A stretch of 64,000 nucleotides of DNA from Candidatus Gastranaerophilales bacterium (GTDB lineage: Bacteria > Cyanobacteriota > Vampirovibrionia > Gastranaerophilales > JAILCC01), in NCBI GenBank assembly GCA_045598245.1, contig JAZLLQ010000031.1, positions 5,532 to 69,531 of the forward strand, in the 5' to 3' direction. The notes under the pieces were generated by a model. The model ran no database searches and had not been told where the DNA came from. It saw only the letters and a list, made by a program, of their open reading frames with translations. Shown here one piece after another: positions 1-64,000 of this stretch (position 1 is its first letter; each line of letters starts with the position of its first letter). The position numbers and the translations under genes were made by a program.

Positions 1-235
1 TATTGTCAGCATCATACCAACGGGCATTACCTTTATCAATATGCCCATCTTGAACAGCAGCCATAATATCATTCATAGTTTGGAATTGGTCAGTATCAAT
101 ATGGTGTTCAATAATAATTTTTATTAAATTAATTGCCATTTTAATTTGAAAATCATCATCAGAGTTTTTTAAAACTCTCATCATCTTTGATAATAACTCA
201 TCCCTGTCATACCAACGTCTAACTTCATAAGCCAT
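1..235 (-). CDS. hypothetical protein, C-terminus cut by window edge
   Basis: Absent from the ORF track because it runs off the window. Manual minus-strand translation from ATG (235-233) gives MAYEVRRWYDRDELLSKMMRVLKNSDDDFQIKMAINLIKIIIEHHIDTDQFQTMNDIMAAVQDGHIDKGNARWYDADN..., with no stop down to position 1. AAGGAG (251-246) lies 10 nt upstream of the ATG. No family recognised. Confidence 0.45.
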   Translation of the reverse strand, partial: MAYEVRRWYDRDELLSKMMRVLKNSDDDFQIKMAINLIKIIIEHHIDTDQFQTMNDIMAAVQDGHIDKGNARWYDADN

Positions 236-254
236 ACTTTTCATACTCCTTATA

Positions 255-530
255 TTAACTATTTTTATATGTTATTCCCTTACCCGAAACCGGATAGTTC
301 CAATCAATTGCATTATAGGGACATGCAATTCTGCAAGCACCGCACTCAAGACAATTTTCAAAAGTCACTTGTAACTTTTTATTTTCATTATCCCATTCAT
401 AAACCTTTGCAGGACAAATATATTCGCAAATACGATTAGTACAATTAACACAAATACTGTCATCAGGAGCTAAATGCGAAATAATATCAGGTTTATATTT
501 AACTTTTGCAAGTAAATCGTCTAAATTCAT
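255..530 (-). CDS. fixX: FixX-type ferredoxin-like protein (4Fe-4S)
   Basis: 91 aa with Cys clusters CVNCTNRICEYICP and CLECGACRIACP. ATGA 4-nt overlap with the upstream FixC-like flavoprotein gene, which is the classical fixCX arrangement. Confidence 0.8.
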   Translation of the reverse strand: MNLDDLLAKVKYKPDIISHLAPDDSICVNCTNRICEYICPAKVYEWDNENKKLQVTFENCLECGACRIACPYNAIDWNYPVSGKGITYKNS

Positions 531-1831
531 AATACTGCTTCTCCTGCAAGTTTTGCTATTTTTATACCATCAGAAGCAAACTCTAATATATTTCTCTCCG
601 ATAATGTTTTGCCAATAAATGTTTTGTATTTATCTTTTTTAGGAATACTATCAACAGAAGTAAACAAATTCATAAATTCATTAATTTTTCTCGGATAAAA
701 GCCCAAAAATACTTTATTATTTTTTTCCATTGTATCTAAAACATTTTTATAGGTTTTCATATCCTTTAATACAAAACTTTTCTTCAAAAGTTTTTCATAA
801 TCAGATAAGATTTTTGTTGAATAATCACCGGTTTTTACCGCTTTTATTGCAGCCTCAGCCGCTAATTTTCCACTCACCATAGCAAGATTAGTACCTTCCC
901 AATGAACATTGTTAACCAACATAGCAGCATCACCGGTTACCATTAAGCCATCAAAAACAAGTTGAGGAACTGCATTATATCCGCCTTCAGGTATTAAATG
1001 AGCAGAATACTCTTTCACCTCAGCACCCTTGATTAAAGGTTTTATTGAAGGATGCTCTTTTAATTTCTCCAAATATTCATAAGGTGCAGTTTTAGTATGT
1101 TCAAAATCGGATAATGTAATTCCAAGCCCGATGCTGATACTTTCTTTATTTGTGTATATAAAGCCAAGTCCTGTTATTCCGAGCATAGGTCCTCCCATAA
1201 TTGTATAAACAGAACCGTTGTTATCATCCAAATTAAATCTGTCTTGTATTTTTTCCCGCGATAAAGATAAAGTTTGCTTTACGGATATTGCAACATGATG
1301 TTTTTTTATTTCCTTTCGTAAATTATATTTTTTAGCAAGAATAGAATTAACTCCGTCAGCTAAAATTACAATTTTTGCATAGTAATCCTCATTTTCAGTT
1401 TTTATTCCGCAAAATCTGCCATCTTCATAAATCAAATCCGTAACCAATGTTTGAGGAACAATAAATGCACCTGCTTCTTCTGCTTTAGCTGCACACCATC
1501 TGTCCCATTTCGGTCTGAGTACACTGTATGCAGGAAAGGATTTTCCATCACCGGTATTTTCATAGGAAACAATTGTACCGTCTTTTTCTCCGAGTAAAGC
1601 ATAGGTGTGTCTTGTTATGCCACGCTCTAAGGGAGCTTCTCTTTCAAAATCAGGGTATATTTCTGATGTTGGTTGCGTATAAATAGCACCTCCAAACATG
1701 TTTTTTGAACCGCAGAAATCACCACGTTCAATAAGAACCGTCTTTATCCCGTCCTTAGCAGCTGTAATTGCAGCCGCCATGCCAGCAGGACCTCCGCCTA
1801 CTATTAACAAGTCTGTATCAAATGATTTCAA
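527..1831 (-). CDS. fixC: FixC-like FAD-dependent oxidoreductase (ETF-quinone oxidoreductase family)
   Basis: The track ORF is 527..1888 with a TTG start. It has the N-terminal FAD Rossmann motif DLLIVGGGPAGMAAA, the later VTGDAAM motif, and a size typical of FixC. I prefer the internal TTG at 1831 (MKSFDTDLLIVGGG...) because AGGTGA lies 4 nt upstream. The start is uncertain and the stop is firm. Confidence 0.8.
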   Translation of the reverse strand: MKSFDTDLLIVGGGPAGMAAAITAAKDGIKTVLIERGDFCGSKNMFGGAIYTQPTSEIYPDFEREAPLERGITRHTYALLGEKDGTIVSYENTGDGKSFPAYSVLRPKWDRWCAAKAEEAGAFIVPQTLVTDLIYEDGRFCGIKTENEDYYAKIVILADGVNSILAKKYNLRKEIKKHHVAISVKQTLSLSREKIQDRFNLDDNNGSVYTIMGGPMLGITGLGFIYTNKESISIGLGITLSDFEHTKTAPYEYLEKLKEHPSIKPLIKGAEVKEYSAHLIPEGGYNAVPQLVFDGLMVTGDAAMLVNNVHWEGTNLAMVSGKLAAEAAIKAVKTGDYSTKILSDYEKLLKKSFVLKDMKTYKNVLDTMEKNNKVFLGFYPRKINEFMNLFTSVDSIPKKDKYKTFIGKTLSERNILEFASDGIKIAKLAGEAVL

Positions 1832-1903
1832 TATTTCACCTATTACACTCTCTTTGGTAATTATACAATATAGAGCTGATACAAGCAAATAATATACAAA
1901 ACA

Positions 1904-3538
1904 TTATATTGTTCCGTTCATTTTAGTCTTGGATTCATTCACAATATAGTTGATTTTATGAATATTAAATTTTTTTGAAAAATTATTAATTATCGAGTCA
2001 GTTAAATAATTAGGTAATTCGGATGTAATCTGAATATCCTTTATTCCCAAAGACATCAATACCAATAAAGAAGCAACAGAATCGGGAGTTCTTAAATTAA
2101 CGGTAAATTTTATTGGCATATCATTAACATCTTTCCTGAATTTTCCTGAAACAGAATAAATCAAACGAATAAGAGAATATAAATTTATAAATTGTGCAAA
2201 ATTTAATATAAAAGGAATTTTTTTATTTTTAATTTCAAAAGGGAAAAGCAAAGAATCTAATATTATAACAGCTGATGCGGATGGTAAATTATTTATTGTT
2301 TTTTTCATATAAGCATTGTTAACTTCAAAGTTATTACAGCCTATGAATATTTCAATATTTTGAACAGTATTTTCGCTCAACAAAGAATAAAGTTCTTGTG
2401 CTTTATTTTCAAGTTCATTTATGCCAAAACCAAGTTCTATATAACAGTTTTCTTTGTCTGAAACAAAACCGGGTGCATCATAAGCAGCATTAATCAGAGG
2501 TTTTAAATTATCCTTCTCTATCTTAGTTATACCTAGCATAGAAATATCTTCAGTTGAAAAAATTCTGCCTCTAAAAATTTCTCGTAGCTCCTCAAGATTA
2601 CCTGCTGTCAAAACAACCACTCCCGGGAAATTTTCAATATCTGAAGAAAAATTATTGTATTTTCCTAAATATATGCCTGCAAGATTTTTGTATTTATTTA
2701 TTTCAGGAAAAACGTGAGCATAATTTAATACACCGTAAGTATAAATATTAATATCTTTACTTTCTGTTTCTTTAAGCAAATTCTTCAAAAAACTGAAATC
2801 TTCACCCGTAACCAGAATTGCACTACCTTTCTTAAAACTTGTCGTCACCTTCTTTTTTTCAACAAACCCGTATTTTTTTTCAAAAGTCGATATTAAGAGT
2901 TCTAAAATTTGAGTTTGAAATTCACCTGCTTTCAAAACAGTATTTTTACAATCCGCTAACGAAATATTTTCATTTCCCAAAACTTCTAAAATTTCATAGC
3001 ATGATTTATAAATACTTTCGGGAATATTATCATTATTTCTTATATGTTCTAAATAGTTTGCTGAAGAAGTAAGAGAAAATCTTATAATTTCCTTCAATGA
3101 ATAAACGTTAAAATTAAAATTTTTAATAGTTCTTTTTATATTTATTATATTCGCCTGAGAAACAAGTTGTGCCAGGCTGTCTCCGGGTCTTAGTGCAGCA
3201 GATAGCGGAAATTTTTTAATTCTTTTTGCACTATTTTTGCATAAAAACCTATATAAATTTTCAAGCCTTAATTTTAAGTTATAAACCTCATCTATTGCGG
3301 ATACCATAGCATTTATACTAAAATTAATACCTTTATTTGTTAAATATAAAAAACGGGACAATTTGCTGTTGAGTTCATTATCCTTTTTTTTAAAAGATAA
3401 AATACTTACTGCAAGAAATGCAATACCAGTTAACTGATAAAACAACAAGTCCTGCAGAGCAGTAACTGCCGGATTTTTAAATGTACTGCTCTTTGATGAA
3501 CATTTATATCCGTTAAGCGAAGAACAAGCCTTTTCCAT
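1904..3538 (-). CDS. hybrid-cluster protein (Hcp/prismane) homolog with degenerate metal-ligand positions
   Basis: 544 aa. Blocks align by eye to Hcp as recalled from memory: LQDLLFYQLTGIA (Hcp LQDLL..AL.GLS), ILVTGEDFSFLKNLLKETESKDINIYTYGVLNYAHVFPEINKYKNLAGIY...FPGVVVLTAGN (Hcp ILISGHDLKDL..LLEQTEG.G.NVYTHGEMLPAHGYPEL.K.KHLVGNYG...FPG.I.MTSNC), and LVLMSLGIKDIQITSELPNYLTDSIINNFSKKFNI (Hcp LTLLSLGVKNI..GP..P.FLTP.LL..L.EKFGL). Conserved His, Glu and Cys ligands are replaced. Confidence 0.7.
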   Translation of the reverse strand: MEKACSSLNGYKCSSKSSTFKNPAVTALQDLLFYQLTGIAFLAVSILSFKKKDNELNSKLSRFLYLTNKGINFSINAMVSAIDEVYNLKLRLENLYRFLCKNSAKRIKKFPLSAALRPGDSLAQLVSQANIINIKRTIKNFNFNVYSLKEIIRFSLTSSANYLEHIRNNDNIPESIYKSCYEILEVLGNENISLADCKNTVLKAGEFQTQILELLISTFEKKYGFVEKKKVTTSFKKGSAILVTGEDFSFLKNLLKETESKDINIYTYGVLNYAHVFPEINKYKNLAGIYLGKYNNFSSDIENFPGVVVLTAGNLEELREIFRGRIFSTEDISMLGITKIEKDNLKPLINAAYDAPGFVSDKENCYIELGFGINELENKAQELYSLLSENTVQNIEIFIGCNNFEVNNAYMKKTINNLPSASAVIILDSLLFPFEIKNKKIPFILNFAQFINLYSLIRLIYSVSGKFRKDVNDMPIKFTVNLRTPDSVASLLVLMSLGIKDIQITSELPNYLTDSIINNFSKKFNIHKINYIVNESKTKMNGTI

Positions 3539-3586
3539 AAAAATTTCCTCCCTAAATCAAAGTTTAAACTTAGAGAGGAAATTTTT
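3539..3586 (-). promoter_or_regulatory. long stem-loop between ilvD stop and Hcp-like start that sequesters the downstream SD; also a possible ilvD terminator
   Basis: Arms AAAAATTTCCTCCCTAA (3539-3555) and TTAGAGAGGAAATTTTT (3570-3586) are reverse complements with one mismatch (17 bp) and a 14-nt loop. On the minus strand the 3' arm is TTAGGGAGGAAATTTTT, directly followed by the ATG at 3538, so the GGGAGG Shine-Dalgarno lies inside the stem. Confidence 0.55.
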
Positions 3587-3621
3587 TATCCTACATACAT
3601 ATAGCCCAATTGAATAATAAT

Positions 3622-5286
3622 TTATTCTATTGCAGCTCTTGCTCCTTTATCTGCACCTAAAACTGATTTTGCATACTTTCCTAAGTATCCTTTTCTGATT
3701 TTAGGTTCAGGTTGAACAAAATCTTTTTCTCTTCTGTCCAACTCATCTTGCGATACAAGTAATTCTAATTTTCTTTCAGGAATATTTATTGAAATTTTAT
3801 CACCGTTTTTAATAAGTTTAATTATTCCACCCATAGCAGCTTCAGGGCAAATATGACCTATGCACAAACCTCTTGTCCCACCTGAAAACCTGCCATCAGT
3901 AATCAGGGCAACATCTTTTCCTAAACCTCTGCCAACTATAGCAGACGTAGGAGCAAGCATTTCCCTCATTCCGGGTCCGCCTTTTGGTCCTTCATACCGT
4001 ATAACAAGTACATCACCTTTTTTAACTTCATCATTATTGATAGCAGCCATACATTCTTCTTCACTGTCAAAAGTTTTTGCACAACCTTCAAATGTCAAAG
4101 CCTCTTTATCAACACCGGAAATTTTCACGACAGCACCTTTAGGAGCGAGATTACCATACAAAACGCCAAGTCCCGGATTAGATGTTACAGGATTAGACAA
4201 TGGTCTGATAACCTCATCGTCAACCCAAACATTTTGAACACGCTCAGAAATCTTTTCACCATTAACATTTGCAGTATCTGTTAACTCTGAAATACTACCG
4301 TATAATTGTTTTAATGCACCTTTGACACCGCCGGCTCTGTCAAAATCACTCATAGTCATATCACTTGACGGATCGAGTTTAATAATTTGAGGTATTTTAT
4401 GGCTCAATTCACCAAAATCATCCAAAGATAAATCAATACCGGCTTCACTGGCAATAGCAAGAAGATGCAAAATTGAGTTTGTAGAACCGCCTAAAGCTAA
4501 ATCAGTAATTATAGCATTTCTGATACTTTCTTTTGTAATAATATCAGACGGTTTTATATCACGCTTAATAAGTTCATTAATCAAAACACCGCTTTCAAAA
4601 GCAATTCTACGTTTTTTTGCACTTACTGCAGCACTTGCGGCACAATCTGTAAGACTTAAACCCATAACTTCACTCAAACATGCCATTGTATTAGCCGTAT
4701 ATAATCCTTGGCAAGCTCCGGCACCGGGACAAGCCTCTAACTCCATATCTTGCAGTTTATCTAATGTAATTTCACCTGTCCTGTATTTTCCTGTTGCCTC
4801 AAAAGTTCCTTTAACCATTGTTAATCGCTGATTTTGGCAAAAACCGTCCATCATGGGACCGGCTGTAACCAATACACATGGGATATCCAAACGTAAAGCT
4901 GCCATAATCATACCCGGAGTAATTTTATCACAATTTGAAAGCAGAACCAAACCGTCAAGCTGGTGAGCCTGTGCAACACTTTCGACACAGTCAGCGATTA
5001 AATCTCTTGACGGCAGAGAGTAACTCATACCGCAATGCCCCATAGCAATACCATCACAAACAGCAGGAACACCAAAAATAAATGACTGACCACCACCTGT
5101 GTGAATACCTTTTTCTATTTGACGCTCTAAATCTCTCATTCCGATATGTCCGGGAACTAAATCAGAAAAACTACTTGCAATACCGATAAAAGGTGCATTA
5201 AATTGTTTTTGCGAAACGCCTGTTGCCATAAGCAAAGAACGATGAGCAGACCTGTCCAATCCTTGCTTTACTTCATCACTTCTCAT
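3622..5286 (-). CDS. ilvD: dihydroxy-acid dehydratase
   Basis: 554 aa. Hallmark IlvD/Edd blocks: [39 protein letters not shown]. Confidence 0.95.
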
Positions 5287-5325
5287 AATAATTATTACCT
5301 CTTTTCTGAATTTTTATGTGTATAT

Positions 5326-6126
5326 TTATTTACTTGCCAAAGTTGCAGCTCTGTTTGTTGTTGCTACCATAGTTTGAGCCAAGATATCTTCAGCATTATG
5401 CTCTTGCATATACTTTAACCCTTCATAAGTACATCCGTTAGGAGTAGTAACTTCTCTTATAAGTGTCTGCGGGTCTTTGCCGCTGTCTAAAAGCATTCTT
5501 GCAGCACCTAACATAGTTTGTGCAGACATTAATATTGATACATTTTTATCCAACCCGATTTGCTCACATCCTTTTGCAAATGCACTTGCAACTGCGTAAA
5601 AAAATGCAGGACCGCTGCCTGCTAAAGCAGTTGATAAATCCATAAATTTTTCATCAATAATACTTGCTGAACCAATTTTAGAAAAAATATCTTTTACGAA
5701 ATTCACATCATCATCTGAAGCATTATTGCCTTTAGAAATCGTAGAAGTCGCAGCGTTCAATGCAGCCGGTGTATTTGTCAAAACACGAATAAATCTGCAC
5801 GAATCAGAAATATTTTTCATCATATCTAAAGTGTAACCAGCAGCAAGAGATATGACCAATTTATCAGATGTTAAAACATTCTTTATTTCAGACAAAATTT
5901 CTGTCATCAAATACGGCTTGACTGCAATAAATATAACATCAACACTTTTAACCAAATCAATATTTGAATTTACAACATTAGCAGCATAATTATCTTTAAA
6001 ATTTTTAGCTAAAACCTCGTTAGGCTCAGATATAAAAGCATTTTCCGAAGTAAGAAACTTTGCATTAAATAGCCCTTTTACAACACTACCTCCGAGATTA
6101 CCGATTCCTATAAAACCAAATTTCAT
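5326..6126 (-). CDS. proC: pyrroline-5-carboxylate reductase
   Basis: The track ORF extends to 6159. The ATG at 6126 (MKFGFIGIGNLGG, NAD(P) Rossmann start) is preceded by AAGGAGGC. C-terminal P5CR block VTTPNGCTYEGL. Confidence 0.9.
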   Translation of the reverse strand: MKFGFIGIGNLGGSVVKGLFNAKFLTSENAFISEPNEVLAKNFKDNYAANVVNSNIDLVKSVDVIFIAVKPYLMTEILSEIKNVLTSDKLVISLAAGYTLDMMKNISDSCRFIRVLTNTPAALNAATSTISKGNNASDDDVNFVKDIFSKIGSASIIDEKFMDLSTALAGSGPAFFYAVASAFAKGCEQIGLDKNVSILMSAQTMLGAARMLLDSGKDPQTLIREVTTPNGCTYEGLKYMQEHNAEDILAQTMVATTNRAATLASK

Positions 6127-6142
6127 TTTTGCCTCCTTACAA

Positions 6143-7162
6143 CTATTCATAATTTTCAATATTTATATTTTCTGCCGAAAATATACGTTCTATATTTAAT
6201 ATGTTAATCATTTTTCCGCTGAGATAAGGCAAATCACCTATAATAAAACTATTCTCTGGATTAACTTCGGGATTAATATTTGAAATAGGTAAAGTTGTAA
6301 CATCTATAATATCATCAATAAGCATTGCTAATTTCAAATCATTAACCTTCAAAATAACAATATCAAATTTCTTTTTACGCCCGGCTTGAGGGATATGCAA
6401 AAAAGGTTTTATATCCAACAAACTTATATAATCACCTCTAAAATTTATAATTCCCTGCATAAAATCAGGCACTCCGGGAATACGGGTTATCGCGGTATCC
6501 GAGACTTTTCGTATTTCTTTTATATAAGTTATATTAAACGAATAGATTTCATCCCCCAACTTGAATATTATGAACTTTTCATTCATAAATAAATTTTCTT
6601 GCAAAAGGAAGTTTGCATTTTTGCCCAATAAAGCAACTCTATTACGGACTTTCTCCACTGACTCAGCATCTGTAGGCATTAAATCATTTGATGAAAGTTT
6701 ATTTACATTTTTGGCAATTTTTGTATATTCAAAGAAAATTTGTGTATCAATCACAAGAACCGTTTTATTATTTATCGCAGTCGCTTTCAAAAAACTAAGA
6801 TTACTGCTCGGTAATGCGGAAATACTTTCAGCATTAATATCAATAATATCTCCTACATCATCAATAATAATAGCAAAAGTATCATCCTGCGTTTTTAATA
6901 CTAAAAACTTTTGATGAACAGACAACGGCAAAATTTCTTTTCCTAAAAAACCTCTTACGTCAAAAACAGGAATAGTGACACCTCTCAAATTAACAAGCCC
7001 TGTTATGTTATTATCTAAAGAATCAATAGTGAACATTTCCACAAGAGGAATGATTTCTTTAACAAATTCGACTTTAAAGGCATATGTAACACCTGAAATA
7101 TCTGTCAACAAATATTTTTGTAAAAAATTATCATCATTTTGATTTTTTATAAGAGAGAACAT
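6143..7162 (-). CDS. cheW: tandem CheW-CheW coupling protein
   Basis: 339 aa with two CheW-like modules: ...YAFKVEFVKEIIPL...ITGLVNLRGVTIPVFDVRGFLG... and ...EIYSFNITYIKEIRKV...MQGIINFRGDYISLLDIKPFL... Confidence 0.85.
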   Translation of the reverse strand: MFSLIKNQNDDNFLQKYLLTDISGVTYAFKVEFVKEIIPLVEMFTIDSLDNNITGLVNLRGVTIPVFDVRGFLGKEILPLSVHQKFLVLKTQDDTFAIIIDDVGDIIDINAESISALPSSNLSFLKATAINNKTVLVIDTQIFFEYTKIAKNVNKLSSNDLMPTDAESVEKVRNRVALLGKNANFLLQENLFMNEKFIIFKLGDEIYSFNITYIKEIRKVSDTAITRIPGVPDFMQGIINFRGDYISLLDIKPFLHIPQAGRKKKFDIVILKVNDLKLAMLIDDIIDVTTLPISNINPEVNPENSFIIGDLPYLSGKMINILNIERIFSAENINIENYE

Positions 7163-7164
7163 TT

Positions 7165-8637
7165 CTATTTCCTCATCAAAGCAAGCTCGATACGATTTTT
7201 ACCTTTTTGTTTCGCTTCATAAAGTGCGTCATCTGCCTCCTTAACAAAAGCATCAGTAGAAACAAAATTAAAATTATTCTGTGCAATCCCAATACTCACA
7301 GTAACATTCACCCTTTTGAAATCCTGCATAAACATGTGATCCGCAATTTTACATCTTAATCTTTCAATGGGAATAATAGACTGGGCAATAGATGTTTCAG
7401 GTAAAATTGCTATCAGCTCTTCACCGCCATATCTTGCAACATAATCAGTTTTTCGCAATGAATCCTTGAATATTTCAGAAACAACCTGTAAGACTTCATC
7501 ACCAAATTGGTGTCCATAAGTATCATTAAGTTTTTTAAAATTATCAATATCAATCATAGCCAAAGCAAGCGGCGAAGAATACCTGTTTGAACGCAAAAAT
7601 TCTTTTTCCAAAACCTGTTGAAAATACCTTCGGTTATACAATTCCGTTAACGGATCAATTATTGAGAGAAGTTTGGTTTCCGAATACAACCATTTTGTTT
7701 TAAACAGCATTTTCAACTCTTTTGATATAATATCAATAATTGACTTGTTTGTATATTTATTGGGAGAAATGTGATAGAGTACCAAAACCCCCAAAAGTTT
7801 ATTTTCATACTCAATAGGAACAATCAACTCTGATTTGTATTCGTCAATTGAATTAACTTCTTTCCAGTAATATTGGTCATTTGAATCACTTTCTATAATT
7901 TTATGAGTTAACTTAAAATTTGCATATGCCTCAACATTAGAAGAAATTATCTTGGCAACGGCTCTGTCTCTGACAGCAGCAATAACAGAATCATCAGCAT
8001 CTGCATCATTTTGAATAAACTGCAAAACTTTTTCCTGTTTATCACTCTCGTAATAAAAGACTCCCATCAAATTGTAATCCAAAATAGCTGTAAGTAACCC
8101 AAATAGTTTTCTTGAAAACAATCTGTCATCCAAAATAAATTCGGACAAATCTCTAAATTCGTTTGTCAGAGTGGATTTCACAAGTGACTCATCCAAAATT
8201 TCTGCAACTTTTGAGGTAAAATCATATTGATCAGAAACATTTATTGAAATCTCAGGAACAACATCACCTGTTTTCCGCAATAAATTATCAATTTTGCTAT
8301 ACAATTCCTCGTCAGGAGAATCTTTACAAAAGAAATCATCAGCTCCTGCACGCAACCCCCAAAATTTATCAATTTTTTTATCCAAGACAGTTAAAAGAAT
8401 AACCGGTATATGAGAAGTGATTTTATCCCTTTTTATAAGTCTGCAAAGGTGATAGCCATTTATACTCGGCATAATGACATCGGACAAAACCAAAGCAGGA
8501 TTCTGCTCATATACAATTTTTATAGCTTCCATTCCGTCTTTAGCTTCAATAACTTCAAGCCCATGACGTTCCAACTTTAATTTTAAAGTCAGGCGTTGCG
8601 TCATACTATCATCAACTATAAGAATTTTTTTTGTCAT
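7165..8637 (-). CDS. response regulator-GAF-like-GGDEF diguanylate cyclase (WspR-like)
   Basis: N-terminal REC (ILIVDDSMTQ...LVLSDVIMPSINGY, with the conserved K in FFCKD). Central GAF-like segment (LIVPIEYENKLLGVLVLY). C-terminal GGDEF domain with active site RYGGEELIAILP and I-site RKTD five residues upstream. Confidence 0.9.
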   Translation of the reverse strand: MTKKILIVDDSMTQRLTLKLKLERHGLEVIEAKDGMEAIKIVYEQNPALVLSDVIMPSINGYHLCRLIKRDKITSHIPVILLTVLDKKIDKFWGLRAGADDFFCKDSPDEELYSKIDNLLRKTGDVVPEISINVSDQYDFTSKVAEILDESLVKSTLTNEFRDLSEFILDDRLFSRKLFGLLTAILDYNLMGVFYYESDKQEKVLQFIQNDADADDSVIAAVRDRAVAKIISSNVEAYANFKLTHKIIESDSNDQYYWKEVNSIDEYKSELIVPIEYENKLLGVLVLYHISPNKYTNKSIIDIISKELKMLFKTKWLYSETKLLSIIDPLTELYNRRYFQQVLEKEFLRSNRYSSPLALAMIDIDNFKKLNDTYGHQFGDEVLQVVSEIFKDSLRKTDYVARYGGEELIAILPETSIAQSIIPIERLRCKIADHMFMQDFKRVNVTVSIGIAQNNFNFVSTDAFVKEADDALYEAKQKGKNRIELALMRK

Positions 8638-8730
8638 GACTACTTTGTAAACTAATTGTCCTAATAACTTTTTTATTATAAAATAGATTTAGTTTTATTT
8701 CAAAATTAATAAGAAATTGAAGGGGAATAT

Positions 8731-9762
8731 ATGTTTACGAATTTAAGTTTAAAGAAAAAAATCAACATCACTACAATGTTTTTAAAAGTAGCAGCAGGAA
8801 TCATTTTTCTGTTAATTATTCTTAACACACTAAAACCTGATCTGGTATTATCCTTATTAATTGGGGCATTAGCAATAGTATCTTTTATATGTTTGTATAA
8901 ACTTGCCAAAATGCACAAAGAACTGTTTGACAAATATATTTCCGGAGTACTGTCAAACAATTCCTTAATATCATCGGATATACTAACAACCGTCCTCTCT
9001 CAGGGTGAATTTTTAGAAAAGCACAAAAACACCATGTCTGAGATAGCTAACTATGTTGATAAACTAAAAATAGAAGCATATACTACAAAAGAAATCGTAC
9101 AATCCGTTGTTGAAAAATCTCAAAAAACACTTATGGTTACAACAAAAGAAGAAAATTTTGTAAAAGAGAGTCTTGAGAGAATGTATACCATAAGACAAAA
9201 AATTCAAATTATTGCAGAGTTAATTTTGGAACTATCTGAGCAAACACAGCATATTTCAAATAACATCGGAGTCGTAGAAGATATTGCAGAGCAGACCAAC
9301 ATGCTTGCACTAAATGCTGCTGTCGAAGCTGCAAGAGCAGGTGAACATGGTAAAGGTTTTGCAGTTGTTGCAAGTGAAATCAGAAAACTTGCCGATGAAA
9401 GTAAACAGGCAACAAACAAAATCATTGACCTTGTAAGAGAAATTCAAAACGCAACCAATTCAACAGTAATGGCAGCAGAAGAAGGCTCAAAAGAAATTGA
9501 AAACGGTGTAAATTTAACCATCAAAATTACTGAAAACATTGATGAATTAAAGAGCAACATTGATTTAACAGTAGACGAAGTTTACAAAATTCTAAGCGCA
9601 CTAAACAATCAATTTGAAAATGCGGAATATACAGCAGAAACAACTCAAAATATCAGTAAAGAAATGAAAGATAACAACATTCTGATAAAAGAAAAAATCA
9701 AACAGGTACAAGATATACTAAATTCAAACAATACAGCGAAAACAGAAGTATTTGACAATTAG
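8731..9762 (+). CDS. short methyl-accepting chemotaxis protein (two N-terminal TM helices, no periplasmic or HAMP domain evident)
   Basis: Conserved MCP signalling hairpin [38 protein letters not shown]. Two hydrophobic helices in the first ~60 aa are separated by only a few residues. GAAGGGG SD before the ATG. Confidence 0.9.
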
Positions 9763-9770
9763 GATACGAA

Positions 9771-12548
9771 ATGGAATTTTCTGAAGAAGAGTCAAAACAA
9801 ATATTTAAAATATTCAAAGACGAAAGCGAAGAACATATCAAAAACATGAACCAGTGCCTTCTTGATATTGAGAAAAATCCTGAAGACATGGATTTGATAA
9901 CAGAAATGTTCAGAGAGGCACATAGTATCAAAGGTTCTGCAAGAATGTTGGAAGTAGTATCAATACAAACTCTTGCACACAAAATTGAAGATTTGCTCGG
10001 CTTTGCTAAGGAAGGAACTGTAGTAATCAACTCTCAAATGGTAGATTTAATTTGCAAAGGAATGGATGTTATTTCTCAAATTCTTGAAAAACTCGACTAC
10101 AATACATTGGATTACGTAGATGAAAGTTCCAATGCACTTTCTGAAGAAATAGAAAGCCTAAAAGATACAATTCTTTCAGGAAAACTTCAAAACAATCAAG
10201 ATAACAAACAAACTAACGATGAAGAAAAAATGACTTCAACAAATGTTGTCGAAAAAACAAAAGAGTCTGATAATATTGAATTTCAACCCAAAAGTACAAA
10301 CCTGACGAATTCATCAACAAACACAAACACGGAATTGGACATTATTTCCCACTACATAAATCAACTTGGCAGCAAATACAAAAAAGACAATGCCATTCTT
10401 GAAATTACTTCAATTATTACAAACAAACTTGACGAGAATATACCGGATACAAATAAAAACATTTTAAAACTAATTCTTGAAAACATTGAATATATAAAAG
10501 AAAACAACATTATTTCTTCTCCTGAAACAATACAGGCACTATCCGATTCATTATCATCCGCAATCGCACCAAAACCTGAAGAAGATTTAATACTTGTTAT
10601 GCAACGCCAAACTATATTAAAGCAAATGTTGGAATTAAGCAGAGAAAATGACAAAATTTTATCACTTCCGCAGCGACAAGAAGAACGAAAACAAATTGAA
10701 AATAAAATTGACCCGCAACACGATACAACAAAGAAACAATCAGGTTTCAACAAAGAAAACACCTATGAAACAGGAGGCATATTCAAAACATTAAGAGTTG
10801 ATACTCAAAAACTTGATAAACTTGAAAATCAGGTGGAAGAATTAATAGTATTTAAGATAAAAAACAAGCAACACTTAAATACATTAAATACTATAATTAA
10901 CGAACTTATTGATATTCAAAAACTACTGGGGAAAACCCTCTCCAACTACAAATACACAGATAAAAAAGTATCTAATCCTCAATTTGCACAGGAAAAAACA
11001 AGTTATTTGAAAAATTCACTTTCACATGTTGAAAAAATCGGAGAAAAAGCGGATTACTTGTATGCACTTGCAGATAAATTTCAAAAAAGATTTCTTAATG
11101 ATGATATAAGATTAAATTTCCTTACAGAAGAGTTTGAAAATACTGTTAAAAGTATAAGAATTCTACCGTTAGCTACAATATTTCACATGTTGCCAAGAAT
11201 GGTAAGAGATATATCAAGAGAACAGTCTAAGCAAGTTGAAATGATTATAACAGGCAGTGAAACGAGTGCAGATAAAACGGTTATTGAAGAAATAAAATCT
11301 CCATTAATCCACATTATCAGAAATGCAATAGACCATGGCATCGAAACTCCCGAGGAAAGAATTAGCAAAGGTAAAAACCCGACAGGTAAAATTCTTCTTA
11401 ACTCATATCACGCAGGAAATACCATTATTATTGAAGTTATTGATGATGGCAGAGGAATAAATATAGATAAAATAAGAGAAAAAGCTCTAAAACGAAATCT
11501 GCTTACTCCTGAAGAAATAAGTCAATTATCTGCAACTCAAATCATGAACTTGATTTTTTGGCCGGGCTTTACAACGGATGACAAAGTAACTGAAATTTCA
11601 GGCAGAGGCGTAGGTCTGGATGTAGTACACACCAAAATCGCTCAGCTTGATGGAAAAGTCAGTATCCAATCAGAAGAAGGAGCCGGTTTTAAAATAATAA
11701 TAAAAATTCCTATAACACTTGCAACATTAAAAGCACTTTTAGTTAAAATAGAAGAACAAATTTTTGCAATATCTTCCAGCTATGTAAAGACTGTAATGTC
11801 CGTAAGTAGTGATGAGATAATATCAAAAGAAGGAAAACCCCAAATAATTTACAATGACACTTCAATAAAATTAGAGAAATTGTCTGACTTATTAAGCATA
11901 AAAAAAGAAGAACAAAATACAAACAAACACAATATTGTAGTAGTCAATGTAGAAGAAACTCTCCTTGCAATTGAAGTTGACTCTTTCGTCAGGACTGAAG
12001 AAATTTTACAAAAGAAACTTAATCCTCCGCTGACAAGAGTTAAGAACATATCAGGAGTATCTTCATTATCCGGCGGTGAAACCTGCTTGATACTTAACCT
12101 GAATGATATTATGAAATCTGCTGTATCATCAAAAGAATTGTCAAAAAATTCGGCTACGTTAACTCTCAAAAGCAACAAAACATCTGTTCCTAAAATTCTG
12201 ATAGTCGATGATTCATATACCACAATAACTTTAGGAAAAAACATACTAAAATCCGGCGGATTCAATGTATTCACTGCAACTAACGGAGAAGATGCAATGA
12301 GTATAATGTCTTATGAAAAAATAGATTTAGTAATAACAGATTTAGAAATGCCTGTAATGACAGGAATTGAACTCATCGAAAAAATGAGAAACATGGGATT
12401 AACAATGCCGATAATAGTTCTTTCATCTCATGGTAATCCTAAAATAAAAGACGAATGTTTGTCAAAAGGTGCAAATGCCTTCATCGCAAAGAAAGATTTT
12501 TCGGAGAGATTCATTCTTGAAAGTATAAAAGAACAGTTAAAACTCTAA
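9771..12548 (+). CDS. cheA: hybrid chemotaxis histidine kinase CheA with C-terminal receiver (WspE-like)
   Basis: Hpt motif EAHSIKGSARMLE. Long low-complexity linker. HATPase boxes HIIRNAIDHGIE, DDGRGI, GRGVGLDVV. CheW-like domain. C-terminal REC (ILIVDDSYT...DLVITDLEMPVMTG...KGANAFIAKK). Confidence 0.95.
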   Translation: MEFSEEESKQIFKIFKDESEEHIKNMNQCLLDIEKNPEDMDLITEMFREAHSIKGSARMLEVVSIQTLAHKIEDLLGFAKEGTVVINSQMVDLICKGMDVISQILEKLDYNTLDYVDESSNALSEEIESLKDTILSGKLQNNQDNKQTNDEEKMTSTNVVEKTKESDNIEFQPKSTNLTNSSTNTNTELDIISHYINQLGSKYKKDNAILEITSIITNKLDENIPDTNKNILKLILENIEYIKENNIISSPETIQALSDSLSSAIAPKPEEDLILVMQRQTILKQMLELSRENDKILSLPQRQEERKQIENKIDPQHDTTKKQSGFNKENTYETGGIFKTLRVDTQKLDKLENQVEELIVFKIKNKQHLNTLNTIINELIDIQKLLGKTLSNYKYTDKKVSNPQFAQEKTSYLKNSLSHVEKIGEKADYLYALADKFQKRFLNDDIRLNFLTEEFENTVKSIRILPLATIFHMLPRMVRDISREQSKQVEMIITGSETSADKTVIEEIKSPLIHIIRNAIDHGIETPEERISKGKNPTGKILLNSYHAGNTIIIEVIDDGRGINIDKIREKALKRNLLTPEEISQLSATQIMNLIFWPGFTTDDKVTEISGRGVGLDVVHTKIAQLDGKVSIQSEEGAGFKIIIKIPITLATLKALLVKIEEQIFAISSSYVKTVMSVSSDEIISKEGKPQIIYNDTSIKLEKLSDLLSIKKEEQNTNKHNIVVVNVEETLLAIEVDSFVRTEEILQKKLNPPLTRVKNISGVSSLSGGETCLILNLNDIMKSAVSSKELSKNSATLTLKSNKTSVPKILIVDDSYTTITLGKNILKSGGFNVFTATNGEDAMSIMSYEKIDLVITDLEMPVMTGIELIEKMRNMGLTMPIIVLSSHGNPKIKDECLSKGANAFIAKKDFSERFILESIKEQLKL

Positions 12549-13924
12549 GCAACAGACAAATATTTTTTAGCATAATCTTTTAATAATGCTCTGCCCTTAT
12601 CTTCTTCATTTATAACCGGCAAAATGTCAACAGGTATACCGGCATGGTGAATTTTGGGAATTAAAGTTTTTGCATTGATTTTAATTTGCCCTACATAATT
12701 ATCGTCAGTATCATTACAAATAAAGTAACGTTCACCATCTTTCATTTCAGAACCAACAATTGTAATTTCATGCCCACCTATAATTTTCTTATTTGCATCT
12801 GTTTCTGTAATTCCTATAATGACATCCTTATTTTTTTCCAAAGTAGTTAATATATGTTTTTCAACCACATCAGGAGAATAAAAATATCCGTTCAAAATTG
12901 CATTGTCATCAACATTTTGATACACAACAGACGTTTTTTCGCCATCATTGTTAACTATACTTTCAACAAATGTTTTTTCAAATTCTGTTAATCCTGTGTC
13001 ATTTGCATTTAAAGAGCCGTATCGTTTGTCAGTTAAAGTATTATACGTAGACTGACTGCCTAATTGCATAAACGCAGATTGCATAAGCACATCAACACCA
13101 CTTCTGTTCATTCCGTCATACTGAGTATTTTGAACTCTTGCACGAATTATTGCATCTCTGTCCGGAGCAATTTTAATTGTAGCTTTTGTCCAATCAGCTT
13201 TTTCAGGTTTAACATTAAACATTTTAAGAAGATATAATGCATCCAATACATTTTTATTCAGATTAGCAAGTTTAATATTCTGAGAAACGGACATATCTTT
13301 TCCGCTTAAACTTTCAGCAAATCTTGCAAATTCAGCCGGACGTTTATCTGCAAGAGCAAATTCTATACTTGCCGCAACACAGCACGCACTATTTGCAACA
13401 TTCATATCTGCATTTGTTTTTGGGTCATAGGGATGAGTATCAAGAACAGACTTTTTATTTATTTTTTCTTGCAAAATAGTAGTTGCAAGATTTTCAGGAA
13501 TTTGCCCGAATTTTTGGTTAATGATAAATGGATTTGCCAATCTTTCTATTGTTTCAGAAAGAATTTTTTTACTGTCTAAACCCTGTATCCTTGGATTTTT
13601 AACTATTTTATACAGGTTTTCTAAAGTCGAACTTTTATCGTTTGACTCTCTGTTTGATAGCCTTCCGGTTTTATACAAAATATCAAAATTAATCTTATCT
13701 TTTCCGATTAAAGAAGAATTCAATTCTTTGTACATCCTCTTTTCTTCAGGTGTTGAAAATTTCTTCGTAAATAAATCAGAGAAAAAACCGGTAAAAGGTA
13801 TGTTATCATTTTTCATTGCAGACTCAGCCACAGCTGATGGAACAGAATACTTATTATGTTGTACAGAACCAGCATCAACAGTATTACCATGAATATTATA
13901 AACACCAACTGAATTTACATGCAT
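12545..13924 (-). CDS. papain-fold (C39-like) cysteine-peptidase-like protein, tandem paralog A
   Basis: 459 aa. Candidate Cys/His/Asp triad context: NSACCVAASIEFAL ... GGHEITIVG ... YFICNDTDDNY, reminiscent of the C39-like NACG...GH.VV..G...V..DP pattern. No Sec signal. The N-terminus MHVNSVGVYN...IPFTGFF carries the recurrent tag. By eye, about two thirds of aligned positions are identical to the neighbour at 14039..15433. Confidence 0.5.
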   Translation of the reverse strand: MHVNSVGVYNIHGNTVDAGSVQHNKYSVPSAVAESAMKNDNIPFTGFFSDLFTKKFSTPEEKRMYKELNSSLIGKDKINFDILYKTGRLSNRESNDKSSTLENLYKIVKNPRIQGLDSKKILSETIERLANPFIINQKFGQIPENLATTILQEKINKKSVLDTHPYDPKTNADMNVANSACCVAASIEFALADKRPAEFARFAESLSGKDMSVSQNIKLANLNKNVLDALYLLKMFNVKPEKADWTKATIKIAPDRDAIIRARVQNTQYDGMNRSGVDVLMQSAFMQLGSQSTYNTLTDKRYGSLNANDTGLTEFEKTFVESIVNNDGEKTSVVYQNVDDNAILNGYFYSPDVVEKHILTTLEKNKDVIIGITETDANKKIIGGHEITIVGSEMKDGERYFICNDTDDNYVGQIKINAKTLIPKIHHAGIPVDILPVINEEDKGRALLKDYAKKYLSVA

Positions 13925-14038
13925 GAAAATTGACCTAATTTACCTTATACATATATAAAACAAATAAACCATAAAAGTTGCCCCCACAACCTAAAACAAC
14001 TTATTACAAACAAAATAATTTTACAATTGCCGTAAAGA

Positions 14039-15433
14039 TTACCGGGCAAGAGTGTTGGATGCGTATTTTGCAGCATATTCTCTCAAAAGTTTCAGACCTT
14101 GATTTTCAGTATTATACGCAGGAAGAACATTAACCGGAATACCTGCATGATGAATTTGAGGAATAAGAGTCCTTGCCTTAACATCAACCTGTCCTACATA
14201 ATTATCATCAGTATCATTACAAATAAAATACAATTCGCCGTTTTCAATTTTTGAACCTATAACGGTAATTTCATGTCCCTGACCGCCAATAATCTTATTG
14301 TTTTCATCGAGCGGTGTAATTCCAATTATAACACTTTTCCCTTGTGCCAAAGTATCCAATATATGCTTTTGAGTTTCTTCGTGCTTATAGAAATAACCTT
14401 TAACAACACCATTTTCGTCAAGATTTTGATATACAACAGAAGTTTTTTCACCATCATTATTCACAACGCTTTCTACAAAAGTTTTTTCCATCTCTGTCAA
14501 ACCTGAATTATCAGCACTCAATGAACCGTACCTTTTATCTGTCAACGAGTTATATGTAGACTGACTGCCTAACTGCATAAATGCAGACTGCAAAAGAACA
14601 TCAACACTGCTTCGGTTCTTTCCGTCATATTGTGTGCTTTGAACTCTTGCCCGTATAATCGCATCTCTGTCAGGAGCAATTCGTATTACAGAAGAGTTCC
14701 AATCAGCATCTTTCGGTTTAATATTAAATAATTTGAGCAAATATATTGCATCCAGCAAATTACTATTGAGATTAGAAAATTCTATCTTTTGATTAATTGC
14801 CATTTCTTCACCGGTCAAACCTGCAACAAACCTTGCAAATTCCGCAGGCTTTTTATCAGCTAAAGAAAATTCAATACTTGCAGCTACACAACAAGCACTG
14901 GTTCCTACATTCATATCCTCTGCCGTTTTGGGTTCATACGGATTAGTCGCTTTGGCTATTGATGTATTTGTTTTTTCTGAAATTATACGAGAAGCCACAT
15001 CTGATGGAATTTGCCCGAATTTTTGATTAATAATAAAAGGGTTAGCCAATCTTTCAATAGTTTCGGACAATATTTTATTATTGCTTAATCCCTTAATTCT
15101 CGGCATTTTATATATTTTATACAAATTTTCCAAAGTTGAACTTTTATCATTTGATGAACGATTCGTCAATCTGCCGGTTTTATAAAGTATTTCAAAATTA
15201 GTTTTATCTTTTCCGCTTAAAGAAGCATTTATGTCTTTATACATATCATTTTCTTTTTGTGTGGAAAACTTTTTGCCGATTAAATCAGAAAAAAAGCCGT
15301 TAAAAGGAATTTCAGTCATTTTCATTACTTGTTGAACAGGCAAATTGCAAAGCAAATCAGAACTGCTGCATTTTGCACTATTAGAATGAACAGTTTGTAC
15401 AGAGCAAATATTATTTACAGGATTTATTTGCAT
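14039..15433 (-). CDS. papain-fold (C39-like) cysteine-peptidase-like protein, tandem paralog B
   Basis: 464 aa. TSACCVAASIEFSL ... GGQGHEITVIG ... YFICNDTDDNY. N-terminus MQINPVNNICSV...IPFNGFF. Paralog of 12545..13924. Confidence 0.5.
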   Translation of the reverse strand: MQINPVNNICSVQTVHSNSAKCSSSDLLCNLPVQQVMKMTEIPFNGFFSDLIGKKFSTQKENDMYKDINASLSGKDKTNFEILYKTGRLTNRSSNDKSSTLENLYKIYKMPRIKGLSNNKILSETIERLANPFIINQKFGQIPSDVASRIISEKTNTSIAKATNPYEPKTAEDMNVGTSACCVAASIEFSLADKKPAEFARFVAGLTGEEMAINQKIEFSNLNSNLLDAIYLLKLFNIKPKDADWNSSVIRIAPDRDAIIRARVQSTQYDGKNRSSVDVLLQSAFMQLGSQSTYNSLTDKRYGSLSADNSGLTEMEKTFVESVVNNDGEKTSVVYQNLDENGVVKGYFYKHEETQKHILDTLAQGKSVIIGITPLDENNKIIGGQGHEITVIGSKIENGELYFICNDTDDNYVGQVDVKARTLIPQIHHAGIPVNVLPAYNTENQGLKLLREYAAKYASNTLAR

Positions 15434-15520
15434 ATAGAAACACTTTTTCGGCTACCGATTTTATTAAAACAATAAACAAAAAAAGTTGCCAACTTAGAAT
15501 AAAATATTTATTATAGGATT

Positions 15521-16594
15521 ATGGAATCAGAAAATATTAAAATAAATTATATAAAAGAAGAAGAATTTTTGTCGTATTTAGACTGGCTAACCAGATTTAA
15601 AAACCCGATAAACAATATTCTAAGGGTAAGCGAAAAAATTATAACCAAAAATTCAATTTCACCAAAATTCAGCACAAAAAATGCAGAAAAGCTTAGTTTC
15701 TTTGAAAAAATAGAAATTGCTCAGTTTATTTGGGATAAATCATTAGATAATCTTTTAGGTGAAAATCGTTTAAAAAACTCCAAGTTAAAAGACTTTTTGT
15801 TATTTGAAGAAAACAAAACCTTTAATCAAAGAATATTATTAGAACAAATAAAATCACTTGAATATAAAAAAGAAATTCCAAACAAAGCAAGTTATGAAGA
15901 AATAAGAGAAGAAATTTTCTTTGAAATTGACTCACTTGTTGAATATTTTGAAAAGAAAAACATAAAAGCTACATTTTTAGAAAGACTTATTCTTAAAAAA
16001 AATTCTAATCTATCTAAAAGAAATTTATTTTACTCAAACGAAAAGTTAGCATCCATAAAATTGTTGTTTATAGTTGAAGGCATAACAGAGGAAAAATTAT
16101 TTCCACTATTTGCCAAACAAAAAGGATATGATTTTTCAGAAAGCGGCATAAAACTTTTTGCGGCAGGCGGGAAAACTCATATTGTAAAATATTATACTGA
16201 AATAAGAAATCTTCTTAATATTCCTGTCTTTATACTTCTTGATGCAGACGGAAAAGATATTATAAATTCGCTTAAAAGTATTCTTCTCCCCAAAGACGAA
16301 GTCTACATGATTTCAAAAGGTGAAATAGAAGATATTTTGCCTCACGAACTTATCGTAAAAACTCTAAACAATTTTTATTCTATGGAAGCATCAGTTGACA
16401 AAAATGACTTAAACAGATCGGAACCAATGACAAAAATCTTGTATAATTTATACAAAGAAAAAGGGTTTGGAGAATTTCACAAAGCAAAATTTGCACAAAT
16501 ATTAAGTGAAAACATAACAGATAAAACTGATGTCAGCCCTGAAATCGAAAGAATATTAAATTTAATTTTTTCAAAAAAATTCATTTCCGCATAA
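15521..16594 (+). CDS. Toprim-domain protein of the OLD-nuclease type, lacking the ATPase domain
   Basis: 357 aa. The C-terminal half carries the Toprim signature LLFIVEGITEE (catalytic Glu) ... GGKTHI ... VFILLDADGKD (DxD) ... GEIEDILP. The N-terminal ~180 aa is unrecognised and has no Walker A/B motifs. Confidence 0.6.
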   Translation: MESENIKINYIKEEEFLSYLDWLTRFKNPINNILRVSEKIITKNSISPKFSTKNAEKLSFFEKIEIAQFIWDKSLDNLLGENRLKNSKLKDFLLFEENKTFNQRILLEQIKSLEYKKEIPNKASYEEIREEIFFEIDSLVEYFEKKNIKATFLERLILKKNSNLSKRNLFYSNEKLASIKLLFIVEGITEEKLFPLFAKQKGYDFSESGIKLFAAGGKTHIVKYYTEIRNLLNIPVFILLDADGKDIINSLKSILLPKDEVYMISKGEIEDILPHELIVKTLNNFYSMEASVDKNDLNRSEPMTKILYNLYKEKGFGEFHKAKFAQILSENITDKTDVSPEIERILNLIFSKKFISA

Positions 16595-16666
16595 TATTAC
16601 AAATATTTACAAAGTAACAATAATATCCCTAAAACTGTATAATAATAAGTATAGAGGGCAAAATTT

Positions 16667-17593
16667 GTGCAAAAAATATTAGACAAACAAATAACTGATA
16701 ATACTAAAATGCTTGAAGAATTTATGGTATACCTTGAAGTCGAAAGAAACCTTTCAAAGCACACTCTTCGGGCATATACGGCAGATATGGAACATTTCCT
16801 TTATTGGCTGAAAGACCTGCCGTTAAATGAGGTAAACACAAACACAATAAGGCTTTATTTTTCTCAAATACAAATTTTTGAATACTCAAAAACAACTTTG
16901 GCTCGAAAAATTGCAGCAATGCGAACATTTTTCAGATTTTTATACAGGGAAAAAATAGTTAATTATAATCCCGCTGAAGCAATAAGAAGTCCCAAAAAAC
17001 CAAAGAAACTCCCTTCATTTCTTAATGAAGATGAAATAAATCAAATATTTGATTTAATACCGCCAAATTCCCCAACAAATGCAAGAAACAGAGCAATTTT
17101 AGAAGTTTTATACGCATGCGGAATGAGGGTAAGCGAGCTTTGCGGACTAAACTTTGGCGATTTAAACCTTGATGAAAACGAAATAACAGTATTCGGCAAA
17201 GGTGCAAAAGAGCGTATAGTATTAATTTCAGAAAAGGCAAAGAATTTTTTGTCACTATACATAAAAGATTACAGAAAATTATATGCACAAGCTAATGAAC
17301 ACATAACAGAGGAAACTCCTGTATTTATAAACAATACAGGATACAGGCTTAATACAAGAAGCGTGAATAAATGTTTGGAAAAAATTTCGGAAGAAGTCAG
17401 TATAAACAAAAAAATTTCTCCTCACGTTTTCAGACACAGTTTTGCTACAAAACTTCTTGAAAAAGGGGCGGATTTGAGAGTTGTGCAAGAATTATTGGGA
17501 CATGCGAGCATATCTAACACTCAAATATATACACATGTTTCAACGGAACGACTGAAACAAGCATACACAAATGCACATCCGAGGGCAAAATAA
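16667..17593 (+). CDS. xerC: tyrosine site-specific recombinase, XerC/XerD type
   Basis: GTG start with AGAGGG SD. N-terminal SAM-like core-binding domain (FMVYLEVERNLSKHTLRAYTAD). Catalytic blocks RNRAILEVLYACGMRVSELCGL, HVFRHSFATKLLEKGADLRVVQELLGHASISNTQIYTHV. Confidence 0.85.
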   Translation: MQKILDKQITDNTKMLEEFMVYLEVERNLSKHTLRAYTADMEHFLYWLKDLPLNEVNTNTIRLYFSQIQIFEYSKTTLARKIAAMRTFFRFLYREKIVNYNPAEAIRSPKKPKKLPSFLNEDEINQIFDLIPPNSPTNARNRAILEVLYACGMRVSELCGLNFGDLNLDENEITVFGKGAKERIVLISEKAKNFLSLYIKDYRKLYAQANEHITEETPVFINNTGYRLNTRSVNKCLEKISEEVSINKKISPHVFRHSFATKLLEKGADLRVVQELLGHASISNTQIYTHVSTERLKQAYTNAHPRAK

Positions 17594-18690
17594 TGAAAAA
17601 ATACTTAATACTTATACTTTGTCTTATATTTTTTACAGCAGGATGTCAAAATGAAGAAACGGAATTTGAAAATTACCGCACACAGCTTCAACTAAGAGAA
17701 GATTATATAAAGAGCGGCCCATTGACCATAGGTACATTAAAATGGGGACTTTCGACAAACTCCAAAATAAACTCGTCTCCTGCAATAGCAAATAACATTG
17801 CGTATTTTGTAAACAAAAACGGAATTATAAGTGCAAGAAACGCAACGACAGGAAGCGCATATTGGACAACGCCCAAACAACTTCCAAGCAAAACCGATGA
17901 GGCTTCTGTAGAGTTTCATAAAGATATCTTATATATTTCAGGAGAAAATGGTACATTGTATGCCTTAAACTCGGCAACAGGCAATATATTATGGCAGTTT
18001 TCAACCGGCAACAAAATTTTATCAACACCTATTTTTACAAAAAAATACGTAATTCTTTCATCAGGTGACGGGAATATTTATTTTCTTACATTGAAGGGTG
18101 GTACACTAACATACAAAATCGAAAATAACGCACCGTTTCAGGCATCGCCAACATTTTACCAAGGGAAAATATACATTGGCGCACTTGACGGAAAAATTTA
18201 TGCATATTCAAGTGAAACGAAATTACCTTTATGGAATTTTAAAGCCAAAGGCTCCATTGTATCAAAACCAATCGTAAATAATGATCAACTGTTTGTAGGC
18301 ACAACCGAAAATATTTTTTATTGTTTAAATGCAAAAACAGGTTCCCAAAATTGGGTTAAAAAATTAAACGGAATAATTAAATCAACTCCGGTTTATGGAA
18401 AAAATGCAGTGTATATAGCAGACGGTAACGGCTATGTATATGCGTTTTCAACAGGAGGTTCACAATTATGGAAATTTAAAACAAACGGTGCAATTCTAGG
18501 TTCACCGGCACTCGCCGATGATATTTTATATGTTACATCAGGTGACGGTTTTATATATGCAATAAAAGCATCAACAGGCACACTGATTTGGAAATACGGA
18601 GTAGGAACGGCAATATATTCCTCTCCTGTCATAAATAACGGTATAGTATATTTTGGAGCAGAAAATGGAAAATTTTACGCAATCAGATAA
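17593..18690 (+). CDS. PQQ-like beta-propeller lipoprotein (BamB-like)
   Basis: Lipoprotein signal MKKYLILILCLIFFTAGC. Repeated units G.(L/I)YA(L/I)(N/S)..TG..(L/I)W(Q/K)(F/Y). Start overlaps the xerC stop (TAATG). Confidence 0.7.
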   Translation: MKKYLILILCLIFFTAGCQNEETEFENYRTQLQLREDYIKSGPLTIGTLKWGLSTNSKINSSPAIANNIAYFVNKNGIISARNATTGSAYWTTPKQLPSKTDEASVEFHKDILYISGENGTLYALNSATGNILWQFSTGNKILSTPIFTKKYVILSSGDGNIYFLTLKGGTLTYKIENNAPFQASPTFYQGKIYIGALDGKIYAYSSETKLPLWNFKAKGSIVSKPIVNNDQLFVGTTENIFYCLNAKTGSQNWVKKLNGIIKSTPVYGKNAVYIADGNGYVYAFSTGGSQLWKFKTNGAILGSPALADDILYVTSGDGFIYAIKASTGTLIWKYGVGTAIYSSPVINNGIVYFGAENGKFYAIR

Positions 18691-19408
18691 TATCACAATT
18701 ATTATTCCCGCACGCTACGCATCTACAAGACTAGAAGGAAAACCGCTTTTAAAAGCAAAAGACAAAACAATAATTCAATGGGTGTATGAAAAAGCTGCAC
18801 AGTCCAAACTAGCATCAGATGTTATCGTAGCAACAGACGACAAAAGAATTTTTGATGAAGTAATATCATTTGGCGGAAAAGCCTGCATGACTTCAACGGA
18901 ACACAAATGCGGAAGTGACAGGCTGGTTGAGGTTTTACAAAAAAATGAAAACATAGATATTGTAGTCAATGTTCAGGGCGATGAACCTATGATTGAACCT
19001 GAAAGTATTGATAAGGCGATTAAATCGCTAATTGAAGATAAAAATGCAAGTCTTTCAACACTAATAAGGAAAATTGATGACGAGGATGAAATAAAAAATC
19101 CAAATGTAGTAAAAGTTGTAAAAGATAATAACGGTTATGCAATGTATTTTTCACGCAGTCCTCTACCGTATGAACGCAACAAAAATCAGGCAGATACTTT
19201 TGCACACATAGGGCTATATGTATACAGAAGAGAAGCACTTTTAACAATGTCAAAACTTCCTCAGTCAGACTTAGAAAAAGCGGAAAGTCTAGAACAACTG
19301 CGTGCTTTACAAAACGGAATGAAAATCAAAACAGCTACAGTAAACTACAAGCCTGTCGGCATTGATACAAGAGAAGATTTTGAAGAATTTTTGAAAAAAG
19401 TTATGTAA
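18665..19408 (+). CDS. kdsB: 3-deoxy-manno-octulosonate cytidylyltransferase (CMP-KDO synthetase)
   Basis: IIIPARYASTRLEGKPL, VNVQGDEP. The track start at 18653 is a TTG. The ATG at 18665 has GGAG 6 nt upstream. Confidence 0.9.
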   Translation: MENFTQSDNITIIIPARYASTRLEGKPLLKAKDKTIIQWVYEKAAQSKLASDVIVATDDKRIFDEVISFGGKACMTSTEHKCGSDRLVEVLQKNENIDIVVNVQGDEPMIEPESIDKAIKSLIEDKNASLSTLIRKIDDEDEIKNPNVVKVVKDNNGYAMYFSRSPLPYERNKNQADTFAHIGLYVYRREALLTMSKLPQSDLEKAESLEQLRALQNGMKIKTATVNYKPVGIDTREDFEEFLKKVM

Positions 19409-19416
19409 AAGTCTTT

Positions 19417-28679: not shown

Positions 28680-28710
28680 CAAGCGAGCAGTCTTTAAGCC
28701 TGCTCGCTTG
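28680..28710 (-). terminator. stem-loop terminator downstream of the autotransporter gene
   Basis: CAAGCGAGCAG (28680-28690) and CTGCTCGCTTG (28700-28710) form a perfect 11-bp GC-rich inverted repeat with a 9-nt loop, 20 nt after the stop. The trailing U-tract is only moderate. Confidence 0.6.
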
Positions 28711-28729
28711 GTATTTAAAACAACTAAGA

Positions 28730-31700
28730 TTAGAACTTGAATACTAAGCCACCTTGGAAAGAAATACCGGTTCTTCCGCCGTTTCTCATAACAGCTTCCA
28801 CGTGACCCATGAAACGTTCACCCATGTTCTTTCTTAAACCAACACCGTATTCAACGTATGAACGAAGTCCCATATCTTCCAAATCAATCGCATCATTTAC
28901 ATTAGCAACTGTCTTTGCAATAATTGGCCAAGTGTAATCAAATAATACGTACGGTTGCCATCCTCTGTAATTACCGACAATTTTGAATCCCGGAGCAACT
29001 TGAATGGTGTTCGTTCCTTTCATGTTAACTTCTTCTCCGAGAGTATTATGTCTATGAACACCGGTAATATAAATGTAAGAAGTTGTTAACATAGGTTGGA
29101 ATAACCAATGTTTACCCATTCCTACGTTGTAACCGACTCTCGCAGCAGCACCAATATCAAATAGTCCGTAGTTCATACTTCTCGCTAATTGACTGTCATC
29201 CTGACTATCAACATTAGTACCGCCCATCATTACAACACCACCTGCGAAGAAGTTGTTATGATACAAGTTAGCCATGTAACCACCTGAACCACCGTTTTGG
29301 TAATTTTGGAAACTGTCATAGTCTTGGAACGAACCTTGATAACCGCCAAATACCGTGTTAATTAAATCCCAACCGTTCTTCATCGTAGCGACAGGTGCTT
29401 CATAACCGATAAATGCGTTATATGCTCTGTTTTTATAACCATCTTGACCGGACGGACTAATATTTTCAATTGTTGCATTAGCTTTTACCCAAGTACAACC
29501 GCCATCTTCCTGATTAACATACGGAGTGTAACGGTTATCTATCTTTCTGTCATCAAGAACATCAGGATCTGCAGCATACAAGTTATTTCTTTGAACTTTG
29601 TGGAAATATCTCGTTTCCGCAATTTCGTCAACTCTGTGAAGAATATCGCTATATAAATCCAATTGACCCGCCAAACGAGCATTAACAGCAACTTGAGGAT
29701 TATATACTATATCCTGATGTGATATTAACAATCCGTTAGGTTTACCTGTTTGAGAGAAACCTTTAACTTCATATTGGTCAATTCTATCACCTTTAATATA
29801 TTTTACTTCAGATTCAACTTCGACTTTATTCTTATCGTCAGGTTGGTCTACAATCTTAAAGAATACTTCTTCTTTACTTGTATCCCCTGTATTTTTAATA
29901 CTTGTAACGTTAATAAAACCAGAAGTTGAGTTTTTAAGTTTGAAACTATCAGCTACTTCCTTAGACAAATCCATATCAATAGTCAGCTTAGCAGGATTAG
30001 ATCGACTTGTACCGCTCAAATCTAAAGTTTTTGCCTGAATCTGTCTGACTATACCGTTATCCAAGTGCATAGTAGAACCGCCATTGAGTCTATAATCAAC
30101 ATTATCAAAAGGAACAGAGTTTTTATTTGTAAAATATGCATTACCGCTATTCAAATTGAACATTCCGTTAAATCCGGCAGCGTTATTTACGTTATAATAT
30201 ACATCACCATCTTGTTTAATTTCGTTATTATTACCGGTACTTTCGATTTTGTTATTGAAATTAATTTTTCCACCTGCAGAGGTAGTTAAATTAATTACGT
30301 TATTATCGTTTGCGGCAGCTATTTTGTCTTTAAAATCAATTTGACCGCCTTTGGCATTCAGATTCAAAACAGCATCGCCATCTAAGAAAATAGCGTTGTT
30401 TTCACCGCCGTTATGAACGTGCTCGCCTGTAGCATCATCAATAATATGTCCGCAGAATCCATCCACATGCTGACCTGCACCAGGAGTTCCGGTCAAATAT
30501 TCTGCACCTTGAGCATTACCTTCAAATGTACCCTTTTTGGAAACAGTCAAATTAACAACAGATTGCTTTGTATCCGAACCTTTTGCGTAGATAGCACCAC
30601 CTTTGCCTCCGGCGATGTTACCTCTGAATGTAACATCATTACCTTCTATTGTAACAGTACTTTCAACAGCTGAAACAGCACCACCATTACCTGTTGCTAT
30701 GTTACCCAAAATTTTACCGGGGTATGGCTCAAACGGTTCTTTGCCTTCATAAGTATCGCCGTATAAAATTGTTTTTCCTTTAACCGTTAAATCATTATTT
30801 ACGGAAGCATGCGCACCGCCGTTTCCAAATGCTTCGTTAGCCTTGAATTCAACAGTACTGTTTTCTGAACCTATAAGAACAGTCGCATCTTCGTTATATA
30901 TAGCACCACCGTGTGAAGGAGTAACCGCATTACCTGCTACGTTTCTCCAAATATTAACATTAACATCACCTTCGCCTACACCAATCTCAGTTTTTGCACC
31001 ATTTCTGTTGGACAAACCACCGCCGTTTCCTGTCGAACGGTTTTGAATAAGTGAATAATCACCATCAATTAAGAAGTTAGCACCTGAGTTATATACCGCA
31101 CCGCCTTCAGCAGAAGCAATGTTATTATTCATATATGACGCACCGGTTGTATCTTGTTTTTCACCGGATGTACCAGGGATTTCAAACCCTGAAATCTTTT
31201 GAGCATGGAATGTAGCGCCATTAGTAATATACAAAGCACCACCGTTTGCACCTGATACGTTATCTGTGAATGATACACCATCATCAACATCAGTACTATC
31301 CGTCATAATAGACCTTGTATTTACTACGGAATTAGGTCCATCAATATACACCGCGCCACCATCACCTGTAGATTCATTCTGTGTGAATGCAACATCTTTA
31401 AGTACGTGAACAAGTTCAGGGTTAGTTTTATCACGCTGAAGCAAATAAGAATCAGGGTTCAAAGCATCATATCCTGCACTTGCCTTATATGCTTCAATAG
31501 GATCAGCAGCACCGGGCATTGTTACACCGCGATAGTACGGGTTCAAATTAACCGTAACTGATGAAACATCATCCGAAATCACATGTAGAGCAGAACCTTT
31601 ACCTGTATTCATATAGTGAGTACTATCACTCAATGCATCGTTAACAGAAACACCGTTTAAGTTCAATGTTCTGTCAATACCATCAGCTGTAGAATCTACC

Positions 31701-34700
31701 ATGAAAATTTGAGCTTTTTGTGTTCCGCCTGTCTCATCTAAACCGCTGATAGATGACGTACTGCTAATTGTCAAGATGTTACCACCTTCTGCATCTGCCC
31801 TTGCCTGCATGTTAGGCTGAGCCCAAATACCGGTTTTAGCAGCGTACTGAATACCATCAGACAATTCATATTCTCTTACACCTTGTCTTGCCAAGTGTTC
31901 CAACAAAATATCTTCCGAAATCTGATAATTTGTAATCAAAACAGTATTAGGTGCATAATCATATCCTTCTATACCATTTACATAACTGTACTGAATTTGG
32001 TTAGTACCATCGGATAAAATATAAGAACTTGCTTCAGTACCTGTTGTTTTAAGTACAGACGTATCACTATTGACTAACTTAACATATTTAATGTACTTAT
32101 CTTCAGTAGCGTTATAAACATTCTTGAATTGAAAATCCAAAGAATCTTGAATTTTACTTGCGACATCATCAGTCATCGTTAAAGTATCAGCAGTTTTTGA
32201 TCCACCATCATAATCCAATGACCAAGTATGCGTTTTTGTTTTGTCAGCAAATTCGACATCAGTTAATTTCAAATCTGCAATATTTTTGTTAGCTGTGTTT
32301 AAAGTAGCATCATCAGCAAGAACCAATTTGCCAATCTTTGTATTAGCACCGGTATTTTTATTATAAACAGATGCGTTATCATTAACAGTAACGGTACCAA
32401 GAGTAATGTCACCTGTACCTGACAATGTAAGAACATCACCGTTATTAAGCTCATTAGCGGCAATACTGTTAATCGTTCCGGTATCACCTGCATTAAATGT
32501 GACATTAATTTTACCTGTATCGGTAACAACAAATTGACCAACAGTTGTCTGTCCGCCTTCAGCATTTATTACAAAAGAATCAGTTGCATTGTCAATATAT
32601 ATATCCCCGAGTGAAACATTGCCGTTCGTATTTAATGTTGATGCCTGATCAACATCAGTTCCCTCAAAACCATATGCACCGTTTAGCGTTACTTCAGAAT
32701 TAGCATCAGTGTAGGTCAAATTACCATCAACAAGAACTGTACTGGAAGTATTGTTATTTAATACGTTGTTTGTACCTGCCACATCAATATGAGATTCACC
32801 CGCAGTAGCAGTTTGTAATGCAATTTCACCACCGTTGAAGTTTACTTCATTGTCACCTTGAACCTTAATTGACCTGCCAAATATAGACTTTTCGACAGGA
32901 GTAGCTTCAGAAGTATGTGCATTCAAATTCAATGTTGTAAGTTGCGCATCAGCACCACCGGGAACAGCCGGTATACCTGCTTCTAATGTCGCATCAGTAA
33001 ACATTGTGCCTGCAGTTTCTGCATAAACATCAAGAGTTTTTGCAGAAGCAACAGGTAAATTTCCTAAGTCCGAATACGTAGCTTTTATAGTGTTTGAACC
33101 TGTCAAACTAAACTCATGGTCAGTTGCCGACAAGCCTGTAACTTCTAAAATGCCATCAGATAAGGATATCGTACCAAACGAAGTTCCTGTACCTTTTTCT
33201 ACAACAATAGCACTGGGTTCTGTTCCGCTAATGGTAACACCGTTCAAAGAAATTGTTTTACCTGTTTCTGTACCGGTTTTTAAAGTAGCATTGGTTAATG
33301 AAACATTGTTAGTAGCTGTTTGCGTGATATTACCGGCATTGGCATTTAAAACAATCTCTGCTTTTTTACCGTTTGAACTTGTCACGGTAATGTTATCAAC
33401 TTTTGTACCTGCAGCAGTATTTGAATTTATAGTAGCCGAAGTATCAAAATAAGCGGTATGTCCAGGGTTTTCCCCAACAACAACATCTATAGTACCAATA
33501 TTAGCCTGATCACTATTTGAGTTAGTGTTGTTTATAGTTATCTCTGCAGTATCACTATCTGCAGCAATATTTGTATTGGTTATTGCAATTTTATAAGAAC
33601 CGCTTAAATCCAATTCACCATCTGAAATATTAATAGTCGTATTATTTATAGCGGCAGAATTAGCATTCAAATTCAAAATTGCATCACTTAAGTTTGAAGT
33701 AGTAATAGTTAATTGTTTATCTGCAACAACATCCAAAGAACCGGTTGAAACATTGAGCGTATTAACAGTCGTTCCTGCACCATATGTACTGTTGTTTTTA
33801 AAAGTATTATTTGTATCTGTTGCACTAAGAGTCCCTACTGTAACATTTCCTGCACCTGAAGCATTGACTTCGGAAACACCGTTCATTGAAATAGATGTAG
33901 CATTGACAACAGCGCCCTCACTTGCTGACATGTTTAATGTTGTTTTATCCGGCGGTGTACTTGTAGAAGTACTTTTTGTAAGACTCGCACTAAATGTTGT
34001 AGTACCTGAAGTTCCTTCTATGTTAGCAACTTTGCCATCATCAACAACAATAGTGTTATTGATTGTCGTATTAGCTAATGTCAATACATGGTTGCCATTT
34101 AAATCAACTTCGTCAATAGTAACATTACTCAAAGCACCGGCAGCATTTTCGCCCATAGAAACCTTAGTAATTTTCGTGTTTACATTAGTATTAGAATTTG
34201 TAACAACCGAACTTGAACCGTTAATTTCAAGTTCACTAATGACAATCATTCCATCAGAAGGACTGCCAGCTGTGGGAGTAGACGGTACAACCGTATCCAA
34301 ATTTAAAGAAGTATTATCCGTAAGCGAAACTTTTGCAACTGTCAAGTCAGAAGCATCAACTGCAGGAGTACCTGATGGAGTTGATACAGACAAAGTCAAA
34401 GAAGTTCTTTCATCACCGGAAGTTCCTGTACCAGCCAACAAAGTAAAAGTATCAGCAGTATTGCCTTTATTTATTGATTTAACGGAAATATCCTGAGTTG
34501 AGTTTACACTAACATTTTTGAGCTGAGAATCATCAAGAATAAAATTGACATCATTAGTATTTGAACCGTTGTTAATAGAATTATAGTTAGATGTTTTTAC
34601 ACCCTCTAAAGTTAAAGTAACATCACCTGATGATGCATTAACCACAACATCATTCATCGTAACTTTATCGGTTGAATCAGAATCAATAGTAACTGTATTT

Positions 34701-35023
34701 GCAGAGCTTACATTAACATTACCGACAACAACATCATAGACCGCATTACTAAACTGAATTTCCGCATTGTTATTAAGAGTAACAAGTCCTTCGCCACTTT
34801 TGCTCAAAGAACCTGCAGTAGCATCAATTGTAAGTATAACATCGGCATGCTCTGCATCACCAACCGTAAATGCAGAGAAAGTAGAGCCACCGGTTTCTGT
34901 ATGTAAAGTCGTATTTGTAATAACAGGTGAATCCGGTGTAATATCTCCGGCTTGTGCCCCTAAAGGCGCCAAAAAGGTTAAACAACCTGCCGCAACAAGG
35001 GCATTTAGATTTTTCGTTTTCAT
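28730..35023 (-). CDS. autotransporter (type Va) outer-membrane protein with polymorphic-membrane-protein (Pmp) repeats
   Basis: About 2097 aa. The ATG at 35023 follows GAGGAG by 9 nt. Sec signal MKTKNLNALVAAGCLTFLAPLGAQA. Thr/Asn/Ser/Val-rich beta-helix passenger. Repeated GGA(I/V/L)Y and F..N motifs (FTQNESTGDGGAVYIDG, FTDNVSGANGGALYITNG, FRGNIAGGKGGAIYAKG). C-terminal beta-barrel ending ...GISFQGGLVFKF (terminal Phe). Confidence 0.9.
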   Translation of the reverse strand: MKTKNLNALVAAGCLTFLAPLGAQAGDITPDSPVITNTTLHTETGGSTFSAFTVGDAEHADVILTIDATAGSLSKSGEGLVTLNNNAEIQFSNAVYDVVVGNVNVSSANTVTIDSDSTDKVTMNDVVVNASSGDVTLTLEGVKTSNYNSINNGSNTNDVNFILDDSQLKNVSVNSTQDISVKSINKGNTADTFTLLAGTGTSGDERTSLTLSVSTPSGTPAVDASDLTVAKVSLTDNTSLNLDTVVPSTPTAGSPSDGMIVISELEINGSSSVVTNSNTNVNTKITKVSMGENAAGALSNVTIDEVDLNGNHVLTLANTTINNTIVVDDGKVANIEGTSGTTTFSASLTKSTSTSTPPDKTTLNMSASEGAVVNATSISMNGVSEVNASGAGNVTVGTLSATDTNNTFKNNSTYGAGTTVNTLNVSTGSLDVVADKQLTITTSNLSDAILNLNANSAAINNTTINISDGELDLSGSYKIAITNTNIAADSDTAEITINNTNSNSDQANIGTIDVVVGENPGHTAYFDTSATINSNTAAGTKVDNITVTSSNGKKAEIVLNANAGNITQTATNNVSLTNATLKTGTETGKTISLNGVTISGTEPSAIVVEKGTGTSFGTISLSDGILEVTGLSATDHEFSLTGSNTIKATYSDLGNLPVASAKTLDVYAETAGTMFTDATLEAGIPAVPGGADAQLTTLNLNAHTSEATPVEKSIFGRSIKVQGDNEVNFNGGEIALQTATAGESHIDVAGTNNVLNNNTSSTVLVDGNLTYTDANSEVTLNGAYGFEGTDVDQASTLNTNGNVSLGDIYIDNATDSFVINAEGGQTTVGQFVVTDTGKINVTFNAGDTGTINSIAANELNNGDVLTLSGTGDITLGTVTVNDNASVYNKNTGANTKIGKLVLADDATLNTANKNIADLKLTDVEFADKTKTHTWSLDYDGGSKTADTLTMTDDVASKIQDSLDFQFKNVYNATEDKYIKYVKLVNSDTSVLKTTGTEASSYILSDGTNQIQYSYVNGIEGYDYAPNTVLITNYQISEDILLEHLARQGVREYELSDGIQYAAKTGIWAQPNMQARADAEGGNILTISSTSSISGLDETGGTQKAQIFMVDSTADGIDRTLNLNGVSVNDALSDSTHYMNTGKGSALHVISDDVSSVTVNLNPYYRGVTMPGAADPIEAYKASAGYDALNPDSYLLQRDKTNPELVHVLKDVAFTQNESTGDGGAVYIDGPNSVVNTRSIMTDSTDVDDGVSFTDNVSGANGGALYITNGATFHAQKISGFEIPGTSGEKQDTTGASYMNNNIASAEGGAVYNSGANFLIDGDYSLIQNRSTGNGGGLSNRNGAKTEIGVGEGDVNVNIWRNVAGNAVTPSHGGAIYNEDATVLIGSENSTVEFKANEAFGNGGAHASVNNDLTVKGKTILYGDTYEGKEPFEPYPGKILGNIATGNGGAVSAVESTVTIEGNDVTFRGNIAGGKGGAIYAKGSDTKQSVVNLTVSKKGTFEGNAQGAEYLTGTPGAGQHVDGFCGHIIDDATGEHVHNGGENNAIFLDGDAVLNLNAKGGQIDFKDKIAAANDNNVINLTTSAGGKINFNNKIESTGNNNEIKQDGDVYYNVNNAAGFNGMFNLNSGNAYFTNKNSVPFDNVDYRLNGGSTMHLDNGIVRQIQAKTLDLSGTSRSNPAKLTIDMDLSKEVADSFKLKNSTSGFINVTSIKNTGDTSKEEVFFKIVDQPDDKNKVEVESEVKYIKGDRIDQYEVKGFSQTGKPNGLLISHQDIVYNPQVAVNARLAGQLDLYSDILHRVDEIAETRYFHKVQRNNLYAADPDVLDDRKIDNRYTPYVNQEDGGCTWVKANATIENISPSGQDGYKNRAYNAFIGYEAPVATMKNGWDLINTVFGGYQGSFQDYDSFQNYQNGGSGGYMANLYHNNFFAGGVVMMGGTNVDSQDDSQLARSMNYGLFDIGAAARVGYNVGMGKHWLFQPMLTTSYIYITGVHRHNTLGEEVNMKGTNTIQVAPGFKIVGNYRGWQPYVLFDYTWPIIAKTVANVNDAIDLEDMGLRSYVEYGVGLRKNMGERFMGHVEAVMRNGGRTGISFQGGLVFKF

Positions 35024-35301
35024 GTAAATAAACTCCTCGCTCATAATAATTCTATTGTATTGACATAAATCTTATCATGAACATAAAAGCAATAGCAATA
35101 GCGGATGACGGTTTTAAAAAAATCAGACTTCTGTATTATATTTTTTTTCAACTATAAATGAGTTTTCGGGAAAGCAGAAAAAAAATTTTTTTTAATAATA
35201 AATTGTTAACAAATGCTAAGATATATACAAAATAAATATATAAAAATATTATGAAAAAAATATTAATATTTATGAAGGATATATTTTTAAATGTATAGAC
35301 A

Positions 35302-35330
35302 AGATTAATTGTTAATGTTACAATTAATCT
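35302..35330. promoter_or_regulatory. perfect 11-bp inverted repeat (operator-like palindrome or hairpin)
   Basis: AGATTAATTGT (35302-35312), 7 nt, ACAATTAATCT (35320-35330). Lies immediately 5' of the GC-enriched candidate RNA segment. Confidence 0.5.
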
Positions 35331-35575
35331 CGGAAATATTATTCGGAGTTTTTCGATTTATGCATTTCAAAATCTGTGCGATAGGTGCGATGGTGTACGG
35401 GCTAAAAAGTTTAAGCCACCCTCGAAGTATAAAATCCGGTACTAAGTCGGATACCACAGGGCAAAGTGTAACCAAGCAAGTGAAGTACGATGCGAATGGT
35501 ATTTTGGCAAATTATGGCAGAGCATTATTAGTAGAAAGCAACTTGAAGTAGAGTAGCTTTTTTTTGTGCCTTTTT
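35331..35575 (+). ncRNA. candidate structured non-coding RNA (family not recognised)
   Basis: A ~250-nt island visibly richer in G+C than the flanking ~A/T-only intergenic DNA inside a 700-nt gene-free gap. Local hairpins: 35392-35420 (GGTG..GGCTAAA / TTTAAGCC.CACC), 35434-35452 (ATCCG/CGGAT), 35455-35468 (CAC/GTG closing an AGGGCAAA loop). Tandem GTGCGAT x2 (35376-35391). Ends at AAAGC-N16-GCTTTTTTTT (35535-35565). The only ORF here (35309..35551, 80 aa) has no SD and atypical composition. Strand and ends are uncertain. Confidence 0.35.
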
Positions 35576-35677
35576 TAGCCCCAAATGACCACATAGGGAG
35601 ATTTGCAACCTAAAATATTCCGAAAGTTTTTGTAAATTTAACGTGTTCTTTGGCTCAATATAGCAATTCACACCAAT

Positions 35678-35717
35678 AAATTGTTTTTATTAATCTATGA
35701 ACATTAACTATGTTCAT
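35678..35717 (+). promoter_or_regulatory. conserved 22-nt upstream box plus 8-bp inverted repeat, copy 1
   Basis: AAATTGTTTTTATTAATCTATG (35678-35699) matches the copy at 37278-37299 in 21 of 22 positions. ATGAACAT (35697-35704) and ATGTTCAT (35710-35717) form an inverted repeat that starts at the same offset as in copy 2. The box ends 45 nt before the ATG at 35744. Confidence 0.55.
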
Positions 35718-35743
35718 GTAAGGTAATAAAGGCAAAAGGTATA

Positions 35744-37258
35744 ATGGAAGTAAAAGGCATCAAACCGCCTGACATCCCTATTGCAAAAAAACATGGGACA
35801 GATAGTTGCGGTTTTAAGGAAAAACATGCTACAACAATTCCGTTTGCACAACCTGTTTCTGTGCAGCGCGTAGACTATCCTGACTTGATTTTGTCAGGGA
35901 AAAGTCATATTGAAAAAACTTTACCATATGAAAGAAGTCAAACTGCTGTAACAACACCTGTAAAATCATCATTCATATCAAATGGCAGAAAATCTGTTTT
36001 AGGCACTCCCCCGAACTCCGGACACATATCCAAAGAAGAAATAGAACGTGCAAAAAGTTTTTTGTTTCACGCAAACGAACCTGAAATTAAACCCAAAGAA
36101 GGAAATATTTTAAAAAGATGCTATATGTACGTAGTTAACATATTTTCCAAATCAGATAATCAGCAGATAACAACCAACCACAAACAGTATAATTCTGATG
36201 CAATAAGATACGAAAAACATAAAAGCACTTTAGATAAATATTTCAAAGAAAAACACATACCGCAGGAATACTTAAGCGATGATGATTACTCCTACGCAGT
36301 AGTTATGATTGACAAACGTGCTAATGGTGAATTAACTCAGGAAGAATTTGAAGAAGAACGAATTGAATTTGAAAAATCAAAAGCACAAAGGAAAACTCAA
36401 GAAATCATACCCAAAGATGCAAAAACCTTAACACGGGAACAACAAGACGAATTAAACGAAACATTCGCAATGTTGGGAGATACTGATGCATGCTTGGTCT
36501 TTGCAACAGCAGAAGATGTTGATAATCCCGAAGAAAAAATGCTTATCTTAACAGAATTTGCATCTGAAGATATGATTGACAAACAAGGAGAAATTACGGA
36601 AGCCGTACTGGAAGTTTTACCTGAGACTTTAGAAGAAGGCTTCATTTCTATATGCGCGAAAGCAACAACTGCAATGTCTGAAAGCTCAATTAAAGAAAAA
36701 GAAAAACTATTGGAAAATGAACTCAAAATATTATCGGAGGAAGAAAAAGCACGTATAAGAGAAAAATTAGCAATACAAATGGAAGGTATAAAACTTCAAA
36801 ATGAACTTCTTGTATTAAATCATATTAAAGAAACGCAAAAATCCATAACTAAACACTATAAGGACAAAATTGAAAAAACAGAAGAAAAATACGAAGAAAT
36901 AAAAGAAGAACAACGAACTACCGAAAAAGAAAAAGAAAAACTGGAGGTAAAATTACACAAACGACAAAACAAATTAGAACAAATTGAAAAACTTATTAAA
37001 CAACTCAAAAAAGAACTTGCCACAATGCCCAAGTTTTTAAATCCGACAGCAAGAAGATTTCATTTGGCAAGAATCAATGCAGCAATACACTTAAAGGAAC
37101 ACGTAGAAGAATCTATACAAAACATTAATGCAGATATTAGAACCGCTGATATTGAAATATCAAGTGATTTAAGCATGCGCCAACAAGCCGTTCATAACAT
37201 GCAGGCGAGTTGTCGCTCTTGGATGATGTTTAATACGGCAAACTTAATTAATCAATAA
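35744..37258 (+). CDS. hypothetical Glu/Lys-rich coiled-coil protein (paralog 1)
   Basis: 504 aa. Shares a short block with the next gene (SKEEIERAKSFL vs TKEEISKARAFL). The C-terminal third is a heptad-like Lys/Glu-rich region (EKTEEKYEEIKEEQRTTEKEKEKLEVKLHKRQNKLEQIEKLIKQLKKEL). No signal peptide or TM. Confidence 0.6.
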   Translation: MEVKGIKPPDIPIAKKHGTDSCGFKEKHATTIPFAQPVSVQRVDYPDLILSGKSHIEKTLPYERSQTAVTTPVKSSFISNGRKSVLGTPPNSGHISKEEIERAKSFLFHANEPEIKPKEGNILKRCYMYVVNIFSKSDNQQITTNHKQYNSDAIRYEKHKSTLDKYFKEKHIPQEYLSDDDYSYAVVMIDKRANGELTQEEFEEERIEFEKSKAQRKTQEIIPKDAKTLTREQQDELNETFAMLGDTDACLVFATAEDVDNPEEKMLILTEFASEDMIDKQGEITEAVLEVLPETLEEGFISICAKATTAMSESSIKEKEKLLENELKILSEEEKARIREKLAIQMEGIKLQNELLVLNHIKETQKSITKHYKDKIEKTEEKYEEIKEEQRTTEKEKEKLEVKLHKRQNKLEQIEKLIKQLKKELATMPKFLNPTARRFHLARINAAIHLKEHVEESIQNINADIRTADIEISSDLSMRQQAVHNMQASCRSWMMFNTANLINQ

Positions 37259-37277
37259 TAAAGCAATTTTTACCGCC

Positions 37278-37320
37278 AAATTGTTTTTATTAATTTATGG
37301 CAATAGTATAAGCATGCCAT
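37278..37320 (+). promoter_or_regulatory. conserved 22-nt upstream box plus 6-bp inverted repeat, copy 2
   Basis: AAATTGTTTTTATTAATTTATG (37278-37299). ATGGCA (37297-37302) and TGCCAT (37315-37320) form an inverted repeat at the same offset as copy 1 but with a different sequence. The box ends 44 nt before the ATG at 37343. Confidence 0.55.
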
Positions 37321-37342
37321 GAAAAGGAAAGAGAAATCAGTA

Positions 37343-38695
37343 ATGACGGAAATTAGTTCATCAAGCTCAAATACAAGCTATGAAATCAGAAAAAATAACG
37401 GTGCGCAAGATTCCGAAACATCTACTTCATCAGAAATTCTAGGCAGCACATTTTCTGATGATAATAACATAACAGTTTCTCAATCCGATAACGTATTCAA
37501 CAACACAAACGAAAATATAAAAAAATCATCCGAAGTTACAATTCCTATCGGTAATGCAGAAAAAGCGACTGCAGAACAGGATATTTCCGAAGTTGTAAGT
37601 TCAGAATCATATAAAACAATGACTTCTAAACAACATAAACTTGCAAATTTAAGAGTTACAAAAGAAGAAATAAGCAAAGCAAGAGCATTTTTAGATAGTA
37701 CCGCAAAAGAACTCGGTATTGACCCGACCGATATTCCGCAAAAAGAAAAAGATTTGTACATGGGTCTCTCTATAGCATATGAAAGAGGACTAATTTCAAA
37801 AGAAGAATTTATAAAAGCAGTGGAAGAATTCGGCAGCGAAGAAGTAACAAAAGCAGTTAAAGAAACTTTTACGGAAAGTACGGATCAGGTTGATGAAAAG
37901 AAAATGCAAAAAATCAGAAAAGTTATCAACCATGTCGGAAAAATGCGTGCTTTAAACAAATTAAGAATAGCTAATGGCATATTCGGAAAAGATAAAGAAG
38001 AAACTCAACGTTTAAGAGAAGAATACTTCTTAAAAACCGCAGGTGATGTTGAAAGATATCATAAAGAATTAATGAAAGATATTGATAATGCACTTCCTGC
38101 AGGTTGCAGTGAAGATGTCAGAAATGCAGCAATTGGAACAGCCGATGAAATTGTAAAATCCGAAATGAATAGTATCAGCACATTAACTAAAAACAGAGGC
38201 TATTCTGACAATTTTCAAAAACAATTAAAGAAAACTTATGAACAAATTTGGACAAGAATTATTGAAAATCGTCAAAAATTCATCGCATCTGTAAGCAGAT
38301 ATCTTAATCATAAAGTATTCATTAAAAAACTCGAATTGAAAGAAAGAAAAGAAATAGCCGATAAAAAACTTGAAGAAGCACAAATAGCTCAAGCTAATGC
38401 TACAAAAGCAAAAGAAAAAGCTAATCTTATTAAAGAAAATGCACAAAAAATGCTACGTTGGTTTGGTGTTGATGAAGATGCAAAGAAAAAAGACAAAATT
38501 AAATTTATACATGACCAGTCGCCACGACTCTTCGTAGACGGAAAATATGCAATGAGAGCAAAAAAATACGCCGAAGAAGAAGAATACGATGCAAATGCAG
38601 CAAAAAGACTTGCTCTAAAAGATGTTGAATGGGCTGAAAAATCACTGGCATACGCATCTGCACAAAGAGACGCATTTTTAATATTAATGTCGTAG
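37343..38695 (+). CDS. hypothetical Glu/Lys-rich coiled-coil protein (paralog 2)
   Basis: The track ORF starts at 37319, but that ATG lies within the inverted repeat. The ATG at 37343 follows AAGGAAAGAG and reproduces the box-to-start spacing of paralog 1. Ser-rich N-terminus, TKEEISKARAFL block, Lys/Glu-rich C-terminal half. Confidence 0.6.
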   Translation: MTEISSSSSNTSYEIRKNNGAQDSETSTSSEILGSTFSDDNNITVSQSDNVFNNTNENIKKSSEVTIPIGNAEKATAEQDISEVVSSESYKTMTSKQHKLANLRVTKEEISKARAFLDSTAKELGIDPTDIPQKEKDLYMGLSIAYERGLISKEEFIKAVEEFGSEEVTKAVKETFTESTDQVDEKKMQKIRKVINHVGKMRALNKLRIANGIFGKDKEETQRLREEYFLKTAGDVERYHKELMKDIDNALPAGCSEDVRNAAIGTADEIVKSEMNSISTLTKNRGYSDNFQKQLKKTYEQIWTRIIENRQKFIASVSRYLNHKVFIKKLELKERKEIADKKLEEAQIAQANATKAKEKANLIKENAQKMLRWFGVDEDAKKKDKIKFIHDQSPRLFVDGKYAMRAKKYAEEEEYDANAAKRLALKDVEWAEKSLAYASAQRDAFLILMS

Positions 38696-38698
38696 TTA

Positions 38699-39427
38699 TT
38701 AACCTATGCAGTCACAAATTGTAGCAAGTTTTGGAAGTGCTTCCTTACATTCATTCAATAATGAAAAGCCGTTTTTAGTCTTTTCAAGTTTATCGGGAAC
38801 ACCATTACCATCTTCATCCCTGTAACGATTCAATACTGTAACACCTGCTGTACCAACACCAAGTGTAGCACCTGTAGCTTTTAGAATACCATTACCTGCA
38901 TACAAAGCACCTTTTTGAGCACCTTTGCCCATTAACTTAAAGAACGCTTCCTGCTCTGCCTGAGTAACACCTTTTTTAGCAATACCTTCCATCGCTGTTG
39001 CAAATGCACCAAGAGCTTTATTTGTATTACGTGTAAAGAAAGAAGATACATTCGTAACTTCAGGGACAGGTCTGCCTTTCAAAGAAGTAACTCCTCTGTG
39101 AACAATAGCACCCAAATTATATAAAGGCTTTTCTAAAGATAATTTTTGTGTAATTTTCTTCAACGCACCGACAGACATTTTCTTAGCGGCATAGAAAGCA
39201 GCAGCGGCATAAAGTACTGTCGTTAGAAAAAACTTTGCAGGTGAGTCTTTTTTGTTTTCAGGTTTACTATCATTTATCAAATCTGCAATTGATGAAAAAT
39301 CAACTCTGTCCAATTTATCGGATAGGCCTGTCGGTCTGTCATAAATACCTGCTTCATTTTGAACAAGATCAACTACTTCACCTGAACCTTTAAAATTGTT
39401 ATAGGAATTAATTGCAGAAATTTGCAT
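38699..39427 (-). CDS. hypothetical 242-aa single-pass membrane protein (N-terminal tag family)
   Basis: GGTGAGG SD. N-terminus MQISAINSYNNFKGSGE. Central hydrophobic helix FFLTTVLYAAAAFYAA. Gly/Ala/Lys-rich C-terminal half. No family recognised. Confidence 0.6.
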   Translation of the reverse strand: MQISAINSYNNFKGSGEVVDLVQNEAGIYDRPTGLSDKLDRVDFSSIADLINDSKPENKKDSPAKFFLTTVLYAAAAFYAAKKMSVGALKKITQKLSLEKPLYNLGAIVHRGVTSLKGRPVPEVTNVSSFFTRNTNKALGAFATAMEGIAKKGVTQAEQEAFFKLMGKGAQKGALYAGNGILKATGATLGVGTAGVTVLNRYRDEDGNGVPDKLEKTKNGFSLLNECKEALPKLATICDCIG

Positions 39428-39587
39428 AAATTTTTTACCTCACCTTGTATATCGATTATACCAAAATGTCAAAAAAAATAAAGTTGCTAGTTGAATATTG
39501 TTACAATTTACAAAAATTTACAAAGCGTACACAGATAACACTTTTTTTCATATTGCTGTTTTATATATAATATAGGTTAGGATGTAT

Positions 39588-42380
39588 ATGAATATTGGCA
39601 AGATAAATATATTAAATAAAACAGGTTTTTATGGTGAACTTCCTGTTAAAGACACAAAGATTAATGATAACACACAGTTCAAAAACTCTTCGGAAGTGTT
39701 TTCAGACGCAGCCGCTCAGGCAATAACATCCATAAACGCTCCTGTACGGACATCTGCAACATTTATAAGAAATGTAGATTTACCGTACCTTAACCTGAGA
39801 GGAAACCTGTACGTTTTACCAAACGGACAGAAATGCCTTATTGCAAAAAAAGAAGGTCCTTGCATACTAAAAACATTCTTCAAAGTCGGCTCAATGAATG
39901 AACCTGATAAATTAAGAGGTATAAGCCACTTCATTGAACACAACTTATTTAACGGCTCTAAAAATTTAAAATCAAACGAATTTGTTGAAAATGTGAACAA
40001 AATGGGCGGACGCTATAATGCGTCAACAGGATATATAGGAACAGACTATTTTATCCAATCCCCCTTGCACACAGAAAAAGATTTGGAAGAATTTATAAAA
40101 ATGCATGCAGATATGCTTTCTAACCCTAAATTTAGTGAAGATATGCTTGCAAAAGAGAAAGGTCCTGTAATTTCCGAAATTCAAATGTTGGATGACAGCC
40201 CTCAAAACTTAGCCGCAAATACAGTTTTAAGAAATCTTTTTGGCATTAAATCTACAAGCAGTGACTTAATAGGCGGAAGCGTTGAAAACATAAAAAATCT
40301 TACAAGAGATGATGTTGTAAATTATTACAGACAGAATTACAATCCCAAAACAGCTTTAACCGTTGTAGTCGGCGATGTTGATGAGAAAAAAACATTACAA
40401 ATGTTAAGTGAAAATTTTGCTCAATTTAAAACTCCTGCCAACTTTAAACAACATTATGAAACTCTAACTCCGATAACGAAAAGCATTAATCAGCTTGTAT
40501 ATTCTCCTAATGCACAAGCAACGACAATACAAATAGGCTTTGCTTGTCCTTCTGACCCAAAAGAGTTAGCAGCAATAAATGTTTTAATAAGTGCATTAAC
40601 AGGATACGGAAATGCAAAACTGACAAAAGCAATGAGAGATATGAACCTGACAATAAGTTCAGGTATAGAAAAAATAGGCAACGCACCTAATGCCCCAACA
40701 GAAGTAACTTTTTCAACAACAACTTCCCATAATAATGAAGATGAAGTTTTAAAGACGATTTATCAAAAAATACATGAAACTACATACATGCCAATTTCCG
40801 CAGACGATTTACAAACGGCAAAAAACAAAATAAGAAATCAGGCAAACCACATGGCTGAATCTAATATGAGCATAGTTTCATATATAGGTGCAAATTTCAT
40901 CAACGGAAATGATATTGAAAGTATGATCGATTTTGAAAAAAATCTTAATAGTATAACAGCACAGGATGTCATGAATGCAGCAAGAAAATTTCTTGATTTA
41001 AATAAGGCATCTATTTGTGTTGTACGCCCACAAAAGCAAAGTAATGTGTCATTTTGCGGTATAAAAAAAGATTACGATATTAAAACCTACCAAACACCCA
41101 ATAATGCCAAAATAACAACACTGAACGTACCTAACGCCAAATTATATTCATTATCATATAATCTCAAAACAACTACTCCACCTAAAAGTATAGCAATACC
41201 GGCATTGCTTACAAGAATAATGACTAAAGGTACATCATTAATGTCTGAAGAAAACTTCTTGGACTTAAAAGATAAAAACAATATAGAAAGTTGTGTTTGG
41301 ATAACTCACAGAAGCGGCAATATAGATTTATCATTCCCAAAAGAAAGTCTGCAAACAGTACTCTCAGTAATACAACAAAACATGTATGCACCTGCTTTAA
41401 CTCAGGAAAATTTTGAAAAAGCGAAGAAGGAAATTAAAAATCTATATCTTTCCAGTCCTAAAAGTGCAGCGGACAGAGCTGATGAAGAAGTATTCCAAAA
41501 TTCTCCGGCTTGCTCATCGTTAAGAAAAATATGCGAAGAATTAGACAAAGTAAGTTTAAATGATGTTATAAATTATTATAACCAAATTATTGCATACCCT
41601 GAATGTAAAATCAGCCTTAGCGGAAATCTAGAAGATCCTGCAATACTTAATACAGTATATTCATCAATTACACAAAACGGCAGAATTTACAACCCAAATG
41701 AAGTAAAAATCAAATCTCAGGTAAAAGACTTACAAACAACCAAAGTAGTAACTGACACACAAGAACGAAATCAAGCAGATATTGTTCAAGCATTCAGTTT
41801 TCATGAAACCGGAAATATAAAAGACAGAGCAGCGTTTTTGCTTCTTAATGAAATTTTAGGCGGTAACAGCAACTCAAGGTTATTCCAGGATTTAAGAGAA
41901 AAACAAAAACTTGCATACCACGTAAGCTCATCATACGGTGCAGGCAGTCCTGAAACAAGAGGGGCGTTGGTTCTTAAAATAGGCACAACCACGGAAAATA
42001 AAAACAATCCTGAACAAAGTAAAAATCTCCAAAAAGCACTAAACGGCTTTAGAAATCATTTAAACAAGATAATTCACGAAGAAGTAACGGAGGACGAATT
42101 AAAAGCCGCAAAACTCCAAATAAAAAGTCAACTTGCATACAATTTAGAATCGACAGAAGGCAAAAACTCAATGCTTGTATCTTCAATGGGAACACTCTAT
42201 AAAACACAATACCTGCCACAACTATTAGCCGCCATTGATAATGCAACAGCAAAAGATATAAAAGCTATTGCAAATTACTATCTTACAAAACCAAGCGTAA
42301 TTTCCATAGTAGGCTCAAAGAAAACAATATCAGATAATGCAGAATATTTAAAAACTCTTGGCGAAGTTAAAAATTTCTGA
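39588..42380 (+). CDS. two-unit M16 (pitrilysin/insulinase) family zinc peptidase
   Basis: About 930 aa. Inverted zinc motif HFIEHNLFNGS (HxxEH) in the first unit. The second M16-like unit (residues ~500-930) has no HxxEH. ATG at 39588 with AGGA 6 nt upstream. N-terminus MNIGKINILNKTGFYGE. Confidence 0.85.
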   Translation: MNIGKINILNKTGFYGELPVKDTKINDNTQFKNSSEVFSDAAAQAITSINAPVRTSATFIRNVDLPYLNLRGNLYVLPNGQKCLIAKKEGPCILKTFFKVGSMNEPDKLRGISHFIEHNLFNGSKNLKSNEFVENVNKMGGRYNASTGYIGTDYFIQSPLHTEKDLEEFIKMHADMLSNPKFSEDMLAKEKGPVISEIQMLDDSPQNLAANTVLRNLFGIKSTSSDLIGGSVENIKNLTRDDVVNYYRQNYNPKTALTVVVGDVDEKKTLQMLSENFAQFKTPANFKQHYETLTPITKSINQLVYSPNAQATTIQIGFACPSDPKELAAINVLISALTGYGNAKLTKAMRDMNLTISSGIEKIGNAPNAPTEVTFSTTTSHNNEDEVLKTIYQKIHETTYMPISADDLQTAKNKIRNQANHMAESNMSIVSYIGANFINGNDIESMIDFEKNLNSITAQDVMNAARKFLDLNKASICVVRPQKQSNVSFCGIKKDYDIKTYQTPNNAKITTLNVPNAKLYSLSYNLKTTTPPKSIAIPALLTRIMTKGTSLMSEENFLDLKDKNNIESCVWITHRSGNIDLSFPKESLQTVLSVIQQNMYAPALTQENFEKAKKEIKNLYLSSPKSAADRADEEVFQNSPACSSLRKICEELDKVSLNDVINYYNQIIAYPECKISLSGNLEDPAILNTVYSSITQNGRIYNPNEVKIKSQVKDLQTTKVVTDTQERNQADIVQAFSFHETGNIKDRAAFLLLNEILGGNSNSRLFQDLREKQKLAYHVSSSYGAGSPETRGALVLKIGTTTENKNNPEQSKNLQKALNGFRNHLNKIIHEEVTEDELKAAKLQIKSQLAYNLESTEGKNSMLVSSMGTLYKTQYLPQLLAAIDNATAKDIKAIANYYLTKPSVISIVGSKKTISDNAEYLKTLGEVKNF

Positions 42381-43350
42381 TATTTTCTTTTAATTTTTTA
42401 ATATAAAAATCAACAATTTCTACAAGCGCATGCAGAAGAAGCGTAGAAGTATGTGTTTCTTCCTGCCAAGCCTTATACCCGCATATCTTAGGTAAAATCA
42501 TCAACGGATTTGTAGGAAAATCTCTGCATATATCAGGTCGATTTTCATAATCCGTACACAAATTATCTTTATTTTTCGGGCAATAATAAAAATAAACTTT
42601 TTCACCTTCGGGCAAAACTTCTCTCAAATAATCAATGTACTCTTTATAATAATTATATGCTTCCTCTTCGTTTTCATAAGGAACAAATACACTGGTAAAT
42701 TGTTTCGCAAAATTGTCATTATTTTTTGCTTTTTCCTTCAACTCTTCATAAGAAAATTCACTGCAAGCAAGTTTACAACACGTAGCACACCTTGCACAAT
42801 TGAATGAATTTTTATAAACAGAAATATTGTTAATTCTTTCTAAAATATCTTTTGACATTTCTTTTTCCAATTTTTCAAGAGCATCGACTTGCCATTGTCT
42901 GAAACCGCAAGTATCATGCAATACGGTATAAGCAGTTTGCGGATAAACAGAACAATACAAAGGCTTATCTTTACTTTTTTTGCAAACTCCTGTTTGATAA
43001 TACTGGCAATAATAAAACCAACAATCTTTATCCGTACTTTCTATGACTTTTTGAGCATACTCCAAATCAACTCTGAATGCTTCCATTTGATTTGTCTGTA
43101 AATCAACTTCTTCATTGAATCTTTGTGCCCCAAGAGGCAAAAAACTTTTCAGGAAATCATCATAGCCAAGCTCTCTAAGCTCTTTTGGCGAAAACTCAGA
43201 ATATCTTATTTTGCAACAACGGCGACAATTTCTGCAATAAGAAGGCGACTTTATATCATTAAGTTGCCTCTTGACCTCTTTCTCTGCTTGCGTAAAAAAC
43301 TCTCGATATATCTTTAATGTAGTATTTTGCTCTTTCCGTATCTCATTCAT
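42367..43350 (-). CDS. duplicated YkgJ-family cysteine-cluster (CxxCxxCC) protein
   Basis: Two modules, each with CxxCxxCC (CRNCRRCC; CARCATCC). The second also has the family's RPxxCRxFP-type motif (YENRPDICRDFP). The 3' end overlaps the convergent M16 gene by 14 nt. Confidence 0.65.
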   Translation of the reverse strand: MNEIRKEQNTTLKIYREFFTQAEKEVKRQLNDIKSPSYCRNCRRCCKIRYSEFSPKELRELGYDDFLKSFLPLGAQRFNEEVDLQTNQMEAFRVDLEYAQKVIESTDKDCWFYYCQYYQTGVCKKSKDKPLYCSVYPQTAYTVLHDTCGFRQWQVDALEKLEKEMSKDILERINNISVYKNSFNCARCATCCKLACSEFSYEELKEKAKNNDNFAKQFTSVFVPYENEEEAYNYYKEYIDYLREVLPEGEKVYFYYCPKNKDNLCTDYENRPDICRDFPTNPLMILPKICGYKAWQEETHTSTLLLHALVEIVDFYIKKLKENIRNF

Positions 43351-43351
43351 A

Positions 43352-44317
43352 TCAGAATTTTAATATAACCTTTAAAACACCTTTTGTTTGTGCGTACACA
43401 AATGCTTCTATAGCATTTTCAAAACCAAAAACTCTTGAAATCATTGGTTTTAAGTTTAATACTTTCTTTTCTAAAAGCCTTAACGCCGGTTTAAATTGTC
43501 CGCAGCGAGAACCCACTATTGTAATTTCATCAATAACAACAGGTGCGAGATTAAGAGGTTTTTCTGCAGCAACAGTACTCTTTAAAACAAGGACACCTCT
43601 CGGCTTTACAAGTGAAACAGCTTTTTCAAAACCGTCAACCGAACCTGTAGCATCGACCACAATATCATAAAACTTTGTTTCAACTGCATCTGTTAAAAAT
43701 TTTGTTTTTATCCCCTGTTTTTTCAAAATATCTAATTTATTTTCGTGCTTACCAATTGTAATAACATCAGCAGGAGTTGTTGATAAAACCAAAGATACAA
43801 GTAAACCCAATTTTCCGTCACCCAAAACTGCAATTTTATCGGCAGGCTTAATATGAACCTGCTCCAAAATTTCAAGTGCAGCAGCTAAAGGTTCAACCAA
43901 TATAGCATCTTCATCAGGAATACTTGCAGGTATTTCAATAACATTTTCAATCGGCAAAGTAAGATATTCCGCAAAAGCACCGTCTTTTTTAAAAATCCCT
44001 AAAGTTTGTCTGTTCTGACAATGTCGCTGCATATTATTATAACAATCAGGACATTTTCCGCACCCCAAGTTTATTTCGCCAGTCACTCTTTTTCCGATTA
44101 AAGATTTATCCAAAGAATTAACATCCTCAACTATTCCTAAAAACTCATGCCCGCAAATACCTTTAAAGCCCATATACCCATTTGTTATCTCAACATCTGT
44201 ATTACAAATTCCGGCATGTGTAACTTTTATAAGTACTTCACCTGATTTTGGAACAGGTTTCGGATAATCTTCCGTATATTTTAATTCATTATCAAAAACA
44301 AGTGCTTTCAATTTCAA
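43352..44317 (-). CDS. zinc-dependent medium-chain alcohol/polyol dehydrogenase
   Basis: GICNTDVEI...GHEFLGIVE (catalytic Zn). CGKCPDCYNNMQRHC (structural Zn). Rossmann VLGDGKLG. Confidence 0.85.
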   Translation of the reverse strand: MKLKALVFDNELKYTEDYPKPVPKSGEVLIKVTHAGICNTDVEITNGYMGFKGICGHEFLGIVEDVNSLDKSLIGKRVTGEINLGCGKCPDCYNNMQRHCQNRQTLGIFKKDGAFAEYLTLPIENVIEIPASIPDEDAILVEPLAAALEILEQVHIKPADKIAVLGDGKLGLLVSLVLSTTPADVITIGKHENKLDILKKQGIKTKFLTDAVETKFYDIVVDATGSVDGFEKAVSLVKPRGVLVLKSTVAAEKPLNLAPVVIDEITIVGSRCGQFKPALRLLEKKVLNLKPMISRVFGFENAIEAFVYAQTKGVLKVILKF

Positions 44318-44322
44318 ATTCC

Positions 44323-45051
44323 TTATTTAATCGTAAAAACAACAGTAACAGAGGCATCAACTCTTGACTCACCATCTTCAACGTTAACACCGTTAGAATC
44401 GGCAACATCAGCTGATGCCATTGCTTTCATCATTGTATAATTTCTTGAAGATGCAAATCGTGTCTGAGTAGAACAGCTGTAATCAATGTTATAAACAGAA
44501 TCAATGGTTTTTCCTAAAGGAGTAAGTATATTCATCGCTTCATTTTTAGCTTTTTGGGCAGCTTTTGCCGTTAATTCTTTACAAACATTTGTTGTGTTTT
44601 GCAGAGTAAAAGTGAGATTACTGACATTTGTTGCTCCATTTTTTATAGCCATATCAATAATTTTACCGGCTTTTTTGGTATCTTTGAGCGTAACCATCAA
44701 AGTATTCGTTACCGCATAACCTGTATGAACATTTTTTTTAGTAATACTATTATATTCATAATTTTGACGCAAATTGTAATTTGAGGTCTTAATTGTTTCG
44801 TTTTCATTCAAAGACTTTTTTATTATTTCGATAATTGCATTTGCTTTTTGATTATTCAAATCAACTGCTTTTTGGGAATTTTTATCAATGGTTTCAACAG
44901 TAAAAGTCATAGTAACGGTATCAGGAGAAACGTACGCATACTCACTTGCATGAGCAGTAATTTTGCCTTTGTTATCAAAAATGCTCACTTCGGCAAAAGC
45001 AGCAGATGTAAACAAACACAAAGCAAACAAACTAATGATTAATTTTTTCAT
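44323..45051 (-). CDS. SIMPL/DUF541-like periplasmic protein
   Basis: The ATG at 45051 gives the Sec signal MKKLIISLFALCLFTSAAFA. Length and pattern (VSPDTVTMTFTVET...QKAVDLNNQKANAII...) are typical of 26-kDa periplasmic SIMPL proteins. Confidence 0.5.
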   Translation of the reverse strand: MKKLIISLFALCLFTSAAFAEVSIFDNKGKITAHASEYAYVSPDTVTMTFTVETIDKNSQKAVDLNNQKANAIIEIIKKSLNENETIKTSNYNLRQNYEYNSITKKNVHTGYAVTNTLMVTLKDTKKAGKIIDMAIKNGATNVSNLTFTLQNTTNVCKELTAKAAQKAKNEAMNILTPLGKTIDSVYNIDYSCSTQTRFASSRNYTMMKAMASADVADSNGVNVEDGESRVDASVTVVFTIK

Positions 45052-45385
45052 TTTCTTCTTCCTCTTTAATTTTTTCCAAAAATTTTTCATAATCAACACT
45101 ATTCAGCTTATTTTCTGTAATTTGCCCTGCGTTAACGAATTTAAAATGTATTCTGCTTTTTAAATACCCATACAAAACAGATAATGCAGCAAACCACAAT
45201 AAAGATGCCTGAGATAAGCGGATTGTTCTTATGCCGAAATAATCACTGATAGTTGTATTCCATAAAAACTTTATACCGTAAACAGGAAATGCTACAAAAC
45301 TGCCAACTACGACAACAACAGCTATAATAGCGAGAATAATGCCTGACATACCGTTTAATTGAATGACTTTAAAATTCTTTTTCAT
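45032..45385 (-). CDS. small membrane protein (2 TM), unknown function
   Basis: 117 aa. Hydrophobic helices GIILAIIAVVVVVGSFVAFPVYGI and LLWFAALSVLYGYL. Acidic C-terminal tail. Tightly packed between ligA and the SIMPL gene. Confidence 0.5.
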   Translation of the reverse strand: MKKNFKVIQLNGMSGIILAIIAVVVVVGSFVAFPVYGIKFLWNTTISDYFGIRTIRLSQASLLWFAALSVLYGYLKSRIHFKFVNAGQITENKLNSVDYEKFLEKIKEEEENEKINH

Positions 45386-45388
45386 AAT

Positions 45389-47407
<2,019 letters not shown>

Positions 47408-47414
47408 TTACACT

Positions 47415-47804
47415 CTATATACCAAAGAAAATCCTATTACCGAGCTTAAACCCGAGAAAAGTTGATATAATACAAATAACTCCTGTTAAGACAATATACA
47501 ATATCGCCAAGAAATAGTTACCCGCTTTAATTAACTGTAAAGATTCAACCGAGAATGTACTTACCGTAGAAAGTCCTCCACAGAAACCAACAGTAGCAGC
47601 CAATTTCCAAGCAGGATTAAAAAATGGTCTGTTAAAGAAAAAAGCTAACAGAAAACCGATAACGAAACAAGAAATAAGATTAACTCCAAAAGTAGCAACA
47701 GGAAACGAGCAGGATATATAACGGGAGCATAAAACTCCTATCATATATCTCAAACTCGCACCAATTCCACCACCAATAAATACAGCTAGAAAGTTTAAAA
47801 TCAT
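47415..47804 (-). CDS. crcB: fluoride ion channel CrcB/FluC
   Basis: IGGGIGASLRY and GFCGGLSTVSTF motifs. The ATG at 47804 overlaps the upstream stop (ATGA). Confidence 0.85.
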   Translation of the reverse strand: MILNFLAVFIGGGIGASLRYMIGVLCSRYISCSFPVATFGVNLISCFVIGFLLAFFFNRPFFNPAWKLAATVGFCGGLSTVSTFSVESLQLIKAGNYFLAILYIVLTGVICIISTFLGFKLGNRIFFGI

Positions 47805-48949
47805 TTTGTATAAATCCAACCGCAAGATAAATCTATTTTTAACTCTTTATCAGTTTTAATATAAACGACATCACCGGCTTTAAGATTAACTTTTCCGCCT
47901 TTAAATATTGCACGTAAAACTCTTGCTATCCAATTACGTTTAATTTCCGTATTAACATTCCCCGTTAACTGAGTTTTTTGTCCTATAGGAGTCGAAATAA
48001 CATTTGTATCCAAAATGACTTTACCATTTCTTATAAAATATCTTCCGACAGCAATATCCTTAATCTCACCGGCAATATTACTACCTTTCAAAATCAAAAT
48101 ATAGCCGTCTTTTGAAACAAGGTTTTCATTTGCATTTGTTAAAATAACTTCACCTTCTTCATTATTCTGTGAACTTAAATTTTCCACCAGAACAACCGGA
48201 AGATGCGAACCTGCGGGGATTATACCCATTGTACCGTTAATTGTAGCTTCAGGGATAACAACACCTTCACCTTTTTTAGGGCGCATAGCCTCGGCAAGTT
48301 TTTTATTGGGATTTAATTTTGCTTCTTCACGCATTTTATATACCAAAACAGCCAGCTCAGCTCTTGTAGCGTATCCTTCGGCATTAAATTTCTTTTCTCT
48401 GCCGGGAGCTTTTGCAGTAATACCGATAATCTCAGCTTTTGCGGCAGGAACTGTTAACCATTGAGGAATAGACTTAACATCGTCATATTGTTCAGCCAAA
48501 ACAACGAGTGCTTTGGCAGGCGTAATCGGCTGTGTTTCTATTGCATTAACTGCAACACTGACAGAATGAGCTTTTGTTACATAACCTTCAGGATTAAATT
48601 GTTTCGCACTACCGTCAATTAATTCAAAGTATACAGCTCTTTGAATCATATCATACGCCCAATGATAGTAGGGTACATCACTGAATTTAATTTCAGCTTT
48701 TATCGGAGAATGTTCTTGAGCTAAAGCCTTAATAACCATAGTCGAAAATTCCGCTCTGTCAACAAGTGCATCAGCCTTAAAATTTCCGTCAGGATATCCG
48801 ACAACAACCCCTTCTTTAGCCAATGTTTCAATTTCGTTATAAGCCCAATGACCTTGCGGTACATCCGGAAACTCCTGTCCAAAAGCCGAATTTGAAATAA
48901 CAAACGCACTAACAATGGGCAAAGCCAACAATGCCAATATTTTTTTCAT
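47801..48949 (-). CDS. secreted protein with three N-terminal SLH domains
   Basis: Sec signal MKKILALLALPIVSAFVISNSAFG. SLH repeats FPDVPQGHWAYNEIETLAKEGVVVGYPDGNFKADALVDRAEFSTMVIKAL, FSDVPYYHWAYDMIQRAV..., ...FNAEGYATRAELAVLVYKM. The C-terminal ~170 aa is unassigned. Confidence 0.8.
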   Translation of the reverse strand: MKKILALLALPIVSAFVISNSAFGQEFPDVPQGHWAYNEIETLAKEGVVVGYPDGNFKADALVDRAEFSTMVIKALAQEHSPIKAEIKFSDVPYYHWAYDMIQRAVYFELIDGSAKQFNPEGYVTKAHSVSVAVNAIETQPITPAKALVVLAEQYDDVKSIPQWLTVPAAKAEIIGITAKAPGREKKFNAEGYATRAELAVLVYKMREEAKLNPNKKLAEAMRPKKGEGVVIPEATINGTMGIIPAGSHLPVVLVENLSSQNNEEGEVILTNANENLVSKDGYILILKGSNIAGEIKDIAVGRYFIRNGKVILDTNVISTPIGQKTQLTGNVNTEIKRNWIARVLRAIFKGGKVNLKAGDVVYIKTDKELKIDLSCGWIYTK

Positions 48950-48973
48950 GAAAATTCTCCTTAAAAACTCTTA

Positions 48974-49261
48974 CTATTCTTCGTCTTCGTCATCAACTTC
49001 GTTTTCAAAAGCATCAACTACCGCATTAAATTCATCATCGTCCTCGATTTCTTCAAATGTGTAGCTGTCTTCTTCTTCGATTAAACGCATCAAGATTAAT
49101 TCTTCATCTTCTTCATTTTCAATAGGCGTACCGTCATCATTAACTCTTATTAATGCAGCATAATCCTTATTGTTGCATTTAAAAACATCAACTAATTCAA
49201 AACTTTGAATTTCACCGTTTTCGTCTTCGGTTTTAATAATATTTGATTCCAATTCTTCCAT
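48974..49261 (-). CDS. DUF1292-like acidic small protein
   Basis: 95 aa. DENGE..SFELVDVF.....DYAAL pattern and a poly-acidic tail. Usual neighbourhood next to ruvX. Confidence 0.6.
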   Translation of the reverse strand: MEELESNIIKTEDENGEIQSFELVDVFKCNNKDYAALIRVNDDGTPIENEEDEELILMRLIEEEDSYTFEEIEDDDEFNAVVDAFENEVDDEDEE

Positions 49262-49263
49262 TT

Positions 49264-49680
49264 TTACTCTCCTTTTGTATCTAAATATTCTTGTAAAATT
49301 ATAGTTGCGGCAACCATGTCAACTTTGCCTTTATCCTTTGTATACTTGACATTTTGCACTTTTAAGACCTCTTCAGCTTCATAACTTGTCAGTCTTTCAT
49401 CTACTAATATAACATCAATATTAGTTTTTTGTTCAATTTTTTTTGCAAAATCACTACAATCTTGAGCCTGAGGTCCGAAATCACCGTTCATCATTAACGG
49501 CAACCCCGCAACAATAACTTCAACCTGATTTTCGTCAACAATCTTTTTAATCATATCAAGCGCATTTTTTTCAGGATTTCTGGGAATTGTAGAAAACGGT
49601 TGCGCGGTAATTAAAAGCAGATCACTAAGGGCAACTCCTATTCTTTTTGTCCCAATATCCAACCCCATAACTCTAAACAT
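49264..49680 (-). CDS. ruvX: Holliday-junction resolvase-like nuclease YqgF/RuvX
   Basis: VMGLDIGTKRIGVALSD ... ERLTSYEAE. Start ambiguous (ATG at 49680 or 49668; track 49710). Confidence 0.85.
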   Translation of the reverse strand: MFRVMGLDIGTKRIGVALSDLLLITAQPFSTIPRNPEKNALDMIKKIVDENQVEVIVAGLPLMMNGDFGPQAQDCSDFAKKIEQKTNIDVILVDERLTSYEAEEVLKVQNVKYTKDKGKVDMVAATIILQEYLDTKGE

Positions 49681-51328
49681 CAGCTTTATCCCACTTTTCT
49701 TCAAGTGCATTTAATAAAGCAAACGCATCTGCTTCGGAAATAACTGTTTTTTGGGATTTTTTACTTGCAAACATGTTATCTTCTTCATTATTATCACCTG
49801 CAACAAGAGTAGCTAAATATTGAAGAATAGAACGCCTAATAACATCTTTTAAAAACTTTTTATCAGCACTGATATTATTAGCAATATTTACAGCGATATT
49901 AGCAATATCATTAGAGCAATTCAAGAAAAATACAAGAGCAGCATGTCTGAGCATATCAGCATATTCGCTGGTTTTTTCTGCATTAAAAACATTCATCCAG
50001 ATTTCTTCAATTTTATTTTCGACATTCTCATATATGACAGAAATATCTTCATTCACTAAAGTCAAAACATAATCAATAAGTTGCTGAACCGCATAATTAT
50101 CATCATATTCAAAAAACCAACTATCAAATATTTCAGTATCATATAACTTCGTATAAATATCAGTCGAAAACTCATTTATTTCATCTGTTATCAATGAATT
50201 AAAATCTATATTTTCAACTTCAATGTCAGCCGTATAAATACTCCAGCAAATGTATTCATACGGCAAATAATTAGAAGTTTCATTATTGTTTTTTTCGGCC
50301 TTTGTTAAAAGAAATTTTGCCTGACCCGAGCTAATCGGAACAACTACATCATTTGCTTTAAATCTTGTTATAACTTTTTGAAAATCAGTAATCGGAATAT
50401 TTTGAAGTCCAAAACAATCAATAACACCACTTGAGGCATTTATGACAGTACTAAACATTGAAACCTGTTTATTGCTATCAATTCTGCTGAATATAAGTCC
50501 TTGATTACCGCACCCGTCAACCTGACTTAAATATGCCTTATAAAAAACCGATGCCTTACACACCTCTTTTTCCCTGAGAGTCAAAATATTTTCATTATCA
50601 ATTTCAACACCATCAGTTTTTAACTGGTTTAATGCTCTTAAAGCATCTTTTTTCAAATCATCGTCAACACTCATTTCCAAAAAAGATTTTAACGGATTTA
50701 CCGAAAAATAAGATTTTGAATCAGCTAATATTGAAATAACAGCTGATTTAACATCATGTGACAATTTTATCCTTAGACATGGGGCAACTACATTAGCAAT
50801 TTCATCACCTTGAAAATCGTCTTGTAATGAACGAATTAACTGCACTTGTTCTGACGGGTTCAACGAAGTTAAAAAATCAAGAAAATCAATTTGAGCCTCA
50901 GGATTAACTGTTGCTAATTCCAAAAGTTCAAGTGTTTGATTATCTACAACATCATCGAAATTCTCGAAACACTCCATTAACTCATTTGTATCAATTTTAC
51001 CGCCTAAATTCCTAAGCAACTGCAAATAAACTTCCTTTTTTTTATCGGGAATATTTTTATCTCTGACTAAATTCCAGATTGCATCTTCGACCTTTTCCAA
51101 AGTTGTAAAATCAGAAATAATGTATTTTACTGCATCAAGTTCCATACCCTGAGCAGAAGTCAACTCTTTCAAAAGGAATTCAACAATAAAATCAGCCTCG
51201 TTAAGTTTTCTCAATTCACCGATATTATCTAAGTGAAAATTAGAATGAAAATCATCCTCAGATTTATAACTTTTTATTATTTCCAAAATTTTTGCTCTAA
51301 GTTGTAACTTATTAAGTTTTTCAGCCAT
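49673..51328 (-). CDS. hypothetical 551-aa acidic protein
   Basis: Long ORF without a recognisable motif. Its start overlaps the stop of the upstream ClpX-type zinc-finger gene by 1 nt (TAATG). Confidence 0.6.
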   Translation of the reverse strand: MAEKLNKLQLRAKILEIIKSYKSEDDFHSNFHLDNIGELRKLNEADFIVEFLLKELTSAQGMELDAVKYIISDFTTLEKVEDAIWNLVRDKNIPDKKKEVYLQLLRNLGGKIDTNELMECFENFDDVVDNQTLELLELATVNPEAQIDFLDFLTSLNPSEQVQLIRSLQDDFQGDEIANVVAPCLRIKLSHDVKSAVISILADSKSYFSVNPLKSFLEMSVDDDLKKDALRALNQLKTDGVEIDNENILTLREKEVCKASVFYKAYLSQVDGCGNQGLIFSRIDSNKQVSMFSTVINASSGVIDCFGLQNIPITDFQKVITRFKANDVVVPISSGQAKFLLTKAEKNNNETSNYLPYEYICWSIYTADIEVENIDFNSLITDEINEFSTDIYTKLYDTEIFDSWFFEYDDNYAVQQLIDYVLTLVNEDISVIYENVENKIEEIWMNVFNAEKTSEYADMLRHAALVFFLNCSNDIANIAVNIANNISADKKFLKDVIRRSILQYLATLVAGDNNEEDNMFASKKSQKTVISEADAFALLNALEEKWDKADV

Positions 51329-51630
51329 TATTTATCAGTTGCACTCCATAACGATGCCAATATTTTTTTAGCTTCATCAGATGGTATCCTGTCTTCCAGA
51401 ATAAAATATTGAACCGCAATCATTGTACATTCGGAACAAATATTCACCCCCGGGCCCTCTATCATTTTGACGACCTGAGTATTAGGTCTGCCACAAAACG
51501 AACAATACACAGGTTTGTCAGGAGTATAAGTCCCTTCAGATACCGCCATTTGCTTATTCTCAGCCTTCTTATCTTTATCCTTTCCTCTTGCATTTGCCAG
51601 AGAAACGACTTTTGTTTCTTCGTCAGCCAT
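51328..51630 (-). CDS. stand-alone ClpX-type C4 zinc-finger protein
   Basis: CSFCGRPNTQVVKMIEGPGVNICSECTMIAVQYF matches the ClpX N-terminal zinc-binding domain pattern (C-x2-C...C-x2-C). There is no AAA+ module. ATG at 51630 with AGGTG SD. Confidence 0.65.
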   Translation of the reverse strand: MADEETKVVSLANARGKDKDKKAENKQMAVSEGTYTPDKPVYCSFCGRPNTQVVKMIEGPGVNICSECTMIAVQYFILEDRIPSDEAKKILASLWSATDK

Positions 51631-51693
51631 ATTCACACCTTTTTCTAATCAATCTAAATTATACGACACTTTTGCTCTTTAGTAAAACAAATG

Positions 51694-52320
51694 TTACATA
51701 TACTTTAATATTTCCAAAAGATTTTTATTATCAATTATAACATTTGCTTCTTTTTTTAATACTTCTTTTGCACAAAATGCAACTTTCACTCCTGCATATT
51801 TAAACATACTCAAATCATTAGCTCCGTCACCGACAACCATAGTTTCATCAGCTGAAATCCCAATAACCTTTTGAAGTTTTTGGAGCATAAAACCTTTTGA
51901 ATTTGATGTCATCATATCCCCACCAACAAGTCCTGTTAAAAGTCCGTTTTTTTCATGTAAAAAATTTGCAAAATAAACATCATATCCTAAAATCTTTTGT
52001 GCAAATTCAACAGCACCATCAAAACCACCGCTAAAACAAACCGTTTTTATCCCACGCTTTTTCAATTCTGAAATTAATTCTTTAGCACCTTTCATATATG
52101 GCAAAGACTTGAACACTTTTTCAACATGAGAAACAGGAGTGCCTTTCAGAAAAGCACATCTCATAGTTAAACTCTCAAAGAAGTCCAACTCTCCTGCCAT
52201 AGCTCTGTCTGTGATTGATTTTAGTTTGGCTCGTAAATCACCGTCCTGAGCCAATAGCTCAAGAGTCTCACCATCCATCAAGGTTGAATCAAAATCAAAA
52301 ACTGCAAGCCTGATACTCAT
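51694..52320 (-). CDS. HAD-IB hydrolase, phosphoserine-phosphatase-like
   Basis: AVFDFDSTL (motif I), FSGGF (motif II region), VGDGANDLSM (motif III/IV). 208 aa. Confidence 0.75.
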   Translation of the reverse strand: MSIRLAVFDFDSTLMDGETLELLAQDGDLRAKLKSITDRAMAGELDFFESLTMRCAFLKGTPVSHVEKVFKSLPYMKGAKELISELKKRGIKTVCFSGGFDGAVEFAQKILGYDVYFANFLHEKNGLLTGLVGGDMMTSNSKGFMLQKLQKVIGISADETMVVGDGANDLSMFKYAGVKVAFCAKEVLKKEANVIIDNKNLLEILKYM

Positions 52321-52322
52321 AA

Positions 52323-52841
52323 TTAATAATCTTGAGCACCTTCTGATTCGTCATCATTCAAGGCTGCCAAGTCTTCCTGATAATCCGCATCAAAATCTTC
52401 CGGAAGTTTATCGGAATCAGGCCATACCGTATATTTATCAAACGAACATTGACTCAAATTTTGAGATAAACTCAAATCCGACTCGGATAAATCTGCTTCG
52501 GAAAAATCAGCTCCACTCATGTCAGCATCAGCAAAATCACAATATGAAATATTTGCATTATTAAATTTTGTACCGTTCAAAATTGCATTGACAAAAGAAA
52601 CCCCATTCAACTCAGAACGAGCAAAAGTAGCACTTGTCAAATCACTATCCTCAAATGAAGAATTGCTTAATGTTGTTTCGGAAAAATTAGAACCTGATAA
52701 GTCTAAATCTTTAAAGAAAGCACCATCAACCTCTATGCCTGAAAAATCACTTTCGGTTAAATCTTCCGTACAATTTTTAACTTCTTCATTGAATTCATCA
52801 ACTTCCGCATTTTTTAATAAATTAAATAAATTTTCGCTCAT
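52323..52841 (-). CDS. pentapeptide-repeat protein, highly acidic
   Basis: Runs of A(D/N)(L/M/F)S(G/E/x) pentads: DLSGSNFSETTLSNSSFEDSDLTSATFARSELNGVSF...ADMSGADFSEADLSESDLS. Confidence 0.8.
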   Translation of the reverse strand: MSENLFNLLKNAEVDEFNEEVKNCTEDLTESDFSGIEVDGAFFKDLDLSGSNFSETTLSNSSFEDSDLTSATFARSELNGVSFVNAILNGTKFNNANISYCDFADADMSGADFSEADLSESDLSLSQNLSQCSFDKYTVWPDSDKLPEDFDADYQEDLAALNDDESEGAQDY

Positions 52842-52851
52842 ATATTTTCCT

Positions 52852-53493
52852 TTACTGTAAAATATTCATCTGCATCGCAACTAAAATAGCCTGCGTTCTG
52901 TTTGACACATTTAATTTTTTAAATATCTTGTTTAAATGAGTCTTAACAGTAACTTCTCTTACAAAAAGTTTATCCGCAATAGTTGCATTGTTATCCCCAT
53001 GTGCAACACAAGATAAAATTTCTTTTTCTCGCTGCGTAAGAGGAACAATAGGTTCATCATTACTTACATGGATATTAACATTTTTTGTTTTATTTGCAAT
53101 TTCTTTTTCAGCTATTTTTACTCTTCTTAAAATAGCTTCCACCCTTGCCAACAAGTTTGGTAAAGAAAATGGTTTAACAATATAATCATCAGCACCAAAC
53201 TTTAAACCGAAAATTTGCTTTTGCTCGGTATCAACAGCCGTAAGCATTATTACGGGAAGTGTTTCCAAATGTTCTTTGCTTCTTATAACTTTCAATGTTT
53301 CAAAGCCATCCATATTCGGCATCATAACATCAAGGATAACCAAATCAATATCGTTATCTTTATTTGTCAAAACCTGTAAAGCCTGCAACCCATCATATGC
53401 GACCTGAACCTCATAACCGAAAGTAGGCAACACATCTGCCAAATATTTAGGATTATCATCAACTATTAATATTTTTGCTATTGCTCCCGGCAT
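52852..53493 (-). CDS. NarL/LuxR-family response regulator
   Basis: REC (ILIVDDNPKY...DLVILDVMMPNMDG...KFGADDYIVKP) plus C-terminal LuxR HTH (LTQREKEILSCVAHGDNNATIADKLFVREVTVKTHLNKIFKKLNVSNR). Confidence 0.9.
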   Translation of the reverse strand: MPGAIAKILIVDDNPKYLADVLPTFGYEVQVAYDGLQALQVLTNKDNDIDLVILDVMMPNMDGFETLKVIRSKEHLETLPVIMLTAVDTEQKQIFGLKFGADDYIVKPFSLPNLLARVEAILRRVKIAEKEIANKTKNVNIHVSNDEPIVPLTQREKEILSCVAHGDNNATIADKLFVREVTVKTHLNKIFKKLNVSNRTQAILVAMQMNILQ

Positions 53494-53550
53494 GTAAAAA
53501 TCTCCCTTTTTTTAAATTATAACAGTTATTTTAATTTTTCGGAAGTCTTA

Positions 53551-53583
53551 ACAAACAGAGAATAAAAAATATTCTCTGTTTGT
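53551..53583 (-). terminator. perfect 14-bp stem-loop downstream of thrC
   Basis: ACAAACAGAGAATA (53551-53564), loop AAAAA, TATTCTCTGTTTGT (53570-53583), starting 10 nt after the thrC stop. There is no strong U-tract, so it may act as a terminator or an RNA-stability element. Confidence 0.55.
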
Positions 53584-53592
53584 ATGAGAAAA

Positions 53593-54663
53593 CTAGAATT
53601 TCAAAATTTCTGCAATTTTTTCTAAATCGGTAGGAACTTTTTGAACAGGCGTATTAGAATACTTAATGGCACTGTCGGGATCCTTCAAACCATTACCGGT
53701 CAATACACAGGCAATAGTTGAACCTTTTTCGATTTTTCCTGCCTTGTAAGATTTATAAAGTCCGGCAACGGAAGCAGCACTGGCAGGTTCTGCCAAAATA
53801 CCCTCAGTTCTCGCCATAGTTCTGTATGCTTCAATAATTTCTTCATCGGTTACGCAATCAATAATACCGCCGGATTCATCTCTTGCAGCTTCAGCTTTAG
53901 TCCAGCTAGCAGGATTCCCTATTCTTATTGCTGTTGCAATTGTTTCCGGTTTTAATATTCTTTCACCTTTGACAATCGCTGCCGCACCCAATGCTTCAAA
54001 ACCAAACATCTTAGGCTTATTTGAAACAATACCTTTGTCAAAATATTCTTTAAAACCTTTCCAATAAGCAGTAATATTACCTGCATTACCGACAGGAATA
54101 CACAAATAATCAGGTGCCTGCCCTAAAACATCACACATTTCAAAAGCCGATGTCTTTTGTCCTTCAATTCGGTAAGGATTAACGGAATTAACCAACTTTA
54201 CGGGATAAGTTTCAGCAATTTTCCGAACAATTTCCAATGCCTCATCAAAGTTACCGTCAATTGCAATAACTTCCGCACCATACATCATAGCCTGAGAAAG
54301 TTTACCAAGTGCAATATATCCGTCAGGAATAACAATAAAAGTTTTCAAACCTGCTTTTGCACCGTATGCAGCAGCAGAAGCACTTGTATTACCGGTACTT
54401 GCACAGATAATAGAAGTTGCACCTTCTTCTTTGGCTTTAGAAACAGCCATTGTCATACCCCTATCTTTAAAACTTCCCGTAGGATTTGCACCGTCAAATT
54501 TTAAATATATATCAGCGTCAATACCTAATGCTTTTGCCAAATTTTTTGCGTGAATAAAAGGCGTATTGCCTTCATTCAAAGTAACAACCGGAGTATTATC
54601 GCTAACAGGCAAAAAATCTCGGTACCTGTTAATTAAACCTGTATATTTTTCACATTTTCCCAT
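53593..54663 (-). CDS. thrC: threonine synthase
   Basis: PLP-lysine motif [15 protein letters not shown]-like [10 protein letters not shown]. 356 aa. Immediately downstream of hom. Confidence 0.9.
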
Positions 54664-54666
54664 AAT

Positions 54667-55941
54667 TTACAACTCCATAACCCTAATTAAATTGTGAACA
54701 GTATTAATAGCGGGAAGTGACTTCAACTCTTTCAGAGCTGCAGTCAAATCTTTTTCTTTTGTAAGCCCCGTCAAAATAACAATTGTGGCAAGCCCATCCG
54801 CACTTACATCTTTTTGTATAATATAATTCAAATTAATACCGTAATTACTACAGATATTGCCAATAGCGCCAATAACGCCAGGAGTATCATCAGCATCAAT
54901 TCTTACAAAATATTTGTTCATAGTTTCTTCAATCGGAACGATAACAGCTTTTTCGGTGTTGTTACAACGCATTTCAGGGAGTAAAACATTTGTTGTTTGA
55001 ATTTCGCTTACAATTGCTAAAACATCCGCACAAACAGAGCTTGCAGTAGGCATTTCACCAGCTCCGGGACCCGTAAACATAACCTGATTAACAGGTTTTG
55101 CTTTTATAACCACAGAATTGGTTACATTGTTTATGTGTGCAAGAGGATGTTCCTGAGAAACTAACATCGGATGAACTCTGACATCAAGTTTTCCGTTTAC
55201 ATCCTGAGCTAATGCAATCAACTTAATTTTGTACCCAAAGTCCTCTGCATACTTAAATTCAATAGGGCTAAGAGTGTCAATGCCTTCTCTGTAAATTTGA
55301 GATTGGTCAATTTTCTTTTTAAAACCAATTGATGCAAGAATCGCAATTTTATAAGCCGCATCATATCCAAGAACATCTCCGGTAGGGTCAGCTTCTGCAT
55401 AACCCAGCTCTTGAGCTTCTTTTAATACAACTTCATAATCCGCATTATCTTCATCCATTTTGGTCAAAATGTAGTTCGTAGTACCATTTAAAATACCTGC
55501 TATTTTTTCAAATTTATTGGCTGCTAAAGACATTTTCATAGGCATAATAATAGGAATACCACCACCGACTGCAGCTTCAAAAAGCAACAAAACATTGTTA
55601 GCTTTTGCAATTTCAAAAAGCTCATCGCCTTTTTTTGCTATTAATTCTTTATTGGCAGTAACAACGTGTTTCCCGCTTTCAAGAGCCATTTTTATAAATT
55701 CATAAGCAGCACCGGTACCGCCTATAACTTCAATGATTATATCAATATCAGGATTTGTGACAATAATTTTTGCATCTTCTGTCAATAAATTTTTATCCAA
55801 TCCGTCAATTTCTTGTACTAATGCTTTATCCTTTACGGCAATTTTAACAATTTTAACATCAGGACAATCTCTGAGTACTTTATAAACACCGCCACCGACT
55901 GTTCCCAAGCCTAACAGTCCTACGTTTACAATTTGTTTCAT
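54667..55941 (-). CDS. hom: homoserine dehydrogenase (with C-terminal ACT domain)
   Basis: N-terminal NAD motif VGLLGLGTVGGGV. Catalytic-domain block GILNGTTNYILT...A...GYAEADPT.D..G.D.A.K. ACT-like C-terminus. Confidence 0.9.
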   Translation of the reverse strand: MKQIVNVGLLGLGTVGGGVYKVLRDCPDVKIVKIAVKDKALVQEIDGLDKNLLTEDAKIIVTNPDIDIIIEVIGGTGAAYEFIKMALESGKHVVTANKELIAKKGDELFEIAKANNVLLLFEAAVGGGIPIIMPMKMSLAANKFEKIAGILNGTTNYILTKMDEDNADYEVVLKEAQELGYAEADPTGDVLGYDAAYKIAILASIGFKKKIDQSQIYREGIDTLSPIEFKYAEDFGYKIKLIALAQDVNGKLDVRVHPMLVSQEHPLAHINNVTNSVVIKAKPVNQVMFTGPGAGEMPTASSVCADVLAIVSEIQTTNVLLPEMRCNNTEKAVIVPIEETMNKYFVRIDADDTPGVIGAIGNICSNYGINLNYIIQKDVSADGLATIVILTGLTKEKDLTAALKELKSLPAINTVHNLIRVMEL

Positions 55942-56119
55942 GTTACATCCTTTCGATTATTATTCTATGTATATTTAAGCATAAAGACAGAAGTTTAAAA
56001 AGTCAAATTTTCTGTTAATTTTCCTGAAATTTTATACAAAATTCGAGTAAAACAATTTGCCAATAAGTACAAATAGTGATATTCTTTAATAAAAAGAGGA
56101 AGAAAAGACAGGAGTAATT

Positions 56120-56620
56120 ATGGCTAAAGATTGCAGTTTTGACGTTGTATCCGAATTTGATGCACAAGAATTATTAAATGCGGTTGACCAAACACGCAGA
56201 GATATATCAACAAGATTTGATTTAAAAGGTTCTGATTCGCAAGTAGATTTAGAGGCAGGAAAATCAATAACTATCACAACTAACGATGAAACAAAACTAA
56301 GAAACATTTTAGATATTCTTCAATCAAAAATGATTAAAAGAAACTTGAGCATAAAAATTTTAGATGCTCAAAAAGTCGAAAATTCTTTAGGCGGTAACGT
56401 AAGACAAGTTTTTAATCTGAAAAAAGGTTTAACACAAGAGCTTGCTAAAAAAATCGTAGCAGATATAAAGGCTTCAAAATTAAAAGTTCAAGCAGCTATT
56501 CAAGGTGAGCAGGTAAGAGTTTCAGGGAAAAGCAAAGACGACTTGCAGGACGTAATAAGACTTCTTAAAGAAAAAGAAGAAAGTTACAACATCCCGTTAC
56601 AATTCACTAATTACAGGTAA
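56120..56620 (+). CDS. yajQ: YajQ family (UPF0234) nucleotide / cyclic-di-GMP-binding protein
   Basis: 166 aa. SFDVVSEFDAQELLNAVDQTRRDISTRFDLKG and C-terminal PLQFTNYR are characteristic. AGGAG SD. Confidence 0.85.
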   Translation: MAKDCSFDVVSEFDAQELLNAVDQTRRDISTRFDLKGSDSQVDLEAGKSITITTNDETKLRNILDILQSKMIKRNLSIKILDAQKVENSLGGNVRQVFNLKKGLTQELAKKIVADIKASKLKVQAAIQGEQVRVSGKSKDDLQDVIRLLKEKEESYNIPLQFTNYR

Positions 56621-56625
56621 AAATC

Positions 56626-57933
56626 ATGCTTAGAGTAGGAGCAATAAATCTCGGCTGCCCTAAAAATCTTGTAGATATGGAATTGATGCTTGGATACATT
56701 GAGAAAGCAGGCTATAAAACCACTTTAGATGTAGAAAATGCTGACATTGTTTTGGTTAACACTTGTGCCTTTATTGCAGATGCTCAACGTGAAAGCATTG
56801 CAACACTTGTCGAATTAATTGATAAGAAAAAACCTGTTATAGTAGCAGGCTGCCTTCCTCAGAAATTCAAAATGGAATTAAAGGAAGAATTACCTGAGAT
56901 TTTTGCATTCATCGGAACATCAGATATATCAAAAGTAGCAGATATTCTAAAAGACTTTGAAGCAGGAGAAATCAAAAGCATTTACAATGTAACGGAAAAC
57001 CCTGTATACTTCTATCCTGAAGATATAGAAAGAACTCAAATTACTGTTGGTTCAAGTGCATACGTAAAAATAGCTGAAGGTTGTAACTACAAGTGCGCAT
57101 ACTGCGTCATTCCACAACTAAAAGGACCCTATCGTTCAAGAAGTATTGATAATATTTATAAAGAAGCACTTGTGCTTGCAAAAAAAGGAGTAAGCGAAAT
57201 AATTTTAATTGCACAAGACACATCATATTACGGCTTTGATAAATTCGGTTCACCTATTCTTGCAAGTTTACTCGAAAAGCTGAATACCATTGAAGAACTT
57301 GATTGGATAAGAGTAATGTACACATATCCTTCAATGATTAATGATGAATTGATTTCAGCTATAAAGAACTGTGACAAAGTTGTGAAATATTTGGATATTC
57401 CGCTTCAACATTCACACAAAGAAGTATTAAAACGAATGAACAGACCTCTTATGGACTATCGGGAACTAATCCTGAAAATCAGAAAGGAAATTCCTGATAT
57501 CACTTTGAGAACATCTCTAATTGTGGGTTTCCCCGGCGAAACAGAAGAAGAATTTGAAGATTTACACAATTTTGTAAAAGAAATAAAATTCGACAGAATG
57601 GGTGTTTTTGAATTTTCAAGAGAAAAAGGTTCTCAAGCCTATTCAATGAAACCTCAAATACAAGCTAAAATAAAAAAACAACGCAGAAAAATCTTAATGG
57701 AAGAACAGGCAAAAATTTCAAAAGAAATAAATGAAAGTTTTATAGGGAAAAAGATACCTGTCTTAATAGAAACCGTAATTTCAAACGGGCAGGTAATTGC
57801 TCGCTCACACAGAGATGCCCCCGATGTAGACGGACTCGTATACATAGAAACAGACAAAATAGTTTCCCCCGGTGACATAGAACAAGCTGAAATTTATGCT
57901 GCAACCGAATATGATTTATTTGGCAAAATCTAG
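56626..57933 (+). CDS. rimO: ribosomal protein S12 methylthiotransferase RimO (MiaB-family radical SAM)
   Basis: N-terminal UPF0004 domain (LGCPKNLVDME...NTCAFI). Radical-SAM CNYKCAYC. C-terminal TRAM. 435 aa. Confidence 0.85.
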   Translation: MLRVGAINLGCPKNLVDMELMLGYIEKAGYKTTLDVENADIVLVNTCAFIADAQRESIATLVELIDKKKPVIVAGCLPQKFKMELKEELPEIFAFIGTSDISKVADILKDFEAGEIKSIYNVTENPVYFYPEDIERTQITVGSSAYVKIAEGCNYKCAYCVIPQLKGPYRSRSIDNIYKEALVLAKKGVSEIILIAQDTSYYGFDKFGSPILASLLEKLNTIEELDWIRVMYTYPSMINDELISAIKNCDKVVKYLDIPLQHSHKEVLKRMNRPLMDYRELILKIRKEIPDITLRTSLIVGFPGETEEEFEDLHNFVKEIKFDRMGVFEFSREKGSQAYSMKPQIQAKIKKQRRKILMEEQAKISKEINESFIGKKIPVLIETVISNGQVIARSHRDAPDVDGLVYIETDKIVSPGDIEQAEIYAATEYDLFGKI

Positions 57934-59384
57934 TTTTCTTTTAAAACTTTTATGGTTTTATAGTTCACCAAATAAGGCAAATGGTTCTCGGTAACCAATT
58001 CACCGGGTGCAAGTACGAATATCCCGGGCGGACATTCTGCGATTAAATCAACACTAATTCTGCCAATTGCTTTTGCGGTTTCAACAATTTCAAAACCTCT
58101 GTAAAAAGCATCTTTTGGTGACATTTTAATTATCGGGTCAAGCAAAGGAACAAATTTGTAATTTTCAAACTGAGAAATATCGGTATAATCTTTAGATGCA
58201 ATATCTTTAATTGCCTCGACAAGAATTTTTACATCCTCTAAATTACTGCCTATATTTAACAAAACCAAAATGCCGTTATCCGTTGAGGCTTCAATTTCGA
58301 TATTATAATCAGTTTTTAAAATATTCTCAATTCTTCGCCCGCAAATATTTTTAACCATAATATAAACTCTTGCAGGTTCAAGATTAAATCCGTCTTCCTC
58401 AGTCAAAACAAGAACTTTTGGAAAATTTCTCAATTCGTTTTTTACATAAGTTGCAAAATTAATTGCTTTTTCAATATTCACCTGACCTTCTTTAGATTGA
58501 AGGTAGGCTCTTGCTGCATCCAAACTTGTTAAAAGAGTAACAGACGGACTTGTCGTATGTAAAAGCCTTAAATTGTTTTCAATAACTTCAGGGAAAATTT
58601 TTGAAGTTTTTGAAAGACTTAAAATTGAACTTTGAGAAAAACTTCCTGCGGTTTTATGCATAGAATGAACAACGACATCTGCACCTAACTGCAAAGCACT
58701 TGTCGGCATTTTATCGGAAAAATTCCATAAAGCTCCATGTGCTTCATCAACAGCAAGCATAACATTATATTTTTTGCAAATATCTGAAATTGTTTTTATA
58801 TCACTAATAACACCTTCATAAGTAGGACTTGTAATCCAAACTAAAGAAACATCATGATTTTCTTTTAATGCTTTTTCTATTGAACGAGGAGAAATTTCCC
58901 CCCAAATGCTCCACTCTTCATGCTTTTGAGGATTTATCCAAATCGGTTTTGCGCCTGTCATAATCAAACCTGTTATAACCGAGCGATGACAATTTCTACC
59001 GATAATTACTTTCGTATTGGGTTTTAAACAAGTCAAGGCAATTGCAAAATTCCCGATAGATGAACCGTTCAATAAAAAGTATGAATAGCTTGCACCAAGA
59101 GCTTGTGCCATCAACTCCTGCGCTTTTTTAACAGGACCTGTTGCAGGATGCAATGTTCCAAAACTGTTAAATTCATCAGTATTATCAAGAAGTGCACCTT
59201 CTTTTAAAAGTGTCTTAAATTGTGCTAAAAGTCCCTGACCTTTTGTATGACCTGGAATATGAAATTGTAACGGAGGATTATTTAAACTGTTTTGCAATGC
59301 ATCAACAAGCGGAGCCTCGACATCCTCTGCAATAATTGTGTTATTGTCAATTTTATCTGAATGAGTTTGGGAAAAATCTTTCAA
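57930..59384 (-). CDS. PLP-dependent Orn/Lys/Arg decarboxylase (fold type I, SpeA/YaaO-like)
   Basis: PGH.KG start block (HIPGHTKGQG). PLP-lysine context HSMHKTAGSFSQSS. DEAHGA. TTG start with AGAGG SD. The 3' end overlaps convergent rimO by 4 nt. Confidence 0.8.
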   Translation of the reverse strand: MKDFSQTHSDKIDNNTIIAEDVEAPLVDALQNSLNNPPLQFHIPGHTKGQGLLAQFKTLLKEGALLDNTDEFNSFGTLHPATGPVKKAQELMAQALGASYSYFLLNGSSIGNFAIALTCLKPNTKVIIGRNCHRSVITGLIMTGAKPIWINPQKHEEWSIWGEISPRSIEKALKENHDVSLVWITSPTYEGVISDIKTISDICKKYNVMLAVDEAHGALWNFSDKMPTSALQLGADVVVHSMHKTAGSFSQSSILSLSKTSKIFPEVIENNLRLLHTTSPSVTLLTSLDAARAYLQSKEGQVNIEKAINFATYVKNELRNFPKVLVLTEEDGFNLEPARVYIMVKNICGRRIENILKTDYNIEIEASTDNGILVLLNIGSNLEDVKILVEAIKDIASKDYTDISQFENYKFVPLLDPIIKMSPKDAFYRGFEIVETAKAIGRISVDLIAECPPGIFVLAPGELVTENHLPYLVNYKTIKVLKEN

Positions 59385-59454
59385 CCATGCAACCTCTTAG
59401 AAAAACTAATCTGTACATATAAAAGCATAAAGTGAAAATTTTTGCCACATTTTT

Positions 59455-60264
59455 TTAAAGTCCTCTTAATATTTCCCGAATAAGTGCAGAAAACTTTTCC
59501 TTTACTGCAGTTCCCGCTTCCATTACTTCTTGATGTGTGAGTTTAACATTCTTAATACCAGCGGCATAATTAGACAAACAAGATATACCAAGAACCCTCA
59601 TCCCGCAGTAATTAGCAACAATAGCTTCGGGAACAGTTGACATACCTATCGCATCAACCCCCATAATTTTAAGCATTTTTACTTCTGCAGGTGTTTCGTA
59701 AGATGGTCCTGAGTTAGCGGCATAAACACCTTCGCAAACCTGAATATTTAATTTATCGGCACAACGATGTGCATAATCAATAAGATTTTTATCGTAAATT
59801 TCACTCATATCAGGGAATCGAGTACCAAGTTCATCATCGTTCTTTCCTATAAGAGGATTTGTTCCCATTAAATTTATATGGTCGTTAATAAGCATCAGGG
59901 AACCAACTTCAAAATTTTCATTAACAGAACCTGCAGCATTTGTAATAATGAGTTTTTCAATTCCCAATTTTTTCATGACTTTTATTGGAAAAACTATTTC
60001 TTGAATTTTATACCCTTCATAATAGTGGATACGCCCCTGCATGATAATTACATCTTTCCCTTGGAGTTTTCCTATAACAAGTTGTCCGACATGTCCTGTT
60101 ATTGAAGACTGCTGAAATGCAGGAATTTCATGGTATTTAAGTTTTATAGGATTAGTTATTTCATCTGCCAAACTGCCTAAGCCAGACCCTAAAATTAATG
60201 CTATTTTAGGTTTATACTTACCCCCGATTTTTTCTTTAATATAATCAGCTGCTTGTAAAAGCAT
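59455..60264 (-). CDS. purine nucleoside phosphorylase (PNP family 2, PunA-like)
   Basis: ALILGSGLG, GRIHYYEG, TNAAGS, GPSYETPAE, GMSTVPE blocks. Confidence 0.9.
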   Translation of the reverse strand: MLLQAADYIKEKIGGKYKPKIALILGSGLGSLADEITNPIKLKYHEIPAFQQSSITGHVGQLVIGKLQGKDVIIMQGRIHYYEGYKIQEIVFPIKVMKKLGIEKLIITNAAGSVNENFEVGSLMLINDHINLMGTNPLIGKNDDELGTRFPDMSEIYDKNLIDYAHRCADKLNIQVCEGVYAANSGPSYETPAEVKMLKIMGVDAIGMSTVPEAIVANYCGMRVLGISCLSNYAAGIKNVKLTHQEVMEAGTAVKEKFSALIREILRGL

Positions 60265-60278
60265 AAAATCTCCTTATA

Positions 60279-60899
60279 TTACTGAGGAATAAAAGAACAA
60301 TATTCTAAAGTTGCCCAATCGGTATAATAATTAATTTGCGTAGCACTACCTGTCGGCACCAAGATTTTTCCCTGATGCTCCGCATCAATATCCAAAACAG
60401 AAGCAATTGCAGACTGAATTACGGATTTGTGAGTAATTATAGCAACCGTCTGATGCTCATGTGCATTAACAATTTCATCCATAACTTTTTTAATTCTATT
60501 GCGAACAGCCTGTGTAGTTTCGCCTCCTTCTGGCCAATAATTATACGGGTCTTTATGGTATTGTTCCAACATTTCAGGATATTTTTCTTCTATCTGCTCA
60601 AAAGTCAAGCCTGCCCAAATACCTGCTTTTCTTTCGTGCAACTCGTCTTTAATCCTATGCTCCAAATCATAAGCCTTTGCTAAAATTCTTGCACTCTGTA
60701 TAGAGCGTAAGGAAGAACTCGTATAAATAACATCAAATTGCGGAATTGATTTGATAAACCATTTTGACAATGTTTCCATTTGTTGTTTACCAAGCTGATT
60801 AATTGGCGGATATTCTTCACCGTCATACAATCTTTTTTGTTCACTATATATTGTTGAACCATGCCTGATTAATATTACTTTGCACTTACGTTTAATCAT
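60279..60899 (-). CDS. histidine phosphatase family protein (phosphoglycerate-mutase-like)
   Basis: ILIRHGST (RHG catalytic motif). SSSLRSIQSA. Second His in ITHKSVI. Confidence 0.8.
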   Translation of the reverse strand: MIKRKCKVILIRHGSTIYSEQKRLYDGEEYPPINQLGKQQMETLSKWFIKSIPQFDVIYTSSSLRSIQSARILAKAYDLEHRIKDELHERKAGIWAGLTFEQIEEKYPEMLEQYHKDPYNYWPEGGETTQAVRNRIKKVMDEIVNAHEHQTVAIITHKSVIQSAIASVLDIDAEHQGKILVPTGSATQINYYTDWATLEYCSFIPQ

Positions 60900-60961
60900 A
60901 ATAACCTCACTTGTTATCTAATATTTTCGCACATTTTTCGGATTTTAACAAGTAGCAGAGC

Positions 60962-60990
60962 AATAAAAAGGGGTCTTTTGAATGACCCTC
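60962..60990 (-). terminator. rho-independent terminator of the permease gene
   Basis: The minus strand reads AGGGTC-ATTCAAAA-GACCCC followed by TTTTTATT. It starts about 30 nt after the stop at 61019. Confidence 0.6.
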
Positions 60991-61018
60991 TATTTAAGAC
61001 CATTAGATTTTTATAAAC

Positions 61019-62302
61019 TTAGAAAAATTTTATCAAAAGATAAAATGTTGAAATAAACAAAGCAATAATAGTAATTACAGACCCATATTTCATAAATTGC
61101 ATAAAGGTAATTTTATGACCTTCTGCTGCTGATTTTTCAGATACAATAACATTTGCGGCAGCACCAACGATAGTAAAATTGCCTCCCAAACAAGCACCTA
61201 ATGATAACGCCCACCATAATGGAGCTAAATTCATACTTGAGCCGAGTTCCGAAATTAAAGGTGCCATAGTAGCAGTGTATGGAATGTTATCCACAACTCC
61301 TGATATAATTCCGGAACCCCACAAAATCAACATCGAAGCAAGTTTTGTATCTCCGCCGGTTGCTTCAATAATTTTATTTGCAAGCAAATGTATACCTCCG
61401 GTTGCTTCAATACCGCCTATAATAATAAATAAGCCCGAAAAGAAAACAATTGTATTCCATTCGACATTCAGCAGAACATCTTTTGGCTTTTCAAATAAAA
61501 GCATTATTCCTGCACCTGCCATTGCGGAAACATAAGCAGCCAAACCGGTTTTATCATGAAGTACGAAACCTGTAATGACAAGTGCCAATATAACTATTGA
61601 CCTTATCATAAGATTTTTGTTTATAATTGTTTGGGAATTATCTAATTCCATGATTTTTTGTATATTTTCAGGTTTTGTCTTGATTTCGTTTCTAAACCAA
61701 ATTCCTAAAATCACAACGCTGACAAGCAATATAACAGCTATAACAGGAGTTAAATTAATGACAAAATCCATAAATGATAATCCTGCCTTACTGCCAATAA
61801 TGATGTTTGGAGGATCGCCAATTAATGTAGAAGTACCGCCAATATTAGAAGCCAATACTTCACTTATTAAAAAAGGAACAGGCGATATTTCAAATTGTTT
61901 TGCAATAACAAAAGTCAGAGGCATAACTAAAATTACAGTCGTAACATTGTCCAAAAACGCACTTACAACAGCTGTAAATACCGCCAACACTGATAAAACC
62001 AAAATCGGTTTACCTTTTGTAAGTTTCACCATCTCAATTGCAAGCCAATCATACATCCCGCTTTTAGCAGATATGTGAACAATAATCATCATACTGACGA
62101 GCAAAAAAAGTACGTTGAAATCAACATATTTAAAAGCATCCGTTGAGCCGACCAAACCCAGCAAAAGAGTTAAAGAAGCACCTATAACGGCAATTACCAT
62201 CTTAGGTATTTTTTCAAGTGCAATAAAGACATAGGCAACACCTAAAATTGCAAAAGCAATATACATTGAGTATTGCTGAACAAACCCTTGTATAATATCC
62301 AT
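61019..62302 (-). CDS. ArsB/NhaD-superfamily (CitMHS-like) anion permease
   Basis: 427 aa, about 10-12 TM helices. Duplicated halves with GGTSTLIGDPPNIII and GGNFTIVGAAANVIV re-entrant-loop-like motifs typical of this permease superfamily. Confidence 0.6.
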   Translation of the reverse strand: MDIIQGFVQQYSMYIAFAILGVAYVFIALEKIPKMVIAVIGASLTLLLGLVGSTDAFKYVDFNVLFLLVSMMIIVHISAKSGMYDWLAIEMVKLTKGKPILVLSVLAVFTAVVSAFLDNVTTVILVMPLTFVIAKQFEISPVPFLISEVLASNIGGTSTLIGDPPNIIIGSKAGLSFMDFVINLTPVIAVILLVSVVILGIWFRNEIKTKPENIQKIMELDNSQTIINKNLMIRSIVILALVITGFVLHDKTGLAAYVSAMAGAGIMLLFEKPKDVLLNVEWNTIVFFSGLFIIIGGIEATGGIHLLANKIIEATGGDTKLASMLILWGSGIISGVVDNIPYTATMAPLISELGSSMNLAPLWWALSLGACLGGNFTIVGAAANVIVSEKSAAEGHKITFMQFMKYGSVITIIALFISTFYLLIKFF

Positions 62303-62368
62303 AAATTATCCCCTCATTAATCACTAAATTAACTCTATTATACTTGGGTAAAAATTTTTAGTAAACTT

Positions 62369-63310
62369 TTATTTTTCATTCTCATCTTTAATTGTGACAA
62401 TAAGACCTTTTTTCTCTTTCTTATCTTGTTTTTTCGTGATTTCAGAAGGAGTAGCTGATATCGGGTCAGAAGTATTGCTTATAGTTTTTTCAGCTAGAGT
62501 ATCTTTGATATCCTCTTGTTTTTTAAATTTACCGATTCCGTACTTTATACACCTGTACGCTAAATAACCAAGCACTCCGGCAATAAGTATCCCTCCGATT
62601 AATCTTACCTTGTTTTGAAACATACCTGATAAACCATCCCTTTTAAGAGCATCTACCATTGCCCCAAATTTTGAAGTAGACACTTTCACACACTTATCTG
62701 TTTTTAATGCCAAATCAGATACATCAGGGACAAAATTTGTTGCAAAATATTTATCCGTACCTCCTACATAAAATGTTTTCGCCTTGTTACTAAAGCAAAT
62801 ATCAAATATACTTTTCGCCGTTTGAGTTTTTGTTTTGAAATTATTTTCTGCAATTTTAACAAAATTCTGCACAACATCGGAGCCATTTGCAGAGCTGAAA
62901 TCTAAAACTGAAGAAGCACGATACATTAACCGCTGACCTTTCCTATATAGAGAGCGCAAAATATCGTTTTCACAAACCTTTCTCACAATGGGCAATCCGT
63001 TAATCAGATTTGGATCTAAAGCTGATAAAACAGAAGGATGAACTCCCGTAATATGAACAAAATTCGCAGAGCAGGACTTATACGGCATAAACACACTGCT
63101 TGCAGAAGTACCGCCAAAAGAAGGTTTTAAGATACAACCGTCTTTAATAATGCTCATTGCATTTTTTAAAGTCGTAGTGTGTTCCTCAATTCGTATACCC
63201 ATCGCCCGTCTTAGACCCGACATAAGTCCTTTATAGCCCAAATACGTTCCTCCTGCAATTGCGGCAGAACCAAGAACGGGATTGTAGTTTTTATCTACAC
63301 CGATACTCAT
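62369..63310 (-). CDS. hypothetical protein with C-terminal TM helix
   Basis: 313 aa. Hydrophobic helix LIGGILIAGVLGYLAY near the C-terminus, followed by a Lys/Glu-rich tail. No family recognised. Confidence 0.5.
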   Translation of the reverse strand: MSIGVDKNYNPVLGSAAIAGGTYLGYKGLMSGLRRAMGIRIEEHTTTLKNAMSIIKDGCILKPSFGGTSASSVFMPYKSCSANFVHITGVHPSVLSALDPNLINGLPIVRKVCENDILRSLYRKGQRLMYRASSVLDFSSANGSDVVQNFVKIAENNFKTKTQTAKSIFDICFSNKAKTFYVGGTDKYFATNFVPDVSDLALKTDKCVKVSTSKFGAMVDALKRDGLSGMFQNKVRLIGGILIAGVLGYLAYRCIKYGIGKFKKQEDIKDTLAEKTISNTSDPISATPSEITKKQDKKEKKGLIVTIKDENEK

Positions 63311-63355
63311 TAAAATATCCTTAAATTACCCTTACATATATAAAGTAATTTAGAA

Positions 63356-64000
63356 TTAACAAATTGCCTTTATTATCATCTCACAGTTTTTACAGTCAAA
63401 TTCAAGAGAATATTTCTTCTTATATTCATCCTCTAAGTATAATTTTTCCGTACTTTTACAACGACCTAAAGCATACTTGATACAATGTTTTGTTCGCATT
63501 AATTCACAATTTTTTTTAGCTGTTTTTTCAAAAGAAGGTTCTAAAACTTTTGCTCCTCGTTTTTCATAAAATTTTTTAGCATAGGAGTTATGAACATTGG
63601 CACGATAGTCTAATTCTTTTTTGTAATATGGAACTACACTTATTGTTGATTTTTGAGGTCGCTTATAATTTTTAAGTCGTTCATCCATCAATAAACCTAA
63701 AATATTTCTTCTCATATCATTAATTTTAGAAACAGGAATAAAAGGAATATTTTTTAAATTCAGATTTACATTTTCACAATAAAAATCGCTTTCACCTGTT
63801 TTTTTGAGATGTTCTATTATATTACTTTTGGCTTTCTCAATATTTTGAGCAGATTCAAAATTACCGATTTTTAATGACACGCAATTATTATCTTCATCAA
63901 TTGCTCTTAATACATTGTCAGAAAAATCAAAATCAACTTTTATTTTTCTGCAAGTTTTTGAATGTTCAAGTTGATTATTAAATTCAACATCAATATTTCT
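63356..64000 (-). CDS. C-terminal part of a long U32-family peptidase-like protein (N-terminus outside window)
   Basis: The frame stays open from the GTG at 63880 up to position 64000 (...RNIDVEFNNQLEHSKTCRKIKVDFDFSDNVLRAIDEDNNC-V-SLKIGNF...). C-terminal Cys pattern LMRTKHCIKYALGRC ... EFDCKNCEMII resembles the C-terminal domain of long YhbU/PrtC-type U32 proteins, as recalled from memory. Confidence 0.45.
   Translation of the reverse strand, partial: RNIDVEFNNQLEHSKTCRKIKVDFDFSDNVLRAIDEDNNCVSLKIGNFESAQNIEKAKSNIIEHLKKTGESDFYCENVNLNLKNIPFIPVSKINDMRRNILGLLMDERLKNYKRPQKSTISVVPYYKKELDYRANVHNSYAKKFYEKRGAKVLEPSFEKTAKKNCELMRTKHCIKYALGRCKSTEKLYLEDEYKKKYSLEFDCKNCEMIIKAIC

Follow-up and report, generated by a model that had tools for sequence, protein, structure and literature searches.

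Unrelated genes in the window share an N-terminal tag

The DNA analysed here (the window) is 64 kb of a Gastranaerophilales (Melainabacteria) genome with a GC content of ~33%, and 10 of its 55 genes encode proteins that begin alike, with a short sequence termed here the tag (Table 1). Nine of these N-termini had been listed in an earlier note; all are present in the window at the starts given there, letter for letter, and the tenth, a probable one, lies beyond the range that the note had covered. The corrected starts on which the list relied are identical to the public gene calls on the source contig in eight of the nine cases (464, 459, 930, 242, 126, 91, 1068, and 206 a.a.), and for the ninth neither the start at 24865 nor a longer one at 24937 is on record in those calls. 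An AGG/GGAG-type Shine-Dalgarno sequence, correctly spaced, precedes most of the nine starts. Since the codons for the tag residues vary synonymously from tag to tag among the nine genes, the likeness resides at the protein level. The window also contains a Wsp-like chemosensory cluster that includes a CheA-receiver fusion and a GGDEF response regulator.

Table 1 Tags and tag-bearing genes of the window
Feature	Position	Strand	Gene and basis
464-a.a. Cys/His (papain-like) protein tag, residues 1-46, MQINPVNN … IPFNG(FF)	15296..15433	(-)	gene 14039-15433; sequence, 120 homologues, AlphaFold2
459-a.a. Cys/His paralogue tag, MHVNSVGV … IPFTG(FF)	13787..13924	(-)	gene 12545-13924; 65% identical, P0002
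242-a.a. probable single-pass membrane protein, compact tag MQISAINSYNNFKG	39386..39427	(-)	gene 38699-39427; homologue P0251
930-a.a. M16 peptidase tag MNIGKINILNKTGFYG	39588..39635	(+)	gene 39588-42380; Pfam, orthologues; HxxEH intact
1068-a.a. GT5 glycogen-synthase-like protein tag, MQVNLNLQ … LLTFGG	27963..28088	(-)	gene 24882-28088; start = public call
143-a.a. acidic protein tag MRIGPVNNIYNNPYNK…, second motif doubtful	24791..24865	(-)	gene 24434-24865; GGAG upstream; no public call for start
126-a.a. protein tag MKISPICTHTNIKSQPNFAA	28433..28492	(-)	gene 28112-28492; start = public call
91-a.a. protein tag MIINNIEFNNSFGR(G)	24376..24417	(-)	gene 24142-24417; start = public call
GNAT/RimI-like acetyltransferase N-terminal extension, MQITSVLA … SLSFGN, weakest member	19879..20037	(-)	gene 19417-20037; start = public call
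Probable tenth tag, MSIGVDKNYNP…GYKG	63227..63310	(-)	gene 62369-63310, 313 a.a., TM near C-terminus
Four tagged genes in a row, same strand (126 a.a., GT5 giant, 143 a.a., 91 a.a.)	24142..28492	(-)	gene order

The tag opens, at the extreme N-terminus, with M-x(1-2)-[IV]-[NSG]-x-[IV]-N(-x-x-N-N-Y) (motif 1), continues in a polar N/S/Q/Y-rich linker of variable length without acidic residues, and closes with a small aromatic motif (motif 2), [small]-F-[KNST]-[GAS], after which φ-F or x-E often comes. The pattern proposed earlier, M-x-[IV]-x-x-[IV]-N, fits only four of the nine N-termini when applied strictly, whereas the looser M-x-[IV]-[NSGT]-x-[IV] fits eight, and the second motif, given as F-x-G, is doubtful in the products starting at 24865 (FCR) and 20037. 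The nine proteins had been described as unrelated, which holds except for the products of 15433(-) and 13924(-); these are paralogues with 65% identity, and the independent families therefore number eight. Small proteins resembling the 126-a.a. tagged protein were found in L003 (2199) and L085 (1843). In L083, 4 of 15 genes are tagged, and in some contigs the share reaches up to 15-25%, the majority being orphans.

Orthologues in unrelated families retain the tag

The likeness might be an artefact of AT-rich codon bias (Asn/Ile/Lys) together with freedom in choosing start codons, a reading favored by the low GC content, the three or four starts that the earlier reader had shifted inward, and the minority of N-termini that fit the strict pattern. 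At internal positions, the loose pattern occurs at 0.54% after any residue and at 0.27% after an internal Met. Eight hits were seen versus 0.7-1 expected (128 candidate starts, 55 genes), with an enrichment of ~10-fold or greater over internal positions; the P value of ~6e-6 for this excess, at a conservative p = 0.0075, is indicative only, because the pattern was picked post hoc.

The homologues gave a clearer answer. In the 460-a.a. Cys/His (papain-like) family, motif 1 is present in 67 and motif 2 in 102 of 120 homologues (internal controls, 6 and 14), and conservation of F44 reaches at least 90%; in the M16 family, the corresponding counts are 57 and 58 of 120 (internal controls, 10 and 1). 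An HMM of the tag scored at least 8 bits in 1.6% of candidate N-termini, a figure that takes in part of the HMM training set, versus 0.07% of internal control peptides. The consensus is M-x-[RK]-I-N-S-I-N-S-V-N-N-Y-x6-8-F-K-G in the M16 orthologues, M-x-[IV]-[NG]-x-[IV]-N-N-Y … F-x-G-φ-F in the 460-a.a. family, and MNLIINGLPKVSFKA in the 5'-nucleotidase family, and the sole homologue of the 242-a.a. orphan membrane protein (P0251, 41% identity) retains MQISAINFNNSFKG. Judged from these sequences, at least four unrelated families conserve the tag, which always starts at Met1. Since orthologues of unrelated families keep the tag while their linkers diverge, the tag is not an AT-bias effect, and the Lys/Asn/Ile codon bias that the earlier note had raised against its own proposal is not borne out. 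The public calls for eight of the nine starts and the synonymous codon variation also speak against an artefact; this reading, hardly credible by now, was ruled out by the conservation in orthologues.

The tag is polar, acid-poor, and predicted to be disordered

The tag is enriched in N, S, Q, Y, I, and P and depleted in L (0.4x) and D/E (about 0.2-0.4x), with fractions of 0.18 vs 0.07 for N, 0.04 vs 0.10 for L, and 0.03-0.04 vs 0.13 for D+E. Positions 2-15 are free of acidic residues in 65-91% of tags, as compared with 22% of untagged N-termini. The distance from Met1 to the F of motif 2 spans 8-64 residues across the tags, the F being located at 37-64 in the 460-a.a. family, at 8-36 (mode 21) in M16, and at 11-14 in compact tags, and 10-50 disordered residues often come after F-K-G. 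One protein (P0242) repeats AFKGE seven times internally. In the AlphaFold2 models, residues 1-52 of the papain-like protein have pLDDT values <50 and the remainder >90, and residues 1-53 of the M16 peptidase are disordered (pLDDT <50); in both families modelled, the tag is predicted to lie in a disordered N-terminal extension.

The earlier observation that the tagged proteins carry no Sec, Tat, or lipoprotein signal was confirmed, as the maximum 10-residue Kyte-Doolittle hydropathy of their N-termini is at most 1.6, whereas proteins of the window with classical signals (BamB-like, SLH, SIMPL, autotransporter, and SLT proteins) reach 2.3-3.7, and neither an RR nor a lipobox was found in the nine listed tags. 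There is no model of the tag in Pfam or NCBIfam and no published description was found in a literature search; the tag matches no described signal. It is a modular, bipartite N-terminal element within a disordered extension, specific to the order Gastranaerophilales and conserved throughout it, and may serve as a targeting peptide.

The N/Q/Y-rich composition with periodic I/V could also mean that the N/Y/I-rich segment (…INNYNY…, …SVNNY…) makes amyloid-like or β-zipper contacts, by which the tagged proteins would co-assemble in loose analogy to NLR-associated bacterial amyloid signalling motifs, and one tagged AAA ATPase has an nSTAND3 match. The known motifs of that kind pair the N-terminus of an NLR with the C-terminus of an effector encoded by an adjacent gene, and such pairing was not seen here. 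In addition, the N richness is partly genome-wide and motif 2 is left unexplained; homotypic assembly is a very improbable account.

Tagged peptidases, other enzymes, and membrane proteins

The tagged proteins include M16, GT5, GNAT, papain-like, 5'-nucleotidase, methyltransferase, and AAA ATPase types, membrane proteins, and orphans. In the M16 peptidase, H114, E117, and H118 are invariant. In the 460-a.a. family, C182, H387, and D407/D409/D410 are invariant among 36 sequences, and in the model of the 464-a.a. protein a helix (182-194) begins at C182 and a strand (387-397) at H387. The 459- and 464-a.a. proteins have no sequence match in Pfam, NCBIfam, or the PDB, and the best Foldseek matches were to peptidases of families C1 (procerain, cathepsin S) and C10 (SpeB), with E values of ~3e-3 and low TM-scores. 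From the invariant Cys/His pair and this weak fold match, both proteins are candidate papain-like (clan CA) cysteine hydrolases. The label "C39-like" used previously was not sustained, since the weak match is to C1/C10, and no Peptidase_C39 is listed among the called genes of L081-L083, L085, and L086 or the window proteins scanned with Pfam.

These peptidases raise the question of whether the tag is a cleavable leader, propeptide, or degron. A lineage-specific peptidase (the M16 enzyme or the order-wide papain-like family) would cut it at F-x-G or beyond, and the cut would be coupled to activation, to regulated degradation, or to export via another transporter. Motif 2 terminates in G/A/S upstream of a folded domain, the papain-like family with its invariant Cys/His is confined to the lineage where the tag was found, and the M16 enzyme retains HxxEH; some M16 enzymes elsewhere process targeting peptides. 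Against cleavage, GG at -2/-1 occurs in one protein only, both candidate peptidases are themselves tagged, the listings above contain no Peptidase_C39, disordered residues often continue after F-K-G, FKG is also present as internal repeats, and AlphaFold2 did not dock the M16 tag into the enzyme's own chamber. We regard this reading as improbable.

The 5'-nucleotidase is informative in another respect. To our knowledge, the solved relatives of the tagged protein (UshA, CD73, NadN, CpdB, SoxB, and YfkN) are all exported, and the tag occupies the place of the Sec signal that other bacteria use on 5'-nucleotidases. Bitopic or tail-anchored membrane proteins are likewise among the cargo, and some of them have K/R-rich segments just before the TM, which suggest that the tag stays cytoplasmic. 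The GT5 giant, which has a TM-like window at about 1030 (a C-terminal TM segment), and the 313-a.a. protein look tail-anchored because the TM segment is at or near the C-terminus.

A serious rival to export is therefore cytoplasmic recruitment, in which the two short linear motifs bind one hub in the cytoplasm (such as a scaffold, a chaperone, an adaptor, or an organiser of the cytoskeleton or the cell pole), soluble enzymes are co-localised with the cytoplasmic tails of membrane proteins, and nothing is exported. Its case rests on the cofactor-dependent cytosolic types among the cargo (AAA ATPase, GT5, GNAT, methyltransferase), on the membrane proteins that bear the tag on an N-terminal tail preceded by K/R-rich segments, on the apparent tail anchors of the GT5 giant and the 313-a.a. 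protein, and on the seven internal AFKGE motifs of P0242; the disordered linkers of variable length and the operon-like run of four tagged genes are also in its favor. Hub binding does not require motif 1 to begin exactly at Met1, the density of tagged genes, mostly orphans, would give one hub many clients, the 5'-nucleotidase family is exported wherever its structure is known, and no candidate hub was found. Weighing these points, we consider both the recruitment to a hub and the co-localisation that it would bring about doubtful.

Tagged genes adjoin flagellar export genes in related genomes

The earlier note had proposed a shared targeting, export, or processing route; a common route is still the most economical reading. 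Its vague comparison with flagellar type III substrates fared unevenly: synteny, grammar, and composition lend it circumstantial support, whereas the specific likeness to FlgM found no support. The small tagged proteins, including the product of 24434-24865, gave no PF04316 match even at E values up to 10, and a BLASTP search with B. subtilis FlgM reached a best E of ~1.6 in the window and 80 related loci.

No flagellar genes are located within the 64-kb window. FlhB (PF01312, 1.8e-114; NPTH intact) is encoded in related genomes, as are FliJ, FliK, a FliA-like sigma factor, and a protein of the FlgE/F/G type; of 41 full-length FlhB proteins from the related loci, 34 keep NPTH. The genes for the tagged papain-like and 5'-nucleotidase proteins are flanked in ~42 of 80 related loci by fliJ-fliK-flgE/F/G on one side and by flhB with a fliA-like sigma gene on the other, a synteny that covers mainly two tagged families. 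The papain-like gene also adjoins fliC-fliD, and a gene for a protein with repeated FKG motifs adjoins motAB. FliK of the related genomes reads MN[VI][SD]T…S/T linker…KSFE[DE]EM, and the FlgE/F/G-type protein carries V[TN]FKTFLGG at a position that we tentatively align with the gate-recognition motif (GRM) of Salmonella FlgG. The GRM pattern F-x-x-x-φ is present in the 460-a.a. family (FNGFF, FSGLF, FKGVF) and several small proteins (FKGIF, FKSIF, FAATL), and absent from most M16 tags (FKGSE, FKGAE; FKG-[SAN]-E is the most conserved) and from the 242-a.a. membrane protein (FKGSG).

From these data we infer that the tag may be an export signal with the flagellar T3SS as its receptor; our preferred reading, a tentative one, is that a flagellar-type III export apparatus reads it as a bipartite signal. 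In this scheme, the apparatus would recognize the tag in the cytoplasm, motif 2 would dock the protein as the GRM of rod/hook subunits does on FlhB-C, and the extreme N-terminus would then enter and open the gate, such that non-flagellar enzymes and orphan proteins would leave the cytoplasm without Sec. The many orphans and dense tagging in the clade fit a sorting signal with many fast-evolving substrates. Several features argue against the flagellar reading: cargo that depends on cytosolic cofactors (PAN/CDC48-like AAA ATPase, GT5 glycogen-synthase-like protein, GNAT, SAM methyltransferase), membrane-protein cargo, the seven-fold AFKGE repeat, which looks like a multivalent binding motif, and the conservation of the tag in sequence, which T3SS signals normally do not show. 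The short end of the Met1-F spacing also counts against it, as export in Salmonella stalls when the spacing is short (PMC10936197). So do the misfit of the most conserved tags (M16) to F-x-x-x-φ, the absence of flagellar genes from the window, whose chemosensory cluster is of the Wsp-like kind, and the restriction of the synteny mainly to two tagged families. Most Gastranaerophilales retain only a subset of flagellar genes (Soo et al. 2014, PMC4040986), which leaves room for an export-only apparatus.

Implications of a common route

Taken together, the tag most likely marks unrelated proteins for a single shared route of targeting or export, which may be the flagellar one. Consensus tags on unrelated proteins have repeatedly led to dedicated machines (sortases, exosortases, rhombosortases, T9SS), and this one is non-hydrophobic, N-terminal, and confined to an uncultured order commonly found in the guts of humans and animals. 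If the tag does direct export, the secretome of Gastranaerophilales would be definable from sequence alone, the incomplete flagellar gene sets in many of them would be explained, and a portable secretion tag would be at hand. A role in cytoplasmic recruitment would instead indicate a new organising hub in this sister lineage of cyanobacteria. Under either reading, the tag provides a handle on the shared fate of dozens of orphan proteins.

A bolder and unlikely extension is that a flagellum-derived type III apparatus serves Gastranaerophilales as a general Sec-independent route for secretion, perhaps injection, with the consensus signal M-x-I-N-x-I-N…F-K-G and more than 10% of genes as substrates in some lineages. 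The substrates would then include proteases, a nucleotidase, glycosyl-, acetyl-, and methyltransferases, an AAA ATPase, and many orphans. Among T3SSs, this would be the first whose signal is defined by sequence, and a common human-gut relative of cyanobacteria would have a large effector-like secretome.

Comparison with known systems

[quoted passage not shown] The tag resembles this arrangement in its disordered N-terminus, I/V-rich extreme end, polar sequence-tolerant linker, and Phe-centred motif; FliK and the FlgE/F/G-type protein of related genomes have a tag-like layout, and tagged genes are syntenic with flhB, fliK, and fliA. In contrast to the early subunits, the tagged cargo are not axial flagellar proteins and lack D0 domains, some being membrane proteins or cofactor-dependent cytosolic enzymes, and the tag is far more conserved in sequence, has spacings down to ~8 residues, and in many cases (FKG-S-E) has no φ at +4.

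Within their first ~25 residues, T3SS signals in general are enriched in Ser/Asn/Ile/Pro and depleted in Leu and acidic residues, and injectisome effectors and the non-flagellar proteins exported by flagella (Campylobacter Cia/Fed) have non-cleaved, disordered N-terminal signals. The tag shares the disorder and this composition, being rich in Ser/Asn/Ile/Pro and poor in Leu and acidic residues, as well as the heterogeneous, often orphan cargo, which includes proteases, acetyltransferases, and glycosyltransferases. It differs in having a consensus sequence, which those signals lack, and no injectisome genes were seen here.

Double-glycine leaders, the substrates of C39 peptidase-ABC transporters (PCAT), are likewise non-hydrophobic N-terminal leaders of 15-30 residues that end in small residues, with cysteine peptidases nearby. 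The tag lacks their LSxxELxxIxGG helix, its -2/-1 residues are K-G, N-G, S-G, or K-A, with G-G only in the GT5 protein, its linker varies in length, its cargo reaches 1068 a.a., and the neighbouring peptidase is papain-like, by the weak C1/C10 fold match, rather than C39.

Several consensus sorting signals are served by dedicated machines, including Tat S-R-R-x-F-L-K, YSIRK-G/S, ESPR, PEP-CTERM, LPXTG, and the T9SS C-terminal domains. The tag is similar to these in being a lineage-restricted consensus on many unrelated proteins of one genome; all of them occur together with a C-terminal TM segment or a hydrophobic Sec/Tat signal, whereas the tag accompanies neither.

A shared two-part tag at the N-termini of dissimilar proteins

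All nine N-termini that the earlier note had quoted as carrying a common tag were confirmed in the window sequence. An AGG/GGAG-type ribosome-binding site precedes most of these starts, and eight of the nine are identical to those of the public contig annotation, in which the ninth, at 24865, has no record. The strict pattern proposed for them (M-x-[IV]-x-x-[IV]-N ... F-x-G) fits only four of the nine, whereas a looser one, M-x-[IV]-[NSGT]-x-[IV], fits eight, and two of the nine proteins described as unrelated are paralogues with 65% identity. At internal positions, the background for this comparison, the looser pattern occurs at a rate of 0.54%, and approximately 0.7–1 occurrences would be expected among 128 candidate starts of 55 genes, where eight were observed. 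Since the pattern was picked after the fact, this enrichment proves little, and we therefore examined orthologues.

The 464-aa Cys/His (papain-like) protein belongs to a family of approximately 2000 uncharacterised proteins with N-termini such as MVIGAINNYNYSIANQ..., MLVNSVSN... and MAINPIS..., in which motif 1 (M-x-I-N-x-I-N) is followed by a low-complexity linker and then by [AVS]-F-x-G-[FLI]-F, a form of motif 2 (F-K-G) whose Phe is conserved at a level of at least 90%. The M16 peptidase has more than 1100 relatives: one large group begins with M-x-[RK]-I-[NS]-x-I-N-S-V-N-N-Y-x4-K-x-x-F-K-G (e.g. MFRINSINSVNNYQINHKPVFKG), and remoter members retain M-E-[IV]-N-K together with a lengthy Y/Q/N/P-rich extension. 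Motifs 1 and 2 were found in 67 and 102 of 120 Cys/His family members (6 and 14 in internal windows of the same proteins) and in 57 and 58 of 120 M16 family members (10 and 1). In addition, the single relative of the orphan membrane protein, with 41% identity, retains MQISAINFNNSFKG, and a 5'-nucleotidase/metallophosphoesterase beside the Cys/His family in 48 related loci has the N-terminus MNLIINGLPKVSFKA.

A codon-bias artefact is excluded, as the tag is kept in orthologues. Synonymous codons vary between the tags, so the likeness resides at the protein level, and conservation of the 5' coding region as RNA was discarded as an explanation. The HMM check suggested in the earlier note bore the tag out: a tag HMM matched candidate N-termini approximately 20 times as often as internal control peptides, a count that includes part of the training set. 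Because it is conserved in orthologues, recurs in other families and stands out in the profile test, we regard the tag, on sequence grounds, as a real, modular, two-part element.

Motif 1 begins at Met1, and a polar linker of varying length places the Phe of motif 2 at positions 8–36 in the M16 family and 37–64 in the Cys/His family. Motif 2 has the general form [small]-F-[KNST]-[GAS], and φ-F or x-E frequently comes next. Residues 1–25 of the tagged proteins show an excess of N, S, Q, Y, I and P and a shortage of L, D and E. In AlphaFold2 models of the Cys/His and M16 families, the enzyme bodies are confident (mean pLDDT 83 and 87, respectively) and the initial 52–53 residues are unstructured. 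The tag showed no docking into the M16 enzyme's own catalytic chamber in a model with 70 orthologues in the input, but remained unstructured outside it, which argues against a cleaved leader or degron, one of two weaker explanations; the other is a homotypic assembly motif.

Tagged proteins and their surroundings

The features are listed in the table, where L001, L065 and L082 are related loci and L081 and L085 are related contigs. For the two Cys/His proteins, Foldseek pointed weakly to papain-fold C1/C10 peptidases and not to C39, so the label 'C39-like' attached to them was not sustained. A GNAT in the window is also tagged, and the three small proteins of the four-gene run (126, 143 and 91 aa) are orphans. 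In related contigs, the tag occurs on a 5'-nucleotidase, a SAM methyltransferase, a PAN/CDC48-type AAA ATPase, several membrane proteins, where it sits on the N-terminal tail, and many orphans. Among GT5 types, only the giant paralogue carries it. Tags are dense in the clade of the window, with 10 of 55 genes tagged in the window itself and 4 of 15 in another related contig; the density in other loci is lower, approximately 1–2% of genes, in a sample biased by fetching loci around one family. The four consecutive tagged genes of the operon-like run, which lies just upstream of rnpA/rpmH-like ORFs, suggest by this arrangement that their products work together.

Coordinates of features in the window and in related loci
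Location	Coordinates (strand)	Feature	Remarks
Window	6143-12548	Chemosensory cluster	Double CheW, receiver-GGDEF protein, MCP, CheA fused to CheW and receiver
Window	12545-13924 (-)	Cys/His protein, 459 aa	Tagged; invariant C182, H387, D407-410
Window	14039-15433 (-)	Cys/His protein, 464 aa	Tagged; same invariant residues
Window	15521-16594	OLD-like TOPRIM gene	
Window	23050-23304 (-)	Small ORF	Prepilin-like N-terminus (...MKIKAQSLIEFAIILMAVTIVAI...)
Window	24142-28492 (-)	Operon-like run of four tagged genes	126 aa; 1068-aa GT5 glycogen-synthase-like protein with C-terminal TM segment; 143 aa; 91 aa
Window	24434-24865 (-)	143-aa protein of this run	Tagged
Window	28730-35044 (-)	2104-aa giant, putative autotransporter	Classical signal peptide; sole family match, one Chlamydia-PMP repeat
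Window	35744-38695 (+)	Neighbouring acidic proteins, 504 and 458 aa	Untagged; coiled-coil-rich in appearance by eye; no family matches
Window	38699-39427	Probable single-pass membrane protein, 242 aa	Tagged
Window	39588-42380 (+)	M16 peptidase	Tagged; HxxEH intact
Window	62369-63310	Tenth protein	Probably tagged
L001	5850-7016	Pilin-like ORF	
L082	15392-16141	Pilin-like ORF	
L065	5716-6537	Tyr/Asn/Arg/Pro-repeat protein	Sec signal; nearly pure repeats (...YYNNYYQRPYYNN...)
L081	3390-4814	PAN/CDC48-like AAA ATPase	Tagged
L081	4969-7353	794-aa membrane protein	Tagged
L081	10001-11524	P0242, FKG-repeat protein, 507 aa	Seven tandem [AS]-F-K-G-E-[AE]-E-Q-T-E-E repeats; HEAT-like C-terminus
L085	17222-18679	Canonical 485-aa housekeeping glycogen synthase	Untagged; MKILFVSAEVSPFAKVGGLADV

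The window has a GC content of approximately 33%, and the nearest relatives of its proteins are in MAGs labelled Candidatus Gastranaerophilales, Melainabacteria or 'Cyanobacteria bacterium'; the order Gastranaerophilales lacks photosynthesis and is a sister lineage to cyanobacteria. The window contains housekeeping genes, envelope proteins and the chemosensory cluster, which is Wsp-like and not a classical flagellar Che system. Classical signals are found on the BamB-like lipoprotein, SLT/TPR protein, PMP-repeat giant, SIMPL and SLH proteins. The acidic pair has the giant surface protein on one side and the tagged membrane protein and M16 peptidase on the other, with comparable neighbours in a related contig; in L082, a 2888-aa counterpart of the giant adjoins the M16 gene. 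GCCGATAA octamers with at most one mismatch number 82 in the whole window, mostly intragenic, versus 34.6 ± 6.2 in dinucleotide-preserving shuffles.

Flagellar neighbourhoods of the tagged genes

All occurrences found of the Cys/His family are in the Gastranaerophilales-type lineage: at least 565 stretches were confirmed in species-representative genomes, and of the 80 loci kept, nearly all bear Gastranaerophilales or Melainabacteria names. The TOPRIM gene adjoins the family in 72 of 81 loci. In approximately 42 of the 80 loci, including that of the complete MEL.A1 genome CP017245, this pair and the tagged 5'-nucleotidase are flanked by fliJ, fliK and a flgE/F/G-type gene on one side and by a FliA/WhiG-like sigma gene and flhB on the other; the NPTH site of FlhB is intact in 34 of 41 full-length sequences. 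The pair adjoins fliC and fliD in another clade, and cheA in the window. Recurring in flagellar/chemotaxis neighbourhoods, the Cys/His family may be a motility-linked hydrolase. The Tyr/Asn/Arg/Pro-repeat protein, present in L065 and 22 other loci, is conserved immediately upstream of fliJ.

Searched against 1.84 billion representatives, the tag profile matched only an M16 fragment and, as the sole non-M16 match, P0242 (N-terminus MTHIPAIGQ...) at E ≤ 1e-3, a threshold for which its 32 columns are too short with most tags, so that the result is not a global inventory. The P0242 gene lies directly after motA, motB and a gene for a 202-aa protein of unknown function. Upstream of the tagged genes, the sigma-28 promoter TAAA-N14-16-SCCGAWAW had no matches; GCCGAAAA precedes two of them, but lacks a -35 element, and the sigma-28 promoter idea was abandoned.

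Export or cytoplasmic recruitment

The interpretation that we favour, with limited confidence, is that the tag derives from the export signals of the flagellar type III system and now serves cargo that is not flagellar, which it would deliver to a flagellar-type III apparatus. The grounds are the T3SS-like composition of the tag, the recurrence of flagellar synteny in differing arrangements, a large and orphan-rich cargo, and the tagged nucleotidase, whose family is, to our knowledge, exported in every solved member. [quoted passage not shown] The FliK of related genomes shares this layout, with MN[VI][SD]T..., an S/T-rich linker and KSFE[DE]EM. Their FlgE/F/G-type protein contains V[TN]FKTFLGG, which resembles the tag's [VT]-x-F-K-[GA] and which, by alignment with Salmonella FlgG, we take to occupy the gate-recognition position. 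Most Gastranaerophilales genomes retain only a subset of flagellar genes (Soo et al., PMC4040986); as a conjecture, such partial sets would fit an export-only apparatus.

A serious rival is that the tag is a cytoplasmic recruitment motif. Four of the tagged enzyme types (AAA ATPase, GT5, GNAT and methyltransferase) depend on cytosolic cofactors, K/R-rich segments precede the TM in some tagged membrane proteins, suggesting that the tag stays cytoplasmic, and the internal FKG repeats of P0242 have the appearance of a multivalent binding motif. Furthermore, the best-conserved tags (FKG-S-E) do not match the F-x-x-x-φ of the flagellar gate-recognition motif, the Met1-to-Phe spacing is sometimes very short, and the tag has a consensus, which T3SS signals usually lack. 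These points limit our confidence in export. The type III hunch of the earlier note accordingly gains from synteny, layout and composition and is weakened by several cargo types, the motif misfit and the spacing, while searches gave no support for the 143-aa protein as FlgM, to which the tag had been likened.

Comparison with known signals

No Pfam or NCBIfam model covers the tag, and our literature searches returned nothing on it. A hydrophobic core, a lipobox and a Tat-type twin-arginine motif are all absent from the tagged N-termini, excluding Sec, Tat and lipoprotein signals, and the tag is not of the double-glycine kind. Prepilin-type K-G|F cleavage fits poorly, with no hydrophobic stretch downstream, as do BMC or encapsulin cargo peptides, β-clamp or PIP boxes, ClpS N-degrons and N-glycosylation sequons; a further poor fit, the class IB chaperone-binding motif, shares no more than a partial [IV]-x-x-[IV]-x-N likeness. 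We class the tag among N-terminal targeting signals. If the flagellar interpretation is true, it would be unusual among such signals in having a true consensus.
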